From positions 1,198 through 65,197 of the forward strand of contig LCFM01000001.1 in NCBI GenBank assembly GCA_000999025.1: a DNA stretch of 64,000 bases, written 5' to 3'. A program made the translations under genes and the position numbers. Shown here one piece after another: positions 1 to 64,000 of the stretch. The notes beneath the pieces were generated by a model. The model ran no database searches. It saw only the letters and a list, made by a program, of their open reading frames with translations, and was not told the DNA's origin. The DNA is from Parcubacteria group bacterium GW2011_GWA2_43_13. GTDB lineage: Bacteria; Patescibacteriota; Patescibacteriia; UBA9629; GWA2-43-13. The stretch's first letter is position 1. Each line of letters begins with the position of its first letter.

Positions 1-1200
1 GGCAAGACCGGTGCTTGCATTAAGCCCGGCTACTCCAAATCGTGTTGCCCCACCAATTGTAGTAAACCATCCACCTGCATATACGGTGTTGCCATCAGCG
101 CTTACTACCAATGCTTTCACCCCAGCGGCAGCAGATTCATTTGGATTCCAAGCGGTTATATTGCCCGTAGATGTATCAAATGCCGCGATACCATTCCGCG
201 TATTGGCTCCATTGTTAAAAGAAGTAAACCATCCGCCAGCATAGAGCGTGGTGCCATAGAGGGCTAAACTTAATACCGTACTATCACCATATGGCGTCCA
301 TGCATTTAAATTCCCTGTTGTTGTATTATAGGATGCGAGATATGGCCGTTCCTCACATCCTAATTCAGAATCCATGCACCAAAAATCCCCGCCAACATAC
401 AACGTTGTCCCATCTATCAAAAGCGCATATACATATGAATCCGGCTGGGGAACCCACGCAGTAGCATTGCCTGTCGTCGTATCCAATGCCGCTAAATACC
501 ATCGTGCCTGTCCACCAATGGTAGTAAACCATCCGCCAACATATAATGTTGTTCCAGTAAGAGCCATGGTAAGGACTTCAGCATTACCATTTGGATTCCA
601 GGCCGTGGCATTCCCTGTCGTGGTATCCAATGCGGCAATATAGTTCCGTGTCTGACCGCCAATAGTAGTAAAAGCTCCGCCGACGTATAATGTTGAGCCA
701 TTTAAGAGTAAAGAATAAACCATTCCATTTGCATTTGGGTTCCATGATCCATCAAGTGTACCGTTGGAATTGATATGAGCAATATAATTCCTACTAACTC
801 CTCCAACAAGTATAAATTCACCGCCAATATACCACCCGCCAGAGCCATCAGAAACAACTGCATTAACAGCATAATCCACACTCGGAAAAGGCGTCACAGC
901 CGCTCCGGTTGCAGTACTTACCGGCACCCCAAACCCGCCTTCATTCGGGCCAGCGACATAAGAACTCGCATTGCCGACATACTGTGTCCCATCGCTGGCA
1001 ACGGTTATTGCTGAATACGCATCTCTCATCGGGTACTCTGGAACCCACTGTGTCCCCTCTGGCGTTGCTTCCACAATCCCCAACACCTCTCCTCTGGAAG
1101 ATGGAGATGGCGCGGTCAACTTTCGAAAAACAAAAAAGCCAACCACGGCAACACATATAATAACAATGCTTGCAAAAAGAAAAATGGTTTTTTTACTCAT
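1..1200 (-). CDS. Secreted/anchored beta-propeller repeat protein, partial (N-terminus at 1200, C-terminus beyond the window start)
   Basis: Missed by the ORF track. Reverse-complement translation from ATG at 1200 gives MSKKTIFLFASIVIICVAVVGFFVF (signal/anchor), then at least 7 roughly 47-aa repeats of the form TG(N)ATAWNPN.NG.V..L.L.G.TLYVGG.FT.IGG..RNYIAALD. The frame stays open to position 1. Confidence 0.6.
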   Translation of the reverse strand, partial: MSKKTIFLFASIVIICVAVVGFFVFRKLTAPSPSSRGEVLGIVEATPEGTQWVPEYPMRDAYSAITVASDGTQYVGNASSYVAGPNEGGFGVPVSTATGAAVTPFPSVDYAVNAVVSDGSGGWYIGGEFILVGGVSRNYIAHINSNGTLDGSWNPNANGMVYSLLLNGSTLYVGGAFTTIGGQTRNYIAALDTTTGNATAWNPNGNAEVLTMALTGTTLYVGGWFTTIGGQARWYLAALDTTTGNATAWVPQPDSYVYALLIDGTTLYVGGDFWCMDSELGCEERPYLASYNTTTGNLNAWTPYGDSTVLSLALYGTTLYAGGWFTSFNNGANTRNGIAAFDTSTGNITAWNPNESAAAGVKALVVSADGNTVYAGGWFTTIGGATRFGVAGLNASTGLA

Positions 1201-1285
1201 AGATTCTTCATCTAAAATTTATTCTTTTATTATATCACTCCCTCTGCAATTGTAACACATTTTTGTCAAATTGATGTACGATGCC

Positions 1286-2848
1286 TTATGTAATTGACCG
1301 GTCTCTCATTTTTCCCATCAGCATCTCTTTCACCATTTGTGGGTTGGCTTTTCCTTTACTTTCTTTCATCACGCTCCCCACTAAAAACATAATGGCATTT
1401 TCTTTGCCGCCCTTGTAATCCGTAACCACTGAAGGATTTTCCGCTATCGCTTTGGCAATAAGCGCATCTAATTCCGCTGAATCAGAAACCTGTTCCAACC
1501 CTTCCTGCCCCATAATAGAGCGAGGGTCATCGCCTGTCTCAAACACTTTTCCCAAAATTACTTGAGCCGCAGAACTATTCACCTTATGTTCAAACACTAA
1601 TGCAAGCAACTCTGCAAAATTTTCCGGCGTTACTTTTGTATCTCGCAATCGCGCGCCGCTTGCATTAAGCACTGTCGCAAGTTTATTAATAAGCCAATTC
1701 CCAACTAATTGCGCTAATTTTTTCCCATGCTTTTCCCATACTTCTTCAGCGCTTCCTTCTGTTGTTTCCAAAGAGAGGAGCCATGCTCTTAATTCTGTAA
1801 TTGTCTGCTCGGCAAACTCTGCCCAATCGCGATCTTCGGTCAACACATACGCGTCTGCGTAACTAAACTCGTACTGGCTGATAAACCGCGCGCGCATCTG
1901 TTGGGGAAGTTCTGGTAATGATTCACGCAATTGTGGGATGGAGATAATACCTCCCCCTACCCCCTCCTTATCAAGGGAACGGCCACCAGTAAGATCAAAC
2001 CGCAAAGGCGGAATATCAGGGTCTGGGAAATAGCGATAATCTTTTGCATCTTCTTTTTCCCTCTGCACAATGGTTTCGCCTTTATGTTCATCCCATCCTC
2101 GTGTTGACTGCGCTGACGGAGGATTCCCCTGTTCCCATAATTTTGTGAGACGTTTGATCTCATATTCCAATGCCTTTTCAACGGCGCGGAAAGAATTGAG
2201 GTTTTTGATCTCTGTCTTGGGGTATAATTGTGTATCTCCTGCAGGACGCAAACTAATATTGGCATCACATCGCAAATGCCCTTTTTCCATATCTGCGTCA
2301 GAAATATCCAGCGCGCGCGCGAGCATGCGCAATTCTTTCAAAAATAACCCGGCTTGCGCAGAGGTGCGGACATCCGGTTCTGTTACAATTTCTATCAACG
2401 GTGTTCCTGCGCGATTATGATCAACCACGCTTGATCCAGGGGTGTGGTCATGCAATAATTTTGCCGCGTCTTCTTCCAAATGCAACCGATGAATACGAAT
2501 AGGCATCTGCTCTCCTCCATCATTCAATACAACAACCCCCTTGGTACCAAGGGGCTGATCATACTGAGATATTTGATACCCTTTCGGAAGGTCAGGATAA
2601 AAATAGTGCTTCCGATCAAATTTTGATTGTTCAGGAATATCGCACTCAAGCGCAAGCGCCATTTTCAGCGCAGAAATAATTGCATCCCGATTCGGAACAG
2701 GAAGCGTGCCCGGATGGGCAAGATCAATTTCATGTATCGCAGTGTTCATTGGCGCGTATTCACCACGATTATCCGCAGGAGAAAACATTTTGGAACATGT
2801 TTTCAATTGGATATGAATTTCAAGTCCGATAATAGTTTCAAGCGTCAT
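1286..2848 (-). CDS. gatB: Asp/Glu-tRNA amidotransferase subunit B
   Basis: MTLETIIGLEIHIQL... and the downstream sequence are GatB/GatE-like. Start chosen at MTLET (2848), which gives an ATGA overlap with the upstream gene. Confidence 0.85.
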   Translation of the reverse strand: MTLETIIGLEIHIQLKTCSKMFSPADNRGEYAPMNTAIHEIDLAHPGTLPVPNRDAIISALKMALALECDIPEQSKFDRKHYFYPDLPKGYQISQYDQPLGTKGVVVLNDGGEQMPIRIHRLHLEEDAAKLLHDHTPGSSVVDHNRAGTPLIEIVTEPDVRTSAQAGLFLKELRMLARALDISDADMEKGHLRCDANISLRPAGDTQLYPKTEIKNLNSFRAVEKALEYEIKRLTKLWEQGNPPSAQSTRGWDEHKGETIVQREKEDAKDYRYFPDPDIPPLRFDLTGGRSLDKEGVGGGIISIPQLRESLPELPQQMRARFISQYEFSYADAYVLTEDRDWAEFAEQTITELRAWLLSLETTEGSAEEVWEKHGKKLAQLVGNWLINKLATVLNASGARLRDTKVTPENFAELLALVFEHKVNSSAAQVILGKVFETGDDPRSIMGQEGLEQVSDSAELDALIAKAIAENPSVVTDYKGGKENAIMFLVGSVMKESKGKANPQMVKEMLMGKMRDRSIT

Positions 2849-3660
2849 ACATTTTTCTTTACATCTTGATATAGCACCCATGTCCCGCTGACAAAATAGG
2901 GAGCAATAAGCATAGTCACAACTAATTGCGAAAGTTCAATCCACCAAATTGTTTCCGCGCCTTCACGAAACCCCTCACCAGGAGCGCCAATCAGCAATCC
3001 GATAATAAACACCATACCATACAACGCAATCACTGAAACGGCTAGCCCGACTATCACAAGCCATGCGGAACGAATAAAAAGCGCGCACCATTTTCCTCGC
3101 ACCAACGCGATACTCTTGCGCACCGTGTCGCTCATTGAGCAGTGCTCATCAATCAATACATATAAAGGGAAGGAAAAATAAACACTCAACGCAAAAAATA
3201 CCGCAAGAATCAGTAAAAATGTAATCACCGAAGCGCCTGGGATGTGCAGAGAAAACGCAGTTAACACAACCATTGGAAGTGAAACGATAAGAATGGCAAG
3301 CAATGACACTATCACCACAATCGCCACAATGCCGACAGCGGCTGGAAGATAGACCAGCGTTGATAAGAGATGTTTTTTAGAAAACCCACCACTCTCTCCT
3401 TGTGAATACTGTTTCATTGCCCGAATCAGGCACAGTTGAACCAATAACGCCAATAGTCCAAAAAAAACATAAAACACAATAGTTAAAAGTAATGTGTATC
3501 CTCCAAAATAAATGAGCTGGCCTATAGCATGGACAATAATCAGCGGAAGAATATACCATTTCACAAGGTGTAAAAATTCTCGCCAATGAGCACGAACAAC
3601 ACACCATGCTTCACTCACAAGCTGTTGCGAAGAAATCAGCCCGATTGTTTTATTTTTCAT
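2845..3660 (-). CDS. Polytopic membrane protein of unknown function
   Basis: 271-aa ORF with multiple hydrophobic helices; 4-nt overlaps with both neighbours. Confidence 0.55.
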   Translation of the reverse strand: MKNKTIGLISSQQLVSEAWCVVRAHWREFLHLVKWYILPLIIVHAIGQLIYFGGYTLLLTIVFYVFFGLLALLVQLCLIRAMKQYSQGESGGFSKKHLLSTLVYLPAAVGIVAIVVIVSLLAILIVSLPMVVLTAFSLHIPGASVITFLLILAVFFALSVYFSFPLYVLIDEHCSMSDTVRKSIALVRGKWCALFIRSAWLVIVGLAVSVIALYGMVFIIGLLIGAPGEGFREGAETIWWIELSQLVVTMLIAPYFVSGTWVLYQDVKKNV

Positions 3661-4346
3661 AGAACATTTTTTGTAATATGAGGAAGTACCTTTTTGTATA
3701 GTGTATCATGAATTTCTTGCTTGGACAAAAGGATTCCGTCGGGCGCGCACTCAACTAACTCGATAGCGTCATAGACCGTGGTTAAATCACAATACGCAGA
3801 TCGCGCGGCTGACAAGTGAGCAGTATTTTTTTCATGGATATCCTGCTTTTTATCGCCTAAATATTCACGTTGCGATTTTTCCAAAATAAGCGCTTGAGAA
3901 ATCTCAACCGGCATGGAAAGAATAAATGTCCAATCAGGTCGCGGTATGCCAAACACGTCGTATTCCATAGCCGACAACCATTCCCAAAATTTTTTTCGCT
4001 CTTCAAGCGTTGCAAAATGCGCTCCCTGATGCCCCATATTACTTGAAACATACCGGTTCGCGAGCACGACTTTTCCCTCATTCAGCCAGACGAGTAATTT
4101 CTTTTTTGCCGCAAACCGATCAATCGTGTAAAACAGCGAGGCGACATAGGGGGAAATATCTTCAAACTCGCCATATCTGCCATTGAGATACTCTTCAATC
4201 GGGCCAGCTGATTTTGAACCATATTGAGGGAAATCAATGGTTTCAACTGCATATCCTTCGGTTTGCAGACGCTTTGCAAGTAACATATGCTGGGTGCCTT
4301 TCCCTGACCCATCCGTGCCGTCGAGAACAATCAATGTACCTTTCAT
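3657..4346 (-). CDS. tmk: Thymidylate kinase
   Basis: P-loop LDGTDGSGKGTQ with dTMP kinase-like architecture. Confidence 0.85.
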   Translation of the reverse strand: MKGTLIVLDGTDGSGKGTQHMLLAKRLQTEGYAVETIDFPQYGSKSAGPIEEYLNGRYGEFEDISPYVASLFYTIDRFAAKKKLLVWLNEGKVVLANRYVSSNMGHQGAHFATLEERKKFWEWLSAMEYDVFGIPRPDWTFILSMPVEISQALILEKSQREYLGDKKQDIHEKNTAHLSAARSAYCDLTTVYDAIELVECAPDGILLSKQEIHDTLYKKVLPHITKNVL

Positions 4347-4472
4347 ACAATATCAAATTTCAAATGGCAAATATCAAATCAAACCCTAATGACAAAATAA
4401 AAAATTGTTTATTCTGTATTTTGGCATTCATTTGTAATGTGTCATTACGATTACATATTATCGAAATGTATA

Positions 4473-5930
4473 CTACGACTTCAACGCCTGTTCAAATTGT
4501 GCTGGTGTACCAACTGTCGAAAGATATTCCCCACTTGTATCAACGCGAATATATTTCGCCAACAACGGATGCACCTGTTCAATCGTGGAATACAATTGCT
4601 GTGCGATACGGCGATACGACGGATGCCCCTTCGGCGTTGAACGCAAGGCAATCACATGATGAAGTTCGCGTAAATTCCATGACACTAATGTCCGTTTTCG
4701 ATATGCAAGAGGAACACAATACTGCGCCTCATATGGAAAATCACCGGATACCTCATGATACAATTCTGCGGCGCGTGCCATCGCGGTTTCAAACTCGGAT
4801 TCAAGATGCGCCTCTGATATTTTGTACGGCATCTCATACCCATGAACCACAGTAACATCTTGGTTCATCTGCGTGCTCATGCGATGCCGTTGGATATCGC
4901 GAAACGCGCCATAGTCCATTAAGATATCATGCATATACTCCACAACCTCGCACTCCCGAGGAGGAGCATCAAAAGGGCCGCGTTGTACGAAACTGGCATC
5001 CACGATGCGTTCTTTTTCGCGCCAACTCATGCGCGAGGCGGTCTGAAAAATCTGATGATACGACTGCTGACCTCCGTGATACAGCAACGCGGTTATATAC
5101 TTTTCAACTGCCAGCGGATCATGCCACACCAATTCTACAGCCGATCGCGGTTGCTCCGGCGAGATACCTTCATAATGGTTGCACGATTCTGTGCGAATCA
5201 ATTCAACGTGCTGTTTGATATACTCCCGCTCATCTGCGAATTTAATCAACGTCGGAGTCACTTTCAACGCAACTTCTTTCATTTCCCTGCCAATAGCGCG
5301 AAGCTCTTCCAATGGATGAGAAAGAAATTTTACCAAAGCGTATTCAAGCCCGCGCGCATTGATTGTCATTCCAAGGTTGGTATATGTCGCGGTTGGCAAC
5401 AAATAACGCGCAACATCGCATGCCTGCGCTTTGCAAGATGCTTCCCAATATTTTAAGGGCTGATCAGCAGTAAGCGGTTGTTGTTTTTTTATATACTCAA
5501 TCAATTTACCGACAACTATCTCGTACTTTTCAAACATATCATCAAGCGTATCTTGATAACGCGCGCCATATTTTGATTGCATAACAGATGCAGGTTTGTA
5601 ATACCTGCCTTTGTCAAAAATCTGATACCGCGTTGATTTTTCAGTATACGAAGCCAGGCGATTATCCTCAATCACTTTGCTCGCGAGAATGGATACGTTC
5701 TCTATGGCAATAGAAAGAACCGCGTGTTCCGCGACTGATGCATGGCCATACCCAACAACCCATTTTTCATGAAACTGAGCAGACGATGCAGCAGTCAATT
5801 CTTTGGCAATATCTTTAAACGATTCAGGAGAACGCGATGTCTTGGCAAAGGCAACAGCAACAACCTCAGGACTTAACCCAAGGTCGTTCATCGTGTAGAT
5901 ATGTCTGTCGGTATCTGATGGAGAAAACAT
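4473..5930 (-). CDS. thyX: Flavin-dependent thymidylate synthase ThyX, tandem (two-domain) form
   Basis: GHASVAEH motif. First half carries a ThyX-like DNRLASYTEKSTRY (RHR replaced by DNR); second half carries RHRMSTQMNQ. At 485 aa it is about twice a normal ThyX. Confidence 0.75.
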   Translation of the reverse strand: MFSPSDTDRHIYTMNDLGLSPEVVAVAFAKTSRSPESFKDIAKELTAASSAQFHEKWVVGYGHASVAEHAVLSIAIENVSILASKVIEDNRLASYTEKSTRYQIFDKGRYYKPASVMQSKYGARYQDTLDDMFEKYEIVVGKLIEYIKKQQPLTADQPLKYWEASCKAQACDVARYLLPTATYTNLGMTINARGLEYALVKFLSHPLEELRAIGREMKEVALKVTPTLIKFADEREYIKQHVELIRTESCNHYEGISPEQPRSAVELVWHDPLAVEKYITALLYHGGQQSYHQIFQTASRMSWREKERIVDASFVQRGPFDAPPRECEVVEYMHDILMDYGAFRDIQRHRMSTQMNQDVTVVHGYEMPYKISEAHLESEFETAMARAAELYHEVSGDFPYEAQYCVPLAYRKRTLVSWNLRELHHVIALRSTPKGHPSYRRIAQQLYSTIEQVHPLLAKYIRVDTSGEYLSTVGTPAQFEQALKS

Positions 5931-5950
5931 AGTTTGTACAGCGATCTGAA

Positions 5951-6008
5951 TTTACGAATAACGCTCCGTATTCGTAGATTAGAATGTATTCGTAGATTAG
6001 GATTGTAT
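5951..6008. repeat. Family C element upstream of thyX: TACGAATA...TATTCGTA palindrome plus two ATTCGTAGATT direct repeats
   Basis: ATTCGTAGATTAGAATGTATTCGTAGATTAGGATTG; compare 20195-20234 ATTCGTAGATTCGGATGTCATTCGCAGATTGGGATTG. Confidence 0.65.
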
Positions 6009-6009
6009 A

Positions 6010-7125
6010 TTACCAAGCATTTTTAAAATGCTTTGAAAGCTTAGGGCCCAAATCCGTGTAATACGATCCTGCGCTTTGGGAATACACTTTTTCCGGTTGT
6101 TCGCTTAATTTTTCGTAAATCATCTTGCAAATAACCTGGCCATGCGTAATACGAAATGGAACGCTGTGAGGCCTCACTTCCAATACCGCAGTCGCTCCAG
6201 GCACACTGCCATCAACGCCATATCCGAATCCGGGATCAAAAAAACCGGCATAATGAGAACGTAGTTCGCCTGATGATACGTCATAGGCCGCCATTTCACA
6301 TGAATACGGAATAGGAACCCGTATCCGCTCAACTGATGCAAGTAAATAAAAAGAATTCGGCGCAAGAATGAGTTCTTCGCGCTCTTGGCGATAAATCGGT
6401 TCCCAGCATTGTTCAGCTTCAAGTGCTTCGCGCTGGCTTAAATCAATCACAACAGTGCTTGGCTTTGACCGCCAACCGATAATATCTCTGTTCTTTAAAT
6501 CCACGGTTAAAGCCAAAGAATTATTGTGAATATTCAACGCATGGGGAGGAAGCGGTTCATGCGCGTACGGATCAAATACTAATCCATACTGCGAATGTGC
6601 CAGTTTCAAATCAATCGTAGAAAGTTGTTGCGATTCATCGGTCTTAAACCGCAACTGGTTTAAAGAAAGTCCGGAAGAAACGGAAACAACAAACGAGAGA
6701 GGAATCACTTCAATATAGATCGGCCCTTTATACCCTCGCGGCACATAATCAAACTGTGGAGTGGCATCAACCAAAAGCCGCACAAATACATCAACCCTGC
6801 CAATAGAACTTTTCGGGCTTGCAACGGCAAAAATTTCATCAGGAAGCTCAACCGACTCTTGCAAAGGGATGATATAACTCGCATTTTTCTCAAGAATAGT
6901 ATGCTCTTTCAATTCAAAACTATATAAGGTGTATTTTTCAAGCAACTCCGCAATGGTTTCATTTTTTCGCGGTAAAATACTCGATGAAACCCGATATGCT
7001 CGTCGTCCCAATGTCATATCAAGAGACGCCGGCTGGATTTGATCTTCCCGGATACCGACTGATGACACAATCATGGGAGATGCCCCTAAAATCATCTCTT
7101 TGAGTTTTTGATACGGCAAAGTCAT
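6010..7125 (-). CDS. dcd: Long-form dCTP deaminase-like (dUTPase fold) protein
   Basis: Segments align to Dcd: IQPASLDMTLG, FYLLASVERIRVP, VLEVRPHSVPFRITHGQ. About 370 aa, as in the DCD long family. Confidence 0.65.
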   Translation of the reverse strand: MTLPYQKLKEMILGASPMIVSSVGIREDQIQPASLDMTLGRRAYRVSSSILPRKNETIAELLEKYTLYSFELKEHTILEKNASYIIPLQESVELPDEIFAVASPKSSIGRVDVFVRLLVDATPQFDYVPRGYKGPIYIEVIPLSFVVSVSSGLSLNQLRFKTDESQQLSTIDLKLAHSQYGLVFDPYAHEPLPPHALNIHNNSLALTVDLKNRDIIGWRSKPSTVVIDLSQREALEAEQCWEPIYRQEREELILAPNSFYLLASVERIRVPIPYSCEMAAYDVSSGELRSHYAGFFDPGFGYGVDGSVPGATAVLEVRPHSVPFRITHGQVICKMIYEKLSEQPEKVYSQSAGSYYTDLGPKLSKHFKNAW

Positions 7126-7189
7126 AGTGTGTGGGATGTGTCATTGTATCAAACCCACTACCGAGCAACAATGTGAATAAACTGTGCAC

Positions 7190-7228
7190 AAAAAAACCCG
7201 TACTCACCGGGGTGAGCACGGGTTTTGA
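7190..7228 (-). terminator. Rho-independent terminator after the response-regulator gene
   Basis: Minus strand reads AAACCCGUGCUCACCCCGGUGAGUACGGGUUUUUUU: GC stem followed by a U-run. Confidence 0.7.
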
Positions 7229-7238
7229 AATTCCTAAC

Positions 7239-7613
7239 CTATTTGCTTACATGCCCTACAATATAATCAAGCAATTCTGTCAATGAAACCTTTGTTTTAT
7301 AAAAATAATCTTTAATGCCGAGCTTACGTGCCCGATCTCTATCTTCTTCTTGCTCAAGATTCGACCATACAACAATCGGAGGAACTTTAGAACGATTACG
7401 CAACTCCTCCAATACTTCAAAGCCGTTCTTTGTCGGAAGAATAATATCAAGCACCACCAGCCCAATAGGATATTTTTCCAAAAAGCCAATAACCTCTCCG
7501 CCATCTTCGCAGATGAGCGGAATCAATCCCGCGGCCTCAATTTTTAAACTCAATACATGAGCCAACGGCTGATCATCTTCCACAATCAAGATATGTTTGT
7601 GTGTTTTTGACAT
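7239..7613 (-). CDS. Stand-alone response regulator receiver (CheY-like) protein
   Basis: HILIVEDDQPLAHVL...VVLDIILPTKNGFEVL...: acidic pocket and phospho-acceptor Asp in REC-domain context; 124 aa. Confidence 0.8.
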   Translation of the reverse strand: MSKTHKHILIVEDDQPLAHVLSLKIEAAGLIPLICEDGGEVIGFLEKYPIGLVVLDIILPTKNGFEVLEELRNRSKVPPIVVWSNLEQEEDRDRARKLGIKDYFYKTKVSLTELLDYIVGHVSK

Positions 7614-7639
7614 AGATACAACCCAAGGGATACGACCAC

Positions 7640-8317
7640 TTAAACACGTATCCGAACACTCGGACCCATGGTGGATGAAATTGTCACTTTGTGAATAAAC
7701 AATCCTTTGGATCCATCCGGTTTCATCCTCTTTAAGATATCAATAAACGCCTGTATGTTTTCCAGAAGATCTGCAGAAGAAAACGAAGACCTTCCAACTG
7801 CCACATGAACGTTTCCAGTGTCATCGTTTTTAAAACTTACTCTGCCTTGCTTTATTTCAGCGATGGCTTTTTCAATATCTTGAGTAACTGTTCCTGATTT
7901 TGGCGATGGCATGAGCCCTTTAGGGCCTAAAATTTTCGCGATCACTGCCATGCTTTTCATCAGTGCCGGTTCCGCGATTGCGATATCAAAACCAATTTTC
8001 TTTGTAGTTTGAATTTCTTTAATCAAATCATCTCCTCCGGCAATATCAGCGCCTGCTTTTTTTGCCGCTTCAGGATTTGTCGTAAATACCGCCACTTTCT
8101 GCGTTTTCCCGGTACCATGAGGAAGAAGCAATGATCCTCTCACCTGCTGATCGCCCTGGCGCGGATCAATGCCAAGGTTGGCATGAATTTCAATAGTACT
8201 TTCAAACTTCGTTGTCGCTGTTTCTTTTACCTTTTCAACAGCTTCTTCCAGCGAATAATCACGAGATGAATCAACCTTTTTTACAGCGGTCTGATACCGC
8301 TTTGAACGTTGCGCCAT
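7640..8317 (-). CDS. rplA: 50S ribosomal protein L1
   Basis: MAQRSKRYQ...VDSSRDYSLEEAV... is L1-like. Start chosen at MAQRSKRY. Confidence 0.85.
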   Translation of the reverse strand: MAQRSKRYQTAVKKVDSSRDYSLEEAVEKVKETATTKFESTIEIHANLGIDPRQGDQQVRGSLLLPHGTGKTQKVAVFTTNPEAAKKAGADIAGGDDLIKEIQTTKKIGFDIAIAEPALMKSMAVIAKILGPKGLMPSPKSGTVTQDIEKAIAEIKQGRVSFKNDDTGNVHVAVGRSSFSSADLLENIQAFIDILKRMKPDGSKGLFIHKVTISSTMGPSVRIRV

Positions 8318-8722
8318 AATGAAAATCGTGGTAAACGAAAAACGTCTCAAATGTCAGTTATCAGTTGTCAAATATCAAATTTGATCCGCCAGCTATCGGA
8401 GATATTTGAAAACTAACATTTGATCGTCTTTTCTCCCACAATGAAAAATAACCTACAAAATGTATCACAATAGTCAATAAAAGTCAAAACTCATGGGTTA
8501 CCCATTAATGAACTTATTCATATAAAATGTCCCCACAATTAAAGCTATAATGACAAATACCGCTCCGCTAAACTCAAAAAATTGCGGCAAAAAAGCATCC
8601 CCTGAACGCAATCCATTACACCATACCACACGCACTTCTTCAATCGGCTGAACAGCGCATGTTGACATGGTCAACGGAATCGCAAAATGGGTTTCTCCCC
8701 ATGTGATTTCCATATATTCCCA

Positions 8723-9205
8723 TTATGCCGCTTTCCGAGCTAAACGCCAATGGTACAGATACAACGGCAGACCCACCACAATCATGGCAATAGAAATCGC
8801 GGAAGTGCGGTAACGCTCTTGAATATAATACGGGATTTCCTGATCTTGCTGTTTGTTATAATCAGCCAAAAAATCACGCGCCTGCTGTTTTTCTTCTTCG
8901 CTGAACCCACACTTTTCCGCGCAACTAATAACCGCTTCGGCTGTTTGTTTTTCATACGGGACTGGCATAGCAGGATAAAACTGACGGCTATCGGCCTCTG
9001 CTTTTTTAAAAAGCGTTGCTTTCAACCCCATATCAAGCATCCGGACAGAACTAATCACTACCAACACCAACCCGATGATCGAAAATAAATAAATATATAC
9101 TAATCGTATCCAATGCATTTTTTCTGACATAGAAATAAAACAAATAACAATAAACAAAAAACAAATTACCACTACACAGCCGAAAACATATATAGTATAC
9201 CACAA
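8723..9205 (-). CDS. Membrane protein of unknown function
   Basis: 160 aa with three hydrophobic helices; sits between rplA and rplK. Confidence 0.45.
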   Translation of the reverse strand: MWYTIYVFGCVVVICFLFIVICFISMSEKMHWIRLVYIYLFSIIGLVLVVISSVRMLDMGLKATLFKKAEADSRQFYPAMPVPYEKQTAEAVISCAEKCGFSEEEKQQARDFLADYNKQQDQEIPYYIQERYRTSAISIAMIVVGLPLYLYHWRLARKAA

Positions 9206-9212
9206 TCTGTCT

Positions 9213-9243
9213 TAACGACAAAAGCCGCCTATTAAGCGGCTTG
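9213..9243 (-). terminator. Rho-independent terminator downstream of rplK
   Basis: Minus strand reads CAAGCCGCUUAAUAGGCGGCUUUUGUCGUU. Confidence 0.6.
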
Positions 9244-9343
9244 AATGAAATACTCTCTACTAACAAAATACATATTTTTTGTCGCTTGTTTTTTGTTTCT
9301 CTGTTCTTTGGTGTATAGGTTCTTTCGTTTCTCAGTTCTTCTA

Positions 9344-9766
9344 TCACTTCACCTCCACTCCCATCTGACGCGCGGTGCCTGCAATAATCTTCATTGCATT
9401 ATCAACATCATATGCATTCAGATCAGGCATTTTGATCTCTGCAATTTCACGCAACTGATCTTGAGTAATTGATCCTTTTTTTTCAGTACTCGGCTTGCCT
9501 GATCCTTTTTCTATCTTTGCCGCTTTTTTGATCAATTCAGATGCCGGCGGTGTTTTTAAAACAAACGAAAATGTGCGATCTTCATAAATCGTAATCTCAA
9601 CCGGAATAATCTGACCGGTTTTGTCTTTTGTGGCATCATTATATTTTGTGCAAAAATCCTGAATATTAAGTCCATGCGGGCCGAGCGCAGTACCGACAGG
9701 AGGCGCGGGAGTTGCTTTTCCTGCAGGGATTTGTAGTTTTACCATTGCTTTGATTGGTTTTGCCAT
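9344..9766 (-). CDS. rplK: 50S ribosomal protein L11
   Basis: [35 protein letters not shown]... is canonical L11. Confidence 0.9.
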
Positions 9767-9826
9767 AGAATATACAACATTCGCGCGAAGCTCTCGAATA
9801 GTAATTCGAAATACGAAACATAATAA

Positions 9827-10831
9827 TTAAATAACAAAAATAATATTCCTGTATTTTTCCAAAACTCCCAAACACCACAACGGAGCGGAATCAGAAGTAA
9901 GCGCGTCAGGAATATCTTCAAACAAAGAACACTGTTCTATACAGCGTTTTATATAATACTGACTCTCGCCTTCATTGTCAACTCTTTTATCCATTCGCCA
10001 TACCAGCGCTGAAGTTACCGCTGTCAGATACGCTGTATTCTGATTGGTAATCATCATACGCCACCGTTTCTTTTTCCAAGCTGTATATCCATATAAAAAA
10101 CGAAGATGCAGAGCGTGTGGCGGATTGTACAATATCATCCAATCAAGAATAATTTGAGTAACTATGCGCCAATCATGCTCGTCATACGGGCAGACACCTT
10201 GCATTCTCCCCATCAAAAGACGTGAAAGCACCTGCTCTTCTTCAGGGGTAATGGATTGAAGCAGTGGAACCAATAAAGAGACACTTTGATAGGAAAAAAG
10301 GTCATGCCCCTGTCCTCTGCCTTCTTCATGTGCTATGAGTTGCGCGACACGCAACGCGGCGCGGGACAGCGCGACTCCATCATGCACAATCCCTGCCCGC
10401 GCGAGAGAACATAAACAGCTTTTTACCGCAGTAAGATGCGTCGGTGTATCGCCAAGAGAGTACGAAATAAACTGCCGAAGATCATCATCTCTTCCTTGAG
10501 ACACAACCACCTTTCCGCTTAATTTAAACCATCCAAGCCGAAGCAAAAACTCCGGCATGATATGAATTGACACTTCAATATCATTGGCCTGATACACTGA
10601 CTGTTTCCACTCTTTCAGCTGATCACGGGTACGCAGAACACGCGCCGTATCAAGCGCTTTATGCGAAACAATATATATATCGCAATCAGAAACGCCATGA
10701 AGCTGTTCATCCCTCCAAAAACTCCCCCCAAAGAAAATTGTTTCATTAGGAAGGATCTTGACAAGAGCGGTTAAAAAATGTTGCGAAAACGGCACCTCTG
10801 CCATATCGGATGTAGTGTAGGCAGTTTTCAA
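9827..10831 (-). CDS. Predicted nucleotidyltransferase-fold (Pol beta superfamily) protein
   Basis: FFGGSFWRDEQLHGVSDCDIYIV fits the hG[GS]...D.D minimal NTase signature; 334 aa, inserted between nusG and rplK. Confidence 0.45.
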   Translation of the reverse strand: MKTAYTTSDMAEVPFSQHFLTALVKILPNETIFFGGSFWRDEQLHGVSDCDIYIVSHKALDTARVLRTRDQLKEWKQSVYQANDIEVSIHIMPEFLLRLGWFKLSGKVVVSQGRDDDLRQFISYSLGDTPTHLTAVKSCLCSLARAGIVHDGVALSRAALRVAQLIAHEEGRGQGHDLFSYQSVSLLVPLLQSITPEEEQVLSRLLMGRMQGVCPYDEHDWRIVTQIILDWMILYNPPHALHLRFLYGYTAWKKKRWRMMITNQNTAYLTAVTSALVWRMDKRVDNEGESQYYIKRCIEQCSLFEDIPDALTSDSAPLWCLGVLEKYRNIIFVI

Positions 10832-10844
10832 AAAAATGCAATAA

Positions 10845-10883
10845 GAGACGCCCCTCCGCCAGACGGCGGAGGAGCGTCTCTAC
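10845..10883. repeat. Family A palindromic repeat (GAGACG...CGTCTC), variant copy
   Basis: GAGACGCCCCTCCGCCAGACGGCGGAGGAGCGTCTCTAC. Confidence 0.7.
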
Positions 10884-10906
10884 AAACAACACCGATACTC
10901 TCTTAT

Positions 10907-11452
10907 TTACACTTTTTTGATCTGCAAAAAGTCGAGCTCAACCGGGGTCTCACGTCCGAACATGGAAATAATAATCTTAATCTTTCCACGCGCGACATCA
11001 ACATCGCTCACTTTGCCTTCGAATTCTTTAAACGGTCCATCAATAATTTTAACCGTATCCCCTGTTTCTACATCAATATTATAGGTCGGATCTTCCACGC
11101 CCATACGGCGCTGAAGTTCTTCTATCTCTTTGTCATCTATCGGGGTAGGAATAACGCCGGTGCCGATAAATCCAGTAACATTAGGAGTATTGCGCACCAC
11201 ATACCATGAATCATCTGTTACAACCATGCTCACCAACACATATCCGGGAAAAATCTTCTCTCTCGTTGTCTTGCGTTTGCCGTTTTTAATTTTAATCTTC
11301 GTTTCCGTAGGAATCAGAATATCAAAAATCTTATCCTCCATGTCTAAGGATTCTATGCGTTGTCTCAAATTTCGGGAGACATTTTCTTCATACCCAGAAT
11401 AGGTATGAATAGCATACCATCGCTGGCCTAATCCTTCATTCTGTTTCGCCAT
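10907..11452 (-). CDS. nusG: Transcription antiterminator NusG
   Basis: QRWYAIHTYSGYEENV at the N-terminus and a C-terminal KOW region (GDTVKIIDGPFKEFEGKV). Start chosen at MAKQNEG. Confidence 0.85.
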   Translation of the reverse strand: MAKQNEGLGQRWYAIHTYSGYEENVSRNLRQRIESLDMEDKIFDILIPTETKIKIKNGKRKTTREKIFPGYVLVSMVVTDDSWYVVRNTPNVTGFIGTGVIPTPIDDKEIEELQRRMGVEDPTYNIDVETGDTVKIIDGPFKEFEGKVSDVDVARGKIKIIISMFGRETPVELDFLQIKKV

Positions 11453-11551
11453 AAAAAAAACGTATAAACATATGAGCTGAGGAACCAATTGACCTAAAAA
11501 ACGCAAACGATTGTACGTGTTCTTTGTTTTCTCGTTCTTCAATTCTTATGT

Positions 11552-11758
11552 TTATCTATTTAACACCCACAACAATCCTTGATTAAACGCGTAATCAAGT
11601 CCGCCTAAAAACGCGGCGATGGCAAGAGATACAATAATCACGCCAAGCGTATTTTTAATCAAATCATTGCGCGTTGGCCATGAAACCTTACGCAGTTCTT
11701 CTTTAGAATTGCGCACATATTCAATCAACGCGCCTACGATACCCTTATGTAAAGCCAT
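11552..11758 (-). CDS. secE: Preprotein translocase subunit SecE
   Basis: 68 aa with a single C-terminal TM helix; classic position upstream of nusG. Confidence 0.8.
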   Translation of the reverse strand: MALHKGIVGALIEYVRNSKEELRKVSWPTRNDLIKNTLGVIIVSLAIAAFLGGLDYAFNQGLLWVLNR

Positions 11759-11767
11759 ATTTTAAGT

Positions 11768-11795
11768 ATTTTAAAACCCCTCGTCTGGGGTTAGA
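11768..11795 (-). terminator. Rho-independent terminator after the 11855..14158 gene
   Basis: Minus strand reads AACCCCAGACGAGGGGUUUUAAAAU. Confidence 0.55.
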
Positions 11796-11854
11796 TATAC
11801 TGTACGCTTTCTGAATATTTCTGTCAACATATGAAAAACCGGTATGTTTTCCCC

Positions 11855-14158
11855 CTACTCCGCTCCTTGGTTAATAGTAAAATTACGGGTATTGACCACG
11901 CCTTTTGCACTGTTTGTTGGCGCGATGTTTATACTATACTCATTAGAAGCAGTCAGTCCGACAGGAATCACCCATGCGTATGAGCCGATATTTTCCGCGC
12001 TTGAAGATATGGTTTTTATTACTTTCCCTCCCTTATCCAGCCGCAAAAAAACCTTTGTCACGCTCGTGCCAACAAACCATGCCGGCCATGTTACAGTGAG
12101 CGTATCCCCGACAACAAAGACAGCAGTTTGAATAGGCGCAATAGAAATAGTACTGCCAGTCATTCGTATACTTGTGGAGACAGATCCGGTTTGAGTGCCA
12201 GATGCTTTCTTTTGAATCACCTCTATTACATAATCTCCTGTTGGCATATCAGAAGGGACATTCCATAAAAAACTCCCTTCAACGCCAATATCGTCGGCAA
12301 TAATTGTTTGCGTTTGAGGATACCAGCTTGATTTAAGAAGAATTTTTGCTTTATCCCCTGATCCGCCTTTCCACGATATCGCAACAGAACTGCCAGCCAC
12401 AATCTCACTACCGGAAACAGGCGCTGTTAGTTCTAATGCGCCTGATATAATGGCGGTGGATATTCGATGTGTATCTTTATATCCCTCATTTGCGGTTGAA
12501 CACAAATCATTACTACTTGAACATGACACAGTAACGTCAATAAAAAGAGTCCCTTCAGTATCTTTAGGCGCTGTAAGAGCAAGAGCATACAGGTTGGTGC
12601 TCTTTTGCCATACAGCCAAAACAGGACTGTTCTCTTTTGAGCCATACACTAATGTGGCATGAACCGCAATGCGAAGGGACGTGCCAAGTTGCGAAAGTTC
12701 AGGCGCCTGTGCCACTCGAACAAACAATGATATTTTTTCACCCTGCCTGTATTCGGGATTCAACCCGGTAATTTCCTCTATTGTTACCAACTGCCCCTGA
12801 AACAATACCTTTTTTCGGATCTCTACTTTTTCGCGACGGACGCATACATCACCATTGCATACGCGCAATGTATACATTCCGGCCTGTGCCTGTATCTGAA
12901 ACGCGTATTCCTGCCTCTCCTCTTTCCCGTCGCTTACTGGAACCGTTCCTATGGGCAGAATTTCATTTTTTGCAGACACAAACGAAAGCGTTGTCGCGCT
13001 TTCCTGAAGATTACGATACGTCCATGCTATCACTGCCGATCCTTCCTGATGCCATACATCAGTCGCATTCGGCCGTACGATTTCTATGAATGGTATTTTT
13101 TGCGGTTGAAACCCTTCTTGCAGTTTCGCAACTCGCGGCTTGGGTAATGCACCAGCATCAACTCCTCCGTCTGTAAAAGTTGCTAATAATGACTGCATAA
13201 CCGAAATGGCACGAGTTGTATCAATGCCTTTCTTTGTCAATTCCGTGAGCGTTCCTGAAAGTTTCTTTTTACTATATGTTGAACCAAATTTTTCTATTCT
13301 ATAATAATCATTCCCGCTTTTAATAAGGGTCCCTGCTGGGATAGCGGTATTTTCCGTCCAATCGGCGCCAATCTCATAATGGAATTTTTCCACCACATCA
13401 TCAGGAATCCAAATCACGCGCTTCCATTGCGGATCATTGTATATTTTTTGATACACTTCCGCGGAAATGATCGGACGAAGCTGGCCATTTTCAACAACAA
13501 ACACTGTTCGCCTATCCTTAGAGCCGACACTTTTTTCCGTGCCTCTAAACAGCGTACCGTCTGGGAATGCGAGAGGGTTTGTTGTTTCAAAATCAGATAA
13601 ACTGACGGGCTTAACAGCATTAAAATCCTTATATCCGTACGCGTAAAATACGCTTTCATGCGGCACCACGCTTAACCGCAAATCATCTGTAACATAATAC
13701 ACTGCTTGCGAATTCGACGATTTTACAAAATCCCCAATTGCAACTCGTTCCGTTGCTTTGGGAAGTATCTCAACCGATAGCAAAACAGTGCGCTGATCTG
13801 CGCCACTTTTCACAGAAAGAGTAAATGGTATTATTTGCGCTGTACTCGACGTATTATGCGCGATTCCATACAACTGGGTTCGTGCTCCCACATTAAACCC
13901 CGGCCCATTGCACCGAAGGCCAAGCATGTCTGAAATACTCATGTCTTTGGGGCACTGCACCGATAGAGTAACTGTATCCTGCGGAAGATATTGCTCAATC
14001 TGCCAACGAAGCGTAATGCGATCTCCAGAAATAACCTGCGGGCGATAGTCCTGTTTAAAGGATTGGATTGTCGCTGAATGAACATCTGACGCAAAAAGGG
14101 CTATCGTTACCGCGCCTGTTATACCAGCAGATACGATGATTGATCGTATGCACTTCAT
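11855..14158 (-). CDS. Large secreted protein with Ig-like beta-sandwich repeats, unknown function
   Basis: Signal peptide MKCIRSIIVSAGITGAVTIALFA, taken as the start at 14158; ORF is open to 14230. Ser/Thr/Val-rich beta-rich repeats follow. Confidence 0.55.
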   Translation of the reverse strand: MKCIRSIIVSAGITGAVTIALFASDVHSATIQSFKQDYRPQVISGDRITLRWQIEQYLPQDTVTLSVQCPKDMSISDMLGLRCNGPGFNVGARTQLYGIAHNTSSTAQIIPFTLSVKSGADQRTVLLSVEILPKATERVAIGDFVKSSNSQAVYYVTDDLRLSVVPHESVFYAYGYKDFNAVKPVSLSDFETTNPLAFPDGTLFRGTEKSVGSKDRRTVFVVENGQLRPIISAEVYQKIYNDPQWKRVIWIPDDVVEKFHYEIGADWTENTAIPAGTLIKSGNDYYRIEKFGSTYSKKKLSGTLTELTKKGIDTTRAISVMQSLLATFTDGGVDAGALPKPRVAKLQEGFQPQKIPFIEIVRPNATDVWHQEGSAVIAWTYRNLQESATTLSFVSAKNEILPIGTVPVSDGKEERQEYAFQIQAQAGMYTLRVCNGDVCVRREKVEIRKKVLFQGQLVTIEEITGLNPEYRQGEKISLFVRVAQAPELSQLGTSLRIAVHATLVYGSKENSPVLAVWQKSTNLYALALTAPKDTEGTLFIDVTVSCSSSNDLCSTANEGYKDTHRISTAIISGALELTAPVSGSEIVAGSSVAISWKGGSGDKAKILLKSSWYPQTQTIIADDIGVEGSFLWNVPSDMPTGDYVIEVIQKKASGTQTGSVSTSIRMTGSTISIAPIQTAVFVVGDTLTVTWPAWFVGTSVTKVFLRLDKGGKVIKTISSSAENIGSYAWVIPVGLTASNEYSINIAPTNSAKGVVNTRNFTINQGAE

Positions 14159-14298
14159 ATGTTGTTTTATATTTTTTTCACCTTCAGGAACAGTCCCCTT
14201 TTGCACGCGCCATTTTTTATTATCGAACAAGCGAGAGAAGTGGGAAAGCTACGCTTTCACATTTCCGAGCGAGTGAAGATAACACAGGGGTAATACCT

Positions 14299-16329
<2,031 letters not shown>

Positions 16330-16379
16330 CTAATAGTACTCTATTTTAGCACAACTGCGCTAAAAAAACAATACATTAC

Positions 16380-17351
16380 TTAATGAACAGCTGGAGTTGC
16401 AACCATAGTCGCTACAATATAGATAACATACATGGCAATGAGAAAAAAACCCTCCCATCTCACTAACCGCGATCCTGTTGTGAGAAAACCAATCCCAACA
16501 ATCGTCGCAAGAATTAACAAAGGAATATCACGAACAAAAAGCGTCTGTGATACTGAAATGGAATGAATCACGCTGACGACACCAATAATGAAAAGCGTAT
16601 TGAATATAACACCTCCAAAAACATTTCCAATGTTCACATCACTTGCGTGATGCGTGCTTGCTATGATAGAAGTAATCATTTCAGGCAGAACTGTCCCGGC
16701 TGATACAAGCGTCATTCCAATAATGAATGATGGTACCCCCCACCATGTTGCTAAAGTAACGCCTGAATCAACAATCAGCCACGCTCCGATAATCAAAGCA
16801 ACAACGCCAATACCAAGCTTCGCGAATGAACGCTCCAGGGAATGGGTCTCTCTATGTGCATTCAGCGCACGAAGACGATTCAGAATGTGCGGATGAATAT
16901 GCTCATTGCGAAGTTGAAGGGTAAGAAGGAAAAAAAACGCACCATAGGCAATCAATAACAGTATGCCGTCAAAACGATCAATCACACCGTCTATTCCAAG
17001 CACCCATACCAGAGCAATGGCCAATACAACAAATGGCGCTTCTCCAGTAAGGGTTGATTTATTGATTGATACCGGATTGATAAGCGCGGCTAACCCCAAC
17101 ACAACACACAGGTTTAAAAATCCAGCGCCAATAATATTGCCTAAACTTAAAGCAGTATCCCCTCCTATCGCGGAAAAAATTCCAACCCCCAATTCAGGCA
17201 ACGATGTTCCGATCGCAATAATCGTCAATCCAACCATCAGGCGAGGAAAGCCAAAAAAACGAGCCACTTTTGTTGACCCGTCAACTACAGAAGTCGCGCC
17301 CTTCCATACCGCAACAGCTCCAAGAGCAAGCAACAAAATGCGCAAAACCAT
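16380..17351 (-). CDS. Na+/Ca2+ exchanger (CaCA/YrbG-like) membrane protein
   Basis: Two alpha-repeat motifs: GTSLPELGVGIFSAIGGD and GNIIGAGFLN. Confidence 0.75.
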   Translation of the reverse strand: MVLRILLLALGAVAVWKGATSVVDGSTKVARFFGFPRLMVGLTIIAIGTSLPELGVGIFSAIGGDTALSLGNIIGAGFLNLCVVLGLAALINPVSINKSTLTGEAPFVVLAIALVWVLGIDGVIDRFDGILLLIAYGAFFFLLTLQLRNEHIHPHILNRLRALNAHRETHSLERSFAKLGIGVVALIIGAWLIVDSGVTLATWWGVPSFIIGMTLVSAGTVLPEMITSIIASTHHASDVNIGNVFGGVIFNTLFIIGVVSVIHSISVSQTLFVRDIPLLILATIVGIGFLTTGSRLVRWEGFFLIAMYVIYIVATMVATPAVH

Positions 17352-17363
17352 ATAAAAAAACGG

Positions 17364-17675
17364 TTACCGTTCTTTAGTTAATTTTAAATCAAACTCAACG
17401 CCTCCGATACAGCGTGCCCATATATTATATAATCCGGAAACAACAAACCCTGCCACAAACCCGAGAGCAATGGCAATTAACGGAAATACGGTCGTATTAA
17501 AAGCGACATGCACCCAATAGAGCGGATTATTCATTCCCCACCCTCCTCCGGATATCACTGCCCGAATACCATCAACAAAAATCGCGACCACGGACCAAGT
17601 AAAAAATCCGCTTCCGGCAAGCAACCCGATTATCATGGCACAAGATACAGGCGGTATGCGTTTTATTTCATACAT
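17364..17675 (-). CDS. Small membrane protein
   Basis: 103 aa, three hydrophobic segments. Confidence 0.4.
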   Translation of the reverse strand: MYEIKRIPPVSCAMIIGLLAGSGFFTWSVVAIFVDGIRAVISGGGWGMNNPLYWVHVAFNTTVFPLIAIALGFVAGFVVSGLYNIWARCIGGVEFDLKLTKER

Positions 17676-17760
17676 AGATATATAAGATACGAAACTCGAA
17701 ACATATTCAAACTTTAAAATTAAAAACTCTATTAAAAAGTTTAAATGCCGAAATTCGAAT

Positions 17761-20130
17761 TTACTCTATTGTTCCTTTATATTTTTTCACGATCATCGCA
17801 ATAATGGAAGATTCTATCGTTGCAACCGCCTCATGTGTCAGTGTCGCATCTTGCGAACGATACACAATACGCAGGGTCATAGTAATGATCCCCTCACTTT
17901 CAAACCGTGATATATAATCCACTTTCTCAATCAATGGACTCATCTTTTGAATGGCTATATGTAGTATAGCAAATTCAGGAGCATTGGTGAAGTACAAAGA
18001 AATATCACGGATAATGGCGGGATAGACCGGAGGAGAAATAAAACGCTTCTGCGACAATTCACTCTCCGCGCATATATCAAGATTAATCCATCCATACGCG
18101 AATGGAGACCCAAGTTTAAAAACAGGAAGAGAATGGTACGCTCCGACTTCGGCAACAACACGGCGAGCATACATAATCCGAGCGCGCTGATTTTCTTTAT
18201 CCGCAACCCAGTGCAAAGGAATCACTGCGATACGCGACAGTATATGTTCAACCGTTCCTTTCATCTCTTGAAACACTGTATCCAATAATGCTGTTTTGAA
18301 ACTTCTCACCCCTGCCCACTGGCGTATTTCATCAGGCAAATCTCGCTTTGCGCTCTTATGATACACTGAACCGCATTCAAACACAGCAATGTTGTCATGC
18401 TGTTTCAATGCGCGACTCAATGACTCTGCCAACTGCGGAATCAACGATGTTCGTAAATATTTTTGATCTTCGCTCAAAGGGTTCGCTATCTCTATATGTT
18501 GCGCTGTAATGCCACCACATGCGGTACTGTGCTCATCTCCATAAAACGCAAGATGGATAAGCTCATCATATCCCAACGCGACACTCTCTTTTCGCGCGCA
18601 ATTTCTGCGGACAAAAACAGGATCACATACAGGAACGCGAAGTTCGCCTCGAGGAAGTGTTGGTGTGAGACGATGAAATCCATACAAACGTCCCACCTCT
18701 TCAATGATATCTTCTTCCAAATAAAGATCATGCCGATACGAAGGCGGCACAACGCGAAATCCATTTGGCGCAGGGCTTACTGCACACCCATCTGATAACA
18801 GAATCCGCTCCACCTGCTCTAAAGGAATCGTTACCCCTAAAAGAGCATCAAGCCGATCATGAGGCAATAAAATAGCAGGGATTTTGGGCTTCGGATCGCT
18901 CACGCTCACCTGGCCTTTGAGTATTTCGCCGCCAGTCATTTCGGCAATCATACGGCTGGCGCGATCAAGCGCCTTGCTTGTGATATCCCAATCAATCCCT
19001 TTTTCAAACCGGGTAAGCGCTTCGGTTCGCATGCCCAAATACTGGCCTGCGCGCCGCACCGCAACCCCATCAAATTGAGCGCTTTCAATGACAATATCTC
19101 TGGTCTTTTCAGTAACTGACGATGCAATCCCTCCCATAACTCCTGCCACAGCAAGAGGCCCTTTGGAATCAGCAATCACTAATATATCATCAGATAATCC
19201 GTATTCCTGATCATCTAATAATGTAATTTTTTCCCCTTTGCGCGCTTTCCTGACTTCAATGCGATGCAGTCCGGACACGCGATTGATTGTTTTTAAATCA
19301 AAGGCGTGGAGTGGCTGGCCGTATGCCATCATCACATAATTCGTACAGTCCACAACAACATTAATAGGCCGTATTCCAACAGCACGCAATCGCGCCTCAA
19401 GCCAGGCGGGCGATTGACCGATGGCAACATTTCGCACAACACGCGCTCGATATTGCGGACACCACTTGGGAATTCTAACATCAACGCTCATTACATCGGA
19501 AACCATTGATTTCCCTTGCGATCCGATAAGCGATTCCTTATGGATCATCTGCTCAATCGCAGAGCTCAAAGCAGGATTATGAACAAGAGCGGCGATCTCT
19601 CTCGCCATACCGATATGGCTTAAACAATCAGCTCGGTTCGGGGTTATAGAACAATCAAACACAGTATCATCCAGGCCCAATGCGGACTGAAGCGAACTCC
19701 CCTTGTTTGCATCAGAAGGAAGAATATAAATACCTGCGTGGTCATCTCCTATTCCCAATTCTTTTGAAGAACACAGCATGCCTTGAGACAGTGTTCCTCG
19801 AATCGTTGATTCTTCAATCACACGGCCGTCCGAAAGCCGCGCTCCGTGAGGAGCAACTGGCACTTTTTGTCCAACCGCGATATTAGAAGCGCCACATACA
19901 ATGGTCAATGGTTTTATTTTCCCGACAGTCACTGTTGCCACACGCAGACGATCGGCATTCGGATGCGGTTCAATGGTTATAATTTCCCCTACAATAATAT
20001 CTTTTAACCCCTTACCAACATATTCAATGCTTTCAACTTCAATTCCGCCAAAGGTAAAATCACGCGCGATTTCTTCCGCGCTTTTGTCAGTATGAATATA
20101 ATCACGAAGCCAATTGAGAGAAACCTTCAT
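17761..20130 (-). CDS. pheT: Phenylalanyl-tRNA synthetase beta subunit
   Basis: MKVSLNWLRDYI is the canonical PheT start (20130). tRNA-binding, B3/B4 and B5 regions follow. Confidence 0.9.
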   Translation of the reverse strand: MKVSLNWLRDYIHTDKSAEEIARDFTFGGIEVESIEYVGKGLKDIIVGEIITIEPHPNADRLRVATVTVGKIKPLTIVCGASNIAVGQKVPVAPHGARLSDGRVIEESTIRGTLSQGMLCSSKELGIGDDHAGIYILPSDANKGSSLQSALGLDDTVFDCSITPNRADCLSHIGMAREIAALVHNPALSSAIEQMIHKESLIGSQGKSMVSDVMSVDVRIPKWCPQYRARVVRNVAIGQSPAWLEARLRAVGIRPINVVVDCTNYVMMAYGQPLHAFDLKTINRVSGLHRIEVRKARKGEKITLLDDQEYGLSDDILVIADSKGPLAVAGVMGGIASSVTEKTRDIVIESAQFDGVAVRRAGQYLGMRTEALTRFEKGIDWDITSKALDRASRMIAEMTGGEILKGQVSVSDPKPKIPAILLPHDRLDALLGVTIPLEQVERILLSDGCAVSPAPNGFRVVPPSYRHDLYLEEDIIEEVGRLYGFHRLTPTLPRGELRVPVCDPVFVRRNCARKESVALGYDELIHLAFYGDEHSTACGGITAQHIEIANPLSEDQKYLRTSLIPQLAESLSRALKQHDNIAVFECGSVYHKSAKRDLPDEIRQWAGVRSFKTALLDTVFQEMKGTVEHILSRIAVIPLHWVADKENQRARIMYARRVVAEVGAYHSLPVFKLGSPFAYGWINLDICAESELSQKRFISPPVYPAIIRDISLYFTNAPEFAILHIAIQKMSPLIEKVDYISRFESEGIITMTLRIVYRSQDATLTHEAVATIESSIIAMIVKKYKGTIE

Positions 20131-20162
20131 ACAAAGCAATCCTAATCCGCCATCTGGCGGAA

Positions 20163-20234
20163 CAAATCTCATCCGAATCTACTAATACAACGACTGGATT
20201 CGTAGATTCGGATGTCATTCGCAGATTGGGATTG
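20163..20234. repeat. Family C element: CCGAATCTAC...GTAGATTCGG palindrome plus ATTCGTAGATT direct repeats
   Basis: Near-identical to the 5951-6008 element. Lies between pheS and pheT. Confidence 0.65.
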
Positions 20235-20239
20235 CCTCC

Positions 20240-21292
20240 TTAAAATTGTCGCACAAACTCAACATCTCCAGAATATCCTAATCGAATATCAGGAATCCCG
20301 TACGCAAGCATCATCATACGATCAATCCCCATGCCAAAAGCAAATCCGGAATATTTCCGCGAATCAACTTTCATATTTTTTAACACCACAGGGTGTACCA
20401 TACCGGCGCCTAACATTTCCACCCATCCGGTACGCTTGCACACAGAACATCCTCCATCTCTCCTGCCCCCCCCTTGGTAAGGAGGTTGAGTACTCCCCCC
20501 GCACATCATACAACTGATATCAACCTCAAACCCGGGTTCAACAAAGGGGAAATAACTCGGCCTCAAACGTATGGTTGTATCTTTCCCATACAACCCTTTC
20601 ATGGCCGCAGAAAGGCACCCCATTAAATCCGTAACGCGAATGCCTTTGTCTATCACCAAACCCTCAAGCTGAAAAAAATTACTTCCATGAGTCGCATCAG
20701 TCGCCTCATGCCGAAAAACCCTTCCGGGAACAATAAGCCGAACAGGCGGGGTTCGATGTTCCATGGCTCGAATTTGCACTGGCGACGTATGAGTGCGCAA
20801 CACAACGCTTTCCTCTTCTTTCCCATGCCGAACATAAAACGTATCCCACATATCGCGGGCAGGATGATCTTTAGGGATATTCAATGCAGAAAAATTATAA
20901 TACCCAAGCTCTATTTCCGGCCCTTCAACAACATCAAATCCCATCCCTAAAAAAACAGAAATCACCTGATCCATCACTTGATATAATGGGTGCTCATGCC
21001 CGCGTTCAGGAATACGGCCAGGCAAGGACATATCAATTCGGGCGTTCGCTCCGCGCGCATCGTGTGTTTTAAACAATTGCATCAATTCTTGTTTTATCGC
21101 ATTGGCTATAGGGCCGATCTCTTTTTTTTCTTCCACAGATAGACCTGCCAATTGCTTCATAAGAAGGGCAACTTTCCCTTTTCTTCCCACATACAACGAC
21201 CGCCACGCTTCACGCGCGCGGTTATCAGTTTCTTTGATGTTCTTAAAAGTGTCAGTTGCTTCTTTTTGAAGAGATAAAAACGCGTCTTTCAT
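20240..21292 (-). CDS. pheS: Phenylalanyl-tRNA synthetase alpha subunit
   Basis: Class II motifs (FRHEATDATH; GFAFGMGIDRMMM). Carries an in-frame family B repeat insertion (..CGGSTQPPYQGGGRRDGGCSVC..). Confidence 0.9.
   Translation of the reverse strand: MKDAFLSLQKEATDTFKNIKETDNRAREAWRSLYVGRKGKVALLMKQLAGLSVEEKKEIGPIANAIKQELMQLFKTHDARGANARIDMSLPGRIPERGHEHPLYQVMDQVISVFLGMGFDVVEGPEIELGYYNFSALNIPKDHPARDMWDTFYVRHGKEEESVVLRTHTSPVQIRAMEHRTPPVRLIVPGRVFRHEATDATHGSNFFQLEGLVIDKGIRVTDLMGCLSAAMKGLYGKDTTIRLRPSYFPFVEPGFEVDISCMMCGGSTQPPYQGGGRRDGGCSVCKRTGWVEMLGAGMVHPVVLKNMKVDSRKYSGFAFGMGIDRMMMLAYGIPDIRLGYSGDVEFVRQF
20459..20501. repeat. Family B hairpin repeat inside pheS (in frame)
   Basis: CCCCCCCCTTGGTAAGGAGG matches the 31160 and 49755 copies (CCTTGGTAAGGAGG). 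Confidence 0.6.
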
Positions 21293-21338
21293 ATGTCCGT
21301 GTAAAGACGCATTGTTAATGCGTCTTTACTATTTATCA

Positions 21339-21722
21339 TCACGTCTTTCGTTGCGAACGATACAATAAAAGAAGTTCTATCATAGCGAACAAAAGGATAA
21401 AGAGCAAGATATTTGTCCACGGCAATAACCCGTGCGCCTGAAGGTACAAAGCAAAGTTAACAACCAACGCGTACCATATGGCATGGCGAAATGAAACTAC
21501 CACATCATGCTCATCCAGTGCGCCACGCGTACGGATTGCGTGGTACCCTAATCCGATCAGCGCAAATGTGCCTACTAATGCACATACCGATGTCGCATAA
21601 AATAATACAACACCAGTCATGCCAGATGTAAACGGATCTACAAACATCAAAACCCCACTCCATGCAATCCACATCAAGAGTGTTCCGATAAGTAAAGCAA
21701 CAGTATAGCGTTTGATAGACAT
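21339..21722 (-). CDS. Membrane protein of unknown function
   Basis: 127 aa, four predicted TM helices. Confidence 0.45.
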   Translation of the reverse strand: MSIKRYTVALLIGTLLMWIAWSGVLMFVDPFTSGMTGVVLFYATSVCALVGTFALIGLGYHAIRTRGALDEHDVVVSFRHAIWYALVVNFALYLQAHGLLPWTNILLFILLFAMIELLLLYRSQRKT

Positions 21723-21736
21723 ACATGACGATTATT

Positions 21737-21764
21737 GTAGAGACGGGGTTAACCCCGTCTCTAC
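21737..21764. repeat. Family A palindromic repeat, canonical copy
   Basis: GTAGAGACGGGGTTAACCCCGTCTCTAC, a perfect 12-4-12 palindrome. Confidence 0.85.
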
Positions 21765-21773
21765 AATAGTGTG

Positions 21774-24700
21774 TTACTTCTTTTTCAACCAGCCGAAGAT
21801 ATCAGAAAAATTCTTCACAATAACATCTATAACATTTTCCGTATTAGTCGCGGCAAGCATGGTATAGGTATCTGACTCGCTTTTGTTTCCACTTTCATCA
21901 ATACTCACAACTTTATACTGATACACCGCTCCTGGCGCTTGTCGTGTCAAAACAACAACGTGATTCCGAGTATATTCCTTACTCTCTTGAGTTTTCATTT
22001 CCTCACCTTGTGTCGCTCCCAATCCTGCCCAAAATACAACCTGACTATTTGACGGCTCATCTGTGCGCCATGTCATCAAGGTCTGCACTTTTGCCTCCAC
22101 TCCCGGATACAATGTTGACTGGGCATCAACTTGGCTGATCTGCGGACCTTCTCGGTCTATCAAGGTTGTTGCATCGCCCAGCACCCGCTCAACCGCTTTT
22201 TCGCTCCGATCACGGCTGATAATCCGCAACGCGTACCGCGTGCCAGGAGCAAGGTTTGTAAGTTCAATGTTGTGATCTAAAGAAAAATCCGTTTTTCCCT
22301 GCGTTCCCCTGCGTGCTGTGTCTAATGCGCCAGTTCCATTATATGGTGTATATTCCACCTGCCCGTCCGCATCCACATTTGTACGCCACTGCAATGTAAT
22401 GCGACTTGCGGTTATATCAGTAACATTGGCAACCACTATTTCTAATGTATCTGACGGCGTGATAAATTCATAATCACGGCTTTTTGCCACTGCACCGACA
22501 GCGCCTTGTGAACGCAACTGGTAATGATATTTTGTCGCAGATCGCAAATCGGAAATTTTAACAGTATGCTCGCTCACATATTCACGGGAATTACCCACCT
22601 CAACCAGATACGGTTCTTTTGCAGTTGAAGAATACAAAGCATCAGGAACAAGACCGACTAAACTATTTGACGACTTATCTGTTTTCCAATAAAACGTAGC
22701 ACTGGTTGGCGTTAATTCAATAATAGGCAACCCTTCCACAATTTGCGGGCCTGGAATGTCCTGCGAAGCAGTGGCGATTAACTCCTGCAACACACCCGGA
22801 TCATTCCTTAATGATCCTGATGCCAATTGCCGCACTAATTGTTCAAAATTCCGTGTTACCTTTTTTACCGCATCTTCTCGCGTGCCGGCATTTTGCGGCA
22901 CTTCCACTGACAAAGATAATGTTTTAGTTAAAATTTCTTTTTGTTCTTCTTTTGGTTTATCTTGTATCTCATTTTTAATCTCTTTTATTTTATCGGCAGT
23001 AAGCGGTTCTTGTATCACCTCTTCTTTCGGCGGTATCGGATCTGTCGCCTTGAGAGCGCCGGTTGTAAAATTCTTCACCTCACTACTTCGCTTATTGCCT
23101 GCGCTGTCCGCCACTTCCGCTTTTACAAAATATTTCGTCGCGCTCTTTAATCCGCTCAACGAAAGAGTATGAGTTGTGTTCAATGAGTCCGATTCTTTTG
23201 TTTGCGATAAACTCGCGCTTGTTGTTCCGTATGAAAGAATAGCGCGCGATGATTCATCTGTGCGGACGTTAATGACAGCTGTTGTTGAAGACGTTTCTGT
23301 TATATCAAAAATGAGAATACTCGGCGCGAGGCGATCCGGCTCAACAGTGATCATTCCGCTGGAAGCACCCGTTGTTGCCGCAGTTCTGAACGTCAAACTA
23401 TTACTGCTATTTTCTGTGGCGCTGTTAGCGCTCGCGTCTTTGCTCCGCACTTGATAATAATAGGTGGTAAATGCGTTCAGCCCTGTCAATACAACAGTAT
23501 GCGTTTGCCCGGCGCTTACCATTGTCGGCACACCTTGACTTAAACCATATGTTAAATTCGTACTGTAATCAATCCAACTATCACTGGTCTCGTTTGTCTG
23601 AAACGTAAGAGTTACAGTCGTTCCGCTCACCGAAGGAGTTCCGATAGCGCTGATTGTAGGCGCTGTTTGATCATCGCTTCCTGCTGTTTCACCAGTATCA
23701 ACTCTCCCGTTTGCTGTTCCTGCTACTGTACTTGATCTTTGGCTGACATTTCCAGCGCTGTCAACAGTAACAACATAATATGTATATGCCGTGCTATCGC
23801 TCACACTCGTATCAGTATAATAATTCACCTCATTATCACCGGCTATCGTACTTGCTAACGCATACGATCCGCTTCCAACTTTTCGGTATACTTTATAACT
23901 CCCAAATCCAGGCGCAGGATCTGCAACGACCTGCCATGATACAAACAACCGATACACCGGCGTGGATAATTTTGTGTTTGATGTCTCAATTATTGCCAGA
24001 TTTGTTGGCGTTGTCGGCGTAATGCTTGAAACGGTTGTGATATTTCCTTTCGCATCTTTAATATGCAAATATAGAGTCGCAGGATCGGCGCTTAACGCAT
24101 AATCTGTTTTACTGGTTGCGTATGTTTCGTACTCGCCGGTCGGACTACTGGTACTTGCCGCGCGCATGGTGATGGAATTGTCATCTGATCCTGCAATAGT
24201 TACATCCGCCGTATTTGCTGTTTCTTTATTTGCATTCACCACCAAGCTCACGCTGATTGGGTCTTTGGTATCTAATGTAAATGACGATGCATTAGCGCTT
24301 CCAAAACGATTTCCTGCCTCACCGTCATCTGCCAAAACCTTTACAACCATGCTCCCGTACAATCCGTCAATATCGGTATTGGCTGTCCATGCAATAGTTT
24401 TGCCAGTGCCAGTTGCAATATTTACGCCAACACCTGTTCCGCTTGTGGTAACTGCTTTTACAAACAACGCAGTGCCAGGTGTATGCGCCGCGGCCGCAGA
24501 GCTGTTTACCCCACGCGTGATAGTGCCTTGTAAATTACTCCCTGTTTTGGACGTATATGTCATCATCTCATTATCTATCAAAATCGTTGCCGCGTCTGGT
24601 AAATTCGCAATACTTGATACAATAATCGCAGTTGTATCGCTGTTAGATAATTCTTCGTTTAATGTTACCCCTGCTGGTTGATAATACACTGTAATATCGG

Positions 24701-27700
24701 CATCGCTGTTATCGGCATCGGCAAAATCATACGCAATATTCACAGCGCCGTCACTGCCTTGAGTTGCGGTAATATTACTGATAACCGGCGCGGCATTCAC
24801 AGTATAGGTTACTGTTACATCACTGACAGTTGGTGTTGCGAATCCTGCGCTTGCTAAAAAAAGTTTATATTGAAAATACTGATCATTCGCTCCGATATTC
24901 AAAAGATGTCCTGCCGCCAATGAAGAATTGTTATTGGCTGTTTCAAAATAGTTACTCCCACTGCACGATCCGGCGGAATCCGCATATCCGCACCAATTGC
25001 TCCACGTATTACCATCTGATGAAGAACGAATTTGGAATTTTATGGTCTCGGTTCCGGATGTTCCTGTGGCCGTCCATGCAATTTTATTCATCACATTGCC
25101 TGATGACTGGGTGTTAAATGTATTAGAAGTGAGCGTGCCAGGTTGATAATTGTTATACGCAATCGTAATATCGCTTAAGGTAGAGGTATAGCCAGTATCT
25201 GCGGTTGCAAGAAATAATTTATACCTGATATACCGCTTGCCGTTTAATGCTGAATGAATAGCTGTTCCTGATGAGCTAAAATACGTTCCACTTGTTCCAT
25301 CGCTACCGACATAGTCGCCAGAGACCCAACCGCTGTCTGCGTCTTTTCCGGCGACTTGCACGCTGAACGCATTATCTCCTGTTTGCGAAGGAACGGTAGA
25401 TGTCCATGTGAGATTGCCAAAACTCGCAGGCAGTGTTGCCAAATCAATGGTCGCGGATTCAAAGTTGCCTGATGTGGTATATGCATTAGTAGATACCAAA
25501 TACCTAAACAGCGCATATGTATTATTAGCTGTAGTATAATATACTCCTATATGCGTACTTTCTGTAACAAAAACCATACCAGTCGTCGTATAATTTGACG
25601 AATCTCCACTTACAGACGTACCTCCTAATGCAGTCCACGCGTTATCAGCAATAGAATATTTTAAAAATTCGTATGACGAAACTCCAGGCGTAAGATAAAA
25701 TAGACCGTTAGTAGAATCATATGCAAACCCAGCACCCCCTTGTATTGTACCTGCGCTTGAGGGAGCCGATTTTGCGCTCCATACTCCTGTCCCAGCATTA
25801 TAGGTGTACAATGTTGGGCTTGATCCTCCAAACAACACATAAAAAACTCCGTCTGTAACATAATATCGAGCAAAATTCCCATAATTATTATTTGCGTTTT
25901 GAGGCGCGGCTGTCAGTGTTTCCCAAGAATTGCCAGATATACTGTAACGATAAAAAGTAGTTGCACCACCACCTGCAAGTACATAAATATAATTATCTCC
26001 CGGAACACGAAAAACAACAGATCCAGTGGTGATTGTGCCCGGCGCGTCAGTCAACGGAGCGATGGTATTGGTGGAGATAGTATATTTTTTAAATGTTGCT
26101 GTTGCTCCACCATAAACAATATAAATAGTATCTGATGTGCCGTCACGAGATAGTGAATATCCATTACTCACAGAGCCACCGATTGACGCGCTTGCTGTGC
26201 ATGTATTTGAGGTGATGGAATATTTATAAACAGTATTATTACCGTTTCCTAAAAAAAATATTTCATCATCAATGCTGTTGCGGATCATACCAACACCTCT
26301 AGCGCTATTATTTCCCATGCAAGTTGAAAGGGATGACCAAGTATCTGTACTTATTGTATATTTGACAAGGTTATTATTCCCTCCCCCCCTGTGTATAAAA
26401 ATCTTCCCATCTCCGTCAGCATATATCATCTGCGCACCAGATGCAAAATAATAAATGGGAGAAACAGACAGAGATGAACTATCAGAACTCTGCCAAGAAT
26501 TTCCCGAAATAGAATATCGAGCAAAATGAGGCTGAGATAATTGATACCCATAAATATAATCACCCAAAATCACAGGGTGCTTTGCATTGAAAGCGACAGT
26601 GCCTGGAACAGAGCTTGACCATGTTCCACCTGCAATTGAATATATTCTAATGATTGCTGAAAAAACAGCATAAAGATTCGTTCCTGCGTCATTTATGAAC
26701 AGATTTCCGTTGCCATTTACCGTCGCTGGCAATGAAGTAAGAGCGCTCCAATTATCATCTCCGGTTGCATATTTATAAAAACTACTAGATCCTCCTCCGA
26801 CTACAACATAAATATCAGTTCCCACCATCCGCATTGATCCTCCATCCCCTACAGATGCCGGCACAATGGCTAATGTACTCCAACTATTGCCTGAAATAGA
26901 ATACTTATAAAATCCGGTTGAGCTATTACCACTCATAACATAAATGCCATTTGAACCATCCCAAAGCATCCGTGCTCCGGTACTAACACCCGAAGGAACA
27001 GATGTAAGAGCACTACTCCAAGTCCCTGCACTTATCGAATATCTATAAAACAGTACACCCCCGCCTGCAGGCAAAAAATAAATATAACCATCTGCAAGTA
27101 ACAATCCTCCACCCGAATCACTTGAAGTGGTTGCTGTGGAATTTAATGTTACCCATTGATTCGTGCTGATAGAGTATTTATAAAAACCAGTACCCGCAGC
27201 ACCTCTTGTAACATATAGATCAGTCCCATTCAACACCATCCGAGGGTTCCCTATTGTTTCTGGAGCAGATGCCAATGTAGTCCACTGATTTGTGCTAATT
27301 GTATATTTATAAAAATTGGTTGTCGTTACTCCTGCTAATACATATAAGTCGTCTGTACCATAGGGAAGCATTGGTGCATTTATTGATCCAACAGGAAGTC
27401 TAGCGAAAGATGTGCTCCACGCGTTTACAGCAGATGTTCCGCCTTGCAAAGTAACGGTCCCGCTCGCTCCGGAACCGTTCACTTGGGTGGATGTGTTTGC
27501 GCCATTTCCAAATCCGCCACCTGTGGCGCTACTAGTGGTTGTTAATGTGCCGTCGTCAGTTGCGGTAAAAGATGATGTTGCAAGCGTGATATCGGCACCT
27601 GCGGTAACATTACTATCTTTGTCTAAATATTCTGTCCATCCGTTTTGGTTAGAGGCGTGCGTTGCCGGATTTTCCGTTTCAGTATTCCATGCGGTTTGAA

Positions 27701-27830
27701 GAAAGGTATAGTTTGCGCTTCTGCCAAAATCCCAAAATGATGCAAGTAATATCACAACCACAAACATCACCATAGCGCCACACCCAATACCTATTAAAAA
27801 TGTTTTTTTATTTTTAAAAAACTGAATCAT
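21774..27830 (-). CDS. Giant (about 2000 aa) cell-surface protein with Kelch-type beta-propeller repeats and fibronectin-III-like domains
   Basis: N-terminal TM/signal (MIQFFKNKKTFLIGIGCGAMVMFVVVILL). More than 15 repeats of ..FYKYSIS.N.W..L.. . Several FN3-like units (TYYYQVRSKDASAN; TKYHYQLRS). Confidence 0.75.
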   Translation of the reverse strand: MIQFFKNKKTFLIGIGCGAMVMFVVVILLASFWDFGRSANYTFLQTAWNTETENPATHASNQNGWTEYLDKDSNVTAGADITLATSSFTATDDGTLTTTSSATGGGFGNGANTSTQVNGSGASGTVTLQGGTSAVNAWSTSFARLPVGSINAPMLPYGTDDLYVLAGVTTTNFYKYTISTNQWTTLASAPETIGNPRMVLNGTDLYVTRGAAGTGFYKYSISTNQWVTLNSTATTSSDSGGGLLLADGYIYFLPAGGGVLFYRYSISAGTWSSALTSVPSGVSTGARMLWDGSNGIYVMSGNSSTGFYKYSISGNSWSTLAIVPASVGDGGSMRMVGTDIYVVVGGGSSSFYKYATGDDNWSALTSLPATVNGNGNLFINDAGTNLYAVFSAIIRIYSIAGGTWSSSVPGTVAFNAKHPVILGDYIYGYQLSQPHFARYSISGNSWQSSDSSSLSVSPIYYFASGAQMIYADGDGKIFIHRGGGNNNLVKYTISTDTWSSLSTCMGNNSARGVGMIRNSIDDEIFFLGNGNNTVYKYSITSNTCTASASIGGSVSNGYSLSRDGTSDTIYIVYGGATATFKKYTISTNTIAPLTDAPGTITTGSVVFRVPGDNYIYVLAGGGATTFYRYSISGNSWETLTAAPQNANNNYGNFARYYVTDGVFYVLFGGSSPTLYTYNAGTGVWSAKSAPSSAGTIQGGAGFAYDSTNGLFYLTPGVSSYEFLKYSIADNAWTALGGTSVSGDSSNYTTTGMVFVTESTHIGVYYTTANNTYALFRYLVSTNAYTTSGNFESATIDLATLPASFGNLTWTSTVPSQTGDNAFSVQVAGKDADSGWVSGDYVGSDGTSGTYFSSSGTAIHSALNGKRYIRYKLFLATADTGYTSTLSDITIAYNNYQPGTLTSNTFNTQSSGNVMNKIAWTATGTSGTETIKFQIRSSSDGNTWSNWCGYADSAGSCSGSNYFETANNNSSLAAGHLLNIGANDQYFQYKLFLASAGFATPTVSDVTVTYTVNAAPVISNITATQGSDGAVNIAYDFADADNSDADITVYYQPAGVTLNEELSNSDTTAIIVSSIANLPDAATILIDNEMMTYTSKTGSNLQGTITRGVNSSAAAAHTPGTALFVKAVTTSGTGVGVNIATGTGKTIAWTANTDIDGLYGSMVVKVLADDGEAGNRFGSANASSFTLDTKDPISVSLVVNANKETANTADVTIAGSDDNSITMRAASTSSPTGEYETYATSKTDYALSADPATLYLHIKDAKGNITTVSSITPTTPTNLAIIETSNTKLSTPVYRLFVSWQVVADPAPGFGSYKVYRKVGSGSYALASTIAGDNEVNYYTDTSVSDSTAYTYYVVTVDSAGNVSQRSSTVAGTANGRVDTGETAGSDDQTAPTISAIGTPSVSGTTVTLTFQTNETSDSWIDYSTNLTYGLSQGVPTMVSAGQTHTVVLTGLNAFTTYYYQVRSKDASANSATENSSNSLTFRTAATTGASSGMITVEPDRLAPSILIFDITETSSTTAVINVRTDESSRAILSYGTTSASLSQTKESDSLNTTHTLSLSGLKSATKYFVKAEVADSAGNKRSSEVKNFTTGALKATDPIPPKEEVIQEPLTADKIKEIKNEIQDKPKEEQKEILTKTLSLSVEVPQNAGTREDAVKKVTRNFEQLVRQLASGSLRNDPGVLQELIATASQDIPGPQIVEGLPIIELTPTSATFYWKTDKSSNSLVGLVPDALYSSTAKEPYLVEVGNSREYVSEHTVKISDLRSATKYHYQLRSQGAVGAVAKSRDYEFITPSDTLEIVVANVTDITASRITLQWRTNVDADGQVEYTPYNGTGALDTARRGTQGKTDFSLDHNIELTNLAPGTRYALRIISRDRSEKAVERVLGDATTLIDREGPQISQVDAQSTLYPGVEAKVQTLMTWRTDEPSNSQVVFWAGLGATQGEEMKTQESKEYTRNHVVVLTRQAPGAVYQYKVVSIDESGNKSESDTYTMLAATNTENVIDVIVKNFSDIFGWLKKK

Positions 27831-27894
27831 AGGACCATCTTCAAAACAAACAAAAAAGTTATGCACAATTTATAATAGTATATCACATTTCATT

Positions 27895-27922
27895 GTAGAG
27901 ACGTATAGCAATACGTCTCTAC
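27895..27922. repeat. Family A repeat, variant loop
   Basis: GTAGAGACGTATAGCAATACGTCTCTAC. Confidence 0.75.
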
Positions 27923-30900
27923 GCATCGCTGAAATCACACATTTTTTTAAACGGACACCACTGGCAATGATAGCCAGGGGTTGCAGAAAACGCACTCTCC
28001 TCCATATGCTGAATCTGCTGTTTGATATTGAGCTGTAATTGCTCAAGGTCATCAGTGCCTCCTAAAAATGAGACCATTGAATCATCTTCAAGATAATGAT
28101 ATGTCAATCGCAACGGCACATACCCCAACACCTGTTGAACCGCAATCTGATACAATAACAATTGATGCTTGTCTTCTATGCTCATCTTGTCTCCTTTCGG
28201 CGTACCGGTTTTGTAATCAATGATTTCAACCCCTTCGTGCCCATCTATCACAATCGGATCAATGCGGTCAATACGACCCCACAGCGCGTATCGTTTCCCA
28301 TTATTCATCACTGGAAATTCAAACATTTTTTCAAGCGCAATTGGAACCGGCCATCCGCCTTTATATCGCTCTATCAGTGATGCAATAATCTCTTTCCCTT
28401 TTTTATCATACTCGTCTCGTTGTGTTTTTGATGTATACCAATCATCAATCCAACACTGATCATAGAATTTTAATAATTCCTTTTCTTCTAACACAATAGT
28501 GCTACCGGTTTCAGAAATGCTGTTGCCAAAAAGATCTGTCTGACCAATACGGGATGCGCGATCCTGAACCAAAAAAAACGCTTTTTGTAGCAATGAATGC
28601 ATAGTGGTGCCAAAAGAAAACATTGGCGTGCCTTCAACTACTGGAACTTTTAAAATATGTTCGTATTTATATTTCAGCGGGCAGGTTGCGAATGATTGTA
28701 ATTTTGTGTGGCTTAATGCATAAATATTTCGATATTTTGATATGTCGATATTTCGGGTGTCGGATTGCGGATTGTGGGGATCAATACCGCCCTCGGAGCG
28801 TAGAGACGGGGTTAACCCCGTCTCTACGGATGGGAGGGAGAGAATGTTTGCCACAATGTTTGCCTCAACAACAAACCGCGAGATTTTCTTTTTTCTTACT
28901 CCGCCGTAATCATCCGCGCTGGTAAAGTAAAGCGCATTTTTTGCCCGTGTCATGGCGACATAGCAAAGCCGCCGCTCTTCCTGCAGGTGTTCGTCTCCTG
29001 TTGGCAGTGTTTCGTGAATCAAGTCATCAGGGAGCGGGATACTATCCCCACGATTTGAAGTTGGAAACTTTTGTTCCACCATATTCACCACGCAGACAGT
29101 ATCAAACTCAAGCCCTTTCGCAGAATGCACAGTTAAAATATTGACCGCGTCTTCATCTCGTAATTCCAATTGTTCAAACCTGCCGTCATTGCCTGACCCG
29201 CGCTCAAGTTCAATTTCATCTGTAAAATGCTTAATGTGTGTATCGTCATGCGATTGCTCAAATTCGGCAACACGCTGATAAAACTGGCCCACGCACCATA
29301 AATCATCAATCGCTCTTTGCTGTTCTTGGGATGCGGGACTATTTGCTCTATCGCTTAATACCTTCATATACCCACTCTCTTGCATAAAATCATCAATAAT
29401 CTGGCCAGCAGAGTACTCGCGCGCAAGCGCAGTATGGCGGGAAATCAAATGAGTAAGTTTTTGAATACGCTCCCGCGCTTCGTCTGAAAGCGACGGAATA
29501 AGTTGCGCGTCTTTTAACGCCTCATAAAACGACACTGCTTTTCTTTTCATGTACTGTTGAATACAGGAAATATCCTCATACCGAATGGCATATACAGGAG
29601 TTGTCAGTAAACGGTAACACGACTGGGCATCATGGTAGTTATCCAAAAGATTAATATACGCAAAAATATCTAAAATAACCGGCGTACGATACAACCCCCG
29701 TTGCGCCCAAAATTGATATGGTATCTGTTCTGATCCGCACGCACGGCAGAATGGGTCAGCAGAATCATTTGCTCGCACAAGAAGCGCCATATCTTTCCAC
29801 GCAACGCCGGTATCATGCCTCTGTTTGAGAAGCGCCATAACAGATCCAATTTCATCATCAAGCTTTGCGCAATGAATATGTTTGATAATCCCTATTTCAT
29901 GCGACTGGGAAATGAGTTTTTTTGAAATTGGCATGTGCCGATTATCTACTCCCGTAGAGACGGGGTTAACCCCGTCTCTACGTGGCATAAGCGTCTCTAC
30001 ACTCTCATCCTCTTTATCCCGCCTTCCCGAACTCTTCAACTGCGCCTCTAATCGATCAGGATTATTATACTGAATAAGAGTGTATGCAGAATCCAATATA
30101 TTCTGCTTTGACCTATAATTTTGCGTAAGAACAATCTCCTCGCTTTCTGGAAAATCTTTTTTAAAACTTAAAATATTGCTCACTGACGCGCCGCGAAATT
30201 TATAAATTGCCTGATCATCATCTCCCACAACCATGATATTTTTTTCACGGCCTGCAGAGACGCCCCCCTGGGGCGTCTCATCTCGCGCGCCATTAGAGAC
30301 GCGCCCCTGGCGCGTCTCTACCCCTACAAGAAGTTTAGTGAGTTCATATTGTGCCCAGTTCGTATCCTGAAATTCATCAACTAATATGTAGTGGAACTTC
30401 TGTTGATAATACGCCCTCACGCGCGGACGCTGTTGCAACAACTGCACGGCATAGACAATAAGATCGCCAAAATCCATCACATTCTCTGTGAGCAATAATT
30501 GCTGATATGAGTGATAGATATGTGCTATTTCTTGAACGCGATCTGACTTGCTCTCATCTCCGGCTTCGGCACGATCTTTGTTTAATCTTATACTATCAGC
30601 ATATTCCAAATACCGTTCAGGTGTAATCAGCTCATCTTTTGCGCGGCTGAAATGTTTTAACAAATCACGCAAAAATTTTGTCGGATTGCCTTTGGGCTTA
30701 TAATATGAAAGTGGCAGATCATCAAGATGATTGCGTAACAACAGCCACTGATCTGTTTCATTTAACAACTTTGCGTCAGCTGGTAAACCGATCTCAATAC
30801 CAAACCTGCGTATAATTTTTTCGCAAAATGAATGAAAAGTTGAAATTTCTAAATCATAATATCCCTGCGTCAAAAGCCCGGCAACGCGATCTTCCATTTC

Positions 30901-31095
30901 GGCAGACGCTTTGTCAGTAAAGGTAAGCGCGAGAATGCGATCGCTTGAAATTTTTTTTTCTTCAATCAGCCATGCGATACGACGGGTAATAACTGTTGTT
31001 TTTCCGGTTCCTGCGCCAGCGATAATCAGCACAGGGCCATCTTGCGCAGTGACTGCCTGAAGTTGCTCATTGTTTAATCCTTCTAAATGATTCAT
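27919..31095 (-). CDS. UvrD/PcrA-family helicase fused to a C-terminal RecB-type PD-(D/E)xK nuclease (AddA-like)
   Basis: N-terminal AGAGTGKT Walker A; DExQD (ILVDEFQDTN); motif III VVGDDDQAIYKFRGA. C-terminal nuclease IDYKTG plus a Cys cluster (CQWCPFKKMC). Three in-frame family A inserts. Confidence 0.85.
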   Translation of the reverse strand: MNHLEGLNNEQLQAVTAQDGPVLIIAGAGTGKTTVITRRIAWLIEEKKISSDRILALTFTDKASAEMEDRVAGLLTQGYYDLEISTFHSFCEKIIRRFGIEIGLPADAKLLNETDQWLLLRNHLDDLPLSYYKPKGNPTKFLRDLLKHFSRAKDELITPERYLEYADSIRLNKDRAEAGDESKSDRVQEIAHIYHSYQQLLLTENVMDFGDLIVYAVQLLQQRPRVRAYYQQKFHYILVDEFQDTNWAQYELTKLLVGVETRQGRVSNGARDETPQGGVSAGREKNIMVVGDDDQAIYKFRGASVSNILSFKKDFPESEEIVLTQNYRSKQNILDSAYTLIQYNNPDRLEAQLKSSGRRDKEDESVETLMPRRDGVNPVSTGVDNRHMPISKKLISQSHEIGIIKHIHCAKLDDEIGSVMALLKQRHDTGVAWKDMALLVRANDSADPFCRACGSEQIPYQFWAQRGLYRTPVILDIFAYINLLDNYHDAQSCYRLLTTPVYAIRYEDISCIQQYMKRKAVSFYEALKDAQLIPSLSDEARERIQKLTHLISRHTALAREYSAGQIIDDFMQESGYMKVLSDRANSPASQEQQRAIDDLWCVGQFYQRVAEFEQSHDDTHIKHFTDEIELERGSGNDGRFEQLELRDEDAVNILTVHSAKGLEFDTVCVVNMVEQKFPTSNRGDSIPLPDDLIHETLPTGDEHLQEERRLCYVAMTRAKNALYFTSADDYGGVRKKKISRFVVEANIVANILSLPSVETGLTPSLRSEGGIDPHNPQSDTRNIDISKYRNIYALSHTKLQSFATCPLKYKYEHILKVPVVEGTPMFSFGTTMHSLLQKAFFLVQDRASRIGQTDLFGNSISETGSTIVLEEKELLKFYDQCWIDDWYTSKTQRDEYDKKGKEIIASLIERYKGGWPVPIALEKMFEFPVMNNGKRYALWGRIDRIDPIVIDGHEGVEIIDYKTGTPKGDKMSIEDKHQLLLYQIAVQQVLGYVPLRLTYHYLEDDSMVSFLGGTDDLEQLQLNIKQQIQHMEESAFSATPGYHCQWCPFKKMCDFSDA
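28800..28827. repeat. Family A repeat inside the helicase gene (encodes SVETGLTPSL)
   Basis: GTAGAGACGGGGTTAACCCCGTCTCTAC. Confidence 0.85.
29954..30000. repeat. Family A repeat plus partial copy inside the helicase gene (encodes RRDGVNPVSTGVDNRH)
   Basis: Full 28-mer followed by GCGTCTCTAC. Confidence 0.85.
30254..30322. repeat. Two variant family A units inside the helicase gene, between motifs II and III
   Basis: GCAGAGACGCCCCCCTGGGGCGTCTC and TTAGAGACGCGCCCCTGGCGCGTCTCTAC. Confidence 0.75.
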
Positions 31096-31156
31096 ATGTA
31101 AACATCATGTAAAGTGTATACGACCCTCTCATCTCAATGAATACCTTGGAAGTAAA

Positions 31157-31270
31157 CCTCTCCCTCCCCCCTCCTTGGTAAGGAGGAGGAATAACGCACG
31201 GCCTCTCTCCTTTACAAAGGAAAAAGATAACGACGACCTCTCTCCTTGACAAGGAGTGGGTAGGTGAGGT
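31157..31270. repeat. Cluster of about 3 family B hairpin units
   Basis: CCCTCCTTGGTAAGGAGGAGG .. CTCTCCTTTACAAAGGAAAAAG .. CTCTCCTTGACAAGGAGTGGG. Confidence 0.7.
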
Positions 31271-31316
31271 AAAAAGTTGACTCTTTTTGCTAAAAGATTT
31301 ATATATACAGTAATAT

Positions 31317-31886
31317 ATGATCCAACAATGGATAGCAACTTTTTTACTTGCCATGACGCCGATTGGAGAACTCCGAGCCGCTATTCCGGTAGCGCTTGCG
31401 GTGTATAAACTCAGCCCATGGCCTGTGCTGTTCGTCGCCATCGCAGGGAATATCATTCCTGTTTTTTTTATCTATCAGGCATTGGTGTGGATTGAACACA
31501 CAATACAATCATCATTAGAGAAAACACTCTCGCTGTTGCATCACGGCAATCGGGAAGAATTTATAAAAATAGTACTTGAAGATCCACAAAAAATAAAACC
31601 CCATCTGTCAAACACTCTCTTGTTGTGGGGATTCGCTTTGTATACTTTTTTACTCCGCAGGACTGCAAAAAAGTATGTCAACGCTCATAAACAACTTACC
31701 TTTTTTTCTCTTGCCGCGTTTGTCGCAATACCATTGCCAATGACCGGCGCCTGGACCGGCACGATACTGGCCTATCTCTTGGGAATCCCGCTCGGCAGAG
31801 CATTCCCATCCATATTGCTCGGCATTGGAATAGCAGGACTTATCACCACAGTGCTCTCATTAGGAGGCATCGCGCTTTCAAGTTAG
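31317..31886 (+). CDS. Small multidrug-export-like membrane protein (COG2426-like)
   Basis: N-terminal ..MTPIGELRAAIPVALAV.. motif, 4-5 TM helices; plus strand. Confidence 0.55.
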   Translation: MIQQWIATFLLAMTPIGELRAAIPVALAVYKLSPWPVLFVAIAGNIIPVFFIYQALVWIEHTIQSSLEKTLSLLHHGNREEFIKIVLEDPQKIKPHLSNTLLLWGFALYTFLLRRTAKKYVNAHKQLTFFSLAAFVAIPLPMTGAWTGTILAYLLGIPLGRAFPSILLGIGIAGLITTVLSLGGIALSS

Positions 31887-33146
31887 CTATTTTGAACTCA
31901 TCTCCCACACCCCATTCCATCCGCTTGCAGGCGGCTGTTTTTTATACTGCTCACATCGTTCCATAAACATATCTGCCAACTGTTCGCTTTTGTATGATTT
32001 TACGCGATCCCATGCCTCAAGAGCTTCATCCCATCTCTGCGCAGTATAGAGCGATAACGCTACCTCTGTCGCTTGAATCAAAGGTTCATACTCGACTTTG
32101 CGCTCATTGACATCCAACACTTCATATATCTCAACTGGTTCTTTTTTCCCTTTTACTGCGACCATATCCAATTTTCGCGTTACAAAAAAATCTTTTACCC
32201 CAAGATACGTTCCCTGGCTTATGATAATCATTGCGCCGTAATATTTTGTCAGCCCTTCAAGCCGAGATGCAAGATTCACGGCATCGCCCATAACTGTATA
32301 ATTAAACCGCGTATTTGATCCCATATTACCAACGACCATGCGCCCTGTGTTGATTCCTATCCCTATTTTTATATCCGGCCATCCGTGTGTATGACATGTC
32401 TGATTCACAAAACCAAGGGCTTGCTTCATATCCAATGCCGCCTGCACCGCATGCCACGCATGATCACTATCATCAAGAGGAGCTCCCCAAAACGCCATCA
32501 CCGCATCTCCGATATATTTATCCACTACGCCTTTGTGGCGCAGGACAATATCTGTCATTGGCGTTAAATATTCATTCAATACAGCAACCAGCTGTTGAGG
32601 AGTCAATTGTTCAGAAAAAGATGAAAACGAACGAATATCGGAAAAAAATACTGTCATTTCGCGCTCTTCGCCTCCAAGTTTCAATTGCTCAGGATGCTCT
32701 GAAAGCTCTTTCACATACTGCGGAGCAAGGTAGAGTTCAAAACTCTTTTTAATATAATTTTTCTCTTTATCCAGCAATAAAACATTATACGCAATATTTA
32801 TACCGTATACGACCATGCCAAATAGAAACGGCATGGCAATATCTAATCCTCCGATTCCCTTTGCTATTCCCATATACACCGCCAGCATGCCGAACGGCAC
32901 TGGCAAGGAATATTTCGGAGGAACATTGTTGATGAATAGTACCAACATAACGCCTTCAAACAACAAATTGCGCATGAGCAATATCATGCTTTCTACTATA
33001 TAAGGTGTGCCGTAAAACCATGAACCAATTCCTACGCGGAATGATTCCGCCATTCCGGCAAACGCGCCGAACGCAATCCAAATACACCCTGCCGCAATAA
33101 GATTGCGCTGAATTTTTTTATTCCAATACTGGAATGTCACGCGCAT
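31887..33146 (-). CDS. Membrane-anchored class III adenylate/guanylate cyclase
   Basis: Catalytic domain MTVFFSDIRSFSSFSE...DKYIGDAVMAFWGAP; N-terminal TM region. Confidence 0.75.
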   Translation of the reverse strand: MRVTFQYWNKKIQRNLIAAGCIWIAFGAFAGMAESFRVGIGSWFYGTPYIVESMILLMRNLLFEGVMLVLFINNVPPKYSLPVPFGMLAVYMGIAKGIGGLDIAMPFLFGMVVYGINIAYNVLLLDKEKNYIKKSFELYLAPQYVKELSEHPEQLKLGGEEREMTVFFSDIRSFSSFSEQLTPQQLVAVLNEYLTPMTDIVLRHKGVVDKYIGDAVMAFWGAPLDDSDHAWHAVQAALDMKQALGFVNQTCHTHGWPDIKIGIGINTGRMVVGNMGSNTRFNYTVMGDAVNLASRLEGLTKYYGAMIIISQGTYLGVKDFFVTRKLDMVAVKGKKEPVEIYEVLDVNERKVEYEPLIQATEVALSLYTAQRWDEALEAWDRVKSYKSEQLADMFMERCEQYKKQPPASGWNGVWEMSSK

Positions 33147-33156
33147 ACATTACATT

Positions 33157-34278
33157 CTAATCATCTGTCTGCGGTTTATCCAACATGAGAGCTTCTATCT
33201 CACCGCCTGTTTCTTTATCTGTAATCTTCATAACATCCTTATCTATTTTTTGAAGTTCTTTATACGCCGTATTGTAGGCATTAACGGTTGTGCCAAGATT
33301 CCCTCCCAATTTTTTCATATACTCGTCATACGCTGTCATGTGCCGACCTAACTGCCCGATTCTTCCAATAATATCTTTTATTGACTCTTGTACTTTCATG
33401 GCGCGCAACCCATGCAACACTGTTTGCAAATACGCGAAAAAAGAGGTAGGAGAAACAATTAAAACATTTTTCCGAAACGCATATTCCATCAAACTCTGCG
33501 CGTTCACATCTAATGTCCCGGTTTTAAACACTAATAAATCATAATAAATACCTTCAGCAGGCAAAAACATAAACGAAAAATCAAGAGTGCGCTTTTGCGG
33601 CTGGATATATTTTGCTGTTTCGTCTATGCGCATTTTCACGTCCGCTTTAAACGATTTTTCAAGTTCCGCGCGTCGAGCAGGATCATTTTCTTCTTGGATC
33701 ATATTGTATTTTTCCAAAGAAAACTTTGCATCAATCGGAATAATTTTATCCTGCACAAAAATTGCGGCATCCACAATCAATTCCTGATTTGTTTTATCAT
33801 CTATGCCCAACGAATACTGCATTTGATACTGCCCGGGTTGAAGACAATTGGAAAGAAGGGCTTCAAGCCAGTACTCGCTTAACACACCGCGGCGTTTGGG
33901 ATTTTTTAAAATATTCTCCAATGACTGCATTTGCTCGGCAAACCCTTTCACCTGTTTGTTTGTCTCGTCGAGTTGGGTTAATTTTTGCGTTACTTCGGTA
34001 ATAATTTTTGTTGTCTGGCCAAAATGCTGTTGCAATGTTTGCGTTGATTGATTTTGATGCGCCATGATTTGATTTGTTATTTTATCCAACTGGGATACCA
34101 TCTCCTGCCTGCTCTTGCCACCTGATTCTTGAAATTCTTTGCGCAGATTATCAACCATATCTAACATCAACCTCTGCCAACTATCATCAGCCGGTTTTTG
34201 AAGTTTGCTAAATTTGGTGATCAAAAATATTACCGCACCAAGTACTATGAGTAATAAAACAATAAAAATAATTTCCAT
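33157..34278 (-). CDS. rmuC: DNA recombination protein RmuC
   Basis: N-terminal TM, long coiled coil, then C-terminal RmuC-like region (FMFLPAEGIYYDL). Confidence 0.75.
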   Translation of the reverse strand: MEIIFIVLLLIVLGAVIFLITKFSKLQKPADDSWQRLMLDMVDNLRKEFQESGGKSRQEMVSQLDKITNQIMAHQNQSTQTLQQHFGQTTKIITEVTQKLTQLDETNKQVKGFAEQMQSLENILKNPKRRGVLSEYWLEALLSNCLQPGQYQMQYSLGIDDKTNQELIVDAAIFVQDKIIPIDAKFSLEKYNMIQEENDPARRAELEKSFKADVKMRIDETAKYIQPQKRTLDFSFMFLPAEGIYYDLLVFKTGTLDVNAQSLMEYAFRKNVLIVSPTSFFAYLQTVLHGLRAMKVQESIKDIIGRIGQLGRHMTAYDEYMKKLGGNLGTTVNAYNTAYKELQKIDKDVMKITDKETGGEIEALMLDKPQTDD

Positions 34279-34292
34279 ATAGAAAGAATCCT

Positions 34293-34314
34293 GTAGAGAC
34301 GGGGTCGTCTCTAC
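34293..34314. repeat. Family A repeat, truncated-loop copy
   Basis: GTAGAGACGGGGTCGTCTCTAC. Confidence 0.7.
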
Positions 34315-35093
34315 AATCCAAAAAATTCAATCGCATTCTGTGTCGTCTGTTCAAGCACCTCATCATACTCCTTGCCATGAATCTCGGCAACTTTAAGGGC
34401 AACCTCCTCAACATACAGCGGTTCATTCTGTTTTCCGCGATAACGAGCAGGGGCAAGATACGGAGAATCCGTCTCTACCATAAGCCGATCAAGAGATACT
34501 GCTTTTACTGTTGCCTCCAGCTCTTTGGCAAATGTAATCACACCGGTAAACGAAATCATGCATCCAGTAGATAAAATCTGTTGTGCTTGTTTAGCAGTAC
34601 CAGTAAAACAGTGGAATACGGCGCGTACAGCCATCCCCCCTCTCAATACCCCCAAAACATCCTCAATCGCTGTTGGTAATGTTTCTGCAGTGCCACGTGA
34701 ATGAATAATCAACGGTTTATCCAATGCGCGCGCAACGTGCACATGCCCTGTTAAAAATTCTTTTTGCAATTCATGCGACGCAATCTCTTCTGGCCGGTAA
34801 AGATCAATACCTGTTTCCCCTATCCCCACCACCTTATTGTCCTGTGCCAAGGAGGTCAACCAATCGCCATCAAACGGCTCATCACCCACATGACTTGGAT
34901 GCTGTCCCACTGCCACGTATACTGGATCATTGGTATACTCATGCGCAATCATCACTGCTCGCTCGCTGGTATCTTTCGCCGCTCCGATAATAATCAAGCC
35001 CATGTCTTTGGCAAGGGCTCGCTCAATCGTTTCGCGATAGGTATCTCGAAACACCTTAAAATTAAGATGACAGTGCGTGTCAATTATCCTCAT
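34311..35093 (-). CDS. tatD: TatD-family metal-dependent DNase/hydrolase
   Basis: MRIIDTHCHLNF.. start and the motif pattern (HSRG; ETDSPYLAP). Confidence 0.85.
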   Translation of the reverse strand: MRIIDTHCHLNFKVFRDTYRETIERALAKDMGLIIIGAAKDTSERAVMIAHEYTNDPVYVAVGQHPSHVGDEPFDGDWLTSLAQDNKVVGIGETGIDLYRPEEIASHELQKEFLTGHVHVARALDKPLIIHSRGTAETLPTAIEDVLGVLRGGMAVRAVFHCFTGTAKQAQQILSTGCMISFTGVITFAKELEATVKAVSLDRLMVETDSPYLAPARYRGKQNEPLYVEEVALKVAEIHGKEYDEVLEQTTQNAIEFFGL

Positions 35094-35620
35094 AATAAAG
35101 AGACGGCATTCAAAGCATCTCGAATTGATGGCGGTAAAATGGGAAGCAGTATTCCGGTCAAAGCGAATATAAGTTTCATAATCAAACTTCTTTCAATTTG
35201 GCCTAATAAAAACGGATTGGTCACCATGCGGATCACAACTGGAAATCCCATCCCAATACCCAAAATGTAAGCCGCAATGGCGAACACCGCACCCAATAGC
35301 TTATTGATAAATTTTGTCAAAGGAATGATTTGTATCATTCTCCAAAACCTATCAAGCAAGAGAATAAACAAAGCAACCAAGCGATTCGCCAACACGAAAA
35401 TAAAAGCAAAGGCAAGCACTGTTTTAAATGTTCCGCCACCGATAAACGCGGCGGCAGGCTCATATAACCAAGTGGCAACCAAAAAACCTATGGCAACAGC
35501 AAAAAAAACGCCTATGCTTTTAATAAGACCTTTCCCCCATCCATACGCCCAAACAAAGAGAGCGCCGACAACAAGAATTGCGTCAAAATACGACATACGA
35601 AAATACATTACAAAAAACAA
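35090..35620 (-). CDS. cvpA: CvpA-family membrane protein
   Basis: About 170 aa, four TM helices. Start could also be the internal MSYFDAIL. Confidence 0.6.
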   Translation of the reverse strand: MFFVMYFRMSYFDAILVVGALFVWAYGWGKGLIKSIGVFFAVAIGFLVATWLYEPAAAFIGGGTFKTVLAFAFIFVLANRLVALFILLLDRFWRMIQIIPLTKFINKLLGAVFAIAAYILGIGMGFPVVIRMVTNPFLLGQIERSLIMKLIFALTGILLPILPPSIRDALNAVSLL

Positions 35621-35664
35621 ATAACAGGAGACAAAAACGATTATTACATACTACCAACAAACTA

Positions 35665-37107
35665 TCATGCCTTTCGTGGAAAAAGCGCATCCCCTTTTGT
35701 AATATCGCGAGAAGAAAAACGAACCAATATCTCTTGACACACATGTGGCATAACCGGTTCAAGCGCAGATGCTATTGTTACAATGCTATTGCTCGCATCT
35801 TGTAAAATCTGCTTCACTTCAGTTCGATCACTCTCGATAGTTGGATCTTTTTTCCATGGCTCGGAAGTTGCAAGCGCAAGATCGCTCTCACGCGCTTTTT
35901 TCATAATCTCGGCAATGGATTCGGTAATTTGAAATCCCTTCATGTGCTCTCGAATAGATACCATAAACCCTTCATCAACACACGGTGTAATATCTGCTTG
36001 TAAATGAAAATTTTCAATTAACGTACTCACTCGCTGAACAAGGTTACCAATCCCGTTCGCAAGATCTGCGTTGTAATTTTCTTTAAATCGTGAAAATGCG
36101 ATATCGCCATCCTGTCCAAATGGAAATTGCGTCAGTAATAAATACCGCGCGCTGTCTGCTCCATATTCAGAAACCAAATCATTCGGACTAATAACATTAC
36201 CTATTGTCTTTGACATTTTTTGTCCGTCAACAGTAAAAAAACCATGAATAGTAACTCCTCGCGGAGGCATAAGATCAATTGCCATTAACAGCGCTGGCCA
36301 ATATATCGCATGGAATTTTAAAATATCTTTTCCACACACATGAACATCAGCTGGCCATTTCGGAAGATTTTCTTGCGATTGATTATTCCCCCACCCAGTT
36401 GCGGAAAGATAATTAATCAACGCATCCACCCATACATAAATAGTTTGCGTCTCATCCCATGGGAGCGGTATCCCCCAGTCAACACCAGCTCTGGTGACTG
36501 AAAAATCCTGCAAATCCTGTTTCAACAACGCCAGCACTTCATTGCGAAAATGGTCAGGCGCAACAATAATACGATTTTCTTGAATCGCCCGCTCTACCTG
36601 GGGAAGATATGCGGTCAGCCGAAAAAACCAGTTATTCTCTTTCAAAAGTTCCGGCTCTTTATTATGATGCGGACATTTCCCATCAATCAAATCTTTTTCT
36701 TGAATAAAACTTTCACATCCTGTGCAATACAGGCCTTCATATTCCCCTTCATAGATAGCGTCTTTTGCTTTTAATTCTTTTAAAAATGCCTGCACGGTTT
36801 CAATATGATAGCTTTCCGTGGTTCGAATGAACCGATTGTGGGAAATACAAAGACCTGCCCAAGCAGATTGAAACAGTTCTGCTATTTCATCACAAAACTC
36901 CTGCGGTTGTTTGCCTACTTTTTCCGCTGACTGGGCTACTTTCGCCCCGTGCTCATCAGTGCCAGTTAAAAAATACGCGGACTCGCCGCAAGCCCGATGA
37001 GCCCGCGCCACAACATCAGCAACAAGTGTAGCATACGCATGCCCGATATGGGGCTTGTCATTGACATAATAGATCGGCGTTGTAATAAAAAATTCATTCT
37101 CTTTCAT
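35665..37107 (-). CDS. metG: Methionyl-tRNA synthetase (short form)
   Basis: HIGH-type PHIGHAYATLVADV, KMSKTIGN, and a zinc knuckle CTGCESF...CPHH. Confidence 0.9.
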   Translation of the reverse strand: MKENEFFITTPIYYVNDKPHIGHAYATLVADVVARAHRACGESAYFLTGTDEHGAKVAQSAEKVGKQPQEFCDEIAELFQSAWAGLCISHNRFIRTTESYHIETVQAFLKELKAKDAIYEGEYEGLYCTGCESFIQEKDLIDGKCPHHNKEPELLKENNWFFRLTAYLPQVERAIQENRIIVAPDHFRNEVLALLKQDLQDFSVTRAGVDWGIPLPWDETQTIYVWVDALINYLSATGWGNNQSQENLPKWPADVHVCGKDILKFHAIYWPALLMAIDLMPPRGVTIHGFFTVDGQKMSKTIGNVISPNDLVSEYGADSARYLLLTQFPFGQDGDIAFSRFKENYNADLANGIGNLVQRVSTLIENFHLQADITPCVDEGFMVSIREHMKGFQITESIAEIMKKARESDLALATSEPWKKDPTIESDRTEVKQILQDASNSIVTIASALEPVMPHVCQEILVRFSSRDITKGDALFPRKA

Positions 37108-37155
37108 ACTGGTTAGAATATCAAAAAAGAGAGCTCATGTACAGCTCAACGATGC

Positions 37156-37222
37156 GAAGACGCCCCATCGGGGCGTCTCTACAATATAGTGCAGTGGAGA
37201 CGGGGCGTTGCCCCGTCTCCAC
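37156..37222. repeat. Two family A variant units; the second supplies the rsmI C-terminus
   Basis: GAAGACGCCCCATCGGGGCGTCTCTAC and GTGGAGACGGGGCGTTGCCCCGTCTCCAC. Confidence 0.75.
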
Positions 37223-37886
37223 TATATGAAAACAGGGCAAGAATGACGACAAACTCACCTTTTTCTACAATATTTGGCACAATTTCTTCAATCGTGCCGC
37301 GATACACGGTTTCAAACATTTTTGTCAACTCCCTGCATACAATAACATGACGATCACCAATCAACGGCTTAAGTTCGTTCAACGTTTTTTTGATTCTATG
37401 GCAGGATTCATAAAAGACGGCTGGATAAGATGATTCGGCAATGTTAGCAAGAAAGGTTTTGCGCCCTTTTTTATGAGGGATAAAACCCCAAAATACAAAT
37501 CGATCTGTACCAATACCGGCAACTGAAAGAGCGGCAGAAAGAGCGCTTGGTCCGGGAACGGAAACAACCTCAATCCCAGCCATAATTGCATGATGAACAA
37601 AGATATTCCCAGGATCAGAAATACCTGGTGTCCCGGCGTCAGTAACCAATGCCGCATGCTCACCATTTTTCAAACGCTCTATAATCATTTCAATCTTTTG
37701 AGATGAACTGTGATGATGACAACTTACACACTCTTTTTTTATATCATACATTCCCAAAAGTTTATGCGTAACCCGCGTATCCTCGCATAATATAAAATCA
37801 ACCTCGCGCAATATTCGCAAGGCCCTCAATGTAATATCTTCTCTGTTTCCAATGGGAGTGGCTACACTATACAGCATACTATGCAT
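37179..37886 (-). CDS. rsmI: 16S rRNA (cytidine1402-2'-O)-methyltransferase
   Basis: MHSMLYSVATPIGNREDITLRALRILREVDFILCEDTR is the RsmI hallmark. The last ~13 codons (SGDGATPRLHCTIL) are read from a family A repeat. Confidence 0.8.
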   Translation of the reverse strand: MHSMLYSVATPIGNREDITLRALRILREVDFILCEDTRVTHKLLGMYDIKKECVSCHHHSSSQKIEMIIERLKNGEHAALVTDAGTPGISDPGNIFVHHAIMAGIEVVSVPGPSALSAALSVAGIGTDRFVFWGFIPHKKGRKTFLANIAESSYPAVFYESCHRIKKTLNELKPLIGDRHVIVCRELTKMFETVYRGTIEEIVPNIVEKGEFVVILALFSYSGDGATPRLHCTIL

Positions 37887-38967
37887 CTTCTTCTTTATCT
37901 TCCTTTTCAAACACATCTCTTAAAAACACTGACGCGGCAGTTACCAACGGGATCGCAATAATAGCGCCGGCAATACCTGCAATTTTCCCGCCAACCAATA
38001 CAGCAACAATACTGACAATCGGATTCAATCCGACTGCTTTCTGCATGATCTTTGGCACAATAACATGATTTTCAAAAAACTGAATAATGTAATATAACCC
38101 TCCAACTAATATCACCTTCACAATGTCACCCTGCGCAAGCACAAAAAACATTGCAACCAAGGCGGAAAAAATCGGCCCTAAAAATGGAACTATCTCAAAA
38201 ATCCCGGCAATCAAAGCAAGCAGTAAACTATACGGCACACCTAAAATAGTAAGCCCAAGCCAGGTGAAAGCAAAAATAATAAAAGATAAAATAATCTGAC
38301 CCCGTAACCATAACCCCATTTTCGTCTGAATCCGAGAAAGTAGTTGTGTTAAATAGGGTTGAATTTTATCAGGAGTAACCGCGCGTAAGGCACGTTTCAT
38401 GCCGCGATCTTCCACAACCAAATAAAATGTCAGCACCAATACCAAAACAAACATCGCAACCGAGCCGATCACACCGCTTGCCGCGGAAAAAAGATTGCTC
38501 GGGTTTGTCCATTTATTGATTTGGTCAGACACACCCTGCAATGACTGATGAAGCGTATCAGATGATTGCGTATTCTGCGGAGTTGACAGTTGAAAATTCC
38601 CAATGACAGTTTGAACGCTTTCGTAATATTTAGGAAAATAGGTAGTTACCTGATTCACCTGCTCGCGCAAGGCAGGGATCAGTTGAACAAAAATCAATAT
38701 AATGATTGAAAAAAACGCAATATACATGACAAGCATTCCCAACCATCGAGGCATTTTCCGCCGCTCAAACCAGTCAACCCATGGATCAATGGCTGAAGCA
38801 AAAATCAGCGCCAAAAAAAGAACCAATACAATATCTCTCACAATATACAAAAAAACCAATGCCAAAAGCACGATCACTATTTTAACAATCGTGAGAGATG
38901 AAATCGTAACAGTATAATGTTTTTCAGGCATACCCTGTTTTATGCCAAATATGGTATTCGGCAACAA
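37879..38967 (-). CDS. AI-2E/PerM-family transporter
   Basis: Eight TM helices and a C-terminal acidic tail typical of UPF0118. Confidence 0.75.
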   Translation of the reverse strand: MLPNTIFGIKQGMPEKHYTVTISSLTIVKIVIVLLALVFLYIVRDIVLVLFLALIFASAIDPWVDWFERRKMPRWLGMLVMYIAFFSIIILIFVQLIPALREQVNQVTTYFPKYYESVQTVIGNFQLSTPQNTQSSDTLHQSLQGVSDQINKWTNPSNLFSAASGVIGSVAMFVLVLVLTFYLVVEDRGMKRALRAVTPDKIQPYLTQLLSRIQTKMGLWLRGQIILSFIIFAFTWLGLTILGVPYSLLLALIAGIFEIVPFLGPIFSALVAMFFVLAQGDIVKVILVGGLYYIIQFFENHVIVPKIMQKAVGLNPIVSIVAVLVGGKIAGIAGAIIAIPLVTAASVFLRDVFEKEDKEEDA

Positions 38968-39020
38968 CCCCTAATAGTATATCGCAGATAAGATTGAGCC
39001 ACAATACTTTGTAAAAACGC

Positions 39021-39048
39021 GTAGAAACGGGGTTAACCCCGTCTCTAC
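39021..39048. repeat. Family A repeat
   Basis: GTAGAAACGGGGTTAACCCCGTCTCTAC. Confidence 0.85.
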
Positions 39049-40319
39049 AACTGCAACAGCGGATGAAACTGCTGTGTGTCTTCAAACGGACCGATAATGG
39101 CAAGAGCGAGTTTATTCTTTTTCAACAATTGCATGCTGACTCGCTGAATATCAGCACGGGTTACTCTATCAATTTCTGCAAGAACTTCTTCCGGGGTCTT
39201 GATTTCATTGACTAATAATTTTCGCGTTCCAAAAAACTGGGCAATGCTTAACGAATCCTCAACCTGTAACATAGTACTGCCGCGCACGCCTTCTTTTGCT
39301 TCTTTTAATTCTTTAAGCGTTACCCCCTTGGTTTTCAAGCGGTTTAATTCTTTCAAAATCAAGCGTATCGCCTCATGGATTCTGCTTTTATCCAATCCAG
39401 CCCGAACATACCATGATCCGGCATCTGCGTACGAGTCAGCAGAAGATCGAATATAATAACACAACCCTTGCCGTTCGCGGATATTAATGAATAGCCGTGA
39501 ACTCATTGATCCCCCTAAAATACGATTCGCAACAGCAAGCGCAAACCGATCTTTATGCGTATAGGATATGCCCGGCACGCCCATCACCAAGTGCACCTGT
39601 TCTGTGTCTTTGAATTTCACTGCGACCTGCGGTTTAGCAAGAGTGTTGATATATGAAGATCGCTTTAGTCGGCGTCCATTCGCCTGTTTTTTGTTAAACA
39701 TTTTTTCAATATCTTTTTTTAAGTGTTCTTTTTCAGGAACCCTTCCAGAAACAACCAACAATACATGGTGCGACGCGTACCAACTTTTTCGATACGCAAG
39801 AATGGTGTTGCGCGTCATTCCTGCAATACTTCTTTTTGTACCGATGACAGACCGACCCAAACAGGTGGCATCGTCAAAAAGCGTTTGTTCGAACAAATCC
39901 TCGGAAGACATCATTGGGTTGTCTTCATACATGTTGATTTCTTCCAAAATCACTCCTCGCTCCCGCTCGATTTCTTCTGCCGCAAACAGCGGGTTGTATA
40001 GCATATCGGAAAGCACATCAAACGCAAGGCATAATTTTTCATGCTGAATTTTGATGTAATAGGCAGTATGATCTTTGCTCGTATACGCGTTAAACTCCGC
40101 GCCAACAGCGTCCAATGTACGGGAGAGTATTTCCGTATTAGGATATTTTTTTGTGCCCTTAAATAACAGATGTTCAATAAAATGAGACACTCCTGTGTTT
40201 TTTGCGTTTTCTTCCCGCGAGCCGACGTTTACCATCATCATGACACTTGCGGCCTGCGTTTCATGCTGGGGAATCACCAGCACTTCTATTCCGTTTGATA
40301 ATTTTTCTAAATAGTACAT
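39045..40319 (-). CDS. M16-family zinc peptidase
   Basis: Inverted zinc motif HFIEHLLFKGT....E (HxxEH). Confidence 0.8.
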   Translation of the reverse strand: MYYLEKLSNGIEVLVIPQHETQAASVMMMVNVGSREENAKNTGVSHFIEHLLFKGTKKYPNTEILSRTLDAVGAEFNAYTSKDHTAYYIKIQHEKLCLAFDVLSDMLYNPLFAAEEIERERGVILEEINMYEDNPMMSSEDLFEQTLFDDATCLGRSVIGTKRSIAGMTRNTILAYRKSWYASHHVLLVVSGRVPEKEHLKKDIEKMFNKKQANGRRLKRSSYINTLAKPQVAVKFKDTEQVHLVMGVPGISYTHKDRFALAVANRILGGSMSSRLFINIRERQGLCYYIRSSADSYADAGSWYVRAGLDKSRIHEAIRLILKELNRLKTKGVTLKELKEAKEGVRGSTMLQVEDSLSIAQFFGTRKLLVNEIKTPEEVLAEIDRVTRADIQRVSMQLLKKNKLALAIIGPFEDTQQFHPLLQL

Positions 40320-40332
40320 ATTCGATGCAATT

Positions 40333-40360
40333 GTAGAGACGGGGTTAACCCCGTCTCTAC
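40333..40360. repeat. Family A repeat
   Basis: GTAGAGACGGGGTTAACCCCGTCTCTAC. Confidence 0.85.
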
Positions 40361-40390
40361 GACTTACAATGCGTCATACTCCATTGTGTA

Positions 40391-41743
40391 TCAACTACTA
40401 AAATTTTGAAGCTTCTCTTGTATATATAATTTCAATTCATCAATTGCAACTCTCTCCTGCTCCATGGTATCGCGATGGCGGACAGTTACTTTGTTGTCTT
40501 CTACGCTTTCAAAATCAACAGTAATACACAACGGCGTGCCGATTTCATCCTGCCTGCGATACCGCCGTCCGATAGAACCGGATTCATCGTACTGTATAAC
40601 CCACTGCTTGCGCAATGTCGCGCAGATATCATGCGCAATCTGCGTTAATGGCTCTTTTTTTGAAAGCGGAAAAATTGCCGCTTTTACCGGCGCGATACTC
40701 GGATGAAACTTCAAGACCACTTCTGCGTCTTTATTCGCTGAAGTTGTCATGCTTCTGCCTCCTTCAATCACTGTATATGCGTTCAAGAGCGCGGCAAGCA
40801 TCAAACGAGATACGCCAACTGATGGCTCTATCACAAACGGAATATATTTTTCTCCTGTTGCGGGATCAAGATATTCCAATTTCTGACCAGAATATGTACT
40901 ATGCTGGGTTAAATCATATGCTTGCCGATTAGCAATACCCCATAATTCCTTAACGCCAAACGGGTATTCGAATTCTATATCAGTGGTTGCCTTGGAATAA
41001 AAGCACAGCTCTGCTTTTTCATGATCGCGAAAATGGAGATGTTCTTTTTTCAATCCAATATCATTAATGAGAAAATCCATACAAAATGTCCGCCAATAGG
41101 CAAACCATTCGTCATCAGTCCCGGGCTTTACAAAAAACTCCAATTCCATTTGTTCAAACTCGCGCACACGAAAAATAAAATTGCGAAATGTAATTTCATT
41201 ACGAAACGCCTTGCCGATTTGCGCAATGCCAAACGGAACTTTTGCACGCATCGCCTTTTGTACATTATCAAAGTTAACAAAAATACCTTGCGCTGTTTCC
41301 GGCCGCAAATACACACTATCCGAATCCTCTTGCGTAACTCCCACATGCGTTTGTAACATACCGTTAAACTGCCTTGGTTCTGTCAATTCACCGTTACATT
41401 CAGGACATTGAGTAACGCCCTCTTCTTGTAAATGATCCGCGCGAAATCGTTTATGGCAACTCTTGCATTCGGTCAATGGCTCTACAAACGATTTCACATG
41501 GCCGGATGCCTCCCAAATTTTTGATGCCATTAAAATCTGTGAGTCCAATCCATACACATCATCACGCTCCTGCACGATTTTTTGCCACCACTGTTTTTTT
41601 ATGTTATTGGCAAGTTCAATCCCCAACGGTCCTAAATCATATACCCCTGCCATACCGCCATATAGTTCTGATGACTGAAAAATAAACCCCCGCTGTTTTG
41701 CAAGCGAAACAATAGTTTCCATACGATCTTGTTCTTGTGGCAT
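40391..41743 (-). CDS. glyQS: Glycyl-tRNA synthetase (alpha2 type)
   Basis: GFIFQSSELYGGMAGVYDLGPLG...; class II motifs and Cys cluster typical of GlyRS. Confidence 0.9.
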   Translation of the reverse strand: MPQEQDRMETIVSLAKQRGFIFQSSELYGGMAGVYDLGPLGIELANNIKKQWWQKIVQERDDVYGLDSQILMASKIWEASGHVKSFVEPLTECKSCHKRFRADHLQEEGVTQCPECNGELTEPRQFNGMLQTHVGVTQEDSDSVYLRPETAQGIFVNFDNVQKAMRAKVPFGIAQIGKAFRNEITFRNFIFRVREFEQMELEFFVKPGTDDEWFAYWRTFCMDFLINDIGLKKEHLHFRDHEKAELCFYSKATTDIEFEYPFGVKELWGIANRQAYDLTQHSTYSGQKLEYLDPATGEKYIPFVIEPSVGVSRLMLAALLNAYTVIEGGRSMTTSANKDAEVVLKFHPSIAPVKAAIFPLSKKEPLTQIAHDICATLRKQWVIQYDESGSIGRRYRRQDEIGTPLCITVDFESVEDNKVTVRHRDTMEQERVAIDELKLYIQEKLQNFSS

Positions 41744-41847
41744 ATGCGTAGTGCCTAAAAATAACCTAAAACATTCTTACTATACCCAGTTAAGAACAAA
41801 AAAACAAGAGAGTCGCACTATACCGCGTACCCTCTTGTATATCGAGT

Positions 41848-42057
41848 TCACTGTGCATTGAACCCGAATAGAACATATCTGCCACATTGGTTGCATCGAA
41901 ACCCTACCACCTTCCCTTTTTTGATTTCCAATTGCAGGGTATTACTTTTCCCGCAATGCTGACACTCGTTTGTGCCCGATGAATAACTGCTATTGGCTCT
42001 TTTCCCTTCGCGAGGCGGAAACAACACCCCCCATAACCATGCTATTTGCTGTCTCAT
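41848..42057 (-). CDS. Small zinc-ribbon protein (CxxC...CxxC), hypothetical
   Basis: ECQHCGKS...CNQCGRY. Start uncertain (MRQQIAW..). Confidence 0.3.
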   Translation of the reverse strand: MRQQIAWLWGVLFPPREGKRANSSYSSGTNECQHCGKSNTLQLEIKKGKVVGFRCNQCGRYVLFGFNAQ

Positions 42058-42113
42058 AGCAACTCCTTCCTCTAAATCAACTGTACCACGACTGATAAAA
42101 AAGAAAAGCGTTC

Positions 42114-43211
42114 TCACTTAAAAAGCGAAAGATATGTCTCTATATTATTCAACGTTGCAAGGCGTAAAGCAAGTGGTTCTTGGGATATAAAAAGATGACG
42201 CAGATACGCTTTTGTATATGTCCGCAGTTCTTCTAATTGCGAATCAGAATGTATTGGAGAAAAATCGTTTTTATATTGTTCATTGGTAATGGAGGTGGGG
42301 GCGACAGAGGGAAGATACAACCTTCCATGCCGGGCCTCGCGAGTTGGGATCACGCAATCAAACATATCAATCCCCTTTTTATATGCTTCGATCACTTGTT
42401 CCGGCTTTCCCACACCCATTAAATACCGCGGTTTATCTTCCGGCAAAATCGGAATCACCCAATCAAGAACTTTACGCGCTTCTTCCCACGGCTCGCCAAC
42501 CGATACCCCGCCAATCGCATACCCGTCAAACGGCATATCAACCAATGTTCGCGCGCATTGTTCACGCAAATCCTGATACATCCCACCCTGAACAATGGCA
42601 AACAGTAAATAATCGCCTTTATTTTTTTGTTTATACTTTAACGAACGCTCGGCCCATCGCAGAGTGCGTTCCATATCCTGCCCTGCTTTTTCATGTGTAC
42701 ATGGATATTCAGAACATACATCCAACACCATGCGGATATCAGAACCGATTGTGTCTTGAATTTCCAAAACTCGCTCCGGAGTAAAAAAATGCTTTGCTCC
42801 TGAAATATGATCGCGAAATTCCACACCGTTGTTAGTTATACGAACAAGAGATTTCTCTATCTGGAGAGACGGAGTTAACCCCGTCTCTCCATGACTGCTA
42901 TGACGCTTTATCCTGCCTAACGAAAATACCTGATAGCCACCGCTATCAGTTAAAATCGGCTTATCCCATTTCATAAAGCCATGCAACCCGCCTGCCTCTT
43001 TTAAACACTCTTCCCCGGGGCGCAAGTACATATGATAGGTATTGGAAAGAATAATGGTTGCTCCTAATTGCTCAAGGTCGCGCGTTGTCAGTGACTTTAC
43101 CGCCCCTTTTGTTGCAATAGGCATGAAGAAGGGGGTTCGCAATTCTCCATGTGGTGTTATGATTGCCAACTTTCTTATCATATCTATCAATGCATCGAAA
43201 TAAAAAAGCAA
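42114..43211 (-). CDS. tgt: Queuine tRNA-ribosyltransferase
   Basis: TPHGELRTPFFMP, LTDSGGYQVFSL and a Cys/His zinc site are all TGT-like. Carries an in-frame family A insert (..HGETGLTPSLQ..). Confidence 0.85.
   Translation of the reverse strand: MLFYFDALIDMIRKLAIITPHGELRTPFFMPIATKGAVKSLTTRDLEQLGATIILSNTYHMYLRPGEECLKEAGGLHGFMKWDKPILTDSGGYQVFSLGRIKRHSSHGETGLTPSLQIEKSLVRITNNGVEFRDHISGAKHFFTPERVLEIQDTIGSDIRMVLDVCSEYPCTHEKAGQDMERTLRWAERSLKYKQKNKGDYLLFAIVQGGMYQDLREQCARTLVDMPFDGYAIGGVSVGEPWEEARKVLDWVIPILPEDKPRYLMGVGKPEQVIEAYKKGIDMFDCVIPTREARHGRLYLPSVAPTSITNEQYKNDFSPIHSDSQLEELRTYTKAYLRHLFISQEPLALRLATLNNIETYLSLFK
42863..42890. repeat. Family A repeat inside tgt
   Basis: GGAGAGACGGAGTTAACCCCGTCTCTCC. 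Confidence 0.8.
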
Positions 43212-43267
43212 AAATTAAAAATTAAAATGACAATGTAAATATTGTAAAACATTCTTTAGTATTTACA

Positions 43268-44782
43268 TTAAATTGCTCGATCATCTCCTTGTTGCGGTTG
43301 AGGCGCGGTAATAACTGCCTCTTGCAATTCGCTGGTATACTTAAGCGGAGCTTGAATATCAGGCGATTGCGCCTCAAGTCGCGCTTGAGCTGTCACCTTA
43401 AATTCCGTAATCGTAGCATCAAGAGGAACATCTAAAATATTCACAGAAAAGCTCATAGCCGCGCCATCATTGGTGTTGAATGTCTCAAGTTGAGACAACT
43501 CCTCTTTTGTCCATGTCAAGGTGAGCGATCCTTGTGCTTTTTTCATACTCGGAGTTGAACGTGGGAATCTAAAACTATCACTGTCTATGATCCCTTCTTC
43601 ATCCTCAATAACAACTCTTAAAATTCCGTCTTTCAACACAATATCACTGTGGTTCGTCAGTACCACGGTATAGGCAAGCTCGCCGCCAAATTGCAATACA
43701 TCAGAGGTTGATGTTTGAGAAAGCTGAAGATCAACATCAGGAGTAACAAATGTGGCAATATGAGACACCTGTGCTTGAATAATAAATTGATCATTTTCAA
43801 CAATCCCGACTTGAGCGACAAACTCAAGAGCTTGGTCGCGTTTGCCTGCAACTGTGCCTTTTATGGTAATAACCCCTTCCTGACTTGGAGTCAATACACC
43901 TTGCTCCCAATCATTTTCCCTCGATGGTTCAGGCGTTTTACTGATAATACCCAATCCTTGCGGAGGGACAAGCCGGACCACAATGCCCTGCATATCAGCC
44001 GAACTGGTATTGATATACTTCACGATATAACTCACTTCTTGGCCGTCAATAAATGATGACGGAGCATCCACAGTCATAACAATCACTGAATTTTTGATTT
44101 CTGTTTCAAATTGCGCCTTTTTGCTGAATCTTGAATGAAAATTAAGCGGAGTATACGAAAGCGTCGCTTGTAGTTCTTTTTTTTCACCAACCGAACCTAT
44201 CACCTGTCCGATAATCTCAAGTTTCTTTGTTTCCCCTGGCTCCAAAGACCCAACTTTCCAAATCGTATTATACGAATTCACCGGCTGATCAGGCGCGCTT
44301 CTTAAAAAAATAAACTGATCAGAGTAGCGAAGCACTAATTCAAGGTCGCGCACAAGCACGTTCTCATTATTCGTATACACAACAGTAAAACGCGTTTCTT
44401 CGCCCGAGGCAACTTGCGCATTCCCCTCCAACGCAACCGATACGCCACTTTCAAATTTCCCATCAGGCAATAATTTTACTGAATTAAAATTCACTTGCGA
44501 ATTTTTTATAACATACACCCATACAAACCACGAACCGACGCTCACAACTAATAACGCGATCACCCATACCGTTATCACATGCCATACTCCCGGCGCTTTC
44601 TCAAGTTTGGTAAAGTCCTCTTTTGTCCCACCCTGTTCTTGATAGATTTCTTTGAGCGCTGTGTTTTCTAATTTTTCTTGTTCAGGCGAAACGAGATTCT
44701 CCTGAACGAGTATTTCATTGCTGGTTGATTCTTGTTTCTGTTTCTTGTTTTGAGACATAGAATATAAAAATACAAAATTCAA
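43268..44782 (-). CDS. Membrane-anchored protein with repeated beta-sandwich (DUF11-like) domains
   Basis: One TM (VITVWVIALLVVSVGSWFVWVYVI), then about 3 repeats with ..L.YT.VYTN.. / ..LAYTVVLTNHSD.. patterns. Confidence 0.5.
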   Translation of the reverse strand: MNFVFLYSMSQNKKQKQESTSNEILVQENLVSPEQEKLENTALKEIYQEQGGTKEDFTKLEKAPGVWHVITVWVIALLVVSVGSWFVWVYVIKNSQVNFNSVKLLPDGKFESGVSVALEGNAQVASGEETRFTVVYTNNENVLVRDLELVLRYSDQFIFLRSAPDQPVNSYNTIWKVGSLEPGETKKLEIIGQVIGSVGEKKELQATLSYTPLNFHSRFSKKAQFETEIKNSVIVMTVDAPSSFIDGQEVSYIVKYINTSSADMQGIVVRLVPPQGLGIISKTPEPSRENDWEQGVLTPSQEGVITIKGTVAGKRDQALEFVAQVGIVENDQFIIQAQVSHIATFVTPDVDLQLSQTSTSDVLQFGGELAYTVVLTNHSDIVLKDGILRVVIEDEEGIIDSDSFRFPRSTPSMKKAQGSLTLTWTKEELSQLETFNTNDGAAMSFSVNILDVPLDATITEFKVTAQARLEAQSPDIQAPLKYTSELQEAVITAPQPQQGDDRAI

Positions 44783-44809
44783 AGCACGAAATTCGAAACT
44801 TATAAAATC

Positions 44810-45592
44810 CTAATGAACTACAGGAGAAAAAACCGCGCGATGAAAAAGAATACTGCGAGGAATGACTGCGTCTCCAAGGCAGTATTGATAATAATGTAAA
44901 ATAAGGCGTGCAATGCCTCTGTCTTCAGGTGATAGTGTATCACGCTTGCGCCAAATCGCCAACGGCGCAGTCATTAAAAAATGGAGCGTTTCAAGGCCTT
45001 CTCTGCTTGTTGGCCACATAACAGCAGAAACACCCTCTTTCATGCATTCATTACACACAAATCCTGCTTCGATAAAATGAAAAAAAGACGCTTGTGCTTG
45101 AGCTCCTGACAACTCTGTTTTACACCGCACGCATGCAGTCACGTGAGGAGCAAATCCCAGCAGAGCCATCAATTTCCAAATAACATGGTAAATCAACATG
45201 GGAGGGTGATCAGAATCGTTATTCAACGCATCAAATGCTTGGTGAATATGAGTATACACGGCATAATCCTCAAATCCTGATTTTGTAAGAAGATCAACTG
45301 CTTCAGCAATAACACCAGCGCACGCAAGTCCGGAAAGCGTTGTTTTAAGCGTTGAAAACGCATCTAATGTAATGCTTTGTGTCAAAACATCCCACCGCCT
45401 GCCATCGGCAACCATCAACTTACTGACTGTGTATGGCTCAAGGTGGCCGGCAAGCTTGGAAAGTAATTTTCCAGTCCCCTTGCCTATCACATCAATTTTG
45501 CCATGCTCTTTGGTATAAATCGTAAAAATCCTATCAAAATCACGATAGGGATAATATTTTAACACAATCCCTTCAGTGATGTAGGTGGACAT
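44810..45592 (-). CDS. recO: DNA repair protein RecO
   Basis: N-terminal OB fold (GIVLKYYPYRDFDRIFTIYTKEHGKI) and a C-terminal zinc site (CVRC...CNEC). Confidence 0.75.
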   Translation of the reverse strand: MSTYITEGIVLKYYPYRDFDRIFTIYTKEHGKIDVIGKGTGKLLSKLAGHLEPYTVSKLMVADGRRWDVLTQSITLDAFSTLKTTLSGLACAGVIAEAVDLLTKSGFEDYAVYTHIHQAFDALNNDSDHPPMLIYHVIWKLMALLGFAPHVTACVRCKTELSGAQAQASFFHFIEAGFVCNECMKEGVSAVMWPTSREGLETLHFLMTAPLAIWRKRDTLSPEDRGIARLILHYYQYCLGDAVIPRSILFHRAVFSPVVH

Positions 45593-45620
45593 ATAATGAC
45601 ATGTAACACGTAACAAGTTG

Positions 45621-48605
45621 TTATGTGTTTTTTGTTATGTGTTTTTTGTTTTTTATCGTCAACCGTACACTCATGTTTTCCCCATCTATGTCCAACTCTT
45701 CATCACCAGTGCCTGCGACTATATCACTCGCAATCACCGCCCACTTGATATCCTTGGCATATAATGCCAGCACTCCGCGAAGCGCATCAGAATCAGTCGA
45801 ATATTCAAGCACAATAGAATCATTGATTGTTAATTTCTTTTTTTTGCGAAGCGCGTTAATTTGGCGAGTCAACTCACGCACATATCCTTCTTGTCGCAAT
45901 GATACGTCTATCACAGTCGAAAGCGCGATGACATGGTTCTGCCCGATCCATCCTTCTCCCTGCGGCCACGCATCCTCACTCTTTAGGGTCACTTTTTTTA
46001 CATTAACGCGGTCGGCAATAATATCACGCAAATCATCAGAAATATCATCCGCTATCACCAATTCCGATAATGGTTGACGGACCTTAATTTTTGCTTCAGC
46101 TCGCAACGCAAGCGCATGATCAATAATCTCCCACACGCGGGACATATCAACCAAAACCCCATCCCGATCACTTGAAAAACTCGGCCAGTCAACGCCATGC
46201 ACCGAATCTGCGCCAACAATATCACGGTATACATATTCCGCGATAAACGGAGCAAATGGCGCAATCAATTTTGCGAATTCCATTAACACATATCGCAAGA
46301 CCTCTTTTGACTCCTCATTCCCTTCACGAAACCGATCACGGCTCAACTGAATATAGCCAGTTGAAAGATCGGTCATATATTTCTCAATTTCACGCGCGGC
46401 AGTCACTACCTGATATGATTCCAAATGAGAAGTGACCATATCTATTGTTTCATTCAAACGAGCTATAATCCACTTATCTAAAATATGATGAGGATCTAAC
46501 CTCGACACCTGACCTCCAGCACCCGAAACCTGGTAGAGTTGATAAAATGCCAAACAGTTGACCAAGGGGATAAACATTCTTCTTTGCACTTTTTTCAATT
46601 CTTCTGCATCAAACCGAATCGGCGTACCTGGCTGGCTGACGGTATAAAAATACCATCTGATAGTATCAAAACCGAACTCATCGCCTAATGCGATCGGATC
46701 CACCACATTGCCTTTTGATTTTGACATCTTTTTCCCGTGCTTATCCAATACATGGGCAAAGGTAATGACATTTTTATACGGCGATTCCAATCCCAAAGCA
46801 GTTGCAATGGCTTGCAAGGTATAAAACCACCCACGCGTTTGGTCAATCGCCTCGCTGATGTAATCCGCCGGATATGGGATACGACCAGCAATATTCGTAT
46901 CATTCGCGTACATTCGTGTATTGGCGTCGTATTTCTGAAACGGATAATGATATTGCGCAAATGGCATTGCGCCAGAATCAAACCATACATCAACCACCTC
47001 TGGCACACGCTTCATCTGCTCGCCGGTATCAGGATGAGATAATTCCACTTCATCAAGATACGGCCGGTGATAATCCTTTTCAGCTATCTTGCCACGGAAA
47101 TGTTCAATCGCTTCCCGTATCGCATCTTTTTTCTCTGCTTGGTTTCGCGTCAATCCCAAAAATGTTTCCTCACCGTTCTTAGTAACCCAAATCGGCAATG
47201 GCGTACCCCAATATCGATCGCGCGATAATGCCCAATCCTTCACATTCTCAAGCCACTCTCCCATTCTGCCGTCACGGATATATTCAGGAACCCAGTGAAC
47301 ACTTTTATTGTTCGCTATCAGCTGATCTTTCACCTTTGTCATTGCAATAAAATACGATGGCTTTGCATAGTACAGTAATGGCGTTTCGCACCGCCAGCAA
47401 AACGGATAATCATGTTCATAATCCTCGATGCGCAATAATCTACTTCGTTCTTGAATATCTTGAGTGATCACGCTATCCGCATCTTTTGCAAATAGTCCTT
47501 TCCCAGGCACATCTGCGCTGATAGCGCCTGCAAGATCTACGGTCTGAAAAACAGGCAAGTTCTCCTTGATCCCTACTTCGTAATCATCTTCGCCAAAAGC
47601 CGGAGCAATATGAACGATACCTGACCCATCCGTTGTGCTGACAAATTCCGCTCCAATAACGTGATACGCAAAAGTCGTATCCTGTGCCAAAGCGCTCATA
47701 TCATAGAGTGGCTCGTAGACAATCCCTATCAATTCCTTTCCTAAAAACGTTTTTTCAACTTTATACGGCTCTTTCCCAAATACACCAGCAACCCTGCTCA
47801 ATGCTAACACATAATACTGATCTATTGATGTTACAAGCGCATATTCAATGGTTGAATTCACTGCTAACGCGACATTGCCCGGCAATGTCCATGGAGTCGT
47901 GGTCCATGCAATACACTCCACCTGATCAATCCCCCAATCAACAGGAATATTTTTGATTGGAAATGTTACATATACCGACGGCTCTTTAATTTTTTTATAC
48001 CCTAATGCAAGTTCGTGCGATGACAATGCTGTGCCACACCGCGCGCAATACGGCATCACTTTGTGTCCGCGATACAAAAATCCTTTTTTCCATAATTCTC
48101 CCAGCACCCACCACACGCTTTCGATATATTCATTTGTATATGTGATATAAGGAGTATTCATGTCTAACCAATATGCCATGCGCTCTGTTAAAACCTCAAA
48201 ATCATGCTGATACTCCCACACGCTTTCTTTACACTGCTTATTAAACTCGATGATACTCTGCCGCGAGTCATGTGGTACAATATTTTCTATCTGTTGTTTG
48301 CCTGATATGTTTAATTTTTTTTCCACCTGCAATTCAACAGGAAGTCCGTGCGTATCCCAACCGGCTTTACGCTCTACATGATACCCTTGCATGGTTTTAA
48401 ACCGCGGATATACATCTTTAAACGCGCGCGCCAGCACATGATGAATTCCGGGCTTGCCATTTGCAGTAGGCGGACCTTCATAAAATACAAAGTCGCCAGA
48501 CGGAGCGTCTTTGTGAACTGTTTTTGAAAAAATATCGTGCTTTTTCCAGTATTCCAAAATATCTTTTTCAATGTGAGGAAAATTTGGGATAGACATAGAC
48601 GTCAT
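45621..48605 (-). CDS. ileS: Isoleucyl-tRNA synthetase
   Basis: PPTANGKPGIHHV (HIGH) and KMSKSKGN. Confidence 0.9.
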   Translation of the reverse strand: MTSMSIPNFPHIEKDILEYWKKHDIFSKTVHKDAPSGDFVFYEGPPTANGKPGIHHVLARAFKDVYPRFKTMQGYHVERKAGWDTHGLPVELQVEKKLNISGKQQIENIVPHDSRQSIIEFNKQCKESVWEYQHDFEVLTERMAYWLDMNTPYITYTNEYIESVWWVLGELWKKGFLYRGHKVMPYCARCGTALSSHELALGYKKIKEPSVYVTFPIKNIPVDWGIDQVECIAWTTTPWTLPGNVALAVNSTIEYALVTSIDQYYVLALSRVAGVFGKEPYKVEKTFLGKELIGIVYEPLYDMSALAQDTTFAYHVIGAEFVSTTDGSGIVHIAPAFGEDDYEVGIKENLPVFQTVDLAGAISADVPGKGLFAKDADSVITQDIQERSRLLRIEDYEHDYPFCWRCETPLLYYAKPSYFIAMTKVKDQLIANNKSVHWVPEYIRDGRMGEWLENVKDWALSRDRYWGTPLPIWVTKNGEETFLGLTRNQAEKKDAIREAIEHFRGKIAEKDYHRPYLDEVELSHPDTGEQMKRVPEVVDVWFDSGAMPFAQYHYPFQKYDANTRMYANDTNIAGRIPYPADYISEAIDQTRGWFYTLQAIATALGLESPYKNVITFAHVLDKHGKKMSKSKGNVVDPIALGDEFGFDTIRWYFYTVSQPGTPIRFDAEELKKVQRRMFIPLVNCLAFYQLYQVSGAGGQVSRLDPHHILDKWIIARLNETIDMVTSHLESYQVVTAAREIEKYMTDLSTGYIQLSRDRFREGNEESKEVLRYVLMEFAKLIAPFAPFIAEYVYRDIVGADSVHGVDWPSFSSDRDGVLVDMSRVWEIIDHALALRAEAKIKVRQPLSELVIADDISDDLRDIIADRVNVKKVTLKSEDAWPQGEGWIGQNHVIALSTVIDVSLRQEGYVRELTRQINALRKKKKLTINDSIVLEYSTDSDALRGVLALYAKDIKWAVIASDIVAGTGDEELDIDGENMSVRLTIKNKKHITKNT

Positions 48606-48736
48606 TGTTACATTGTTGGATTATTGAATACCAGCTAACAATAAAGCAACTATACCACTATACCATGCTTTTTCAATAAAAAAGACATGGAGAGGATACC
48701 ATGACTGTTTACCATAAACATATAATTTTTTCAATA

Positions 48737-48783
48737 AAACTATCGCTCCCTCTCCTTGATAAGAAGAGGGTTGGGGTGAGGGT
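48737..48783. repeat. Family B hairpin unit
   Basis: CTCCCTCTCCTTGATAAGAAGAGGGTTGGGGTGAGGG. Confidence 0.65.
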
Positions 48784-48795
48784 ATACACTCCCTA

Positions 48796-49614
48796 TTATT
48801 CATCCAACCGTACCGCGTTGATCATTTTCTCAACAGCCGCATTCATACCTGAAGAAAGCGCATGTGTCCATGACCCGCTTTCATTGGCACCTGTCTCATA
48901 AATCTTAATTCCAGCAACATGTGATTGTTCCTGTTGTTGAATCAGCTCGCGCGCGACGATACGCTCCTGCGCGCGATTCCACTCATCACCCACTTCTCCG
49001 ACTTTTTGCCATATGACTTCAGTTCCGGCTATAATCCGGGCAACAAAACCCTGCGATGGAGGTTGAACTCCTTGAAAAAATCCAATACTGCCTAAAAACG
49101 CGGTTACTGCAAGAATACCAATCAATGAACTTATCAACACTCGCTCTAAAACCGTTTGATTCAACACCAACCTCGTAAACAGCATGCATACCGCGCCGAT
49201 ACGCACCCAAAAAGAAAAAGAATGCTTTGGCGGTTGCGGCACACACATACCCACTGTCTTCTGTGATATATTTTGTACTATTAGTTCTGCCTCAGAGTGT
49301 ACTTGTTTCTTGTTTTGTGTGTATTGTACTGGTGATGTGTATTCTTGTTTTTTCCCGCCAGGAACGGATCCGCCTTTGGCGAAATTATTTGTTTTTTGTC
49401 CACTTGCATTGTACGCTTCTTTTTTTTGTTCCCATGACGATTGATCAATATAATCATCAACCCATGCGCGGGTTGTTACCCACGAGCGGCCCTGTTTCAC
49501 TGCTTTTAATTTCCCCTGACGAGCGCGCAGAGAAAGATATTCTTGGGAATATGGCGTACCCTGCGCCGCTTGAGTTAAAGAAATATATTCTGTTGATTGT
49601 TTTTTTTGTGGCAT
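48796..49614 (-). CDS. Hypothetical membrane protein
   Basis: 272 aa; central TM helices (LISSLIGILAVTAFLGSIGFF). Confidence 0.45.
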   Translation of the reverse strand: MPQKKQSTEYISLTQAAQGTPYSQEYLSLRARQGKLKAVKQGRSWVTTRAWVDDYIDQSSWEQKKEAYNASGQKTNNFAKGGSVPGGKKQEYTSPVQYTQNKKQVHSEAELIVQNISQKTVGMCVPQPPKHSFSFWVRIGAVCMLFTRLVLNQTVLERVLISSLIGILAVTAFLGSIGFFQGVQPPSQGFVARIIAGTEVIWQKVGEVGDEWNRAQERIVARELIQQQEQSHVAGIKIYETGANESGSWTHALSSGMNAAVEKMINAVRLDE

Positions 49615-49749
49615 AAAAAGTATCGGGTAAATTTTCTTTTTTATAGTATATCACCTCTTTACACATACCAACATATCATTTGTCCACACTGCATGACTCA
49701 TTATTGCTATATTGTTACATTGTTGTATTGTTATTATTGATAAATGAAT

Positions 49750-49860
49750 GTAAGACCTCCCCTCTCCTTGGTAAGGAGGGGAGACGCGTCGGTTCCCTCT
49801 CTTTTAAGAAGGAGAGGGTTAGGGTGAGGTATCCCCTCCTTTTTAAGGAGGGGGGAGAAG
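49750..49860. repeat. Cluster of about 3 family B hairpin units upstream of smpB
   Basis: CTCTCCTTGGTAAGGAGGGGAG .. CTCTCTTTTAAGAAGGAGAGGG .. CCCCTCCTTTTTAAGGAGGGGGG. Confidence 0.7.
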
Positions 49861-49876
49861 TGGCGGTATTCTCAAT

Positions 49877-50329
49877 ATGCCAACTATTGCAACAAACAAA
49901 GAAGCTCTGCAGAATTACGAAGTTATGGAAACATCTGAAGCAGGGATTGTGCTCACCGGGCCGGAAGTGCGGAGTGTTAAGCGCGGGTCAATCCAATTAA
50001 AAGGGAGCTATTGCTCCTTGGACGGCAAAGGAGAATTATTTTTAAAAAACGCCCACATCTCCGCGTATAAGCCAGCGGCATCGGTTCAGCGTGATTACAC
50101 ACCAACGCACCGCAGAAAACTTTTACTTTCAAAACAGGAACTGCGATCGCTGATTGGAAAACTTCAAGCAAAAGGAATCACACTGATCCCCTTGCGCGTC
50201 TACACCACGCGCGGGCTTATTAAAGTGGAGCTTGGGTTGTGCAGAGGCAGAAAGACATACGACAAACGCGAACAAAAAAAGAAAAAAGATATCGAACGCG
50301 ATGTCAAAAGAGAGTTGCGGAAAAAATAA
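49877..50329 (+). CDS. smpB: SsrA-binding protein
   Basis: ..NKEALQNYEVMETSEAGIVLTGPEV..G.EL.L...HI..Y.. with a basic C-terminal tail. Confidence 0.85.
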   Translation: MPTIATNKEALQNYEVMETSEAGIVLTGPEVRSVKRGSIQLKGSYCSLDGKGELFLKNAHISAYKPAASVQRDYTPTHRRKLLLSKQELRSLIGKLQAKGITLIPLRVYTTRGLIKVELGLCRGRKTYDKREQKKKKDIERDVKRELRKK

Positions 50330-50339
50330 TGTAGAAATA

Positions 50340-50372
50340 AAAAAACACCCCATAATGGGGTGTTTTTTATCA
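50340..50372. terminator. Bidirectional rho-independent terminator (smpB and rplT converge here)
   Basis: AAAAAACACCCCATAATGGGGTGTTTTTTA. Confidence 0.75.
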
Positions 50373-50373
50373 A

Positions 50374-50718
50374 TTACTCAATGCTCTTTACAATCTTTGT
50401 AAATACTTCGGGATGATTTTTTGCAATATTGGAAAGTACCTTTCTATCCAATTCAACATTCTTTATTTTCAGCGCGTGGATAAACTTTGAATACGATAGC
50501 CCCAATGGTCGCAGTGCCGCGTTCAGGCGGATTTGCCACAGCCGACGGAATGTGCGCTTTTTCTTTCTGCGATCATTATATGCGTGCTGACCAGCTTTCA
50601 TGACTGCGGTTTTCGCAAGTTTTATCTTATTTTTTCTCCCCCAACTAAAACCTTTCGCGCGCTTCATAATGCCAGCGCGGCGTTTTGTGTGCATTGTTCC
50701 TCGTTTAACTCTTGGCAT
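50374..50718 (-). CDS. rplT: 50S ribosomal protein L20
   Basis: MPRVKRGTMHTKRR.. is the canonical L20 N-terminus; start taken at 50718. Confidence 0.9.
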   Translation of the reverse strand: MPRVKRGTMHTKRRAGIMKRAKGFSWGRKNKIKLAKTAVMKAGQHAYNDRRKKKRTFRRLWQIRLNAALRPLGLSYSKFIHALKIKNVELDRKVLSNIAKNHPEVFTKIVKSIE

Positions 50719-50725
50719 ACTCATT

Positions 50726-50808
50726 AAAGGCGACACCAATACGCGAATGTCACACGAATGACACAAATCTTCGCGTCATTCGCGTGTATTCGTGTATTGA
50801 TGTCTCAT
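50726..50808. repeat. About 85-nt leader element upstream of rplT (copy 1 of 2)
   Basis: Near-identical to 51024-51102: ..GCGACACC.ATAC.C.AATG.CACA.ATGACACAAAT.TTCGCGTCATTCGCGTGTATTCGTGTATTG. Confidence 0.7.
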
Positions 50809-50815
50809 TATATTA

Positions 50816-51019
50816 CTAACTGTACGGCAATAACTTTTTAAGATTACCTGCTATCGTATCGCTCACAAGTCCATCACGGCGTTTATTTCGTCTTGCCTTA
50901 CCGGTCTCTCGTGAATTAAAATGGTCCTGACCTGCGGTTCTGTGAACCATCTTGCCACTCTTTTTAACTTTCACCCGCTTTACAGCGGCTTTATGTGTTT
51001 TGAGTTTCATTTTCGGCAT
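50816..51019 (-). CDS. rpmI: 50S ribosomal protein L35
   Basis: MPKMKLKTHKAAVKRVKV... Confidence 0.85.
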   Translation of the reverse strand: MPKMKLKTHKAAVKRVKVKKSGKMVHRTAGQDHFNSRETGKARRNKRRDGLVSDTIAGNLKKLLPYS

Positions 51020-51023
51020 ATAC

Positions 51024-51102
51024 TACGCATTAAATGCGACACCGATACACAAATGACACAAATATTCGCGTCATTCGCGTGTATTCGTGTATTGGTATCG
51101 CA
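51024..51102. repeat. About 85-nt leader element upstream of rpmI (copy 2 of 2)
   Basis: See 50726-50808. Confidence 0.7.
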
Positions 51103-51657
51103 TTAGTCACTTTTTGCTTGTAAAATCATAAACAATTTCGGGCCTTGTGATTGAAGTGGCGTATCAATAGTTGCGTCCTGTGAAAGCATATCGCTAAAGA
51201 TATGAAACACCTCCTCTGCTCGGTCCCGATGCGCCTTCTCTCGACCGCGCATCACAATTTCAGCTTTCACCTTATGTCCTTTTTCAAAAAATTTCAAGGC
51301 CTGCTTCTTGCGAACCTCTAAATCATGCTCTTTCATCCCCACAGAAAGCCGCACTCCCTTTACTTCAACTGCCTTTACTTTTGCCTTTTGCTTTTGCCGT
51401 TTTTTCTGCTCTTGATAGTTAAAACTGCCCCAATTCTCAAATTTGCATACCGGTGGCACTGCAACAGGCGATACTTCTATCAAATCATATCCCCGCTCTT
51501 CTGCCAATGACAAGGCATCTCGGGTTTTCATAACCCCAAGATTATTTCCCGCTTCATCAACAACCCGTACTTCTGGAACGCGAATACGATCATTCACTCG
51601 AAATAATGGCTGTTGTATCTGGCGTCTTTTATAATGACTAACTCGACGTATTCTCAT
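51103..51657 (-). CDS. infC: Translation initiation factor IF-3
   Basis: ..RVPEVRVVDEAGNNLGVMKTRDALSLAEERGYDLIEV.. and C-terminal domain. Confidence 0.85.
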   Translation of the reverse strand: MRIRRVSHYKRRQIQQPLFRVNDRIRVPEVRVVDEAGNNLGVMKTRDALSLAEERGYDLIEVSPVAVPPVCKFENWGSFNYQEQKKRQKQKAKVKAVEVKGVRLSVGMKEHDLEVRKKQALKFFEKGHKVKAEIVMRGREKAHRDRAEEVFHIFSDMLSQDATIDTPLQSQGPKLFMILQAKSD

Positions 51658-51953
51658 CTCGATTCTTGATCATTTGAAGTAGGAATATCCTCCCACCCTA
51701 TTGATCGTAAAAAATGGTGTAATTGATGTTTTAATTGCCGTCTCCCTTTACTAGTTTTAAGAAATTGCTCCCGAACAACCGCATCAATTTTCAATATATA
51801 CACTTCGTAGTATACCAATTTCAATGGTCTTCGCCCCTTCGTTGATATAACCATGCCTTGGTTGTGAACATGGACACGATTTTTGAGATCTGATGAACTC
51901 CCAATATAGAAACCATTATCCTTTGTGCTATGAAGAATATACACATAATACAT
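51654..51953 (-). CDS. Stand-alone GIY-YIG domain protein
   Basis: YYVYILHSTKDNGFYIGSSSDLKNRVHVHN matches the GIY..YIG..R..H.N pattern; 4-nt overlap with infC. Confidence 0.7.
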   Translation of the reverse strand: MYYVYILHSTKDNGFYIGSSSDLKNRVHVHNQGMVISTKGRRPLKLVYYEVYILKIDAVVREQFLKTSKGRRQLKHQLHHFLRSIGWEDIPTSNDQESR

Positions 51954-52690
51954 AGCATTCTATCTATTGGCACGGGGACCTGGCACTCCGCTTCGCTTCG
52001 GCCTGGGCATGGCACTTCTCCCTTCTTCAGGTGCTCACACTATAATAACCTACTTGTGGCTTGCCGCGGTCTTGGCCCCGTCACTTCGTTCGCTCATGCT
52101 CACTTCGGACAGGGCACGACACTCGCATATATTATTCAAACTTCAACGCTCTATCAAATGCTTCTGGCTTGCCACGACCGAGCCATCGAAAATGGCGAGT
52201 GTCGTGGAGATGGCGGGAATTTCACCCGCGTCTAAACAGTGTTTCATTTTTGGTGTGCCATCAGAGAGCATCTTTAAAATTTTGCGGAAAATGGTTAAAG
52301 ATGTTCAAAAAAACATTTCCGCTATCACCGATCAAGGGGTCAAAAGCGCCACGATGACAAGCACTTTCCAATCACCATGGTTGGCGCCAGTGATTCGCTA
52401 TGGTGACTCGCGAAGCTGACGGCATGTCACTGTTTAGGCGACAGCTGGTGCGAATGAAAAACCAGCAAAAGCTGATTTCACGCGCGCGACAAGATTCTTG
52501 GCATTTGTCGGCTTGGTTAAGAGATTAACGAGCGATCAACCACGCTCGAATGGCCAAAATATGAAACAATCTGCTTATCGAATAATACCATCCCCATGTT
52601 TGTGGGCTATTCGTAAAGATTCGTGATGTATTCGTGGCGAAGTATAATAAAAAACAACCCTGCCGTCAAGCCCATCGAGCAAAAAATAGG

Positions 52691-53323
52691 TTATTCCAAA
52701 CTAAACTCAACTAACTCTTTTTTTATCTTTTTCTCACTCACCTCAACCCCGGGCATAAAAACCACCTTTTCATCATATTTGACATCATCAAAATACGCTA
52801 ATTGTATTCTAAACAATTTACTGTTAAATTGTGTGCCAAATATGGATTCAGCTTGTTGTACAATCTCCTGCAACGAATGATAACCTTTCATAATAAAACG
52901 CAAATCAACATAATCCTTCCACTTTGCCCGCCGACCTAAAGCGTATGCTTTCATCGCGGCCAACGTGACTAAATTTGGCATTTTGATTATACCCTCAAAA
53001 TCTTCCGTGTATGCTATATCAAATGGATAATGATAAAACGTAACTTTTACATCCCCCACTAAAAAGGTTAATTCTCCTGATTTATCAACAATAACGTGGC
53101 TTATTTTTACAACTCGTTCAATTTTTTTCTTAAGAGCGGATGTCCTAAACTCCTTGTTTGAAAATAAATCAAAATCAATTGATTCTCTATGACCAATGTG
53201 TAAAGCGATAGCAGTACCTCCAACCAACCCATATTCTTTCCTCATGTACTTTAACAACGGCAATAATGCTACCTGTTCGTCTGTGAGTATTTCCTTATGC
53301 ATATTTATTAAAATACAAGGCAA
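52691..53323 (-). CDS. AbiEii/AbiGii-family nucleotidyltransferase (DUF1814-like), module 2
   Basis: GLVGGTAIALHIGHRESIDFDLF corresponds to the GGTAL...R.S.D(I/L)D(F/L) hallmark of AbiEii NTase toxins. Confidence 0.65.
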   Translation of the reverse strand: MPCILINMHKEILTDEQVALLPLLKYMRKEYGLVGGTAIALHIGHRESIDFDLFSNKEFRTSALKKKIERVVKISHVIVDKSGELTFLVGDVKVTFYHYPFDIAYTEDFEGIIKMPNLVTLAAMKAYALGRRAKWKDYVDLRFIMKGYHSLQEIVQQAESIFGTQFNSKLFRIQLAYFDDVKYDEKVVFMPGVEVSEKKIKKELVEFSLE

Positions 53324-53570
53324 AGTAATGCTTTACTTCCGCCCGATAATTTTGCCGACCCATTTTTGAGGGTTTGGATTTTTCACGAAAAATTTTAGCA
53401 ACTTTTTTGATGCCTAAAATCTTAATTAATGTCTGCACGTCATCCCAATCCCCATAATTCAGAGTTGCCTCCACAATGGACTCTGCCTTTAGTTTATCGT
53501 AATCCTTTACCCACCAAATAAGATGTTTTCTTTCTTTAATAAAATCATGAATGGTCATAGTCAAATACAT
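53295..53570 (-). CDS. Small partner protein of NTase module 2 (candidate antitoxin)
   Basis: 91 aa; overlaps both flanking genes; weak similarity to the 54176..54406 product (W..., .DWDD/.YWDT..L..IL motifs). Confidence 0.4.
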   Translation of the reverse strand: MYLTMTIHDFIKERKHLIWWVKDYDKLKAESIVEATLNYGDWDDVQTLIKILGIKKVAKIFREKSKPSKMGRQNYRAEVKHYFALYFNKYA

Positions 53571-54258
53571 CCTTTTCTAATTTTTCTGCTTCTTTCAAAA
53601 AAAATTTCTTCCAATGATTATGATTAAACGGTTGTACCATGCGCGGATAATCTTTCAATTTTTGCGCCTGAATAAACTGTGTCCCCAATTGAAGCGGGTC
53701 AATATGCCAGTCGAATTTTATCTTTGCTTTCTTCGTAATATCTGAAAGTGAAAATGGATACGTCTGCAAAATAAAAAAAAGATCAATAAAATCCCTGGCC
53801 GTTAAGCGCTGGTATATGGTAAAAAGTTTATTCACCGCTAAATCTATAATACTCTCAACCCGTATCCCCTCCTGCTGGAGAGGATTTTCAATCGGAGAAA
53901 ACGGGAAATAGGTGAATTCCATTTTGAGTATTTCACTGTTTTTAAGCGTCAAAAAATAGATATGACGGTTAAAGGTATGCTGAAAATCAATGTCAGTGAT
54001 TGCAAGTTCTTTTCGTAAAGATGTCAAAAAAACATGGATCATCTCAGGGTCAACTTCTTCTTGTGAGAACAAATCAAGATCTTCGGAAAACCGATGATGC
54101 AAATAAAACCCTGCCAAAGCGGTACCGCCGGTTAAAACAAACTGGTCATTTATATCTTTAGCTTGAGATATTTTTTTAATGACTTTTCTTTGGGATGCGG
54201 TAAGAATTTTCTTTGTCATGGATAAAAAGGTTAAGAAACTCCCGCCGGTGAGGATCAA
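53545..54258 (-). CDS. AbiEii/AbiGii-family nucleotidyltransferase (DUF1814-like), module 1
   Basis: LTGGTALAGFYLHHRFSEDLDLF. The likely true start is MTKKILT at 54219. Confidence 0.65.
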   Translation of the reverse strand: MILTGGSFLTFLSMTKKILTASQRKVIKKISQAKDINDQFVLTGGTALAGFYLHHRFSEDLDLFSQEEVDPEMIHVFLTSLRKELAITDIDFQHTFNRHIYFLTLKNSEILKMEFTYFPFSPIENPLQQEGIRVESIIDLAVNKLFTIYQRLTARDFIDLFFILQTYPFSLSDITKKAKIKFDWHIDPLQLGTQFIQAQKLKDYPRMVQPFNHNHWKKFFLKEAEKLEKDVFDYDHS

Positions 54259-54406
54259 TGTTCAGTGTATCCCAGTACTTGCGAAGTTCTTGCATAGAGA
54301 GCTTTTCTTTGCCAATGCCAAAATTAATTAGCTGTTCAAGTCGCCATTTAGCATACTGTTTTTTACCTTTTTTCAGCGCTGTTGTATCTGTAGACCAATT
54401 GTACAT
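54176..54406 (-). CDS. Small partner protein of NTase module 1 (candidate antitoxin)
   Basis: 76 aa, first gene of the apparent four-gene operon; overlaps the NTase gene. Confidence 0.4.
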   Translation of the reverse strand: MYNWSTDTTALKKGKKQYAKWRLEQLINFGIGKEKLSMQELRKYWDTLNIDPHRREFLNLFIHDKENSYRIPKKSH

Positions 54407-54420
54407 AAAATGTATTCTAA

Positions 54421-54452
54421 ACCACCCCTATCCCCTCCTTTTAGAGGAAGGA
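54421..54452. repeat. Family B hairpin in the 5' UTR of the NTase operon
   Basis: CCCCTATCCCCTCCTTTTAGAGGAAGG. Confidence 0.6.
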
Positions 54453-54463
54453 TATTTACCTGT

Positions 54464-54493
54464 ATTATAGCATAGAATTGAAATTTTAGACAA
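54464..54493 (-). promoter_or_regulatory. Sigma70-type promoter for the small-protein/NTase operon
   Basis: Minus strand: TTGTCT, 18 nt, TGcTATAAT (extended -10), about 55 nt upstream of the ATG at 54406. Confidence 0.55.
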
Positions 54494-54539
54494 TAACGTA
54501 TTATCAAAAATAGGGCTTATTTTAGCTAATCTCTGGTTG

Positions 54540-54568
54540 TTGACAATAATTACAAGATATGGTACTAT
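54540..54568 (+). promoter_or_regulatory. Sigma70-type promoter firing rightward toward the GC-rich island
   Basis: TTGACA, 17 nt, TGgTACTAT (extended -10). Confidence 0.55.
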
Positions 54569-54762
54569 GGCATGTTTTCTGAAAACTGAAGTTGAGAGTT
54601 GATCAAACGTGCGGTGTAAGGCCTTGTGTCGTACATCGCGCGCTCTGATGAGCTCTTAATACATGTAAGAATAGTACAAATCACGAAAAAACTGATACAT
54701 CCAAGATATTAAGCGATTGTGAGTTGCGTGACTTGTACTTATTTTCATTCAATTGGTGGGCG

Positions 54763-54852
54763 ACCTCACCCTAACCCTCTCCTTATAAAGGAGAGGGAAA
54801 CGAATCCCCCCTTAAGAGGGGAACGACGCGCCTCCTTCCTTGAGGAAGGTGG
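54763..54852. repeat. Cluster of about 3 family B hairpin units in the long leader of the GC-rich island
   Basis: CCCTCTCCTTATAAAGGAGAGGG .. CCCCCCTTAAGAGGGG .. CCTCCTTCCTTGAGGAAGGTGG. Confidence 0.7.
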
Positions 54853-55140
54853 CACCCGCAGGGTGACGGAAGGTGTTACCACTAATTGACTTGCCCAGTC
54901 CTCGTGACTGGGGCTCACTTCATATCTGATAATACACAACCGATATTCGTATCATTTGCATGAATTTGTATATTTGCGTCGCATTTGTCAGATAAAAAGT
55001 GGGACTTTCGTGAGCGTGGGTATGTTGCCTGCGCTTAATGCGTCGTTCATCGACAACGAGTTGAGGTTACGTTGTCCCCTACCTCAACTACACTTCACAA
55101 CGCATCACGCAAGTGATGCGCTCTCGTAAGGAGCTTCAAA

Positions 55141-56262
55141 ATGCGTCAAAAACTGAGTTTTCAACTCTACCTCATCAAGACCGGTGACGAGAGGAAAGAC
55201 AAAGGAAACGGAACTGCGGAAGCGTTGCTCGTCGAAATCACGGACCTTGACCAAACGGGTCCGTATGAGTTGTACTGCGAGAATGGGATCATGGCCGAAG
55301 GCGACCGCGCAGCGATCCAGAAATTTCTCGAGGCGGAGGTTGCCAAGCAACCGACGGCCGAAGAAGAGCTTCTTGCCGAGACGCAAGACGAGCTCGCCAC
55401 AAGGACGAGCGAGCTACGTGCTGTCCAGGGGACGGCACGGCAGATCGCCGGCGAGCGCGACGTGGCGGTTGCCCAGCGGGATGAATCCCGCCTCGGGCAC
55501 GATCTGATCGTGAACAAGCTCGCCGAAGTCGCGAAAGCGAATGGCGAGCTCCAGGAGACGTTCGAGCAAACGTACGAGAAGCTCACCGACGCTCAGGCCG
55601 ACGTGTTGTCGGCGAAAAGCGAGCTCAGGACCGCGAACGATGCCTTGGCTTGGATGCGTGCGCGGATGACAAACTTTCTTGGCATGATCGGCCTCACGGC
55701 CAATCTCATCAACGACTCCAACGCAGATCATAACGTAACAGCAAGGATCTACGAAATCAAACAACATACGGCCTGGTACTGCGGTGTCACTGGTCTCGTC
55801 GTCGGCGGGATCATCGTCGGCGCCATCTGGCTCTTCACGACGGCGTTCGACGGCTGTGCGGGGAAACCCAACAACCAGCCGCCGACACTGTCGGTTACGC
55901 CGACAGCGACGACGGTCGAGATCGGGAAGGTCGCGACGGTGTCCTACGATGTCACCGACCCTGACGACAAGAAGCATGACGTCGAGGTTGTGACCAGTCC
56001 CAAAATCGGGAAGGTCACAGTCGACCAGGAATCGAAGACTCTGACGTACACCTCCGATGGCATCAGCCTCGGGGATGATACGTTCCAGGTCGTCGCAAAA
56101 GACAAAGAGTCCACCTCACCCGCTATTGACGTCAACGTTACCGTCAACGCCGCTCCGGCGCCCACCCCACCCGCCACGACTGGCGGCGGTGGGACGACAC
56201 CGCTGGCCGACGACTGGGATAAGGTAACGATCCCCGACGTGTCGGGGATCAAAGGACGCTAA
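55141..56262 (+). CDS. High-GC island gene 1: coiled-coil / single-TM / cadherin-like (bacterial Ig-like) domain protein
   Basis: AAGGAG 8 nt upstream of ATG. N-terminal coiled coil, TM (GLVVGGIIVGAIWLF), then VTDPDDKKHDVEV..TYTSDGISLGDDTFQVVAKDKESTSPAIDVNVTVN (cadherin/VCBS-like). About 60% GC against ~40% background. Confidence 0.7.
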   Translation: MRQKLSFQLYLIKTGDERKDKGNGTAEALLVEITDLDQTGPYELYCENGIMAEGDRAAIQKFLEAEVAKQPTAEEELLAETQDELATRTSELRAVQGTARQIAGERDVAVAQRDESRLGHDLIVNKLAEVAKANGELQETFEQTYEKLTDAQADVLSAKSELRTANDALAWMRARMTNFLGMIGLTANLINDSNADHNVTARIYEIKQHTAWYCGVTGLVVGGIIVGAIWLFTTAFDGCAGKPNNQPPTLSVTPTATTVEIGKVATVSYDVTDPDDKKHDVEVVTSPKIGKVTVDQESKTLTYTSDGISLGDDTFQVVAKDKESTSPAIDVNVTVNAAPAPTPPATTGGGGTTPLADDWDKVTIPDVSGIKGR

Positions 56263-56328
56263 CAACCAAGGCAATGGCGTGGGGGAGGAGAAATACAACC
56301 CCACGCACTCTCTTAAGGAGTTCGACGA

Positions 56329-57315
56329 ATGAAACGAATTTTCGTTCCGCTCTTCGTGTTTGGAATCGTGAGTGCCTCCTATGGTCAAGTGGACCCGGAG
56401 GCACGGTCGCGCACGGTGGTGTTGAAACAAGAGCTCGCAAAGCAAGGTGGCGCTCTGAACAACCTCGATACGCGGCTCACCGCCGTCGAGGGAAAACCGG
56501 CGCCGAAGACGCCAAGTTCAGGGCACGACGTTACAGCGCGACAAATGGCGTTGTGGCTCGCAGAACGAGCGTTTGTGCGGGATGGCTATACACCCGAAGC
56601 CGCACAGGCCGAAGCCGCCCGTGTGATCACGGGGGGACTCGGGAAAAACGCTCGTCTCCGCGAGTTGCGCGCGTATGCCACGGCATACGCACTCCGCGAC
56701 CCATCGAAACTCATCGGCGACGTGGAGCGCAACGTAAACACAAAAATCGTCGGGTTGAAAACCGACGTCGACGCGCTTGCCGGACGCGTCGGAAAGAACG
56801 AAACGACCCTGACGGAACAGGGCACCAGCCTCGGCGTCGTCGAGACAGACTTGAAAGCCCTGAAATACGGGCTCAAGGCCACGATCAACGATGCGATCAC
56901 GGCGAAGTGCGTCGGCTATTACACGAAAGCCGACGCCGACGCCGCGGTCACGAAGGCCATCTTCGAAGCAGTTACAAAGCTACAGACAGATGGTCTCATG
57001 ACCAGTGCCAAGGAGGTTCGTGAGTTCGTCGGCGACGCTCTCGCGCCATACGCGAAGGGCGCCGAGCTCGCGGTAGTGCTCAAGCAAACCCTCGCGCTCA
57101 CGAGCGAACTGATCGGATTCGTCCCCCACGTCAAGGTAGACGTAAGGGGATCCGACGATCACTACCGCGACGCGCGAATCGGCGAGCTGACCGCCATCGA
57201 AAACGCCCTCAAGGCGGCGATGGCACCGGACAAGCCGGCGGAGGCGACGACGCCTTCCGCCGCGGACGATCACGAACACGAAGCCAACCTCGAATTCGAC
57301 TTCATCACCCAGTAG
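56329..57315 (+). CDS. High-GC island gene 2: secreted coiled-coil protein
   Basis: AAGGAG RBS; signal peptide MKRIFVPLFVFGIVSASYG; long alpha-helical/coiled-coil body. Confidence 0.65.
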   Translation: MKRIFVPLFVFGIVSASYGQVDPEARSRTVVLKQELAKQGGALNNLDTRLTAVEGKPAPKTPSSGHDVTARQMALWLAERAFVRDGYTPEAAQAEAARVITGGLGKNARLRELRAYATAYALRDPSKLIGDVERNVNTKIVGLKTDVDALAGRVGKNETTLTEQGTSLGVVETDLKALKYGLKATINDAITAKCVGYYTKADADAAVTKAIFEAVTKLQTDGLMTSAKEVREFVGDALAPYAKGAELAVVLKQTLALTSELIGFVPHVKVDVRGSDDHYRDARIGELTAIENALKAAMAPDKPAEATTPSAADDHEHEANLEFDFITQ

Positions 57316-57336
57316 AGACCTGGGTGTATGCTACAC

Positions 57337-57397
57337 ATCGGATTGGAATGGAATCATACACAACGCTGTATTGAGACCACCAATCCGATTTTTTTAT
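57337..57397 (+). terminator. Terminator-like hairpin after island gene 2
   Basis: ATCGGATTGG...CCAATCCGAT followed by TTTTTTT. Confidence 0.5.
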
Positions 57398-57410
57398 TTA
57401 CGAAAAACAT

Positions 57411-57440
57411 CCCCCTACCCTCTCCTTGGCAAGGAGAGAA
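57411..57440. repeat. Family B hairpin unit at the right edge of the GC island
   Basis: CCCCCTACCCTCTCCTTGGCAAGGAGAGAA. Confidence 0.65.
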
Positions 57441-57460
57441 AAATTCTAAAATGTCTCTCC

Positions 57461-57721
57461 TTATTTCCTATAAACATCTTTGCGATGACCAATAGTGACA
57501 AACAATGCAACGCCACTCTCTATAAAAACAAAAATTACTCGATACTCTCGAGTAATACGAAAAGAAAAGGCCATGTGCTAATCTACTAATTTTTTAACAT
57601 GCAACCGCGAATCACGCCAATCGGCACAAAAAATATCTTCTTGTTTGTGGTACAATCCCTGAATATGCGCAGGAAGTTTATGAAATCTCTTACGAAATTC
57701 ATCGGCATACAGAACTTTCAT
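57461..57721 (-). pseudogene. RelE/ParE-family toxin gene interrupted by one in-frame amber codon
   Basis: MKVLYADEFRKRFHKLPAHIQGLYHKQEDIFCADWRDSRLHVKKLVD, then TAG, then HMAFSFRITREYRVIFVFIESGVALFVTIGHRKDVYRK. The halves match the N- and C-terminal parts of RelE/ParE; ATGA overlap with the antitoxin gene. Confidence 0.6.
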
Positions 57722-57948
57722 AACCTCGAAGATACTTTACCATTGTGCCAATCTTGTATACCTCGCTTAAACGATGACTTTAACGCCTGTGGTTGATCGT
57801 AATTGGCAAAAGCATCTTTAGGAAATTCTGAAGCGATCCCTTCTAACACGCGCACACTAAAATCATGCAAAGAAAGACCATATGATAAAGCTAACCCCTG
57901 CAATCGCCGAGCAGATTTAGGAGGTAATTTTATTGTTACTGTTTCCAT
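57718..57948 (-). CDS. Ribbon-helix-helix (CopG/ParD-like) antitoxin
   Basis: METVTIKLPPKSARRLQGLALSYGLSLHDFSVRVLEGI: beta strand plus two helices; upstream of and translationally coupled to the toxin remnant. Confidence 0.6.
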   Translation of the reverse strand: METVTIKLPPKSARRLQGLALSYGLSLHDFSVRVLEGIASEFPKDAFANYDQPQALKSSFKRGIQDWHNGKVSSRL

Positions 57949-58016
57949 ACATCTTTTACTATACTACACAAATACTCCCTATGACAATAGTCGCAAGCAT
58001 TACACAAAAGACGCTC

Positions 58017-58043
58017 CACCGGAGCGTCTCTACAATATCATCA
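58017..58043. repeat. Family A variant just downstream of the giant gene
   Basis: AAAGACGCTCCACCGGAGCGTCTCTAC. Confidence 0.65.
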
Positions 58044-58045
58044 TG

Positions 58046-61000
58046 TTACGCGGCTTTGGAAAGATGTTTTGCAAGTTCTTGTTCAACAGTATCGAACACT
58101 AATTTGCTTTTTGGATCCAGATGCTCCACTATACCGGCAAGAACGCGCCAGCTATGCCATGACTGCTGATTTAATATATTCTTATTAAGCATATCTTGGG
58201 CAGAAAGCCCTAAAATATTTCTCACCCCGATTGCCGCATTTTTCCGCAATTTCGTGTCATCAGACAGTAAATTATTTATTAAACTTTGCGCGTTACCTTT
58301 ATATTTTCCCAACGCATCAACTGAATCGATTGACGTATTCATATACTCAACCAACTCGGACTGTTTCACCGCTCCAACAACCTCTTGAAATGAGGCATCA
58401 TCATGAATAATAGTATGAGCAGAATCAAGCCACTCCGGGGTAATAATTTTTTTAGCATCGTAGGTGAAAAGTTCTGCAATGGCTTTACCGTCATCATCGG
58501 AGACGGGGCGACGCCCCGTCTCTACAACACCAGCAATGGCACTGCTGGTTTCGTGATGCGCATTTGGGATGACATCAACAGTGCCGATGTCTTTATCAGT
58601 TCCTTTGATAGGATGATCTTTGAGCCATTCGGTATAATCGTGCAGTTCGTGACCACGCGCGCCGTTGGGCAGAACGTGACGGATTGAAATAATTTTTTCA
58701 TTGCCCTTGGGGAGTTGCTCTAATACTACATCAGGTGTTTGCGGGTTGCTTGCGCCAAATTTGACGGCAATAATCTCTGGTGGTTGAGACCCCACCCCAC
58801 CCTCCCCTTGTAAAGGGGAGGGAGACGACAATTCACCATGTGAAAAACGGGCGATGTCGTGCGGATCAGTAACAGGTCGCACCCATGCGTGATGATCATG
58901 CATTGTAATATGGTTCCATGGTCCGCCTTCATCTTTAGAAAGATGCTCAAGTGTTTTTGAAATAGTTCCAACATCAGCATCTTGATGAATTGCATGGAAT
59001 GAAGTTAAAATATTTGCTTCTTCTGCGCCGATACTTCCTGATACCGGACCTGGGATATCGCCAGTTGCGCCAATGCTTTCGCGCAGGGCTTCTAATGCTT
59101 CAGACCTCACCCCGCCCTCTCCTTGGAAAGGAGAGGTGGACGATAACTCCCCTTCACCCTCTCTGACCTCAAGAAGGAGGACATGCGCGTCGGTGTTGGG
59201 TAATTGCAATTCATGGGTATGGCCATCAACAATCATGCCTTGCGGAGAAGGGACCGCAAGCGGTTCAAACCTCACCCTCCCCTCTCCTTTTAAAGGGGAG
59301 GGTAACGACGACGACACACCCTCTGTCCTCCTCTCAAGAGGGGGGATCGTCGCCCCCCTTCCTTGAGGAAGGGTTGGGGAAGGTGTTGCGTCATGCGATT
59401 TCGAAAAATCATATTCATGGGAAATATCAGACGGACGCTCAAACACAGCGCCTGCAGTATGGGTTTCAAACGGAGCATACGCGCCACGCGTTGGGTCATA
59501 TGTATATTCACCAACCGCCCATGTTCCTTGCGGTGTTTTATGCAACCAATACGCAGGATTCTCGCCAGCTCCGGCAACGCCGGTATCCAGTACACGCACC
59601 TCATGACCTGCATTATCAACATACCCATAATCGCGCGCAATCAAATGCGCCAGATTGCCACGATCTCCTGTTCCATAACGCTGTGAAAAATATGAAAACG
59701 CATCATGGTTTTGCCCGAGTTGACGATGTAACACATGCTCAACACCCTCCCCCCTGCCAACCACAGCGCTCATTGGAAGATGCCCTGCATCAGGCAAAGG
59801 AACAGGGCCATGAGGCGTGGCTCCACCACCATCTGCCGCATGCGCGACTTCGCGCAAATGAGCAACCTCACCCAACAAAAACGCTCCTATAATCGCTCCG
59901 CCAACTTTATACACTAACCTACGATTTCTATTTCTAATATCTAACACATTATTACCTTGAGCATCATACATTCCGCTTCGCGTCCGTTCTGCTTGCCGAA
60001 ACTCGGTATATTCAGCGTGAAGTGATCCGCCTGTCTGTTGAATAGTTTCAAATTTTTGAGGAATGCTTTTTTCACCTGTTCTCAATCCATCCGGCCTCAC
60101 GCGCGGAGGTTGGGCATTCGTGCTCCACAATGGTCGCTCCCATTCTACCAAAAGTTTTAAATGCATTACTTTAGTATACATTTTTTTAAACCGTTCATAT
60201 TGATGGCTAAATTCATGATGATTTTTTAAATTTTCAATATATGGCTGGGTTTCTGCAAGTACTTTCAGCATTGGCTGCAATTGGGCATCAATATTCGCAA
60301 CGTCGGAAATGGTTAATTCGTTCTCTATTTTTTGCAATGTCTTTTCGTATTCCCCCAACTTACCCGATTCAAGCGCTTTGAGCGATTGCTCAACACCTGT
60401 CTCTGGCGCATTCCTGCCTGTGCGCAATGCAAACCCCCACCTGCCATGAGGCCCGCCCCATGGCCGACCAATACCACCTGAATCAGCTAATGCTCCTCCC
60501 ATTTTCCATCCGCTGTACGCGCCTACTGCCGCCGCCCCCGCTACCCCAAAAGTGCGCAAAAACGATAATCCCAACCCAACGCCTAATGCTGTAGCGCCTG
60601 CAAACGCTTTATCACGTGGCGAAGTGTTATGCCATAAAATTCCGCGGTTGCGATCTTGCTTTGTAAATCCAAGCGGCCGAGTAGTGCGCATGCCATCCGC
60701 AACTGTGCCAAAAAATTCATGATACCCATGTTGCGCGCCCTGACTGCGCTGATCCATTGCCTCTTGATACCGTGTTTTTGCCTCATCATCCATTGAATAA
60801 TACAATGCAAATCGCATGGCGCGGGATTGAATATCTTCTGCAGATAATCGTTGCGCCTCTTCTAATGCGTTATTTTCAGCAGTCAGCGCGCCTAAAAACC
60901 GATTATAATATTCATCAACTCCTAACGGGTCTTGAATCCCCTGCTCTGCTCTGATACGATTGCGGTTTGTGTTTTCAACATAATTGGCAATAGAAAATGA

Positions 61001-63991
61001 AAACGAGTGCAACAGTTGCCCGCGCGCGGCGTCGTAATTTTCTTCTTTCCACTTATTCACGTTTCTGCGCTGTTTGTTATGATGATACAAACCATCAATG
61101 ACTCGCGCGCCAGTAAGAACGCCGACAGCAAGAACAGGATTCCATGATAACGCAAGCGCGCTTAACCCCCACCAGCCCACGGCTCTACCAAGTATACCGC
61201 CAACTTTTGACCGAGAACGCTCCCTGCGCGTTGACGCTTCGGCATATCCTTTACCTGTTTGCGCATCCTGATATGGCTGTCCTAATTTTTTGCCCAGCAT
61301 GGCATTTTCTAAAACCTGCCGTTTTGCAGAATAAAACAAATCATGGCAAAAATCTTCTGTCAGCCGCGCTTCTTGCGGAATGTTTTGCGCATTCGGGCCA
61401 AGTTGTTCAATCATTTTTTGAATCACTTCCTGTTCCCGCGTTCCTAAATGCCGCTCCCCTGCCTCATGACCTGCTTGAGGGCCGGTGTTTTGCAAGCTTC
61501 CAAACCATGTTTCTTTTGCCAATACCACATCTGACACTTCTTGAATCAATTGCGCGTAGTTCTGCTGAACCTCTTTGTGATCAAGCATTTTAATGATTTC
61601 CGGATTATCAATGCCCAATGCAAGCGCCTTTCTTCTGCCTTCTTGCACTTCATCCGCGCTCACATTGATCTTATCAATTTTATCCTTCATTGCTTTTTCA
61701 ATCTTTTCTTTTTCTTCCCTTGCTTTTTTTTGTTCTGGTGTTTCCTTTGGTTGTTTATCTGGTTGATTTGGTTGCGGTTGTTCTGGAGTAGTGGGTTGCT
61801 GTTCTTGCGGTGCCACAACAACGGCAGAAAGTAAATCAAGCCGAGCGCGAACAAAACGTCTATTATTGCTACCGGTTGTAAATTCAAAATCACCAAGCCG
61901 ATAGCCCAATCCATGCGCAATTACCCGAAACGCGGAAAATCTATCTTGATCTTGCCGGTTAAATGTCTGACGTTGAAAACGCCACGCTAATTGAAAATGG
62001 CTTCGATTTTGTCTAATTGCGCCTTGAATTTGCGCAATCATACCTGCGCGGGCCTCCTCTCTCCGTCGTTCATTGCGGATACTGTTGAAAAAATTTTGTG
62101 CCGATGATTGCTGATCGCGCCAGTAGCGCTCTTCTTCTGTTAATTCGCGTTCTTCCTCTTCAATCGGTTCAAGTACTTCTGGTTCTTGTTCTGGAGGTTG
62201 AGATTCTTGTGGTTGCGTCTCTTGCGATGGTGTCTGTTCTGGCTCTTCTGCAACACCCAAAACAAGCGGTTCTAAAAACGCAACTGCTACCCTGCGATTA
62301 GTGGAATCTATGTGAAACGCGCTTAACTGAAAACCAAGCTCTTGCGCAATCATGCGATGCGCGGCAAACCGCTCTTGATCCCGATCTGTCAATGTTTGCC
62401 TTTCTCTGCCCAATGTGAGATGAAATTCAGTGCCACCTGCGTCAATTACTCTCTGTAATTGATCGCGCATTTTATTTTTAATGGTTTCCCTTTTTTCTTT
62501 TGCCTGCCTGTCCCAAAATCCTTGAGCCAATACTTCTTGATCCTGCCCATCTATCTCGCCACTTTCATCCGATTCTGTTGTCGGCGTTTCAGTTGGAGTT
62601 GATGATGTAGTCGGCACAGATTCTGTTGTGTCTGTATCGCCAGATTGATCTTCAACAGGAGGTTCTTGTGTTAAACTCGTGGGCTGTCCTTTTGGATTTT
62701 CCACGTTTCCTGGAGATCCTTCTTTAGGAAGAGTTGAATATACCTCATCCATCTCTGCCGCCCGTGCAATCCCCGAAATGTCTACCCCTTTTTCAAGCGC
62801 TCGCATAATACGAAAATAGGCGCGCAGTATCTCTTTGCTTTTATTAATAAATTGTGTGCCATCTGAAGGAATAGACAAATCCTGTAATAATTCACAAGCC
62901 CTGCCCACTCGCTCATACGCATGATCAATCCACTGCATAAGCAATGTATAACGAACAGATGGCTCATTTTCTTTATTTATGCGTTCAATAATTGGACGAT
63001 AACGTCCAGTAAGGATATAAACCTCTGGTAATGTGGTCAGGTCAACATTCCTCTGATCTTTAGGAATTGGCTTTTTTTCAGCATCCAATGATAGTATATC
63101 TTCTAACTCAACTAATTCCTTTTTCCATATTTCAAAATATGAAGAAAGATTATTCCTGTCTTTCCCTATAATATCATCTTTGAATTTCACGATATCAGTA
63201 CGCGTTGGTGGCTTTTCCTGATCAATCAGCCGCCGCGCCCTATCAATAAAATCCTGATGATACGCTGGATCAATAGGAGGGAGACGATACTCTTTGAACA
63301 GTTCTCTTTTTGTATCCGGTATCTGTATATCAGGATGTTCTTGCGCAAAAATATTTTTAAATATTTTCCTAAAATCAATAGAGCCGCCATTTCGAAATTC
63401 GCCAACATGTGCTGGCACTTGCTCAAGTAATGTATTGATCTGTTCAGGGTGTTGTTCCATCTCATCCCAAAGATATCGCAGTTCATTCACAGACATTGGG
63501 TTCACCCGTAACTTGCGATTATTTTTGTCATCAGATGCCACATACGTGGCAATCCCGCCAAATCCTATCAATGTTACCCATAACTGTTGAGAGGTTTGTA
63601 CTTTTTTTAATTCTCTATCAAAATCTTCTGCGAGATTGTATCTCCGGTCAGAAAAATTAAATGTAATACTATGCAACTCATTCATCTTGTTTTCAACAAC
63701 AGTGCGAATTGATAGCGGCAATTCCTCCAAATAACCACGACCGCCCCAAATCACTTCTGTCATGATTTTTACAAAATCTTCTCGCGTGTATTCAATGTCG
63801 CCATCTCGTGATGAAACCTTCACAACTCCTTCAAATACATCAAGCGCCGCAATAATCTCTGCCATTGACTTGGCTCGCGCAAGGCGTTGTTCCCAGATCA
63901 AAGGTTGCGGGGGGAGTTGTTTTCCTATTTCTTCTACGCTCGGCGGAATGGGTGGGGTTATTTCTTTACCTTCATCCGATGCTTCTGGCAC
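58046..63991 (-). CDS. Giant (at least 1981 aa) membrane-associated protein of unknown function; may extend past the window end
   Basis: Tandem duplicated ~80-aa module with acidic/Pro-rich linkers; central TM helices; C-terminal His-rich region; helical repeats at the C-terminus. Contains four in-frame repeat insertions (one family A, three family B). Confidence 0.7.
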   Translation of the reverse strand: MPEASDEGKEITPPIPPSVEEIGKQLPPQPLIWEQRLARAKSMAEIIAALDVFEGVVKVSSRDGDIEYTREDFVKIMTEVIWGGRGYLEELPLSIRTVVENKMNELHSITFNFSDRRYNLAEDFDRELKKVQTSQQLWVTLIGFGGIATYVASDDKNNRKLRVNPMSVNELRYLWDEMEQHPEQINTLLEQVPAHVGEFRNGGSIDFRKIFKNIFAQEHPDIQIPDTKRELFKEYRLPPIDPAYHQDFIDRARRLIDQEKPPTRTDIVKFKDDIIGKDRNNLSSYFEIWKKELVELEDILSLDAEKKPIPKDQRNVDLTTLPEVYILTGRYRPIIERINKENEPSVRYTLLMQWIDHAYERVGRACELLQDLSIPSDGTQFINKSKEILRAYFRIMRALEKGVDISGIARAAEMDEVYSTLPKEGSPGNVENPKGQPTSLTQEPPVEDQSGDTDTTESVPTTSSTPTETPTTESDESGEIDGQDQEVLAQGFWDRQAKEKRETIKNKMRDQLQRVIDAGGTEFHLTLGRERQTLTDRDQERFAAHRMIAQELGFQLSAFHIDSTNRRVAVAFLEPLVLGVAEEPEQTPSQETQPQESQPPEQEPEVLEPIEEEERELTEEERYWRDQQSSAQNFFNSIRNERRREEARAGMIAQIQGAIRQNRSHFQLAWRFQRQTFNRQDQDRFSAFRVIAHGLGYRLGDFEFTTGSNNRRFVRARLDLLSAVVVAPQEQQPTTPEQPQPNQPDKQPKETPEQKKAREEKEKIEKAMKDKIDKINVSADEVQEGRRKALALGIDNPEIIKMLDHKEVQQNYAQLIQEVSDVVLAKETWFGSLQNTGPQAGHEAGERHLGTREQEVIQKMIEQLGPNAQNIPQEARLTEDFCHDLFYSAKRQVLENAMLGKKLGQPYQDAQTGKGYAEASTRRERSRSKVGGILGRAVGWWGLSALALSWNPVLAVGVLTGARVIDGLYHHNKQRRNVNKWKEENYDAARGQLLHSFSFSIANYVENTNRNRIRAEQGIQDPLGVDEYYNRFLGALTAENNALEEAQRLSAEDIQSRAMRFALYYSMDDEAKTRYQEAMDQRSQGAQHGYHEFFGTVADGMRTTRPLGFTKQDRNRGILWHNTSPRDKAFAGATALGVGLGLSFLRTFGVAGAAAVGAYSGWKMGGALADSGGIGRPWGGPHGRWGFALRTGRNAPETGVEQSLKALESGKLGEYEKTLQKIENELTISDVANIDAQLQPMLKVLAETQPYIENLKNHHEFSHQYERFKKMYTKVMHLKLLVEWERPLWSTNAQPPRVRPDGLRTGEKSIPQKFETIQQTGGSLHAEYTEFRQAERTRSGMYDAQGNNVLDIRNRNRRLVYKVGGAIIGAFLLGEVAHLREVAHAADGGGATPHGPVPLPDAGHLPMSAVVGRGEGVEHVLHRQLGQNHDAFSYFSQRYGTGDRGNLAHLIARDYGYVDNAGHEVRVLDTGVAGAGENPAYWLHKTPQGTWAVGEYTYDPTRGAYAPFETHTAGAVFERPSDISHEYDFSKSHDATPSPTLPQGRGATIPPLERRTEGVSSSLPSPLKGEGRVRFEPLAVPSPQGMIVDGHTHELQLPNTDAHVLLLEVREGEGELSSTSPFQGEGGVRSEALEALRESIGATGDIPGPVSGSIGAEEANILTSFHAIHQDADVGTISKTLEHLSKDEGGPWNHITMHDHHAWVRPVTDPHDIARFSHGELSSPSPLQGEGGVGSQPPEIIAVKFGASNPQTPDVVLEQLPKGNEKIISIRHVLPNGARGHELHDYTEWLKDHPIKGTDKDIGTVDVIPNAHHETSSAIAGVVETGRRPVSDDDGKAIAELFTYDAKKIITPEWLDSAHTIIHDDASFQEVVGAVKQSELVEYMNTSIDSVDALGKYKGNAQSLINNLLSDDTKLRKNAAIGVRNILGLSAQDMLNKNILNQQSWHSWRVLAGIVEHLDPKSKLVFDTVEQELAKHLSKAA
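58500..58526. repeat. Family A variant inside the giant gene (encodes VVETGRRPVSD)
   Basis: GGAGACGGGGCGACGCCCCGTCTCTAC. Confidence 0.75.
58787..58826. repeat. Family B hairpin inside the giant gene (encodes ..SPLQGEGG..)
   Basis: CCCCACCCTCCCCTTGTAAAGGGGAGGGAGACG. Confidence 0.7.
59104..59188. repeat. Family B hairpins inside the giant gene (encode ..SPFQGEGGVRSE..)
   Basis: CCCTCTCCTTGGAAAGGAGAGG .. CCTCAAGAAGGAGG. Confidence 0.7.
59270..59382. repeat. Family B hairpins inside the giant gene (encode ..SPLKGEGRVRFEPL..)
   Basis: CCCTCCCCTCTCCTTTTAAAGGGGAGGG .. CCTCTCAAGAGGGGGG .. CCCCCCTTCCTTGAGGAAGGG. Confidence 0.7.
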
Positions 63992-64000
63992 ACTACTATC

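What the first reader, a model, noticed from the sequence alone, without database searches (positions are those of the whole stretch)
20459..59382. Family B: CCCTCTCCTT-loop-AAGGAGAGGG hairpin repeats, often in tandem triplets, also inserted in frame in pheS and four times in a giant gene
A second, unrelated short hairpin family occurs at 20459 (inside pheS), 31157-31270, 48737, 49750-49860, 54421, 54763-54852, 57411, 58787, 59104 and 59270. The unit is CT-rich arm / 3-4-nt loop / AAGGAG-rich arm, often two or three units in a row. Intergenic copies place Shine-Dalgarno-like AAGGAGG inside a stem, as in the 5' UTR of the NTase operon and upstream of smpB. Coding copies add Pro/Gly-rich peptides: QPPYQGGGRRDGG in PheS within its Cys cluster, and SPLKGEGRVRFEPL, SPFQGEGGVRSE and SPLQGEGGVGS in the giant protein. 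Units flank both edges of the high-GC island (54763-54852 and 57411-57440).
Basis: seen in the sequence. Interest (0 to 1): 0.75.

Follow-up and report, generated by a model that had tools for sequence, protein, structure and literature searches.

The report
BoxC-type triple-helix repeats invading genes
These hairpin repeats belong to an old, unexplained bacterial repeat family (BoxC, or intrastrand-triplex motifs); here they sit in frame inside essential genes of a small-genome bacterium, and in other genomes the same motif brackets a small uncharacterised nuclease gene that may be what moves them.

Summary
The repeats are real: CCCTCTCCTT with at most 1 mismatch occurs 22 times against 2.07 expected. 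Full units carry a third segment (CCTCACCC / GGGTGAGG) that mirrors the purine arm, so the G-rich strand can fold into a purine-motif intrastrand triplex. There are 9 such motifs against 0 in shuffles.

This is the known BoxC / PIT / TM_ECO family (Holder et al. 2015). One 19-nt block is identical to the E. coli consensus. The core occurs in at least 12 phyla.

The window comes from a Patescibacteria (Jacksonbacteria-like) genome. Elsewhere the motif sits in frame in GltX, IF-2, UvrC and other proteins.

Shine-Dalgarno sequestration is not supported, because the AAGGAGG motifs lie 24-26 nt from the start codons.

New lead: the motif is tightly linked to DUF559 (Vsr-like nuclease) genes. Of 80 loci chosen only by DUF559 homology, 53 have a motif within 200 nt and 35 have one on both sides, usually as inverted ends. 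Homology between loci stops at the outer ends of the motifs. Family B probably consists of gene-less relatives of such cassettes. No DUF559 gene and no polymorphism were seen in this window.

The parts
1948..1990 (-). Decayed unit inside gatB. The purine arm AAGGAGGGGG, linker ta and mirror arm GGGGGAGGTA match 10/10; the pyrimidine arm is degenerate. It encodes TGGRSLDKEGVGGG (residues 298-311).
   Evidence: T. maritima and A. aeolicus GatB show a gap of about 15 residues exactly here.
20453..20491 (-). 39-nt in-frame insert in pheS (TQPPYQGGGRRDG, residues 268-280) between the CxxC and CxxC motifs. It is a decayed member of the CCTTGGTAAGGAGG subfamily.
   Evidence: The 14-mer CCTTGGTAAGGAGG is exact at 20472, 31173 and 49766, against 0.01 expected.
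31155..31189 (-). Triplex unit: CCTCCTCCTT acc AAGGAGGGGG ga GGGAGAGGTT. It is the left member of a composite in the divergent intergenic region between the addA-like gene and the small-exporter gene.
   Evidence: k=10, 2 mismatches.
31201..31225 (.). Middle CT/AG hairpin of the 31155-31270 composite.
31238..31270 (+). Degenerate triplex unit: CTCTCTCCTT gac AAGGAGTGGG ta GGTGAGG. It is the right member of the composite.
48748..48781 (+). Single triplex unit: CCCTCTCC ttgataa GAAGAGGG ttg GGGTGAGG. It lies between the stop of ORF 48796-49614 and the ileS start.
49756..49785 (.). Hairpin CCTCCCCTCTCCTTggtAAGGAGGGGAG, the left member of the composite upstream of smpB.
49795..49831 (+). Triplex unit: CCCTCTCTTT taag AAGGAGAGGG tta GGGTGAGGTA.
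49833..49853 (.). Hairpin CCCCTCCTTtttAAGGAGGGG, 24 nt upstream of the smpB AUG.
54421..54451 (-). Short triplex unit: CCTTCCT ctaaa AGGAGGG gatag GGGTGGT. It lies upstream of the AbiEii gene pair.
54763..54797 (-). Perfect triplex unit: CCCTCTCCT ttata AGGAGAGGG tta GGGTGAGGT. The 19-nt block GGAGAGGGTTAGGGTGAGG is identical to E. coli TM_ECO type A.
   Evidence: Table 1 of PMC4666352.
54804..54821 (.). Middle hairpin CCCCCCTTaagAGGGG of the 54763-54880 composite.
54834..54880 (+). Hairpin CCTTCCTtgAGGAAGG with a distant GGAAGG mirror segment (long linker). It is the right member of the composite, at the left edge of the high-GC island.
57407..57438 (-). Hairpin CTCTCCTTgccAAGGAGAG with a degenerate third arm (8/10), at the right edge of the high-GC island. 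It is the only unit followed by a T-rich tail on the - strand.
58789..58822 (-). Perfect triplex unit inside the giant ORF: CCCTCCCCT ttaca AGGGGAGGG tg GGGTGGGGT. All three arms have changed together relative to the consensus. It encodes SPLQGEGGVGS.
59104..59136 (-). Perfect triplex unit inside the giant ORF, encoding SPFQGEGGVRS.
59268..59302 (-). Triplex unit inside the giant ORF, encoding SPLKGEGRVRF. It is the left member of a composite.
59327..59345 (.). Middle hairpin CCTCCTCTcaAGAGGgGG of the 59268-59384 composite, in frame in the giant ORF.
59356..59384 (+). Perfect triplex unit of a different sequence (CCCTTCCT tg AGGAAGGG ttg GGGAAGGT), inverted relative to 59268-59302 and in frame in the giant ORF.

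Best explanation
Family B is an AT-extended variant of the BoxC / PIT / TM_ECO repeats, which are DNA-level, structure-defined, non-autonomous repeats. A full unit is a pyrimidine arm (Y), a loop, a purine arm (R), a 2-4-nt linker, and a third arm (H) that mirrors R under the purine-motif triplex code (G.G-C, A.A-T, T.A-T). When the G-rich strand is single-stranded it can fold into a hairpin with a third strand laid in its groove. Shown here: the architecture, the joint variation of all three arms, sequence identity with the E. coli family, spread over many phyla, and in-frame insertion into pheS, gatB and a giant ORF. [quoted passage not shown] Inferred: the units are gene-less, MITE-like relatives of compact cassettes in which two inverted units bracket a DUF559 (Vsr-like PD-(D/E)XK) nuclease gene. 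That nuclease is proposed to recognise or nick the folded end and so drive copying into new sites. In this genome the copies look fixed and currently inactive. Coding copies survive because their lengths are multiples of three, they avoid stop codons, and they fall in tolerant segments, where they encode Pro/Gly/Ser/Glu/Arg-rich peptides. I put family identity at about 0.9, a DNA-level selfish repeat rather than a regulator at about 0.7, and DUF559 as the partner enzyme at about 0.4.
For: Enrichment and architecture come (9 motifs against 0.0 in shuffles; 10 purine mirror pairs against 0.33). Among hairpins other than the seed sequence, in the window plus 120 loci, 27 have a perfect 8/8 third arm against 3.9 expected when R arms are permuted. 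Copy 58789 changes all three arms together. Family identity rests on PMC4666352 and on a BLAST of the window unit, which hit 4513 of 5426 E. coli genomes at 23,242 places. For distribution, more than 120 genome loci from at least 12 phyla match, and 119 of 136 seed matches carry the complementary arm. Insertions are shown for PheS and GatB. In-frame copies also lie in GltX, IF-2, UvrC, an Elp3-like protein, peptidase M16 and FemAB in other genomes. An RNA-level role is unlikely: no Rfam family matches, only one unit has a T tail, and both orientations occur within transcripts. For the DUF559 link, DUF559 was the only small ORF family to recur across phyla in the 120 TM-seeded loci; the most recurrent cluster of all was generic ABC ATPases. 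Of 80 loci chosen only by DUF559 homology, 53 have a motif within 200 nt and 35 have one on both sides. Motif density is 4.08/kb near the gene against 0.21/kb in the rest of the flanks. The arrangement is oriented: 36 of 43 nearest upstream units and 32 of 42 nearest downstream units have the H arm facing the gene. Homology among five loci stops at the outer ends of the units. E. coli ycjD carries motif remnants and TM_ECO no. 9 just downstream. An Uhrbacteria cassette carries the same AT-extended variant as this window.
Against: tblastn found no DUF559 gene in the 64-kb window, and the rest of this genome could not be read. Ten independent assemblies of 40-60 kb are identical at every unit, so nothing shows current mobility. 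No target-site duplications or empty sites were found, and the E. coli ycjD-minus locus gives no clean junction. The composites in the window have their H arms on the outside, which is the reverse of the cassette geometry. More distant DUF559 genes on viral contigs are seldom flanked (2 of 14 clearly, 2 more weakly). E. coli genomes without ycjD still carry units. Holder et al. saw no triplex in vivo by DMS footprinting, and Hoyne and Maher found no in vivo effect. A nuclease of about 120 aa has no known strand-transfer activity.
Confidence: 0.6

Rival explanations
1. DUF559 genes are homing-type selfish genes that insert into pre-existing unit doublets. On this view the units are their targets, not their ends, and they spread by some other route.
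For: E. coli doublets have the same inner-H geometry with only 16-27 nt between units (Table 1), which is what an unoccupied target would look like. The Vsr/DUF559 clade contains a group I intron homing endonuclease, I-Bth0305I (PMC3424549). ycjD is an accessory gene, present in 3378 of 5426 E. coli genomes. Units are far more numerous than DUF559 genes.
Against: Homology between cassettes in unrelated contexts includes both units and ends at their outer edges. The ORF often reads through the right-hand unit, so gene and unit co-evolve.
Confidence: 0.17
2. The units are host-serving DNA structural elements that promote local recombination or variation or pause replication. This is the genomic-instability reading of Holder et al., and here they would mark island boundaries.
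For: TM_ECO loci are more rearranged among E. coli strains than control loci (PMC4666352). Units lie at both edges of the high-GC island, at 54763-54880 and 57407-57438.
Against: Ten assemblies show no variation at any unit. In-frame copies inside essential genes are hard to read as adaptive. Instability is equally expected from a selfish repeat.
Confidence: 0.1
3. The units are RNA-level regulatory hairpins, acting by Shine-Dalgarno sequestration, attenuation or termination.
For: AAGGAGG lies inside stable stems, and the composites fold with z-scores of -3.7 to -6.6. One unit, 57437-57410 on the - strand, has a T-rich tail.
Against: The AAGGAGG motifs are 24-26 nt from the start codons. Both orientations occur within transcripts. 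Copies lie inside ORFs. No Rfam match was found. The third arm covaries by the triplex rule, and the purine motif does not form in RNA. The E. coli units have no promoter or terminator activity.
Confidence: 0.05
4. The units are REP/REPIN-type elements moved by a RAYT (HUH Y1) transposase acting on single-stranded hairpins.
For: The units have a conserved head next to a hairpin, occur as inverted doublets, and are dispersed mostly between genes.
Against: There is no GTAG head. A different repeat in the window (Family A) has one. No Y1 transposase was seen among the ORFs scanned or as a recurrent neighbour. The head obeys the triplex mirror rule.
Confidence: 0.04
5. The G-rich strand forms a G-quadruplex rather than a triplex.
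For: GG AGA GGG TTA GGG TGA GG has four G tracts.
Against: A quadruplex needs neither the complementary pyrimidine arm nor the A/T positions that vary in mirror fashion. NMR excluded a quadruplex for the E. coli sequence.
Confidence: 0.03

Closest known systems
BoxC / PIT elements / TM_ECO intrastrand triplex motif (E. coli; Bachellier et al.; Hoyne and Maher 2000, 2002; Holder et al. 2015, PMC4666352)
   Same: Same order of arms (Y-loop-R-linker-H, class II purine motif). The core GGAGAGGGTTAGGGTGAGG is identical. Both occur as singles and as inverted doublets, are dispersed in many copies, show no strand bias and have no known function.
   Different: The window units have 8-nt G/C cores extended by T.A-T triples, not 9-nt G/C stems, so the strict TM_ECO pattern finds 0 matches. 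The host is a Patescibacteria genome. Copies lie in frame inside genes, whereas the E. coli copies are all intergenic. The doublets here have their H arms on the outside.
Rickettsia palindromic elements (RPE; Ogata et al. 2000, from my own knowledge)
   Same: Short palindromic repeats inserted in frame into many unrelated genes, including housekeeping genes, of a reduced genome. They add surface peptides without destroying the protein.
   Different: RPEs are 100-150 nt, confined to Rickettsia, and have no triplex arm. No sequence relation was tested.
REP / REPIN elements with RAYT transposases
   Same: Short structured repeats with a conserved head beside a hairpin. Inverted doublets occur, and a small nuclease gene is flanked by inverted copies of the repeat.
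   Different: The flanked gene here is DUF559 (PD-(D/E)XK, Vsr-like), not an HUH Y1 enzyme. There is no GTAG head. The head is a triplex third strand.
MITEs and their parent insertion sequences
   Same: Gene-less units and doublets far outnumber gene-bearing cassettes that share the same ends.
   Different: No DDE transposase is present and no target-site duplication was seen. The ends are triplex-forming, not plain inverted repeats.
Vsr-like homing endonuclease I-Bth0305I (PDB 3R3P; same clade as DUF559 in PMC3424549)
   Same: A small Vsr-fold nuclease encoded by a selfish element.
   Different: That enzyme is intron-encoded and targets a specific gene. DUF559 activity is untested; the only solved relative is 3HRL, an 'endonuclease-like protein'.

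Membership tests
Intrastrand triplex motif, G/C-rich class II (ITxF definition: stems 6-15 nt, loops 1-6 nt, at most 1 mismatch) | Pyrimidine arm, purine arm and a reverse-Hoogsteen arm on one strand, obeying G.G-C / A.A-T / T.A-T | tested here: met
   9 motifs against 0.0 in 30 shuffles. My finder allowed first loops of 2-8 nt, and two units (48748, 59268) have loops slightly over 6 nt.
Intrastrand triplex motif, G/C-rich class II | The third arm varies together with the duplex arms | tested here: met
   27 perfect 8/8 third arms among non-seed hairpins against 3.9 expected by permutation. Window copies 58789 and 59356 carry different sequences with matching third arms.
Intrastrand triplex motif, G/C-rich class II | The isolated strand actually folds into a triplex (CD, NMR) | not testable with these tools
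   Shown only for the E. coli sequences. ViennaRNA models hairpins only.
TM_ECO / BoxC (E. coli) | Published pattern CCCTCNCCC N3-6 GGGNGAGGG N3 GGGNGAGGG | tested here: not met
   0 matches. The 8-nt core version matches 3 times against 0 expected. The difference is a coordinated C-G.G to T-A.T change at the stem end.
TM_ECO / BoxC (E. coli) | Sequence similarity to the E. coli copies | tested here: met
   The best places are 85-88% identical over about 41 nt; matches occur in 4513 of 5426 genomes. A 19-nt block is identical to Table 1 entries.
TM_ECO / BoxC (E. coli) | Exclusively intergenic location | tested here: not met
   Six units lie inside ORFs: pheS, gatB and four in the giant ORF.
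REP / RAYT | GTAG-type head 5' of the palindrome and a cognate Y1 transposase gene | tested here: not met
   The head is CCTCACCC. No Y1_Tnp hit appeared among the 17 window ORFs scanned, nor as a recurrent neighbour. Not every window ORF was scanned.
Intrinsic terminators | G+C-rich hairpin followed by a T run | tested here: not met
   Only 57437-57410 (-) qualifies.
MITE | Terminal inverted repeats plus target-site duplication, and presence/absence polymorphism | tested here: inconclusive
   The composites are inverted doublets. No duplication was evident at the PheS insert, and there is no polymorphism in 10 assemblies.
Rfam RNA families | A match to any curated covariance model | tested here: not met
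   Only tmRNA reaches its threshold. No sub-threshold hit explains the units.
DUF559 cassette (proposed here) | A DUF559 gene between two inverted units with the H arms facing the gene | tested here: not met
   No DUF559 homologue in the window. The window units are therefore at most gene-less relatives. The rest of the genome could not be read.

The most novel reading that the evidence does not exclude
BoxC-type triplex repeats, unexplained since the 1990s, are the terminal structures of a compact (about 0.5 kb) mobile cassette found in several phyla. The cassette encodes a DUF559 Vsr-like nuclease. The folded triplex end is that nuclease's substrate. The thousands of orphan units are its gene-less derivatives; these include BoxC in E. 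coli, Family B here, and the in-frame inserts in PheS, GatB, GltX, IF-2 and UvrC.
Probability: 0.4. Interest if true: 0.85.

Novelty: new variant of a known kind. Interest (0 to 1): 0.6.

Why it matters
BoxC / PIT / TM_ECO repeats have been catalogued for about 30 years without a function or a means of spread. Three results here bear on that. First, the same core is present far outside Proteobacteria and Cyanobacteria, including reduced Patescibacteria genomes. Second, the units insert in frame into essential translation and repair genes (PheS, GatB, GltX, IF-2, UvrC), as Rickettsia palindromic elements do. That is direct evidence of past insertion and a source of protein-length variation. Third, the units are linked, with a consistent orientation, to an uncharacterised nuclease family (DUF559, which includes E. 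coli YcjD). This gives a concrete, testable candidate for the partner enzyme. If it holds, it defines a new kind of minimal mobile element whose ends are recognised as a three-stranded DNA fold.

Tried and rejected
- **Giant-protein inserts.** The C-terminal 719 aa of the giant protein gave no homologues in a protein search, so those four inserts could not be checked against insert-free relatives.
- **Population variation.** Ten other assemblies of window 39.9-60.3 kb are identical at all units. The only differences are N runs and scaffold gaps.
- **Rfam.** Searches at gathering and E-value thresholds gave nothing for the units.
- **PheS structure.** The model from a 13-sequence alignment is weak (mean pLDDT 64). 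It shows only that residues 267-288 are unstructured and of low confidence, so I did not use it for a fold search.
- **First DUF559 alignment.** The 7-sequence alignment was too diverse for the locus scan, so I used 3 sequences.
- **Empty site for ycjD in E. coli.** In ycjD-minus genomes the homology ends about 40 nt before TM_ECO no. 9, and an eef efflux locus follows. There is no clean junction.
- **ycjD against unit number.** This could not be cross-tabulated per genome. ycjD-minus genomes still show 1-5 extra unit matches.
- **Viral contigs.** Only 25 stretches carry the seed, and 2-4 of 14 viral DUF559 genes have units nearby. Phages are therefore not an obvious vector.
- **Weak mirror pairs.** Those at 41899 and 43904 have no pyrimidine arm and were treated as chance.
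- **Literature.** Searches for DUF559, ycjD, COG2852, intrastrand triplex and Patescibacteria in-frame repeats found no paper linking DUF559 to these repeats. The library lacks most subscription journals.

Full report
**Observation.** CCCTCTCCTT with at most one mismatch occurs 22 times against 2.07 +/- 1.55 in dinucleotide shuffles. PheS homologues place the window in a Patescibacteria (CPR) genome whose closest named relatives are Candidatus Jacksonbacteria. Its G+C content is about 43% and most genes lie on the - strand. The same DNA is held in MHJS01000023.1, MHJT01000015.1, DNHW01000013.1 and Rifle aquifer scaffolds.

**Anatomy.** Orienting the copies shows that the unit is asymmetric: head CCTCACCC, 2-3 nt, then CCCTCTCC(TT)-loop-(AA)GGAGAGGG, often followed by ACGAC.
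- The head is a mirror image, not a complement, of the hairpin arm.
- On the G-rich strand the order is pyrimidine arm (Y), loop, purine arm (R), linker, third arm (H).
- H pairs with R by the purine-motif triplex code: G.G-C, A.A-T, T.A-T.
- A finder written for this architecture gives 9 G-rich motifs in the window against 0.0 in 30 shuffles.
- Purine mirror pairs alone number 10 against 0.33.
- Copies with different stems carry matching third arms: AGGGGAGGG/GGGTGGGGT at 58789 and AGGAAGGG/GGGAAGGT at 59356.
- Among hairpins other than the seed sequence, in the window plus 120 loci from other genomes, 27 have a perfect 8/8 third arm against 3.9 expected when purine arms are permuted.
- About half of the hairpins in the window lack a clean third arm.
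- Four sites are composites of an inverted pair of units with a middle hairpin: 31155-31270, 49756-49853, 54763-54880 and 59268-59384. They fold as long inverted repeats, with z-scores of -3.7 to -6.6.

**Identity.** A literature search on GGGTGAGG led to Holder et al. 2015 (PMC4666352).
- The E. coli BoxC repeat, rediscovered as PIT elements by Hoyne and Maher and renamed TM_ECO, is CCCTCTCCC-loop-GGGAGAGGG-TTA-GGGTGAGGG.
- It folds into a very stable class II triplex in vitro, by CD and NMR.
- No triplex was seen in vivo by DMS footprinting.
- It has no promoter or terminator activity and is always intergenic in K-12.
- It is associated with locally rearranged regions.
- The window unit 54763-54797 shares the 19-nt block GGAGAGGGTTAGGGTGAGG with it.
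- That unit hits 23,242 places in 4513 of 5426 complete E. coli genomes.
- The strict 9-nt TM_ECO pattern gives 0 matches here and an 8-nt core version gives 3. The stem ends have changed as whole triples, from C-G.G to T-A.T.

**Distribution.** They come from Patescibacteria (many lineages), Cyanobacteria, Bacteroidota, Alpha- and Gammaproteobacteria, Desulfobacterota, Chloroflexota, Nitrospirota, Planctomycetota, Verrucomicrobiota, Armatimonadota and the Chlorobi/Ignavibacteria group. In 119 of 136 matches the complementary arm GGAGAGGG follows within 2-10 nt. Matches without a complementary arm include L004 and L008 (Streptomyces) and L052 (Nitrospirales), and these look like chance. The flanks are lineage-specific and the core is shared.

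**Coding copies.**
- PheS carries a 13-residue insert (268-280; nt 20453-20491). It is absent from 11 other Patescibacteria PheS proteins and from the solved S. haemolyticus enzyme.
- The PheS insert DNA shares the exact 14-mer CCTTGGTAAGGAGG with the units at 31173 and 49766.
- The PheS model is weak and shows only that the insert is unstructured.
- GatB carries an insert of about 15 residues over a decayed unit at 1948-1990. It is absent from T. maritima and A. aeolicus GatB.
- The giant ORF reads through four units. It has no homologues, so those inserts cannot be checked.
- In other genomes the same motif lies in frame in GltX, IF-2, UvrC, an Elp3-like radical SAM protein, peptidase M16, FemAB, giant cyanobacterial kinases and a giant intein-bearing protein. 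It does so in several reading frames and in both orientations.
- This behaviour resembles that of Rickettsia palindromic elements and is not described for BoxC in the papers I could read.

- The AAGGAGG in the stem upstream of smpB ends 24 nt before the AUG. The one upstream of the AbiEii operon ends about 26 nt before the start of the small ORF. Neither is a plausible Shine-Dalgarno site.
- No Rfam family matches the units.
- Only one unit, 57437-57410 on the - strand, has a T tail.
- Units do sit at both edges of the high-GC island, but no assembly lacks the island, so that point stays open.

**A new lead: DUF559.** I looked for a partner gene by clustering all ORFs of the 120 loci.
- The most recurrent cluster was generic ABC ATPases. 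The only small family recurring across phyla was DUF559 (PF04480), a Vsr-like PD-(D/E)XK fold.
- It occurred in Bosea, Methylobacterium, an Uhrbacteria, a Moranbacteria, a gammaproteobacterium and Kapaibacterium. Units lay within 16-210 nt of the gene, and on both sides in three of the six.
- In E. coli K-12 the one DUF559 gene, ycjD, ends in a decayed unit (..RRSPSP*). It is followed by a duplicated 3' remnant and by TM_ECO no. 9, 168 nt downstream.
- As a test independent of the repeat, I fetched 80 metagenome loci chosen only by DUF559 homology.
- Of these, 53 have a G-rich class II motif within 200 nt of the gene and 35 have one on both sides.
- Motif density is 4.08 per kb next to the gene against 0.21 per kb in the rest of the flanks.
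- The nearest upstream unit has its H arm towards the gene in 36 of 43 cases, and the nearest downstream unit in 32 of 42.
- Five loci from five samples share 67-81% identity only within a unit of about 530 nt. Its ends are the outer ends of the two motifs, and the flanks are unrelated at DNA and protein level.
- The Uhrbacteria cassette is 465 nt, carries the same AT-extended variant as this window, and its ORF reads through the right-hand unit.
- Caveats: the 80 loci are the closest relatives of unit-flanked queries.
- More distant DUF559 genes on viral contigs are seldom flanked, 2 of 14 clearly and 2 more weakly.
- The window has no DUF559 gene.
- The window composites have the opposite geometry, with H arms on the outside.
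- ycjD is accessory in E. coli (3378 of 5426 genomes), and genomes without it still carry units.
- No clean empty site was found.
- No paper in the library links DUF559 or ycjD with these repeats.

**Mechanism.**
- Shown: the three-arm architecture with joint variation, the family identity, and past insertion into genes.
- From the literature: triplex folding of the isolated strand.
- Inferred: the units act at the DNA level when the G-rich strand is unpaired. They are gene-less relatives of DUF559 cassettes, and the nuclease recognises or nicks the folded end, seeding copy-in by repair.
- Main rival: DUF559 genes home into pre-existing doublets.
- Less likely: host-serving instability elements, RNA regulators, REP/RAYT elements and G-quadruplexes. 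The reasons are given under each rival.

**Verdict.** The family itself is known, so on its own the finding is a new variant in a new host. The in-frame invasion of essential genes and the DUF559 link raise its value, because they make an old open question directly testable.

Noticed in passing
Several copies lie inside ORFs (the addA-like gene, ORF 42114-43211 and the giant ORF).
   Followed up: no
window 46876-46934, 50752-50810, 51047-51105, 54936-54986: A 51-59-nt repeat (..TTCGCGTCATTCGCGTGTATTCGTGTATTG..). It lies in the infC-rpmI and rpmI-rplT spacers, inside ileS and upstream of ORF 55141. Function unknown.
   Followed up: no
window 54834-57438: The high-GC island (G+C 0.49-0.53; two ORFs, one with only a weak Big_9 hit and one with no family hit). 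A G-type-like unit lies on its left and a C-type-like unit on its right. That is the same geometry as the DUF559 cassettes, but the third arms are degenerate and the two units differ in sequence.
   Followed up: partly
window 51654-51953 (-), 52202-52595 (-), 52691-54406 (-): A 99-aa GIY-YIG ORF abuts the infC start. A tmRNA gene and two AbiEii-family nucleotidyltransferase genes, each with a small upstream ORF, lie next to it. smpB lies 2 kb away on the other strand.
   Followed up: no
window 39-700: Tandem coding repeats of about 144-162 nt at the left end of the window (families D5, D8 and D11).
   Followed up: no
L032 (Kerfeldbacteria), giant ORF of more than 2600 codons: Two intein-like insertions (CVTGDTKL...VAHN) each carry a unit-derived peptide just after the N-terminal splice motif. 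The units have therefore also entered inteins.
   Followed up: no
L161 (E. coli K-12, record 1351240-1351406) and L256 (O157:H7): Downstream of ycjD there is a duplicated remnant of the ycjD 3' end plus a fragment of a unit. In ycjD-minus genomes the fabI-side homology stops about 40 nt before TM_ECO no. 9, and an eef efflux locus follows.
   Followed up: partly
L242 (IMG/VR contig), 17-100 nt upstream of a DUF559 gene: Three tandem units of an A/T-extended type (CCCCCCTTT aga AAAGGGGGG tt GGGGGGATT) lie directly upstream of the gene, and three more lie about 1.2 kb downstream.
   Followed up: no
L203 versus L207, about 3890-3955: Two near-identical metagenome contigs differ by a 64-nt extra copy of another short repeat (..AAGAGGAAGAATCCCTTC..GGGTTAGG..) close to a DUF559 gene. 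This is a presence/absence polymorphism of a different element.
   Followed up: partly

What the first reader, a model, noticed from the sequence alone, without database searches (positions are those of the whole stretch)
21737..58526. Family A: a dispersed GTAGAGACGGGG-TTAA-CCCCGTCTCTAC palindrome with at least 13 copies, several inserted in frame inside essential genes
The window carries at least 13 copies of a 28-bp perfect palindrome (12-bp arms GTAGAGACGGGG around a TTAA centre), or variants with the GAGACG/CGTCTC arms conserved and a variable loop. Locations: 10845, 21737, 27895, 28800, 29954, 30254, 34293, 37156, 39021, 40333, 42863, 58017, 58500. About half sit immediately 3' of genes like REP elements. 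The rest lie inside ORFs without breaking the frame: three in the UvrD-like helicase-nuclease, one in tgt, one in the 1981-aa giant protein, and one supplying the last codons of rsmI. In-frame copies translate to recurring peptides: VETGLTPSL in one strand and frame, RDGVNPVSTGVD on the other strand. This matches Rickettsia palindromic elements, which insert into genes in frame and add a peptide loop. Nothing comparable has, to my knowledge, been characterised for this GAGACG hairpin. No transposase or RAYT gene is visible in this window, so the mobilising activity must lie elsewhere or be lost.
Basis: partly seen in the sequence, partly recalled or inferred. Interest (0 to 1): 0.8.

Follow-up and report, generated by a model that had tools for sequence, protein, structure and literature searches.

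The report
Double-foot REP hairpins in a CPR genome
The repeated 28-base palindrome is real, but it belongs to an already catalogued class of small bacterial repeats (REP elements copied by a RAYT transposase), seen here at high density and inside genes in a tiny-genome Candidatus Jacksonbacteria bacterium.

Summary
The window holds 17 hairpin units plus one half-unit built on GTAGAGACG...CGTCTCTAC. The 9-mer occurs 20 times against 0.4 expected. Nine units lie at or within 30 nt of a stop codon, and four of them supply the TAG. Eight lie in frame inside genes.

The element is not uncharacterised. It is a GTAG-tagged "double-foot" REP, the type Quentin et al. 2018 assign to TnpA_REP subclass 2.4 (RAYT group 4). 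Their supplement lists GTAGAGACGCACGGCCGTGCGTCTCTAC. Intragenic REPs in UvrD-type genes and TAG donation were reported by Di Nocera et al. 2013.

In loci from other genomes, including a Moraniibacteriota (CPR) genome, the same palindrome flanks RAYT genes and also sits in frame inside them.

No RAYT lies in this window. Whether the source genome has one could not be tested.

Verdict: a new member, in a new host lineage, of a known kind. Mobilisation by a RAYT on single-stranded DNA is inferred, not shown.

The parts
10844..10883 (-). Long-stem REP variant (17-bp arms, GTAG foot on the - strand), 26 nt downstream of the nusG-like gene
   Evidence: DNA fold -21.5 kcal/mol, z -9.0
21301..21329 (.). 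Double-foot REP variant GTAAAGACGCATTGTTAATGCGTCTTTAC, 10 nt downstream of ORF 21339-21722
21737..21764 (.). Canonical 28-nt double-foot REP (TTAA centre), 9 nt downstream of the 2030-aa gene
27895..27922 (.). Double-foot REP with TAT/ATA inner stem; its GTAG on the - strand gives the TAG stop of the helicase-nuclease
28800..28827 (.). Canonical REP in frame in the helicase-nuclease (site 3, peptide VETGLTPSL), in the variable linker before the nuclease domain
29954..29981 (.). Canonical REP in frame in the helicase-nuclease (site 2, peptide RDGVNPVST)
29992..30000 (.). Isolated right half (CGTCTCTAC), 10 nt from the previous unit, inside the helicase gene
30254..30282 (+). REP unit with 3-nt loop and GCAG foot; half of the dimer inserted between helicase motifs II and III (site 1)
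30293..30321 (-). REP unit with 3-nt loop and GTAG foot on the - strand; second half of the site-1 dimer (peptide VGVETRQGRVSNGARDETPQGGVS)
34293..34314 (.). Truncated double-foot REP GTAGAGACGGGGTCGTCTCTAC; gives the TAG stop of TatD
37154..37182 (-). Single-foot REP (loop GAT, GTAG on the - strand); gives the TAG stop of RsmI
37194..37222 (.). GTGG-footed double-foot REP encoding part of the 14-17-aa RsmI C-terminal extension (SGDGATPRLH)
39021..39048 (.). Canonical REP with 1 mismatch; gives the TAG stop of the M16 peptidase. A related GTAAAGACG hairpin sits at the same spot in sister locus L125
40333..40360 (.). Canonical REP, 30 nt downstream of the class II aminoacyl-tRNA synthetase gene
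42863..42890 (.). Degenerate REP (GGAG/CTCC feet) at the centre of a 20-aa in-frame insert in tgt (HSSHGETGLTPSLQIEKSLV)
58005..58033 (-). Single-foot REP (AAAAGACGCTCC ACC GGAGCGTCTCTAC), 12 nt downstream of the giant gene; followed by TTTTG on the - strand
58497..58525 (-). Single-foot REP in frame in the giant protein (peptide VETGRRPVS)

Best explanation
Family A is a family of repetitive extragenic palindromes (REPs) of the GTAG-tagged superfamily. More precisely, it is the 28-nt 'double-foot' type (5' GTAG ... CTAC 3') and its single-foot 29-nt relatives, which are the cognate repeats of TnpA_REP subclass 2.4 (RAYT group 4) tyrosine HUH transposases.

Proposed mechanism:
1. On transiently single-stranded DNA each unit folds into a 9-14 bp hairpin.
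2. A RAYT binds the hairpin, uses the GTAG foot as a guide, cuts next to it through a covalent tyrosine intermediate, and joins the piece elsewhere. The repeat therefore spreads without encoding anything.
3. Selection then filters the copies. The palindrome reads the same on both strands and is open in two of three frames (VETGLTPSL and RDGVNPVS). The third frame begins with TAG.
4. Survivors are therefore copies just behind stop codons, copies that replace a stop codon, and in-frame copies in tolerant surface loops.

What is shown and what is inferred:
- Shown here: the anatomy, the excess over chance, stem covariation, lineage-specific insertion, and the RAYT association in other genomes.
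- Taken from published biochemistry on RAYT groups 2 and 3: binding, GTAG guidance and cleavage at CT/CA.
- Inferred: that a subclass 2.4 enzyme does the same, and that it acts or acted in this genome.
For: Anatomy:
- Conserved GTAG or GTGG foot plus hairpin. Six inner stems covary.
- Single-stranded DNA folds of -11 to -16 kcal/mol for single units, z -4.9 to -8.9.
- Flanks beyond +/-1 nt are random, so the unit is about 28-30 nt with no terminal inverted repeats or target duplication.

REPtron architecture elsewhere:
- Seven complete and one end-truncated RAYT-like ORFs occur in seven loci drawn by the palindrome: L019 (Moraniibacteriota); L028, L038 and L044 (Bacteroidales/Paludibacter); L066 (two copies; Bacteroidetes MAG); and L089 and L111, whose source titles lay beyond the 80 rows listed.
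- Two that were scanned match NCBIfam NF047646 (REP-associated tyrosine transposase) at E about 1e-17, below the curated cut-off.
- L019, L028, L038 and one of the two L066 copies are flanked on both sides by the same palindrome. L089 and L111 have one upstream. The other L066 copy has only a variant downstream. Six of the seven complete ORFs carry one in frame just after the HUH motif.
- Their motifs NH[IVM]H, WQ and YIxxNP and their 164-186 aa length (as scanned) fit subclass 2.4.

Published match:
- Quentin et al. 2018 describe double-foot REPs and in-frame REP insertion in tnpA_REP for subclass 2.4. They list GTAGAGACGCACGGCCGTGCGTCTCTAC.
- Of the 120 best RAYT relatives, 13 carry a VETxxxxSL-type and 14 an RDxxxxVS-type peptide (up to 27 proteins); CPR (Moranbacteria) RAYTs in the list show the same kind of peptide.

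Dimers: inverted dimers with the GTAG feet outside occur in related contigs, and two-unit clusters occur in the window.

Insertion:
- The tgt insert is absent from every solved TGT structure and from most Patescibacteria.
- Helicase site 1 is present only in this species and its 81% sister.
- RsmI has a C-terminal extension.

Background: TAG donation and intragenic REPs in repair helicases match Di Nocera et al. 2013. RAYT biochemistry is in PMC8266576.
Against: - No RAYT is encoded in the 64-kb window. I could not reach the rest of the genome, so a resident enzyme is unproven.
- The few contigs of the same population that were compared base by base (L118-L123, over window 29045-50319) show no presence/absence polymorphism at any REP, so there is no sign of current movement.
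- No biochemistry exists for subclass 2.4 enzymes. REP transposition has not been reconstituted in vivo for any group.
- The in-frame inserts are 60 and 72 nt, longer than one or two 28-29 nt units. Sister species carry different palindromes in the same loops. Simple one-step insertion of a unit does not explain this.
- The RAYT loci were found by searching for the palindrome, so the frequency of the association is biased upward.
Confidence: 0.85

Rival explanations
1. The hairpins are primarily host RNA elements, such as mRNA 3'-end stabilisers or transcription terminators. They would be kept at gene ends by selection rather than spread by a transposase.
For: Nine of 17 units lie at or within 30 nt of a stop codon on the coding strand. 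The M16 stop-codon hairpin is kept at the same position in a sister species with a different inner stem. Units 58005 and 39021 are followed by short T runs. REPs are known to be co-opted in this way in E. coli (own knowledge; Di Nocera's discussion).
Against: Most units lack a T tract. Eight units lie inside coding sequence, where termination would be harmful. The same sequence occurs across at least five phyla and flanks RAYT genes. Many units are perfect palindromes including the 4-nt centre (TTAA, CATG, CGCG), which an RNA hairpin does not need. This can be a secondary use but not the origin.
Confidence: 0.3
2. The elements are a Rickettsia-palindromic-element-like family, unrelated to REP/RAYT, that specifically targets coding sequence.
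For: In-frame insertion adds peptide loops to essential proteins, as reported for RPEs.
Against: The unit is 28-29 nt with a GTAG foot. It is extragenic in half the cases, flanks RAYT genes elsewhere, and is listed among subclass 2.4 REPs. RPE-4 and RPE-6 are filed as CGTC-tagged REPs without a transposase. RPE-1 is much longer (own knowledge).
Confidence: 0.03
3. The units are orphan relics. A RAYT once active in the lineage has been lost, and the copies persist by drift, by selection for secondary roles, and by hairpin-templated correction that keeps them palindromic.
For: No RAYT is in the window. No polymorphism was seen between the compared contigs of the population. Several units are degenerate or truncated (34293, 42863, 29992). 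REP-bearing genomes without tnpA_REP are reported (section 30).
Against: Four copies are identical over 28 nt and the TTAA subtype is specific to this lineage and its relatives. That argues for fairly recent amplification. Only 64 kb was examined; the total genome size is not known from these tools.
Confidence: 0.25

Closest known systems
Double-foot REPs of TnpA_REP subclass 2.4 / RAYT group 4 (Quentin et al. 2018, PMC6006769)
   Same: 28 nt, 12-bp stem and 4-nt loop, with 5' GT[AG]G and 3' C[TC]AC. The GTAGAGACG foot is identical to the Chloroflexus aggregans entry. [quoted passage not shown]
   Different: The host is a Candidatus Jacksonbacteria (CPR/Patescibacteria) genome, a group absent from that survey ('Parcubacteria' has 0 occurrences in the text). 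The inner stem and centre (GGGG-TTAA-CCCC) are lineage-specific. Density is about one unit per 3.8 kb. No transposase was seen in the 64 kb examined.
GTAG-tagged REPs, including intragenic REPs (Di Nocera et al. 2013, PMC3733652)
   Same: GTAG tag, 6-13 bp stems, and location just 3' of ORFs. The TAG of the tag is used as a stop codon. Inverted dimers occur, and in-frame copies sit in UvrD/Rep-type helicases and tRNA-modifying or aminoacylation genes.
   Different: In their definition the GTAG is unpaired at one end. Here most units pair GTAG with CTAC. The GTAGAGACG sequence is not in their text or held supplements.
REPINs and REP/BIME of gamma-proteobacteria (RAYT groups 2 and 3)
   Same: Short hairpins with a GTAG foot, non-autonomous, and tied to a single-copy domesticated Y1 transposase. 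Inverted pairs are the likely mobile unit. There is biochemical evidence for hairpin binding, GTAG guidance and CT cleavage.
   Different: A different RAYT subclass. Most units here are singlets that are themselves perfect palindromes. They are found across distant phyla rather than in one vertically inherited lineage.
Rickettsia palindromic elements (RPE)
   Same: Palindromic repeats that survive inside essential genes as in-frame peptide loops.
   Different: Different sequence, tag and length. No RAYT association has been reported for them. This is similarity of outcome, not of family.

Membership tests
GTAG-tagged REP superfamily | Short (20-40 bp) unit that folds into a stable stem-loop | tested here: met
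   Units of 28-29 nt (one of 40 nt). Single-stranded DNA folds of -11 to -21.5 kcal/mol; no shuffle folds as well.
GTAG-tagged REP superfamily | Conserved GT[AG]G tetranucleotide at the foot of the hairpin | tested here: met
   GTAG in most units. GTGG at 37194, GTAA at 21301, GCAG at 30254, GGAG at 42863.
GTAG-tagged REP superfamily | High copy number, dispersed through the genome | tested here: inconclusive
   17 units in 64 kb against about 0 expected. The genome-wide count could not be made.
GTAG-tagged REP superfamily | Mostly just downstream of ORFs; the tag can supply a TAG stop | tested here: met
   Nine units lie at or within 30 nt of stops. Four supply the TAG.
GTAG-tagged REP superfamily | Units often paired in inverted orientation (BIME/REPIN-like) | tested here: inconclusive
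   Two two-unit clusters in the window (30254/30293 and 37154/37194). Their relative orientation is ambiguous because the stems are self-complementary. Clear outward-GTAG inverted dimers occur in related contigs L134, L140, L144 and L149.
Double-foot REP of TnpA_REP subclass 2.4 (RAYT group 4) | [quoted passage not shown] | tested here: met
   10 of the 17 units carry a four-base foot and its reverse complement at the two ends: seven are GTAG...CTAC, and 21301 (GTAA), 37194 (GTGG) and 42863 (GGAG) use variant feet. A published entry has the same foot.
Double-foot REP of TnpA_REP subclass 2.4 (RAYT group 4) | Flanks a tnpA_REP gene with NH[IFV]H, WQ and YIxNNP motifs, about 194 aa | tested here: met
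   Met in other genomes only: L019, L028, L038, L066, L089 and L111. Not seen in this window.
Double-foot REP of TnpA_REP subclass 2.4 (RAYT group 4) | [quoted passage not shown] | tested here: met
   Six of seven complete RAYT ORFs. Among the 120 best relatives, 13 carry a VETxxxxSL-type and 14 an RDxxxxVS-type peptide.
Double-foot REP of TnpA_REP subclass 2.4 (RAYT group 4) | A cognate RAYT in the same genome | not testable with these tools
The window covers 64 kb of a 100-kb contig and the rest could not be fetched. No Jacksonbacteria RAYT was among the listed hits.
Double-foot REP of TnpA_REP subclass 2.4 (RAYT group 4) | Binding and cleavage of the folded single strand by the transposase | not testable with these tools
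   Biochemistry exists only for groups 2 and 3.
Rickettsia palindromic elements | Family consensus sequences and length (RPE-1 about 100-150 bp; RPE-4/6 are CGTC-tagged) | tested here: not met
   The unit is 28-29 nt with a GTAG foot. RPE-4 and RPE-6 are classed as CGTC REPs. The RPE-1 length is from my own knowledge.
MITE | Terminal inverted repeats of an IS plus target-site duplication | tested here: not met
   Flanks are random beyond +/-1 nt in 150 + 26 copies. No duplication is seen.
Intrinsic terminator | GC-rich hairpin immediately followed by a T/U tract | tested here: not met
   Only 58005 and 39021 have a short T run. Eight units are inside ORFs.

The most novel reading that the evidence does not exclude
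This small Jacksonbacteria genome carries a dense, recently amplified REP population but no RAYT of its own. The units, whose 9-nt foot is identical in Bacteroidota, Ignavibacteriota, Acidobacteriota, Chloroflexota and on viral contigs, would have been acquired from, or be mobilised in trans by, an enzyme from other organisms or phages. REP subtypes would then mark DNA traffic between CPR cells and their partners.
Probability: 0.08. Interest if true: 0.6.

Novelty: new member of a known kind. Interest (0 to 1): 0.3.

Why it matters
It extends a known class of selfish or domesticated repeat to the Candidate Phyla Radiation. I found no paper reporting REPs there: the one paper that holds both terms is on another topic.

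These genomes are small and tightly packed, yet one unit per roughly 4 kb is tolerated. The units rewrite stop codons and add loops to tgt, a UvrD-like helicase-nuclease and RsmI.

For annotation, these hairpins explain odd lineage-specific peptide segments (VETGxxPSL, RDGxxPVST) and C-terminal extensions in CPR proteins.

For REP biology, the conserved 9-nt foot across phyla gives a defined substrate for the untested subclass 2.4 enzymes.

It does not open a new kind of system.

Tried and rejected
- Rfam (gathering thresholds) over the window: only a tmRNA, nothing at the hairpins. No tRNA genes.
- Full-text search for GTAGAGACG: 196 papers; none of the 20 listed concerns bacterial repeats.
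- Population variants: the contigs of the same population that were compared (L118-L123, covering window 29045-50319) differ by a few SNPs, N runs and two small indels. None is at a REP, so there is no evidence of recent movement.
- Metagenome scan for the TTAA-type unit next to an HUH-motif coding pattern, aimed at this lineage's RAYT: no hit.
- Plain TTAA 28-mer scan: 24 contigs. None overlaps the window and none encodes a RAYT.
- Chimeric RAYT query carrying both window peptides, to pull out a Jacksonbacteria RAYT: more than 5000 relatives, none named Jacksonbacteria, and none of the peptide matches tallied among the 120 listed was VETGLTPSL or RDGVNPVS.
- Extending beyond the window: only 1.2 kb exists to the left. 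The right-hand 35 kb could not be reached because the giant gene runs off the window and its exact product is not on record.
- Viral contigs: 116 stretches carry the family, but no RAYT is present.
- Considered and rejected: CRISPR array (no regular spacing), MITE, canonical terminators, assembly artefact.
- The AlphaFold model of tgt is only weak support. The alignment was shallow and the low-confidence stretch 81-110 also covers conserved residues.

Full report
OBSERVATION

The exact 28-mer GTAGAGACGGGGTTAACCCCGTCTCTAC occurs four times in the window (21737, 28800, 29954, 40333). Near copies lie at 39021 and 42863. No shuffle gave any match. The looser GAGACG-N4-20-CGTCTC hairpin occurs 11 times against 0.04 expected. 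The 9-mer foot GTAGAGACG and its complement occur 20 times against about 0.4 expected.

Reading every site gives 17 units and one half unit. All 13 coordinates in the finding are valid. Two of them (30254 and 37156) are halves of two-unit clusters. '58017' is a complete hairpin at 58005-58033, and there is an extra unit at 21301.

The constant part is the foot GTAG-AGACG and its complement. The inner four pairs and the centre vary. Thirteen matches were selected only on AGACG-N10-11-CGTCT. Eleven of them have four further Watson-Crick pairs, using six different inner stems.

As single-stranded DNA the single units fold at -11 to -16 kcal/mol. No shuffle does as well.

Part of the window (29045-50319) is 100% identical in independent assemblies, and the tgt protein alone is on 18 contigs, so the repeats are not assembly artefacts.

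HOST AND CONTEXT

The window is 100% identical over 29045-50319 to MHJS01000023.1 of GCA_001818105.1. Sources name its proteins Candidatus Jacksonbacteria or Parcubacteria group bacterium GW2011_GWA2_43_13, a CPR/Patescibacteria lineage. Almost all genes are on the minus strand and GC content is about 43%.

The units fall into three position classes:
- Four units supply the TAG stop codon from their GTAG foot. The genes are the helicase-nuclease, TatD, RsmI and the M16 peptidase.
- Five units lie 9-30 nt behind a stop codon.
- Eight units lie in frame inside genes. Four are in the helicase-nuclease at three sites. One each is in tgt, the RsmI C-terminus and the giant protein.

The palindrome reads identically on both strands. 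Two frames are open (VETGLTPSL and RDGVNPVS) and the third starts with TAG (read directly from the sequence). This alone accounts for which copies can survive in a gene-dense genome.

ARE THE INTRAGENIC COPIES INSERTIONS?

tgt. Every solved TGT aligns in two blocks that leave out query residues 104-123. No residue is missing on the reference side, so this is a clean 20-aa insert. Among 15 Patescibacteria orthologues, most have nothing at this position. The 84%, 79% and 65% relatives carry different inserts in the same loop. In the 84% relative the insert contains another perfect palindrome, CCCCTCTTGCGCGCAAGAGGGG.

Helicase-nuclease. Site 1 lies between helicase motifs II (DEFQDT) and III (GDDDQ). 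It is a 24-aa insert made by the 30254/30293 pair. A shortened version is present in the 81% sister. It is absent from the next relative and from nine others. Sites 2 and 3 are variable linkers, and sister species carry other repeat-encoded peptides there.

RsmI. The protein ends 14-17 residues later than in two syntenic relatives. The extension is read from the 37194 unit and stopped by the 37154 unit.

Structure. An AlphaFold model of tgt places the insert in a low-confidence coil. The alignment was shallow, so this is weak support.

It is not met.

WHAT THE ELEMENT IS

The hits came from Bacteroidales, Ignavibacteriales, Acidobacteriaceae, Gammaproteobacteria, Ktedonobacteraceae/Chloroflexia, Moraniibacteriota and Buchananbacteria. 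Their centres are mostly CATG or CGCG rather than TTAA.

A search of all ORFs in those loci, first with an E. coli RAYT sequence recalled from memory and then with a profile built from the first hits, found seven complete and one truncated protein in seven loci. Two that were scanned match NCBIfam NF047646, REP-associated tyrosine transposase, at E about 1e-17. That is below the curated cut-off. The Pfam Y1_Tnp matches of four of the five scanned are weak.

These genes sit in the classic REPtron arrangement:
- In L019 (Moraniibacteriota), L028, L038 and one L066 copy, the palindrome lies a few to a few hundred nt upstream and again at or just after the stop codon.
- L089 and L111 have one upstream. 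The other L066 copy has only a variant downstream.
- In six of the seven complete ORFs, another copy lies in frame just after the HUH motif, read as VETGHAPSL, VETGRAPSL or RDGACPVST.

The literature describes exactly this. Quentin et al. 2018 define TnpA_REP subclass 2.4 (Bertels' RAYT group 4):
- Its motifs are NH[IFV]H, WQ and YIxNNP, with a mean length of 194 aa.
- Its REPs include 'double foot' forms with 5' GT[AG]G and 3' C[TC]AC.

Their supplementary table lists GTAGAGACGCACGGCCGTGCGTCTCTAC for Chloroflexus aggregans ACL24330.1, and GTAGAGACA variants for two other strain codes in the table.

Di Nocera et al. 2013 had already reported the following for GTAG REPs:
- They sit just 3' of ORFs.
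- They often supply the TAG stop.
- They occur in frame inside genes, notably UvrD/Rep helicases, Uvr proteins, RecBCD, tRNA synthetases and tRNA-modifying enzymes.

A protein search with a CPR RAYT returned more than 5000 relatives, some named RayT. They include Moranbacteria and Parcubacteria proteins. Among the 120 best, 13 carry a VETxxxxSL-type and 14 an RDxxxxVS-type peptide.

Further family traits are also present:
- Related CPR-like metagenome contigs with the TTAA subtype also carry single-foot 29-nt units with 3-nt loops. These are arranged as inverted dimers with the GTAG feet outside, like REPINs.
- Flanks of 176 copies are random beyond a Y at -1 and an R at +1. The unit is therefore about 28-30 nt, with no terminal repeats and no target duplication.

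HOW IT MOST LIKELY WORKS

For RAYT groups 2 and 3, published experiments show four things. The enzyme binds the folded REP on single-stranded DNA. It needs the GTAG foot. It cleaves at a CT (or CA) dinucleotide through a tyrosine-DNA intermediate. It can transfer the strand, and the GTAG helps choose the cut site.

I infer that subclass 2.4 enzymes treat the GTAGAGACG foot in the same way, and that new copies are laid down in single-stranded DNA at replication forks.

The perfect palindromy, including the 4-nt centre, is not needed for an RNA hairpin. It fits either central deletion of an inverted dimer, as Quentin et al. suggest, or hairpin-templated correction (my inference).

A secondary role as mRNA 3'-end hairpins is plausible for the copies behind stop codons. 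It is untested, and most copies lack a T tract.

WHAT REMAINS OPEN

- No RAYT is encoded in the window. The rest of the genome could not be fetched. The enzyme may lie elsewhere or may have been lost.
- No REP presence/absence polymorphism was seen among the near-identical population contigs that were compared.
- The in-frame inserts are 60 and 72 nt, longer than the units. The same loops hold different palindromes in sister species. This points to tolerated hot spots or to in-place turnover, and I cannot tell which.

COMPARISON, NOVELTY AND SCORE

The element meets the tested defining features of GTAG-tagged REPs and of the double-foot REPs of subclass 2.4. It does not meet those of RPEs, MITEs or intrinsic terminators.

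It is a new member of a known kind. The new points are the CPR host, the TTAA subtype, and the density of gene-altering copies in a tightly packed genome. I found no paper reporting REPs in the Candidate Phyla Radiation.

It is wrong that the hairpin is uncharacterised. Interest is 0.3.

Noticed in passing
window 49833-49853, 54775-54797, 57420-57438, 58800-58822, 59116-59136, 59356-59373; also L124 7781-7803, L125 1332-1354: A second palindrome family, CCCTCTCCTT-N3-AAGGAGAGGG and variants. Three copies lie in frame in the giant protein, where the peptides SPLKGEG, SPFQGEGG and SPLQGEGG occur. Similar peptides fill the helicase variable loops of sister species (PLKGEG, LLMKEG).
   Followed up: partly
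L124 6644-6665 (tgt of the 84%-identical sister species): A different perfect palindrome, CCCCTCTTGCGCGCAAGAGGGG, occupies the same tgt loop that holds the GTAGAGACG-type unit in the window. The same protein loops are hit, or overwritten, by different repeat families in sister lineages.
   Followed up: partly
window 52202-52595 (- strand): A tmRNA gene (Rfam RF00023, 66 bits). ARAGORN did not report it.
   Followed up: no
window 41744-42113 (between tgt and the class II aminoacyl-tRNA synthetase gene); L124 7413-7840; L126 10807-11168: A 360-430 nt 'intergenic' stretch conserved in syntenic relatives. Some assemblies call an 89-aa ORF here. It is followed by a hairpin plus T-run terminator. 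It looks like a small unannotated gene.
   Followed up: no
L152-L267 (IMG/VR viral contigs): GTAGAGACG-N10-CGTCTCTAC occurs in 116 stretches of viral contigs, with many inner-stem subtypes (CGATTAATCG, CAAAATCTTG and others). None of these loci encodes a RAYT. By my rough estimate chance would give very few; the size of the collection in bases is not known to me.
   Followed up: partly
L121 1-119 versus window 43065-43183: One metagenome contig of the same population ends with a 119-nt piece in inverted orientation relative to the rest. The break lies inside tgt, about 150 nt from the REP. It is probably a fold-back assembly artefact.
   Followed up: no
L125 10060-10245 (downstream of the AI-2E transporter gene): A 180-nt element bounded by TAGAGACA...TGTCTCT feet, with long internal complementarity. 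It may be a REP-footed larger hairpin or a dimer with a spacer.
   Followed up: no
window 37154, 58005, 58497, 10844, 30293 versus 30254: Five of six single-foot units have their GTAG foot on the minus strand. That is the coding, G-rich strand, presumably the lagging-strand template. This would fit single-strand transposition, but the numbers are too small to test.
   Followed up: no

Follow-up and report, generated by a model that had tools for sequence, protein, structure and literature searches.

The gene for a UvrD/PcrA-type helicase-nuclease in an ultra-small bacterium of the Candidate Phyla Radiation (CPR), Candidatus Jacksonbacteria, carries short hairpins at three internal sites and another on its stop codon. 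Most probably these are dispersed, lineage-specific REP-like palindromes kept in permissive loops of a functional helicase, where they would be translated and presumably neutral. The window analysed here is the whole 64-kb stretch of DNA, in which the host gene lies as follows:

27919..31095, minus strand: host helicase-nuclease gene, 1058 aa, SF1A UvrD/PcrA-type helicase with a C-terminal PD-(D/E)XK nuclease

The first-pass annotation had described a single 1058-aa UvrD/PcrA helicase and nuclease with its motifs present, and both Pfam and the reading frame agree. The ORF runs uninterrupted for 1058 codons with no internal stop or frameshift, and its product matches UvrD-helicase (4.5e-79), UvrD_C (2e-47) and PDDEXK_1 (8.5e-36), as well as PcrA by phmmer (2.8e-83). 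All of the helicase hallmarks were found (Walker A, motif II DEFQD, motif III GDDDQxIYxFRGA, UvrD_C), together with the D...D/E-x-K motif and four conserved cysteines (Cys ligands) of the C-terminal nuclease; among 119 homologues, Walker A, motifs II and III, the nuclease D/E/K residues and the four cysteines are invariant or nearly so. An AlphaFold2 model of the protein resembles PcrA, UvrD, AddA and AdnB (Foldseek, 1pjr at 5e-42, with further matches to AddA and AdnB), and the helicase-nuclease layout is AddA/AdnB-like. In helicase motifs and fold the protein is thus akin to PcrA/UvrD/Rep and AddA/AdnB; unlike them, it has a single-chain CPR-type architecture of ~1000 residues and, in this lineage, extra lineage-specific loops derived from repeats. 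dN/dS against orthologues, a comparison proposed in the first-pass annotation, is 0.11 for an 81%-identical orthologue and 0.12 for the next. The identical 4177-nt locus is present in six of the eight independent assemblies checked, the identical protein is encoded by all eight, and it was found unchanged on 18 contigs. Judged from its sequence, the gene is not decaying: it is intact and under purifying selection, and the enzyme is predicted to be active.

Hairpins of the form GTAGAGACG...CGTCTCTAC were located at each of the positions initially reported for the repeat, called family A (28800, 29954 and 30254-30322). Two are perfect 30-nt palindromes and the third is a dimer; the gene is also bordered by hairpins at both ends, which at the 5' end belong to a different family, B:

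28799..28828, unstranded: insert site 1, perfect 30-nt palindrome, in-frame (S)VETGLTPSL(R), residues 756-766, helicase-nuclease linker
29953..29982, unstranded: insert site 2, the insert-1 palindrome in its other open frame, RRDGVNPVST, residues 372-381
29992..30000, minus strand: solitary half-site GTAGAGACG, V366-E367-T368, 10 nt from the insert-2 palindrome
30256..30327, minus strand: insert site 3, 72 nt = 24 codons, V257-S280, between motif II (DEFQDTN) and motif III (VVGDDDQAIYKFRGA)
30294..30320, unstranded: insert 3, hairpin 1, TAGAGACGCGCC-CCT-GGCGCGTCTCTA
30257..30279, unstranded: insert 3, hairpin 2, GAGACGCCCC-CCT-GGGGCGTCTC
27895..27922, unstranded: stop-codon family-A hairpin GTAGAGACGTATAGCAATACGTCTCTAC, whose arm holds the helicase TAG stop (27919-27921)
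31155..31262, unstranded: three family-B hairpins (CCYCTCCTT-N3-AAGGAGRGG), helicase 5' leader / divergent intergenic region

Sites 1 and 2 carry the same palindrome, CGTAGAGACGGGGTTAACCCCGTCTCTACG, which at site 1 folds as an RNA hairpin of -25.6 kcal/mol (z = -7.7). The half-site at 29992-30000, which can also be written CGTCTCTAC, adjoins the second palindrome and is probably what is left of another unit or a dimer. Insert 3 is a two-hairpin dimer with GTAG...CTGC flanks, and its peptide is VGVETRQGRVSNGARDETPQGGVS; the peptides specified by the inserts, as predicted by translation, include VETGLTPSLR and DGVNPVSTGVDNR. An insertion between motifs II and III had been proposed from the outset, with a length of about 23 residues. 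The insertion stands, but codon alignment with orthologues delimits it as 24 codons (30256-30327), and the residues AGREK, at first counted as part of it, are native. The hairpin on the helicase stop codon is degenerate on the orthologous locus L001 and missing on L002.

The loops that host the inserts are themselves variable. Two of them extend well beyond the palindromes:

28726..28845, minus strand: variable linker hosting insert 1, residues 751-790
29929..30036, minus strand: variable loop hosting insert 2, residues 354-389, following the NNPDRLE helix

The linker varies across all homologues, and at the equivalent position the L001 orthologue has two family-B hairpins. The insert-2 loop can be absent from a homologue or as long as 64 residues (range 0 to 64); on L036 it holds an 81-nt inverted repeat, and on both L001 and L002 it has family-B hairpins. 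The same helicase loops thus hold other palindrome families in relatives, and some orthologues carry none. At site 3, 117 of 118 homologues have nothing in the insert columns, and the alignment with PcrA breaks exactly at query 256/281, corresponding to PcrA residues 239/240, which are contiguous in PcrA. Orthologues without insert 3 have no GTAG at that site. The insert is present in two lineages, dS ~1 apart, and diverges faster than the gene around it (pN 0.21 versus 0.10; dN/dS ~0.33 over 30 codons). In the AlphaFold2 model of the insert-bearing protein (mean pLDDT 84), the fold is confident outside the inserts, and the three longest low-confidence segments, residues 268-282, 361-386 and 755-782, coincide with the three insert sites; their pLDDT lies below 50, which denotes low confidence in a model, not an experimental structure, and is not proof of disorder. 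Only two 3-residue stretches elsewhere fall below 50, and insert 3 scores 41-55. The first-pass annotation had offered either insertion-tolerant surface loops or decay of the gene; the low pLDDT at the inserts and the absence of insert 3 from 117 of 118 homologues favor the former, with the inserts placed by the model in fold-compatible surface loops.

Family A is far more abundant in the window than composition would give. The pattern AGAGACG-N(2-20)-CGTCTCT occurs 8 times against 0 in 100 shuffles, and GTAGAGACG with at most one mismatch occurs 32 times against 5.2 expected. We counted ~17 hairpins in the 64 kb: 4 bear TAG stops, 5 follow a stop by no more than 31 nt, and intragenic units number 7. 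A unit consists of a GTAG tag and a hairpin whose 6-bp outer stem (GAGACG/CGTCTC) is constant and whose inner stem and loop vary; both monomers and dimers are found. RNA fold energies are -18 to -50 kcal/mol (z -5.5 to -9.4), or -18 to -28 per unit. Among 15 distinct copies of the 23-nt-core class, 99.3% of cells are paired, against 38-63% in slid controls; in the inner four pairs, 15 cells are changed on both sides, a level that none of 500 shuffles attained. The inner stems of family A therefore covary. In this class GTA is conserved 5' and the 3' flank is not, and most copies have GTAG at one end only. The 28-nt class, the commonest, instead has a 3' CTAC with which its GTAG pairs. Dimers on L016, L022 and L026, like insert 3, are built as GTAG-hairpin-spacer-hairpin-CTAC with the tags outward. 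The 28-nt palindrome has two open frames (VETGLTPSL and RRDGVNPVST) and a third that reads TAG. The net insertions seen are all divisible by three, the dimer adding 72 nt and the stop-codon copies 18 and 24 nt.

The remaining copies in the window are these:

10845..10883, unstranded: family-A copy 22 nt past the nusG stop, its inner stem longer and only one end bearing GTAG
21301..21329, unstranded: family-A variant (GTAAAGACG...), 10 nt after the stop of ORF 21339..21722
21733..21768, unstranded: 36-nt perfect palindrome including the 28-mer, 6 nt after the stop of a 2030-aa gene
34292..34315, unstranded: short family-A hairpin bearing the TatD TAG stop
37158..37223, unstranded: two family-A hairpins at the TP_methylase 3' end, one forming the TAG stop, the other in-frame 14 nt upstream of the stop
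39021..39048, unstranded: family-A copy bearing the M16 peptidase TAG stop
40333..40360, unstranded: exact 28-mer, intergenic, 31 nt after a class II aminoacyl-tRNA synthetase stop
42862..42891, unstranded: family-A copy in-frame in the tRNA-guanine transglycosylase (TGT) gene, HGETGLTPSLQ
58009..58033, unstranded: family-A copy 13-17 nt after the stop of a 1981-aa gene
58500..58525, unstranded: family-A copy within the 1981-aa gene, in-frame

Hairpin arms thus bear the stops of four genes: helicase, TatD, TP_methylase and M16 peptidase. The L001 site orthologous to the TatD stop reads GTAG|AGG and is without the hairpin. The TGT copy (42862..42891), in a gene confirmed by Pfam, has its tag altered on both sides in a compensating manner (GGAG...CTCC). 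A half-site GTAGAGACG at 34470-34478 is native TatD coding sequence, specifying the motif M-V-E-T-D. The window also includes a tmRNA gene.

The element is not confined to the window, where the identical 28-mer stands at 4 unrelated places. The exact 28-mer was found at 5 loci, on 5 contigs, of a second Jacksonbacteria genome and at 24 metagenome loci. Its in-frame hosts elsewhere, assigned by eye without a Pfam scan, include TopA, CysRS, MurC-like, MiaA and DinB-like genes, and further hosts, assigned in the same way, are FolC-like, UDP-glucose dehydrogenase and subtilisin-like genes. Elsewhere in Jacksonbacteria contigs the reading frame through the 28-mer is always one of the two open ones. 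Empty sites could be compared at the TatD stop (window versus L001) and at the helicase stop (window versus L002); at these and at insert 3 no target-site duplication was seen relative to the empty orthologous sites. Pfam found no RAYT or Y1 HUH transposase among 40 window ORFs, and phmmer with E. coli RayT found no RAYT among 1172 ORFs from ~300 kb of the window and related loci, a part of the genome.

Several other accounts of these inserts have to be weighed. The resemblance to a repeat might be fortuitous and the insert regions ordinary conserved helicase sequence, as the TatD half-site at 34470-34478 truly is native coding sequence. This is hardly conceivable here: alignments with homologues and PcrA contradict it, insert 3 being missing from 117 of 118 homologues and from PcrA, and inserts 1 and 2 exactly copy a dispersed 30-nt palindrome. 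It is very improbable that the gene is a decaying pseudogene overrun by repeats. The repeats are indeed dense, with 4.5 family-A units within the gene, another at its stop and three family-B hairpins upstream, but the 1058-codon ORF is unbroken, dN/dS is 0.11-0.12, the catalytic motifs and all four Cys ligands are intact, the fold is confident outside the inserts, and the protein is identical on 18 contigs. Equally hard to credit is that the palindromes are not mobile and arose in place, by template switching or quasi-palindrome correction at replication, or as assembly artefacts. The palindromes are indeed perfect, intrastrand template switching could produce both-sided changes like GGAG...CTCC in TGT, and de novo hairpins made by template switching are reported from other systems (bioRxiv 10.1101/2023.04.19.537475). 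However, independent origin in place cannot account for an identical 28-mer at 4 window places, 5 contigs of another Jacksonbacteria genome and 24 metagenome loci, and the recovery of the same sequence in 6 of 8 independent assemblies argues against artefact.

An adaptive role is unlikely, though less so than the readings above. The mRNA hairpins might throttle or tune expression by making ribosomes pause, by stabilising the message or, where a hairpin overlaps the stop, by stalling and trans-translation. Alternatively, the added peptides might alter helicase activity and push the cell toward a mutator or hyper-recombination state. With energies of -25 to -50 kcal/mol the hairpins are strong, the stop codon falls within one of them, and a tmRNA gene is at hand within the window; Liang, Rudd and Deutscher reportedly found in 2015 that REPs within ~15 nt of a stop lower translation in E. 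coli via stalling and tmRNA. Moreover, both lineages, dS ~1 apart, retain insert 3, the helicase gene has three of the six intragenic sites in the window, and repair genes are recurrent REP hosts, for which a mutator effect has been suggested (Di Nocera et al., PMC3733652). In contrast, family A also occurs in many unrelated genes (TopA, CysRS, MurC-like and MiaA by eye, TGT by Pfam), and insert 3 evolves faster than the remaining gene (pN 0.21 versus 0.10). The same loops hold different palindrome families according to lineage, and none in some orthologues, which fits permissive sites rather than a conserved function.

On the preferred reading, that of dispersed REP-like palindromes in permissive loops, the elements would have spread through the Jacksonbacteria genome, landing mostly on or just after stop codons and now and then inside coding DNA. 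Because two frames are open, the third reads TAG and the lengths are multiples of three, copies at permissive sites would persist as extra peptide, and copies read in the third frame would persist only at gene ends, acting as the stop codon. The host would offer three long, poorly conserved and possibly disordered surface loops: one separates motifs II and III, another follows the NNPDRLE helix, and the third is the helicase-nuclease linker. Selection would tolerate inserts there, so that the enzyme stays functional. We infer that the inserts are actually translated, and that they are neutral. Movement may have followed a single-strand route like that of REP or IS200-IS605 elements, with insertion directly 3' of GTAG and no target duplication, the rule of insertion 3' of an existing GTAG coming from two intergenic or stop-codon comparisons between sequences ~20% diverged, and the lack of GTAG at the empty insert-3 sites counting against it. 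A bolder version, rather doubtful, is that family A is a Jacksonbacteria "coding-compatible" REP, in which AGACG-loop-CGTCTCTAC (18/24 nt) inserts 3' of any GTAG with no classical RAYT and recolonises CPR loops; such insertion without duplication would be intrinsically frame-preserving. If so, family A and a second, SD/anti-SD-like family would repeatedly enter the same disordered loops of essential enzymes, giving a steady supply of new surface peptide in ultra-small genomes and possibly a regulatory effect on repair-helicase dosage.

Known repeats offer close parallels. In MITEs, terminal inverted repeats enclose an unrelated core, and insertion duplicates the target site. Family A resembles bacterial MITEs (Correia, ERIC, Nezha) as a short non-autonomous repeat of inverted symmetry that can make in-frame fusions, but it was not assigned to them: the unit is a single whole hairpin, with no duplication at the three empty-site comparisons. 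The nearest relatives are the GTAG-tagged REPs, catalogued with the REP/RAYT "REPtron" systems by Di Nocera, De Gregorio and Rocco in 2013 (PMC3733652). These REPs provide TAG stops, have intragenic copies in UvrD/Rep, RecB, UvrA and DinB/DnaE2-type genes, add ~10-30 residues, sometimes twice per gene, and occur in some strains without REPtrons (PMC3733652). Family A shares with them the stem-loop of 20-40 nt tagged with GTAG, subfamilies whose stems differ by compensating changes, the occurrence of monomers beside dimers with outward tags, a position mostly just downstream of ORFs with the tag often the TAG stop, and intragenic copies in a UvrD-type gene. It differs in its host, CPR/Patescibacteria, which lies outside the eight phyla of PMC3733652, in a stem with both GTAG and CGTC motifs, in its large intragenic share (7 of ~17 in the window) and in that no RAYT gene was found in the part of the genome searched. 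Moreover, its commonest unit is a perfect 28-30-nt palindrome with GTAG paired with CTAC, whereas the classical REP tag is unpaired.

The Rickettsia palindromic elements (RPE; Ogata et al. 2000, 2002) make in-frame fusions, according to PMC10969869 and PMC3733652. Family A is like them a selfish palindrome lying in-frame in unrelated housekeeping genes with the host ORF preserved. In the same accounts, RPEs are translated, are judged fold-compatible through their surface-loop position and belong to a host-dependent bacterium of reduced genome; classical RPE-1 is there given as ~100-150 bp, or 30-50 residues, against 24-30 nt (8-10 residues) for family A and 72 nt for its dimer. Sequence family and phylum also differ, Candidatus Jacksonbacteria not being Rickettsia. 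In-gene REPs and coding palindromes are thus a published phenomenon, and what is new here is the bacterial group.

Intragenic REPs and "protein-coding palindromes", previously described in Proteobacteria, Verrucomicrobia and Rickettsia, are now extended to the CPR, whose genomes of ~1 Mb are usually called streamlined; selfish hairpins nonetheless fill stop codons and the loops of housekeeping enzymes. Such inserts yield spurious opposite-strand ORFs, inflate apparent protein divergence and may pass for pseudogenisation or lineage-specific domains. They also flag engineerable loops of a CPR helicase-nuclease. The association of REPs with UvrD/RecB-type genes, unexplained in 2013, recurs in a distant phylum and is somewhat more worth testing for it. 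The density of hits in one gene, remarked on at first pass, is borne out: the helicase gene makes up 5.7% of the coding DNA of the window, yet holds three of its six intragenic family-A sites (binomial P ~0.003, post hoc), a clustering that could, in line with a speculation of Di Nocera et al., reflect something particular to repair helicases.

The helicase gene (27919..31095, minus strand) is a single ORF of 1058 aa without interruption, and its product has Pfam matches to UvrD-helicase (4.5e-79), UvrD_C (2e-47) and PDDEXK_1 (8.5e-36); Candidatus Jacksonbacteria RIFCSPLOWO2_02_FULL (CPR/Patescibacteria) has an identical annotated protein. The first-pass annotation placed hairpins at three sites in this gene, and those positions agree with the palindromes that we found. 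These belong to family A (GTAG-tagged hairpins, outer stem GAGACG/CGTCTC); other features, including hairpins of family B (CCYCTCCTT-N3-AAGGAGRGG), were absent from the earlier list.

Hairpins in and around the helicase gene
28799-28828 and 29953-29982: two copies, in the gene, of the perfect 30-nt palindrome CGTAGAGACGGGGTTAACCCCGTCTCTACG
30257-30279 and 30294-30320: tandem family-A variants with the common outer arm GAGACG/CGTCTC and different inner stems
29992-30000: family-A half-site, absent from the earlier list
27895-27922: family-A member whose arm includes the helicase TAG stop, absent from the earlier list
31155-31262: three family-B hairpins (CCYCTCCTT-N3-AAGGAGRGG) in the helicase 5' leader, absent from the earlier list

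The pattern AGAGACG-N(2-20)-CGTCTCT has eight matches in the window, and 100 shuffles produced none. As encoded, peptides that would span the helicase inserts include SVETGLTPSLR, RDGVNPVSTGVDNR and QGRVSNGAR. The same 1058-aa protein is carried by 18 contigs, and in six of the eight independent assemblies checked the 4177-nt locus matches the window exactly, so the hairpins are not assembly artefacts. Spurious ORFs lie at 28623-28925 (plus strand, 100 aa) and 31067-31456 (minus strand, 129 aa), crossing hairpins on the opposite strand or within the leader, with peptides that include VETGLTPSLRMGG and PPPYQGGGRERF; hairpin repeats of this type can give rise to false gene calls.

Across 119 homologues there is little or no variation in Walker A, DEFQD, GDDDQ-IY-FRGA, the nuclease D/E/K residues and four cysteines, which bears out the earlier description of an intact gene with all motifs present. 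The dN/dS comparison and structure prediction proposed in the first-pass annotation gave, respectively, values of 0.11 and 0.12 against the orthologous loci L001 and L002 (dS about 1) and an AlphaFold2 model (119 sequences; mean pLDDT 84.3) that matches PcrA, UvrD, AddA and AdnB. Judged by dN/dS, motif conservation, the identical assemblies and the confident model, the gene is alive; the alternative that it is decaying is at odds with the low dN/dS and the intact ORF. The three longest segments of the model with pLDDT below 50 (residues 268-282, 361-386 and 755-782) are the three insert sites. Together with the variable loops in homologues, these support the proposal that the inserts occupy surface loops tolerant of insertion, as far as a predicted structure can speak to it. 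P0095, a 1441-aa Patescibacteria orthologue, has Hint/intein Pfam domains (PF01079, PF14890), and thus the same gene hosts an intein in another lineage too.

Aligned by codon with its three nearest orthologous loci (L001, L002 and L003; 81%, 74% and 60% identity by BLASTP, and 83% and 80% for the first two in a second alignment), the gene shows insert 3 as a clean addition of 72 nt, or 24 codons, at 30256-30327 (V257-S280), between CTT and GCA. A related version of 54 nt lies at the same junctions in L001, and L002 and L003 have no insert. Conserved helicase sequence is not what occupies this site: of 118 homologues, 117 have only gaps in its columns, and the phmmer alignment to PcrA breaks the query at residues 256/281 where PcrA 239 and 240 are contiguous. 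The loop after NNPDRLE (site 2) has a median length of 7 residues among homologues and reaches 64, and for the helicase-nuclease linker (site 1) the median is 28; at both places L001 and L002 have family-B hairpins instead of family A. On these sequence comparisons, the helicase palindromes are insertions. In P0066, a distant CPR orthologue encoded on L036, an imperfect inverted repeat of 81 nt (7141-7221), encoding SVIPAAEPESRVKRAGQVSGLRVGARNDK, occupies the loop equivalent to site 2. L036 6568-6630 is listed as well, peptides of this repeat-like kind are seen again in the two variable loops of several further helicase orthologues, and small GIY-YIG ORFs lie on both sides of the P0066 gene.

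Family A has about 17 members in the window. Four hold a gene's TAG stop (helicase, TatD, a TP_methylase-family gene and an M16 peptidase), five are at most 31 nt past a stop, and seven units fall inside genes: the helicase accounts for four, and the tRNA-guanine transglycosylase (TGT) gene, the C-terminus of the TP_methylase-family gene and a 1981-aa gene for one each. In TGT, the protein loop that holds the copy is too variable among aligned proteins to place insert junctions. Predicted RNA folding gives -18 to -28 kcal/mol per unit and -50 kcal/mol for the dimer, whose layout is GTAG-hairpin-spacer-hairpin-CTAC. When 15 distinct 23-nt-core copies are aligned, most of them with GTAG at one side only, the six outer pairs are invariant and variation is confined to the four inner pairs, where it is compensated: 99.3% of cells are paired, with 15 cells changed on both sides, a level reached in 0 of 500 shuffles; slid controls are 38-63% paired. 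A half-site, GTAGAGACG at 34470-34478, was rejected as a family-A element because it is native coding for the conserved TatD M-V-E-T-D motif (ATAGAAACC in an orthologue), a chance match; single half-sites are therefore not to be counted as elements.

Among species-representative genomes, the exact 28-mer occurs in only one other, another Jacksonbacteria MAG (5 contigs); it also occurs at 24 metagenome loci. There it lies in-frame in ORFs resembling, by eye and without a Pfam scan, topoisomerase I, CysRS, a MurC-like ligase, MiaA, a DinB-like polymerase, a FolC-like ligase, UDP-glucose dehydrogenase and a subtilisin-like protease. Every in-frame copy is read as VETGLTPSL or RRDGVNPVST; the remaining frame gives TAG, and copies at gene ends are in that frame. 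Were a palindrome open in two frames inserted randomly or at targets, selection would leave this frame pattern.

Two empty sites bear on the mode of entry. At the TatD stop, the window's TTGTAG-AGACGACCCCGTCTCTAC-AGG corresponds to TTGTAG/AGG in L001; at the helicase stop, the window's GCGTAG-(AGACG...CTCTAC)-AATGAAATG corresponds to ACGTAG/TTGTGAAATG in L002. Both comparisons probably reflect insertion of 18 or 24 nt without target duplication, whereby family A would enter directly 3' of an existing GTAG. REP (repetitive extragenic palindrome) and IS200/IS605-type single-strand elements behave in this way. Cleavage at GTAG by RAYT, the REP-associated Y1 transposase, is described in the REP literature (PMC3733652). 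Insert 3 also shows no target duplication, and because GTAG is missing at this position in the orthologues that lack the insert, the GTAG rule is not secure. Blastn with joined flanks against the window and related loci returned only self or same-strain filled sites, plus L001. In a four-point tree of the helicase, L001 groups with L002 (916/1000), which would imply that insert 3 was lost on L002 or gained twice. Divergence along the gene is mosaic, L001 and L002 being closest mid-gene and the window and L001 near the linker, which suggests recombination between Jacksonbacteria lineages. Since such a mosaic makes recombination adequate for the insert 3 pattern, we make no claim of precise excision.

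According to Di Nocera et al. 2013 (PMC3733652), GTAG-tagged REPs have compensating stem variants and dimers, favour ORF 3' ends where their tags provide TAG stops, and when fully intragenic encode about 10-30 residues; recurrent hosts are UvrD/Rep, RecBCD, UvrA and error-prone polymerase genes, and a single gene may hold two inserts. Rickettsia palindromic elements are the classic in-frame coding palindromes (PMC10969869). Family A fits the GTAG REP kind in stem compensation, dimers, 3' ends, TAG stops and intragenic copies. It differs in its host phylum (CPR), in its commonest unit, a perfect 28-30-nt palindrome with GTAG paired with CTAC, and in its high intragenic fraction. Moreover, neither the window nor related loci totalling about 300 kb yielded a RAYT: E. 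coli RayT as a phmmer query matched no ORF, whether from the window or from 33 related loci, and Pfam gave no Y1_Tnp among 40 window ORFs, each covering part of the genome. We found no description of such elements in CPR, Patescibacteria or Parcubacteria in the literature searched. Family A in the helicase gene thus fits an already known REP/coding-palindrome kind, here in CPR.

Three of the window's six intragenic family-A sites fall in the helicase gene, 5.7% of coding DNA (binomial P ~0.003, post hoc). The simplest reading is that the helicase has three unusually long permissive loops, which is supported because different palindromes occupy these loops in other lineages; the specific connection of REPs with repair helicases speculated on in 2013 (PMC3733652) may also play a part.

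A restriction-modification reading was dropped. GAGACG/CGTCTC, a BsmBI-type site, is about as frequent outside hairpins as expected, and hence not avoided. Rfam gave no family at gathering score for the hairpins.

Family B occurs in the window at 31155-31262, 49833-49853, 54775-54797, 57420-57438 and 58800-59373, and in relatives at L001 667-730 and 4054-5259 and L002 537-591. Its arms resemble Shine-Dalgarno/anti-Shine-Dalgarno sequences. In the window it is intergenic at the helicase leader and in-frame within the 1981-aa gene, which holds one family-A and four family-B hairpins in-frame; on L001 it is in-frame in TatD (48-codon insert) and in helicase loops.

Other features of the window
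21774-27866 and 58046-63991, minus strand: two giant genes, 2030 aa (precomputed Pfam: faint or weak fn3, PhoD_N, Pur_ac_phosph_N) and 1981 aa
52202-52595, minus strand: tmRNA gene (Rfam RF00023, 66 bits; missed by ARAGORN)
52691-53323 and 53545-54258, minus strand: two adjacent AbiEii-type nucleotidyltransferase toxin genes (type IV toxin-antitoxin/abortive infection family)
4473-5930, minus strand: ThyX (Thy1) gene with two Thy1 stretches; at 485 aa, roughly double the usual length
50340-50368: canonical bidirectional intrinsic terminator after rplT, AAAAAACACCCC-ATAAT-GGGGTGTTTTTT

Family-A hairpins were rejected as intrinsic terminators, having no T-tracts and not being called by a simple terminator scan. 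The terminator after rplT means that the genome also uses ordinary terminators, distinct from family A.
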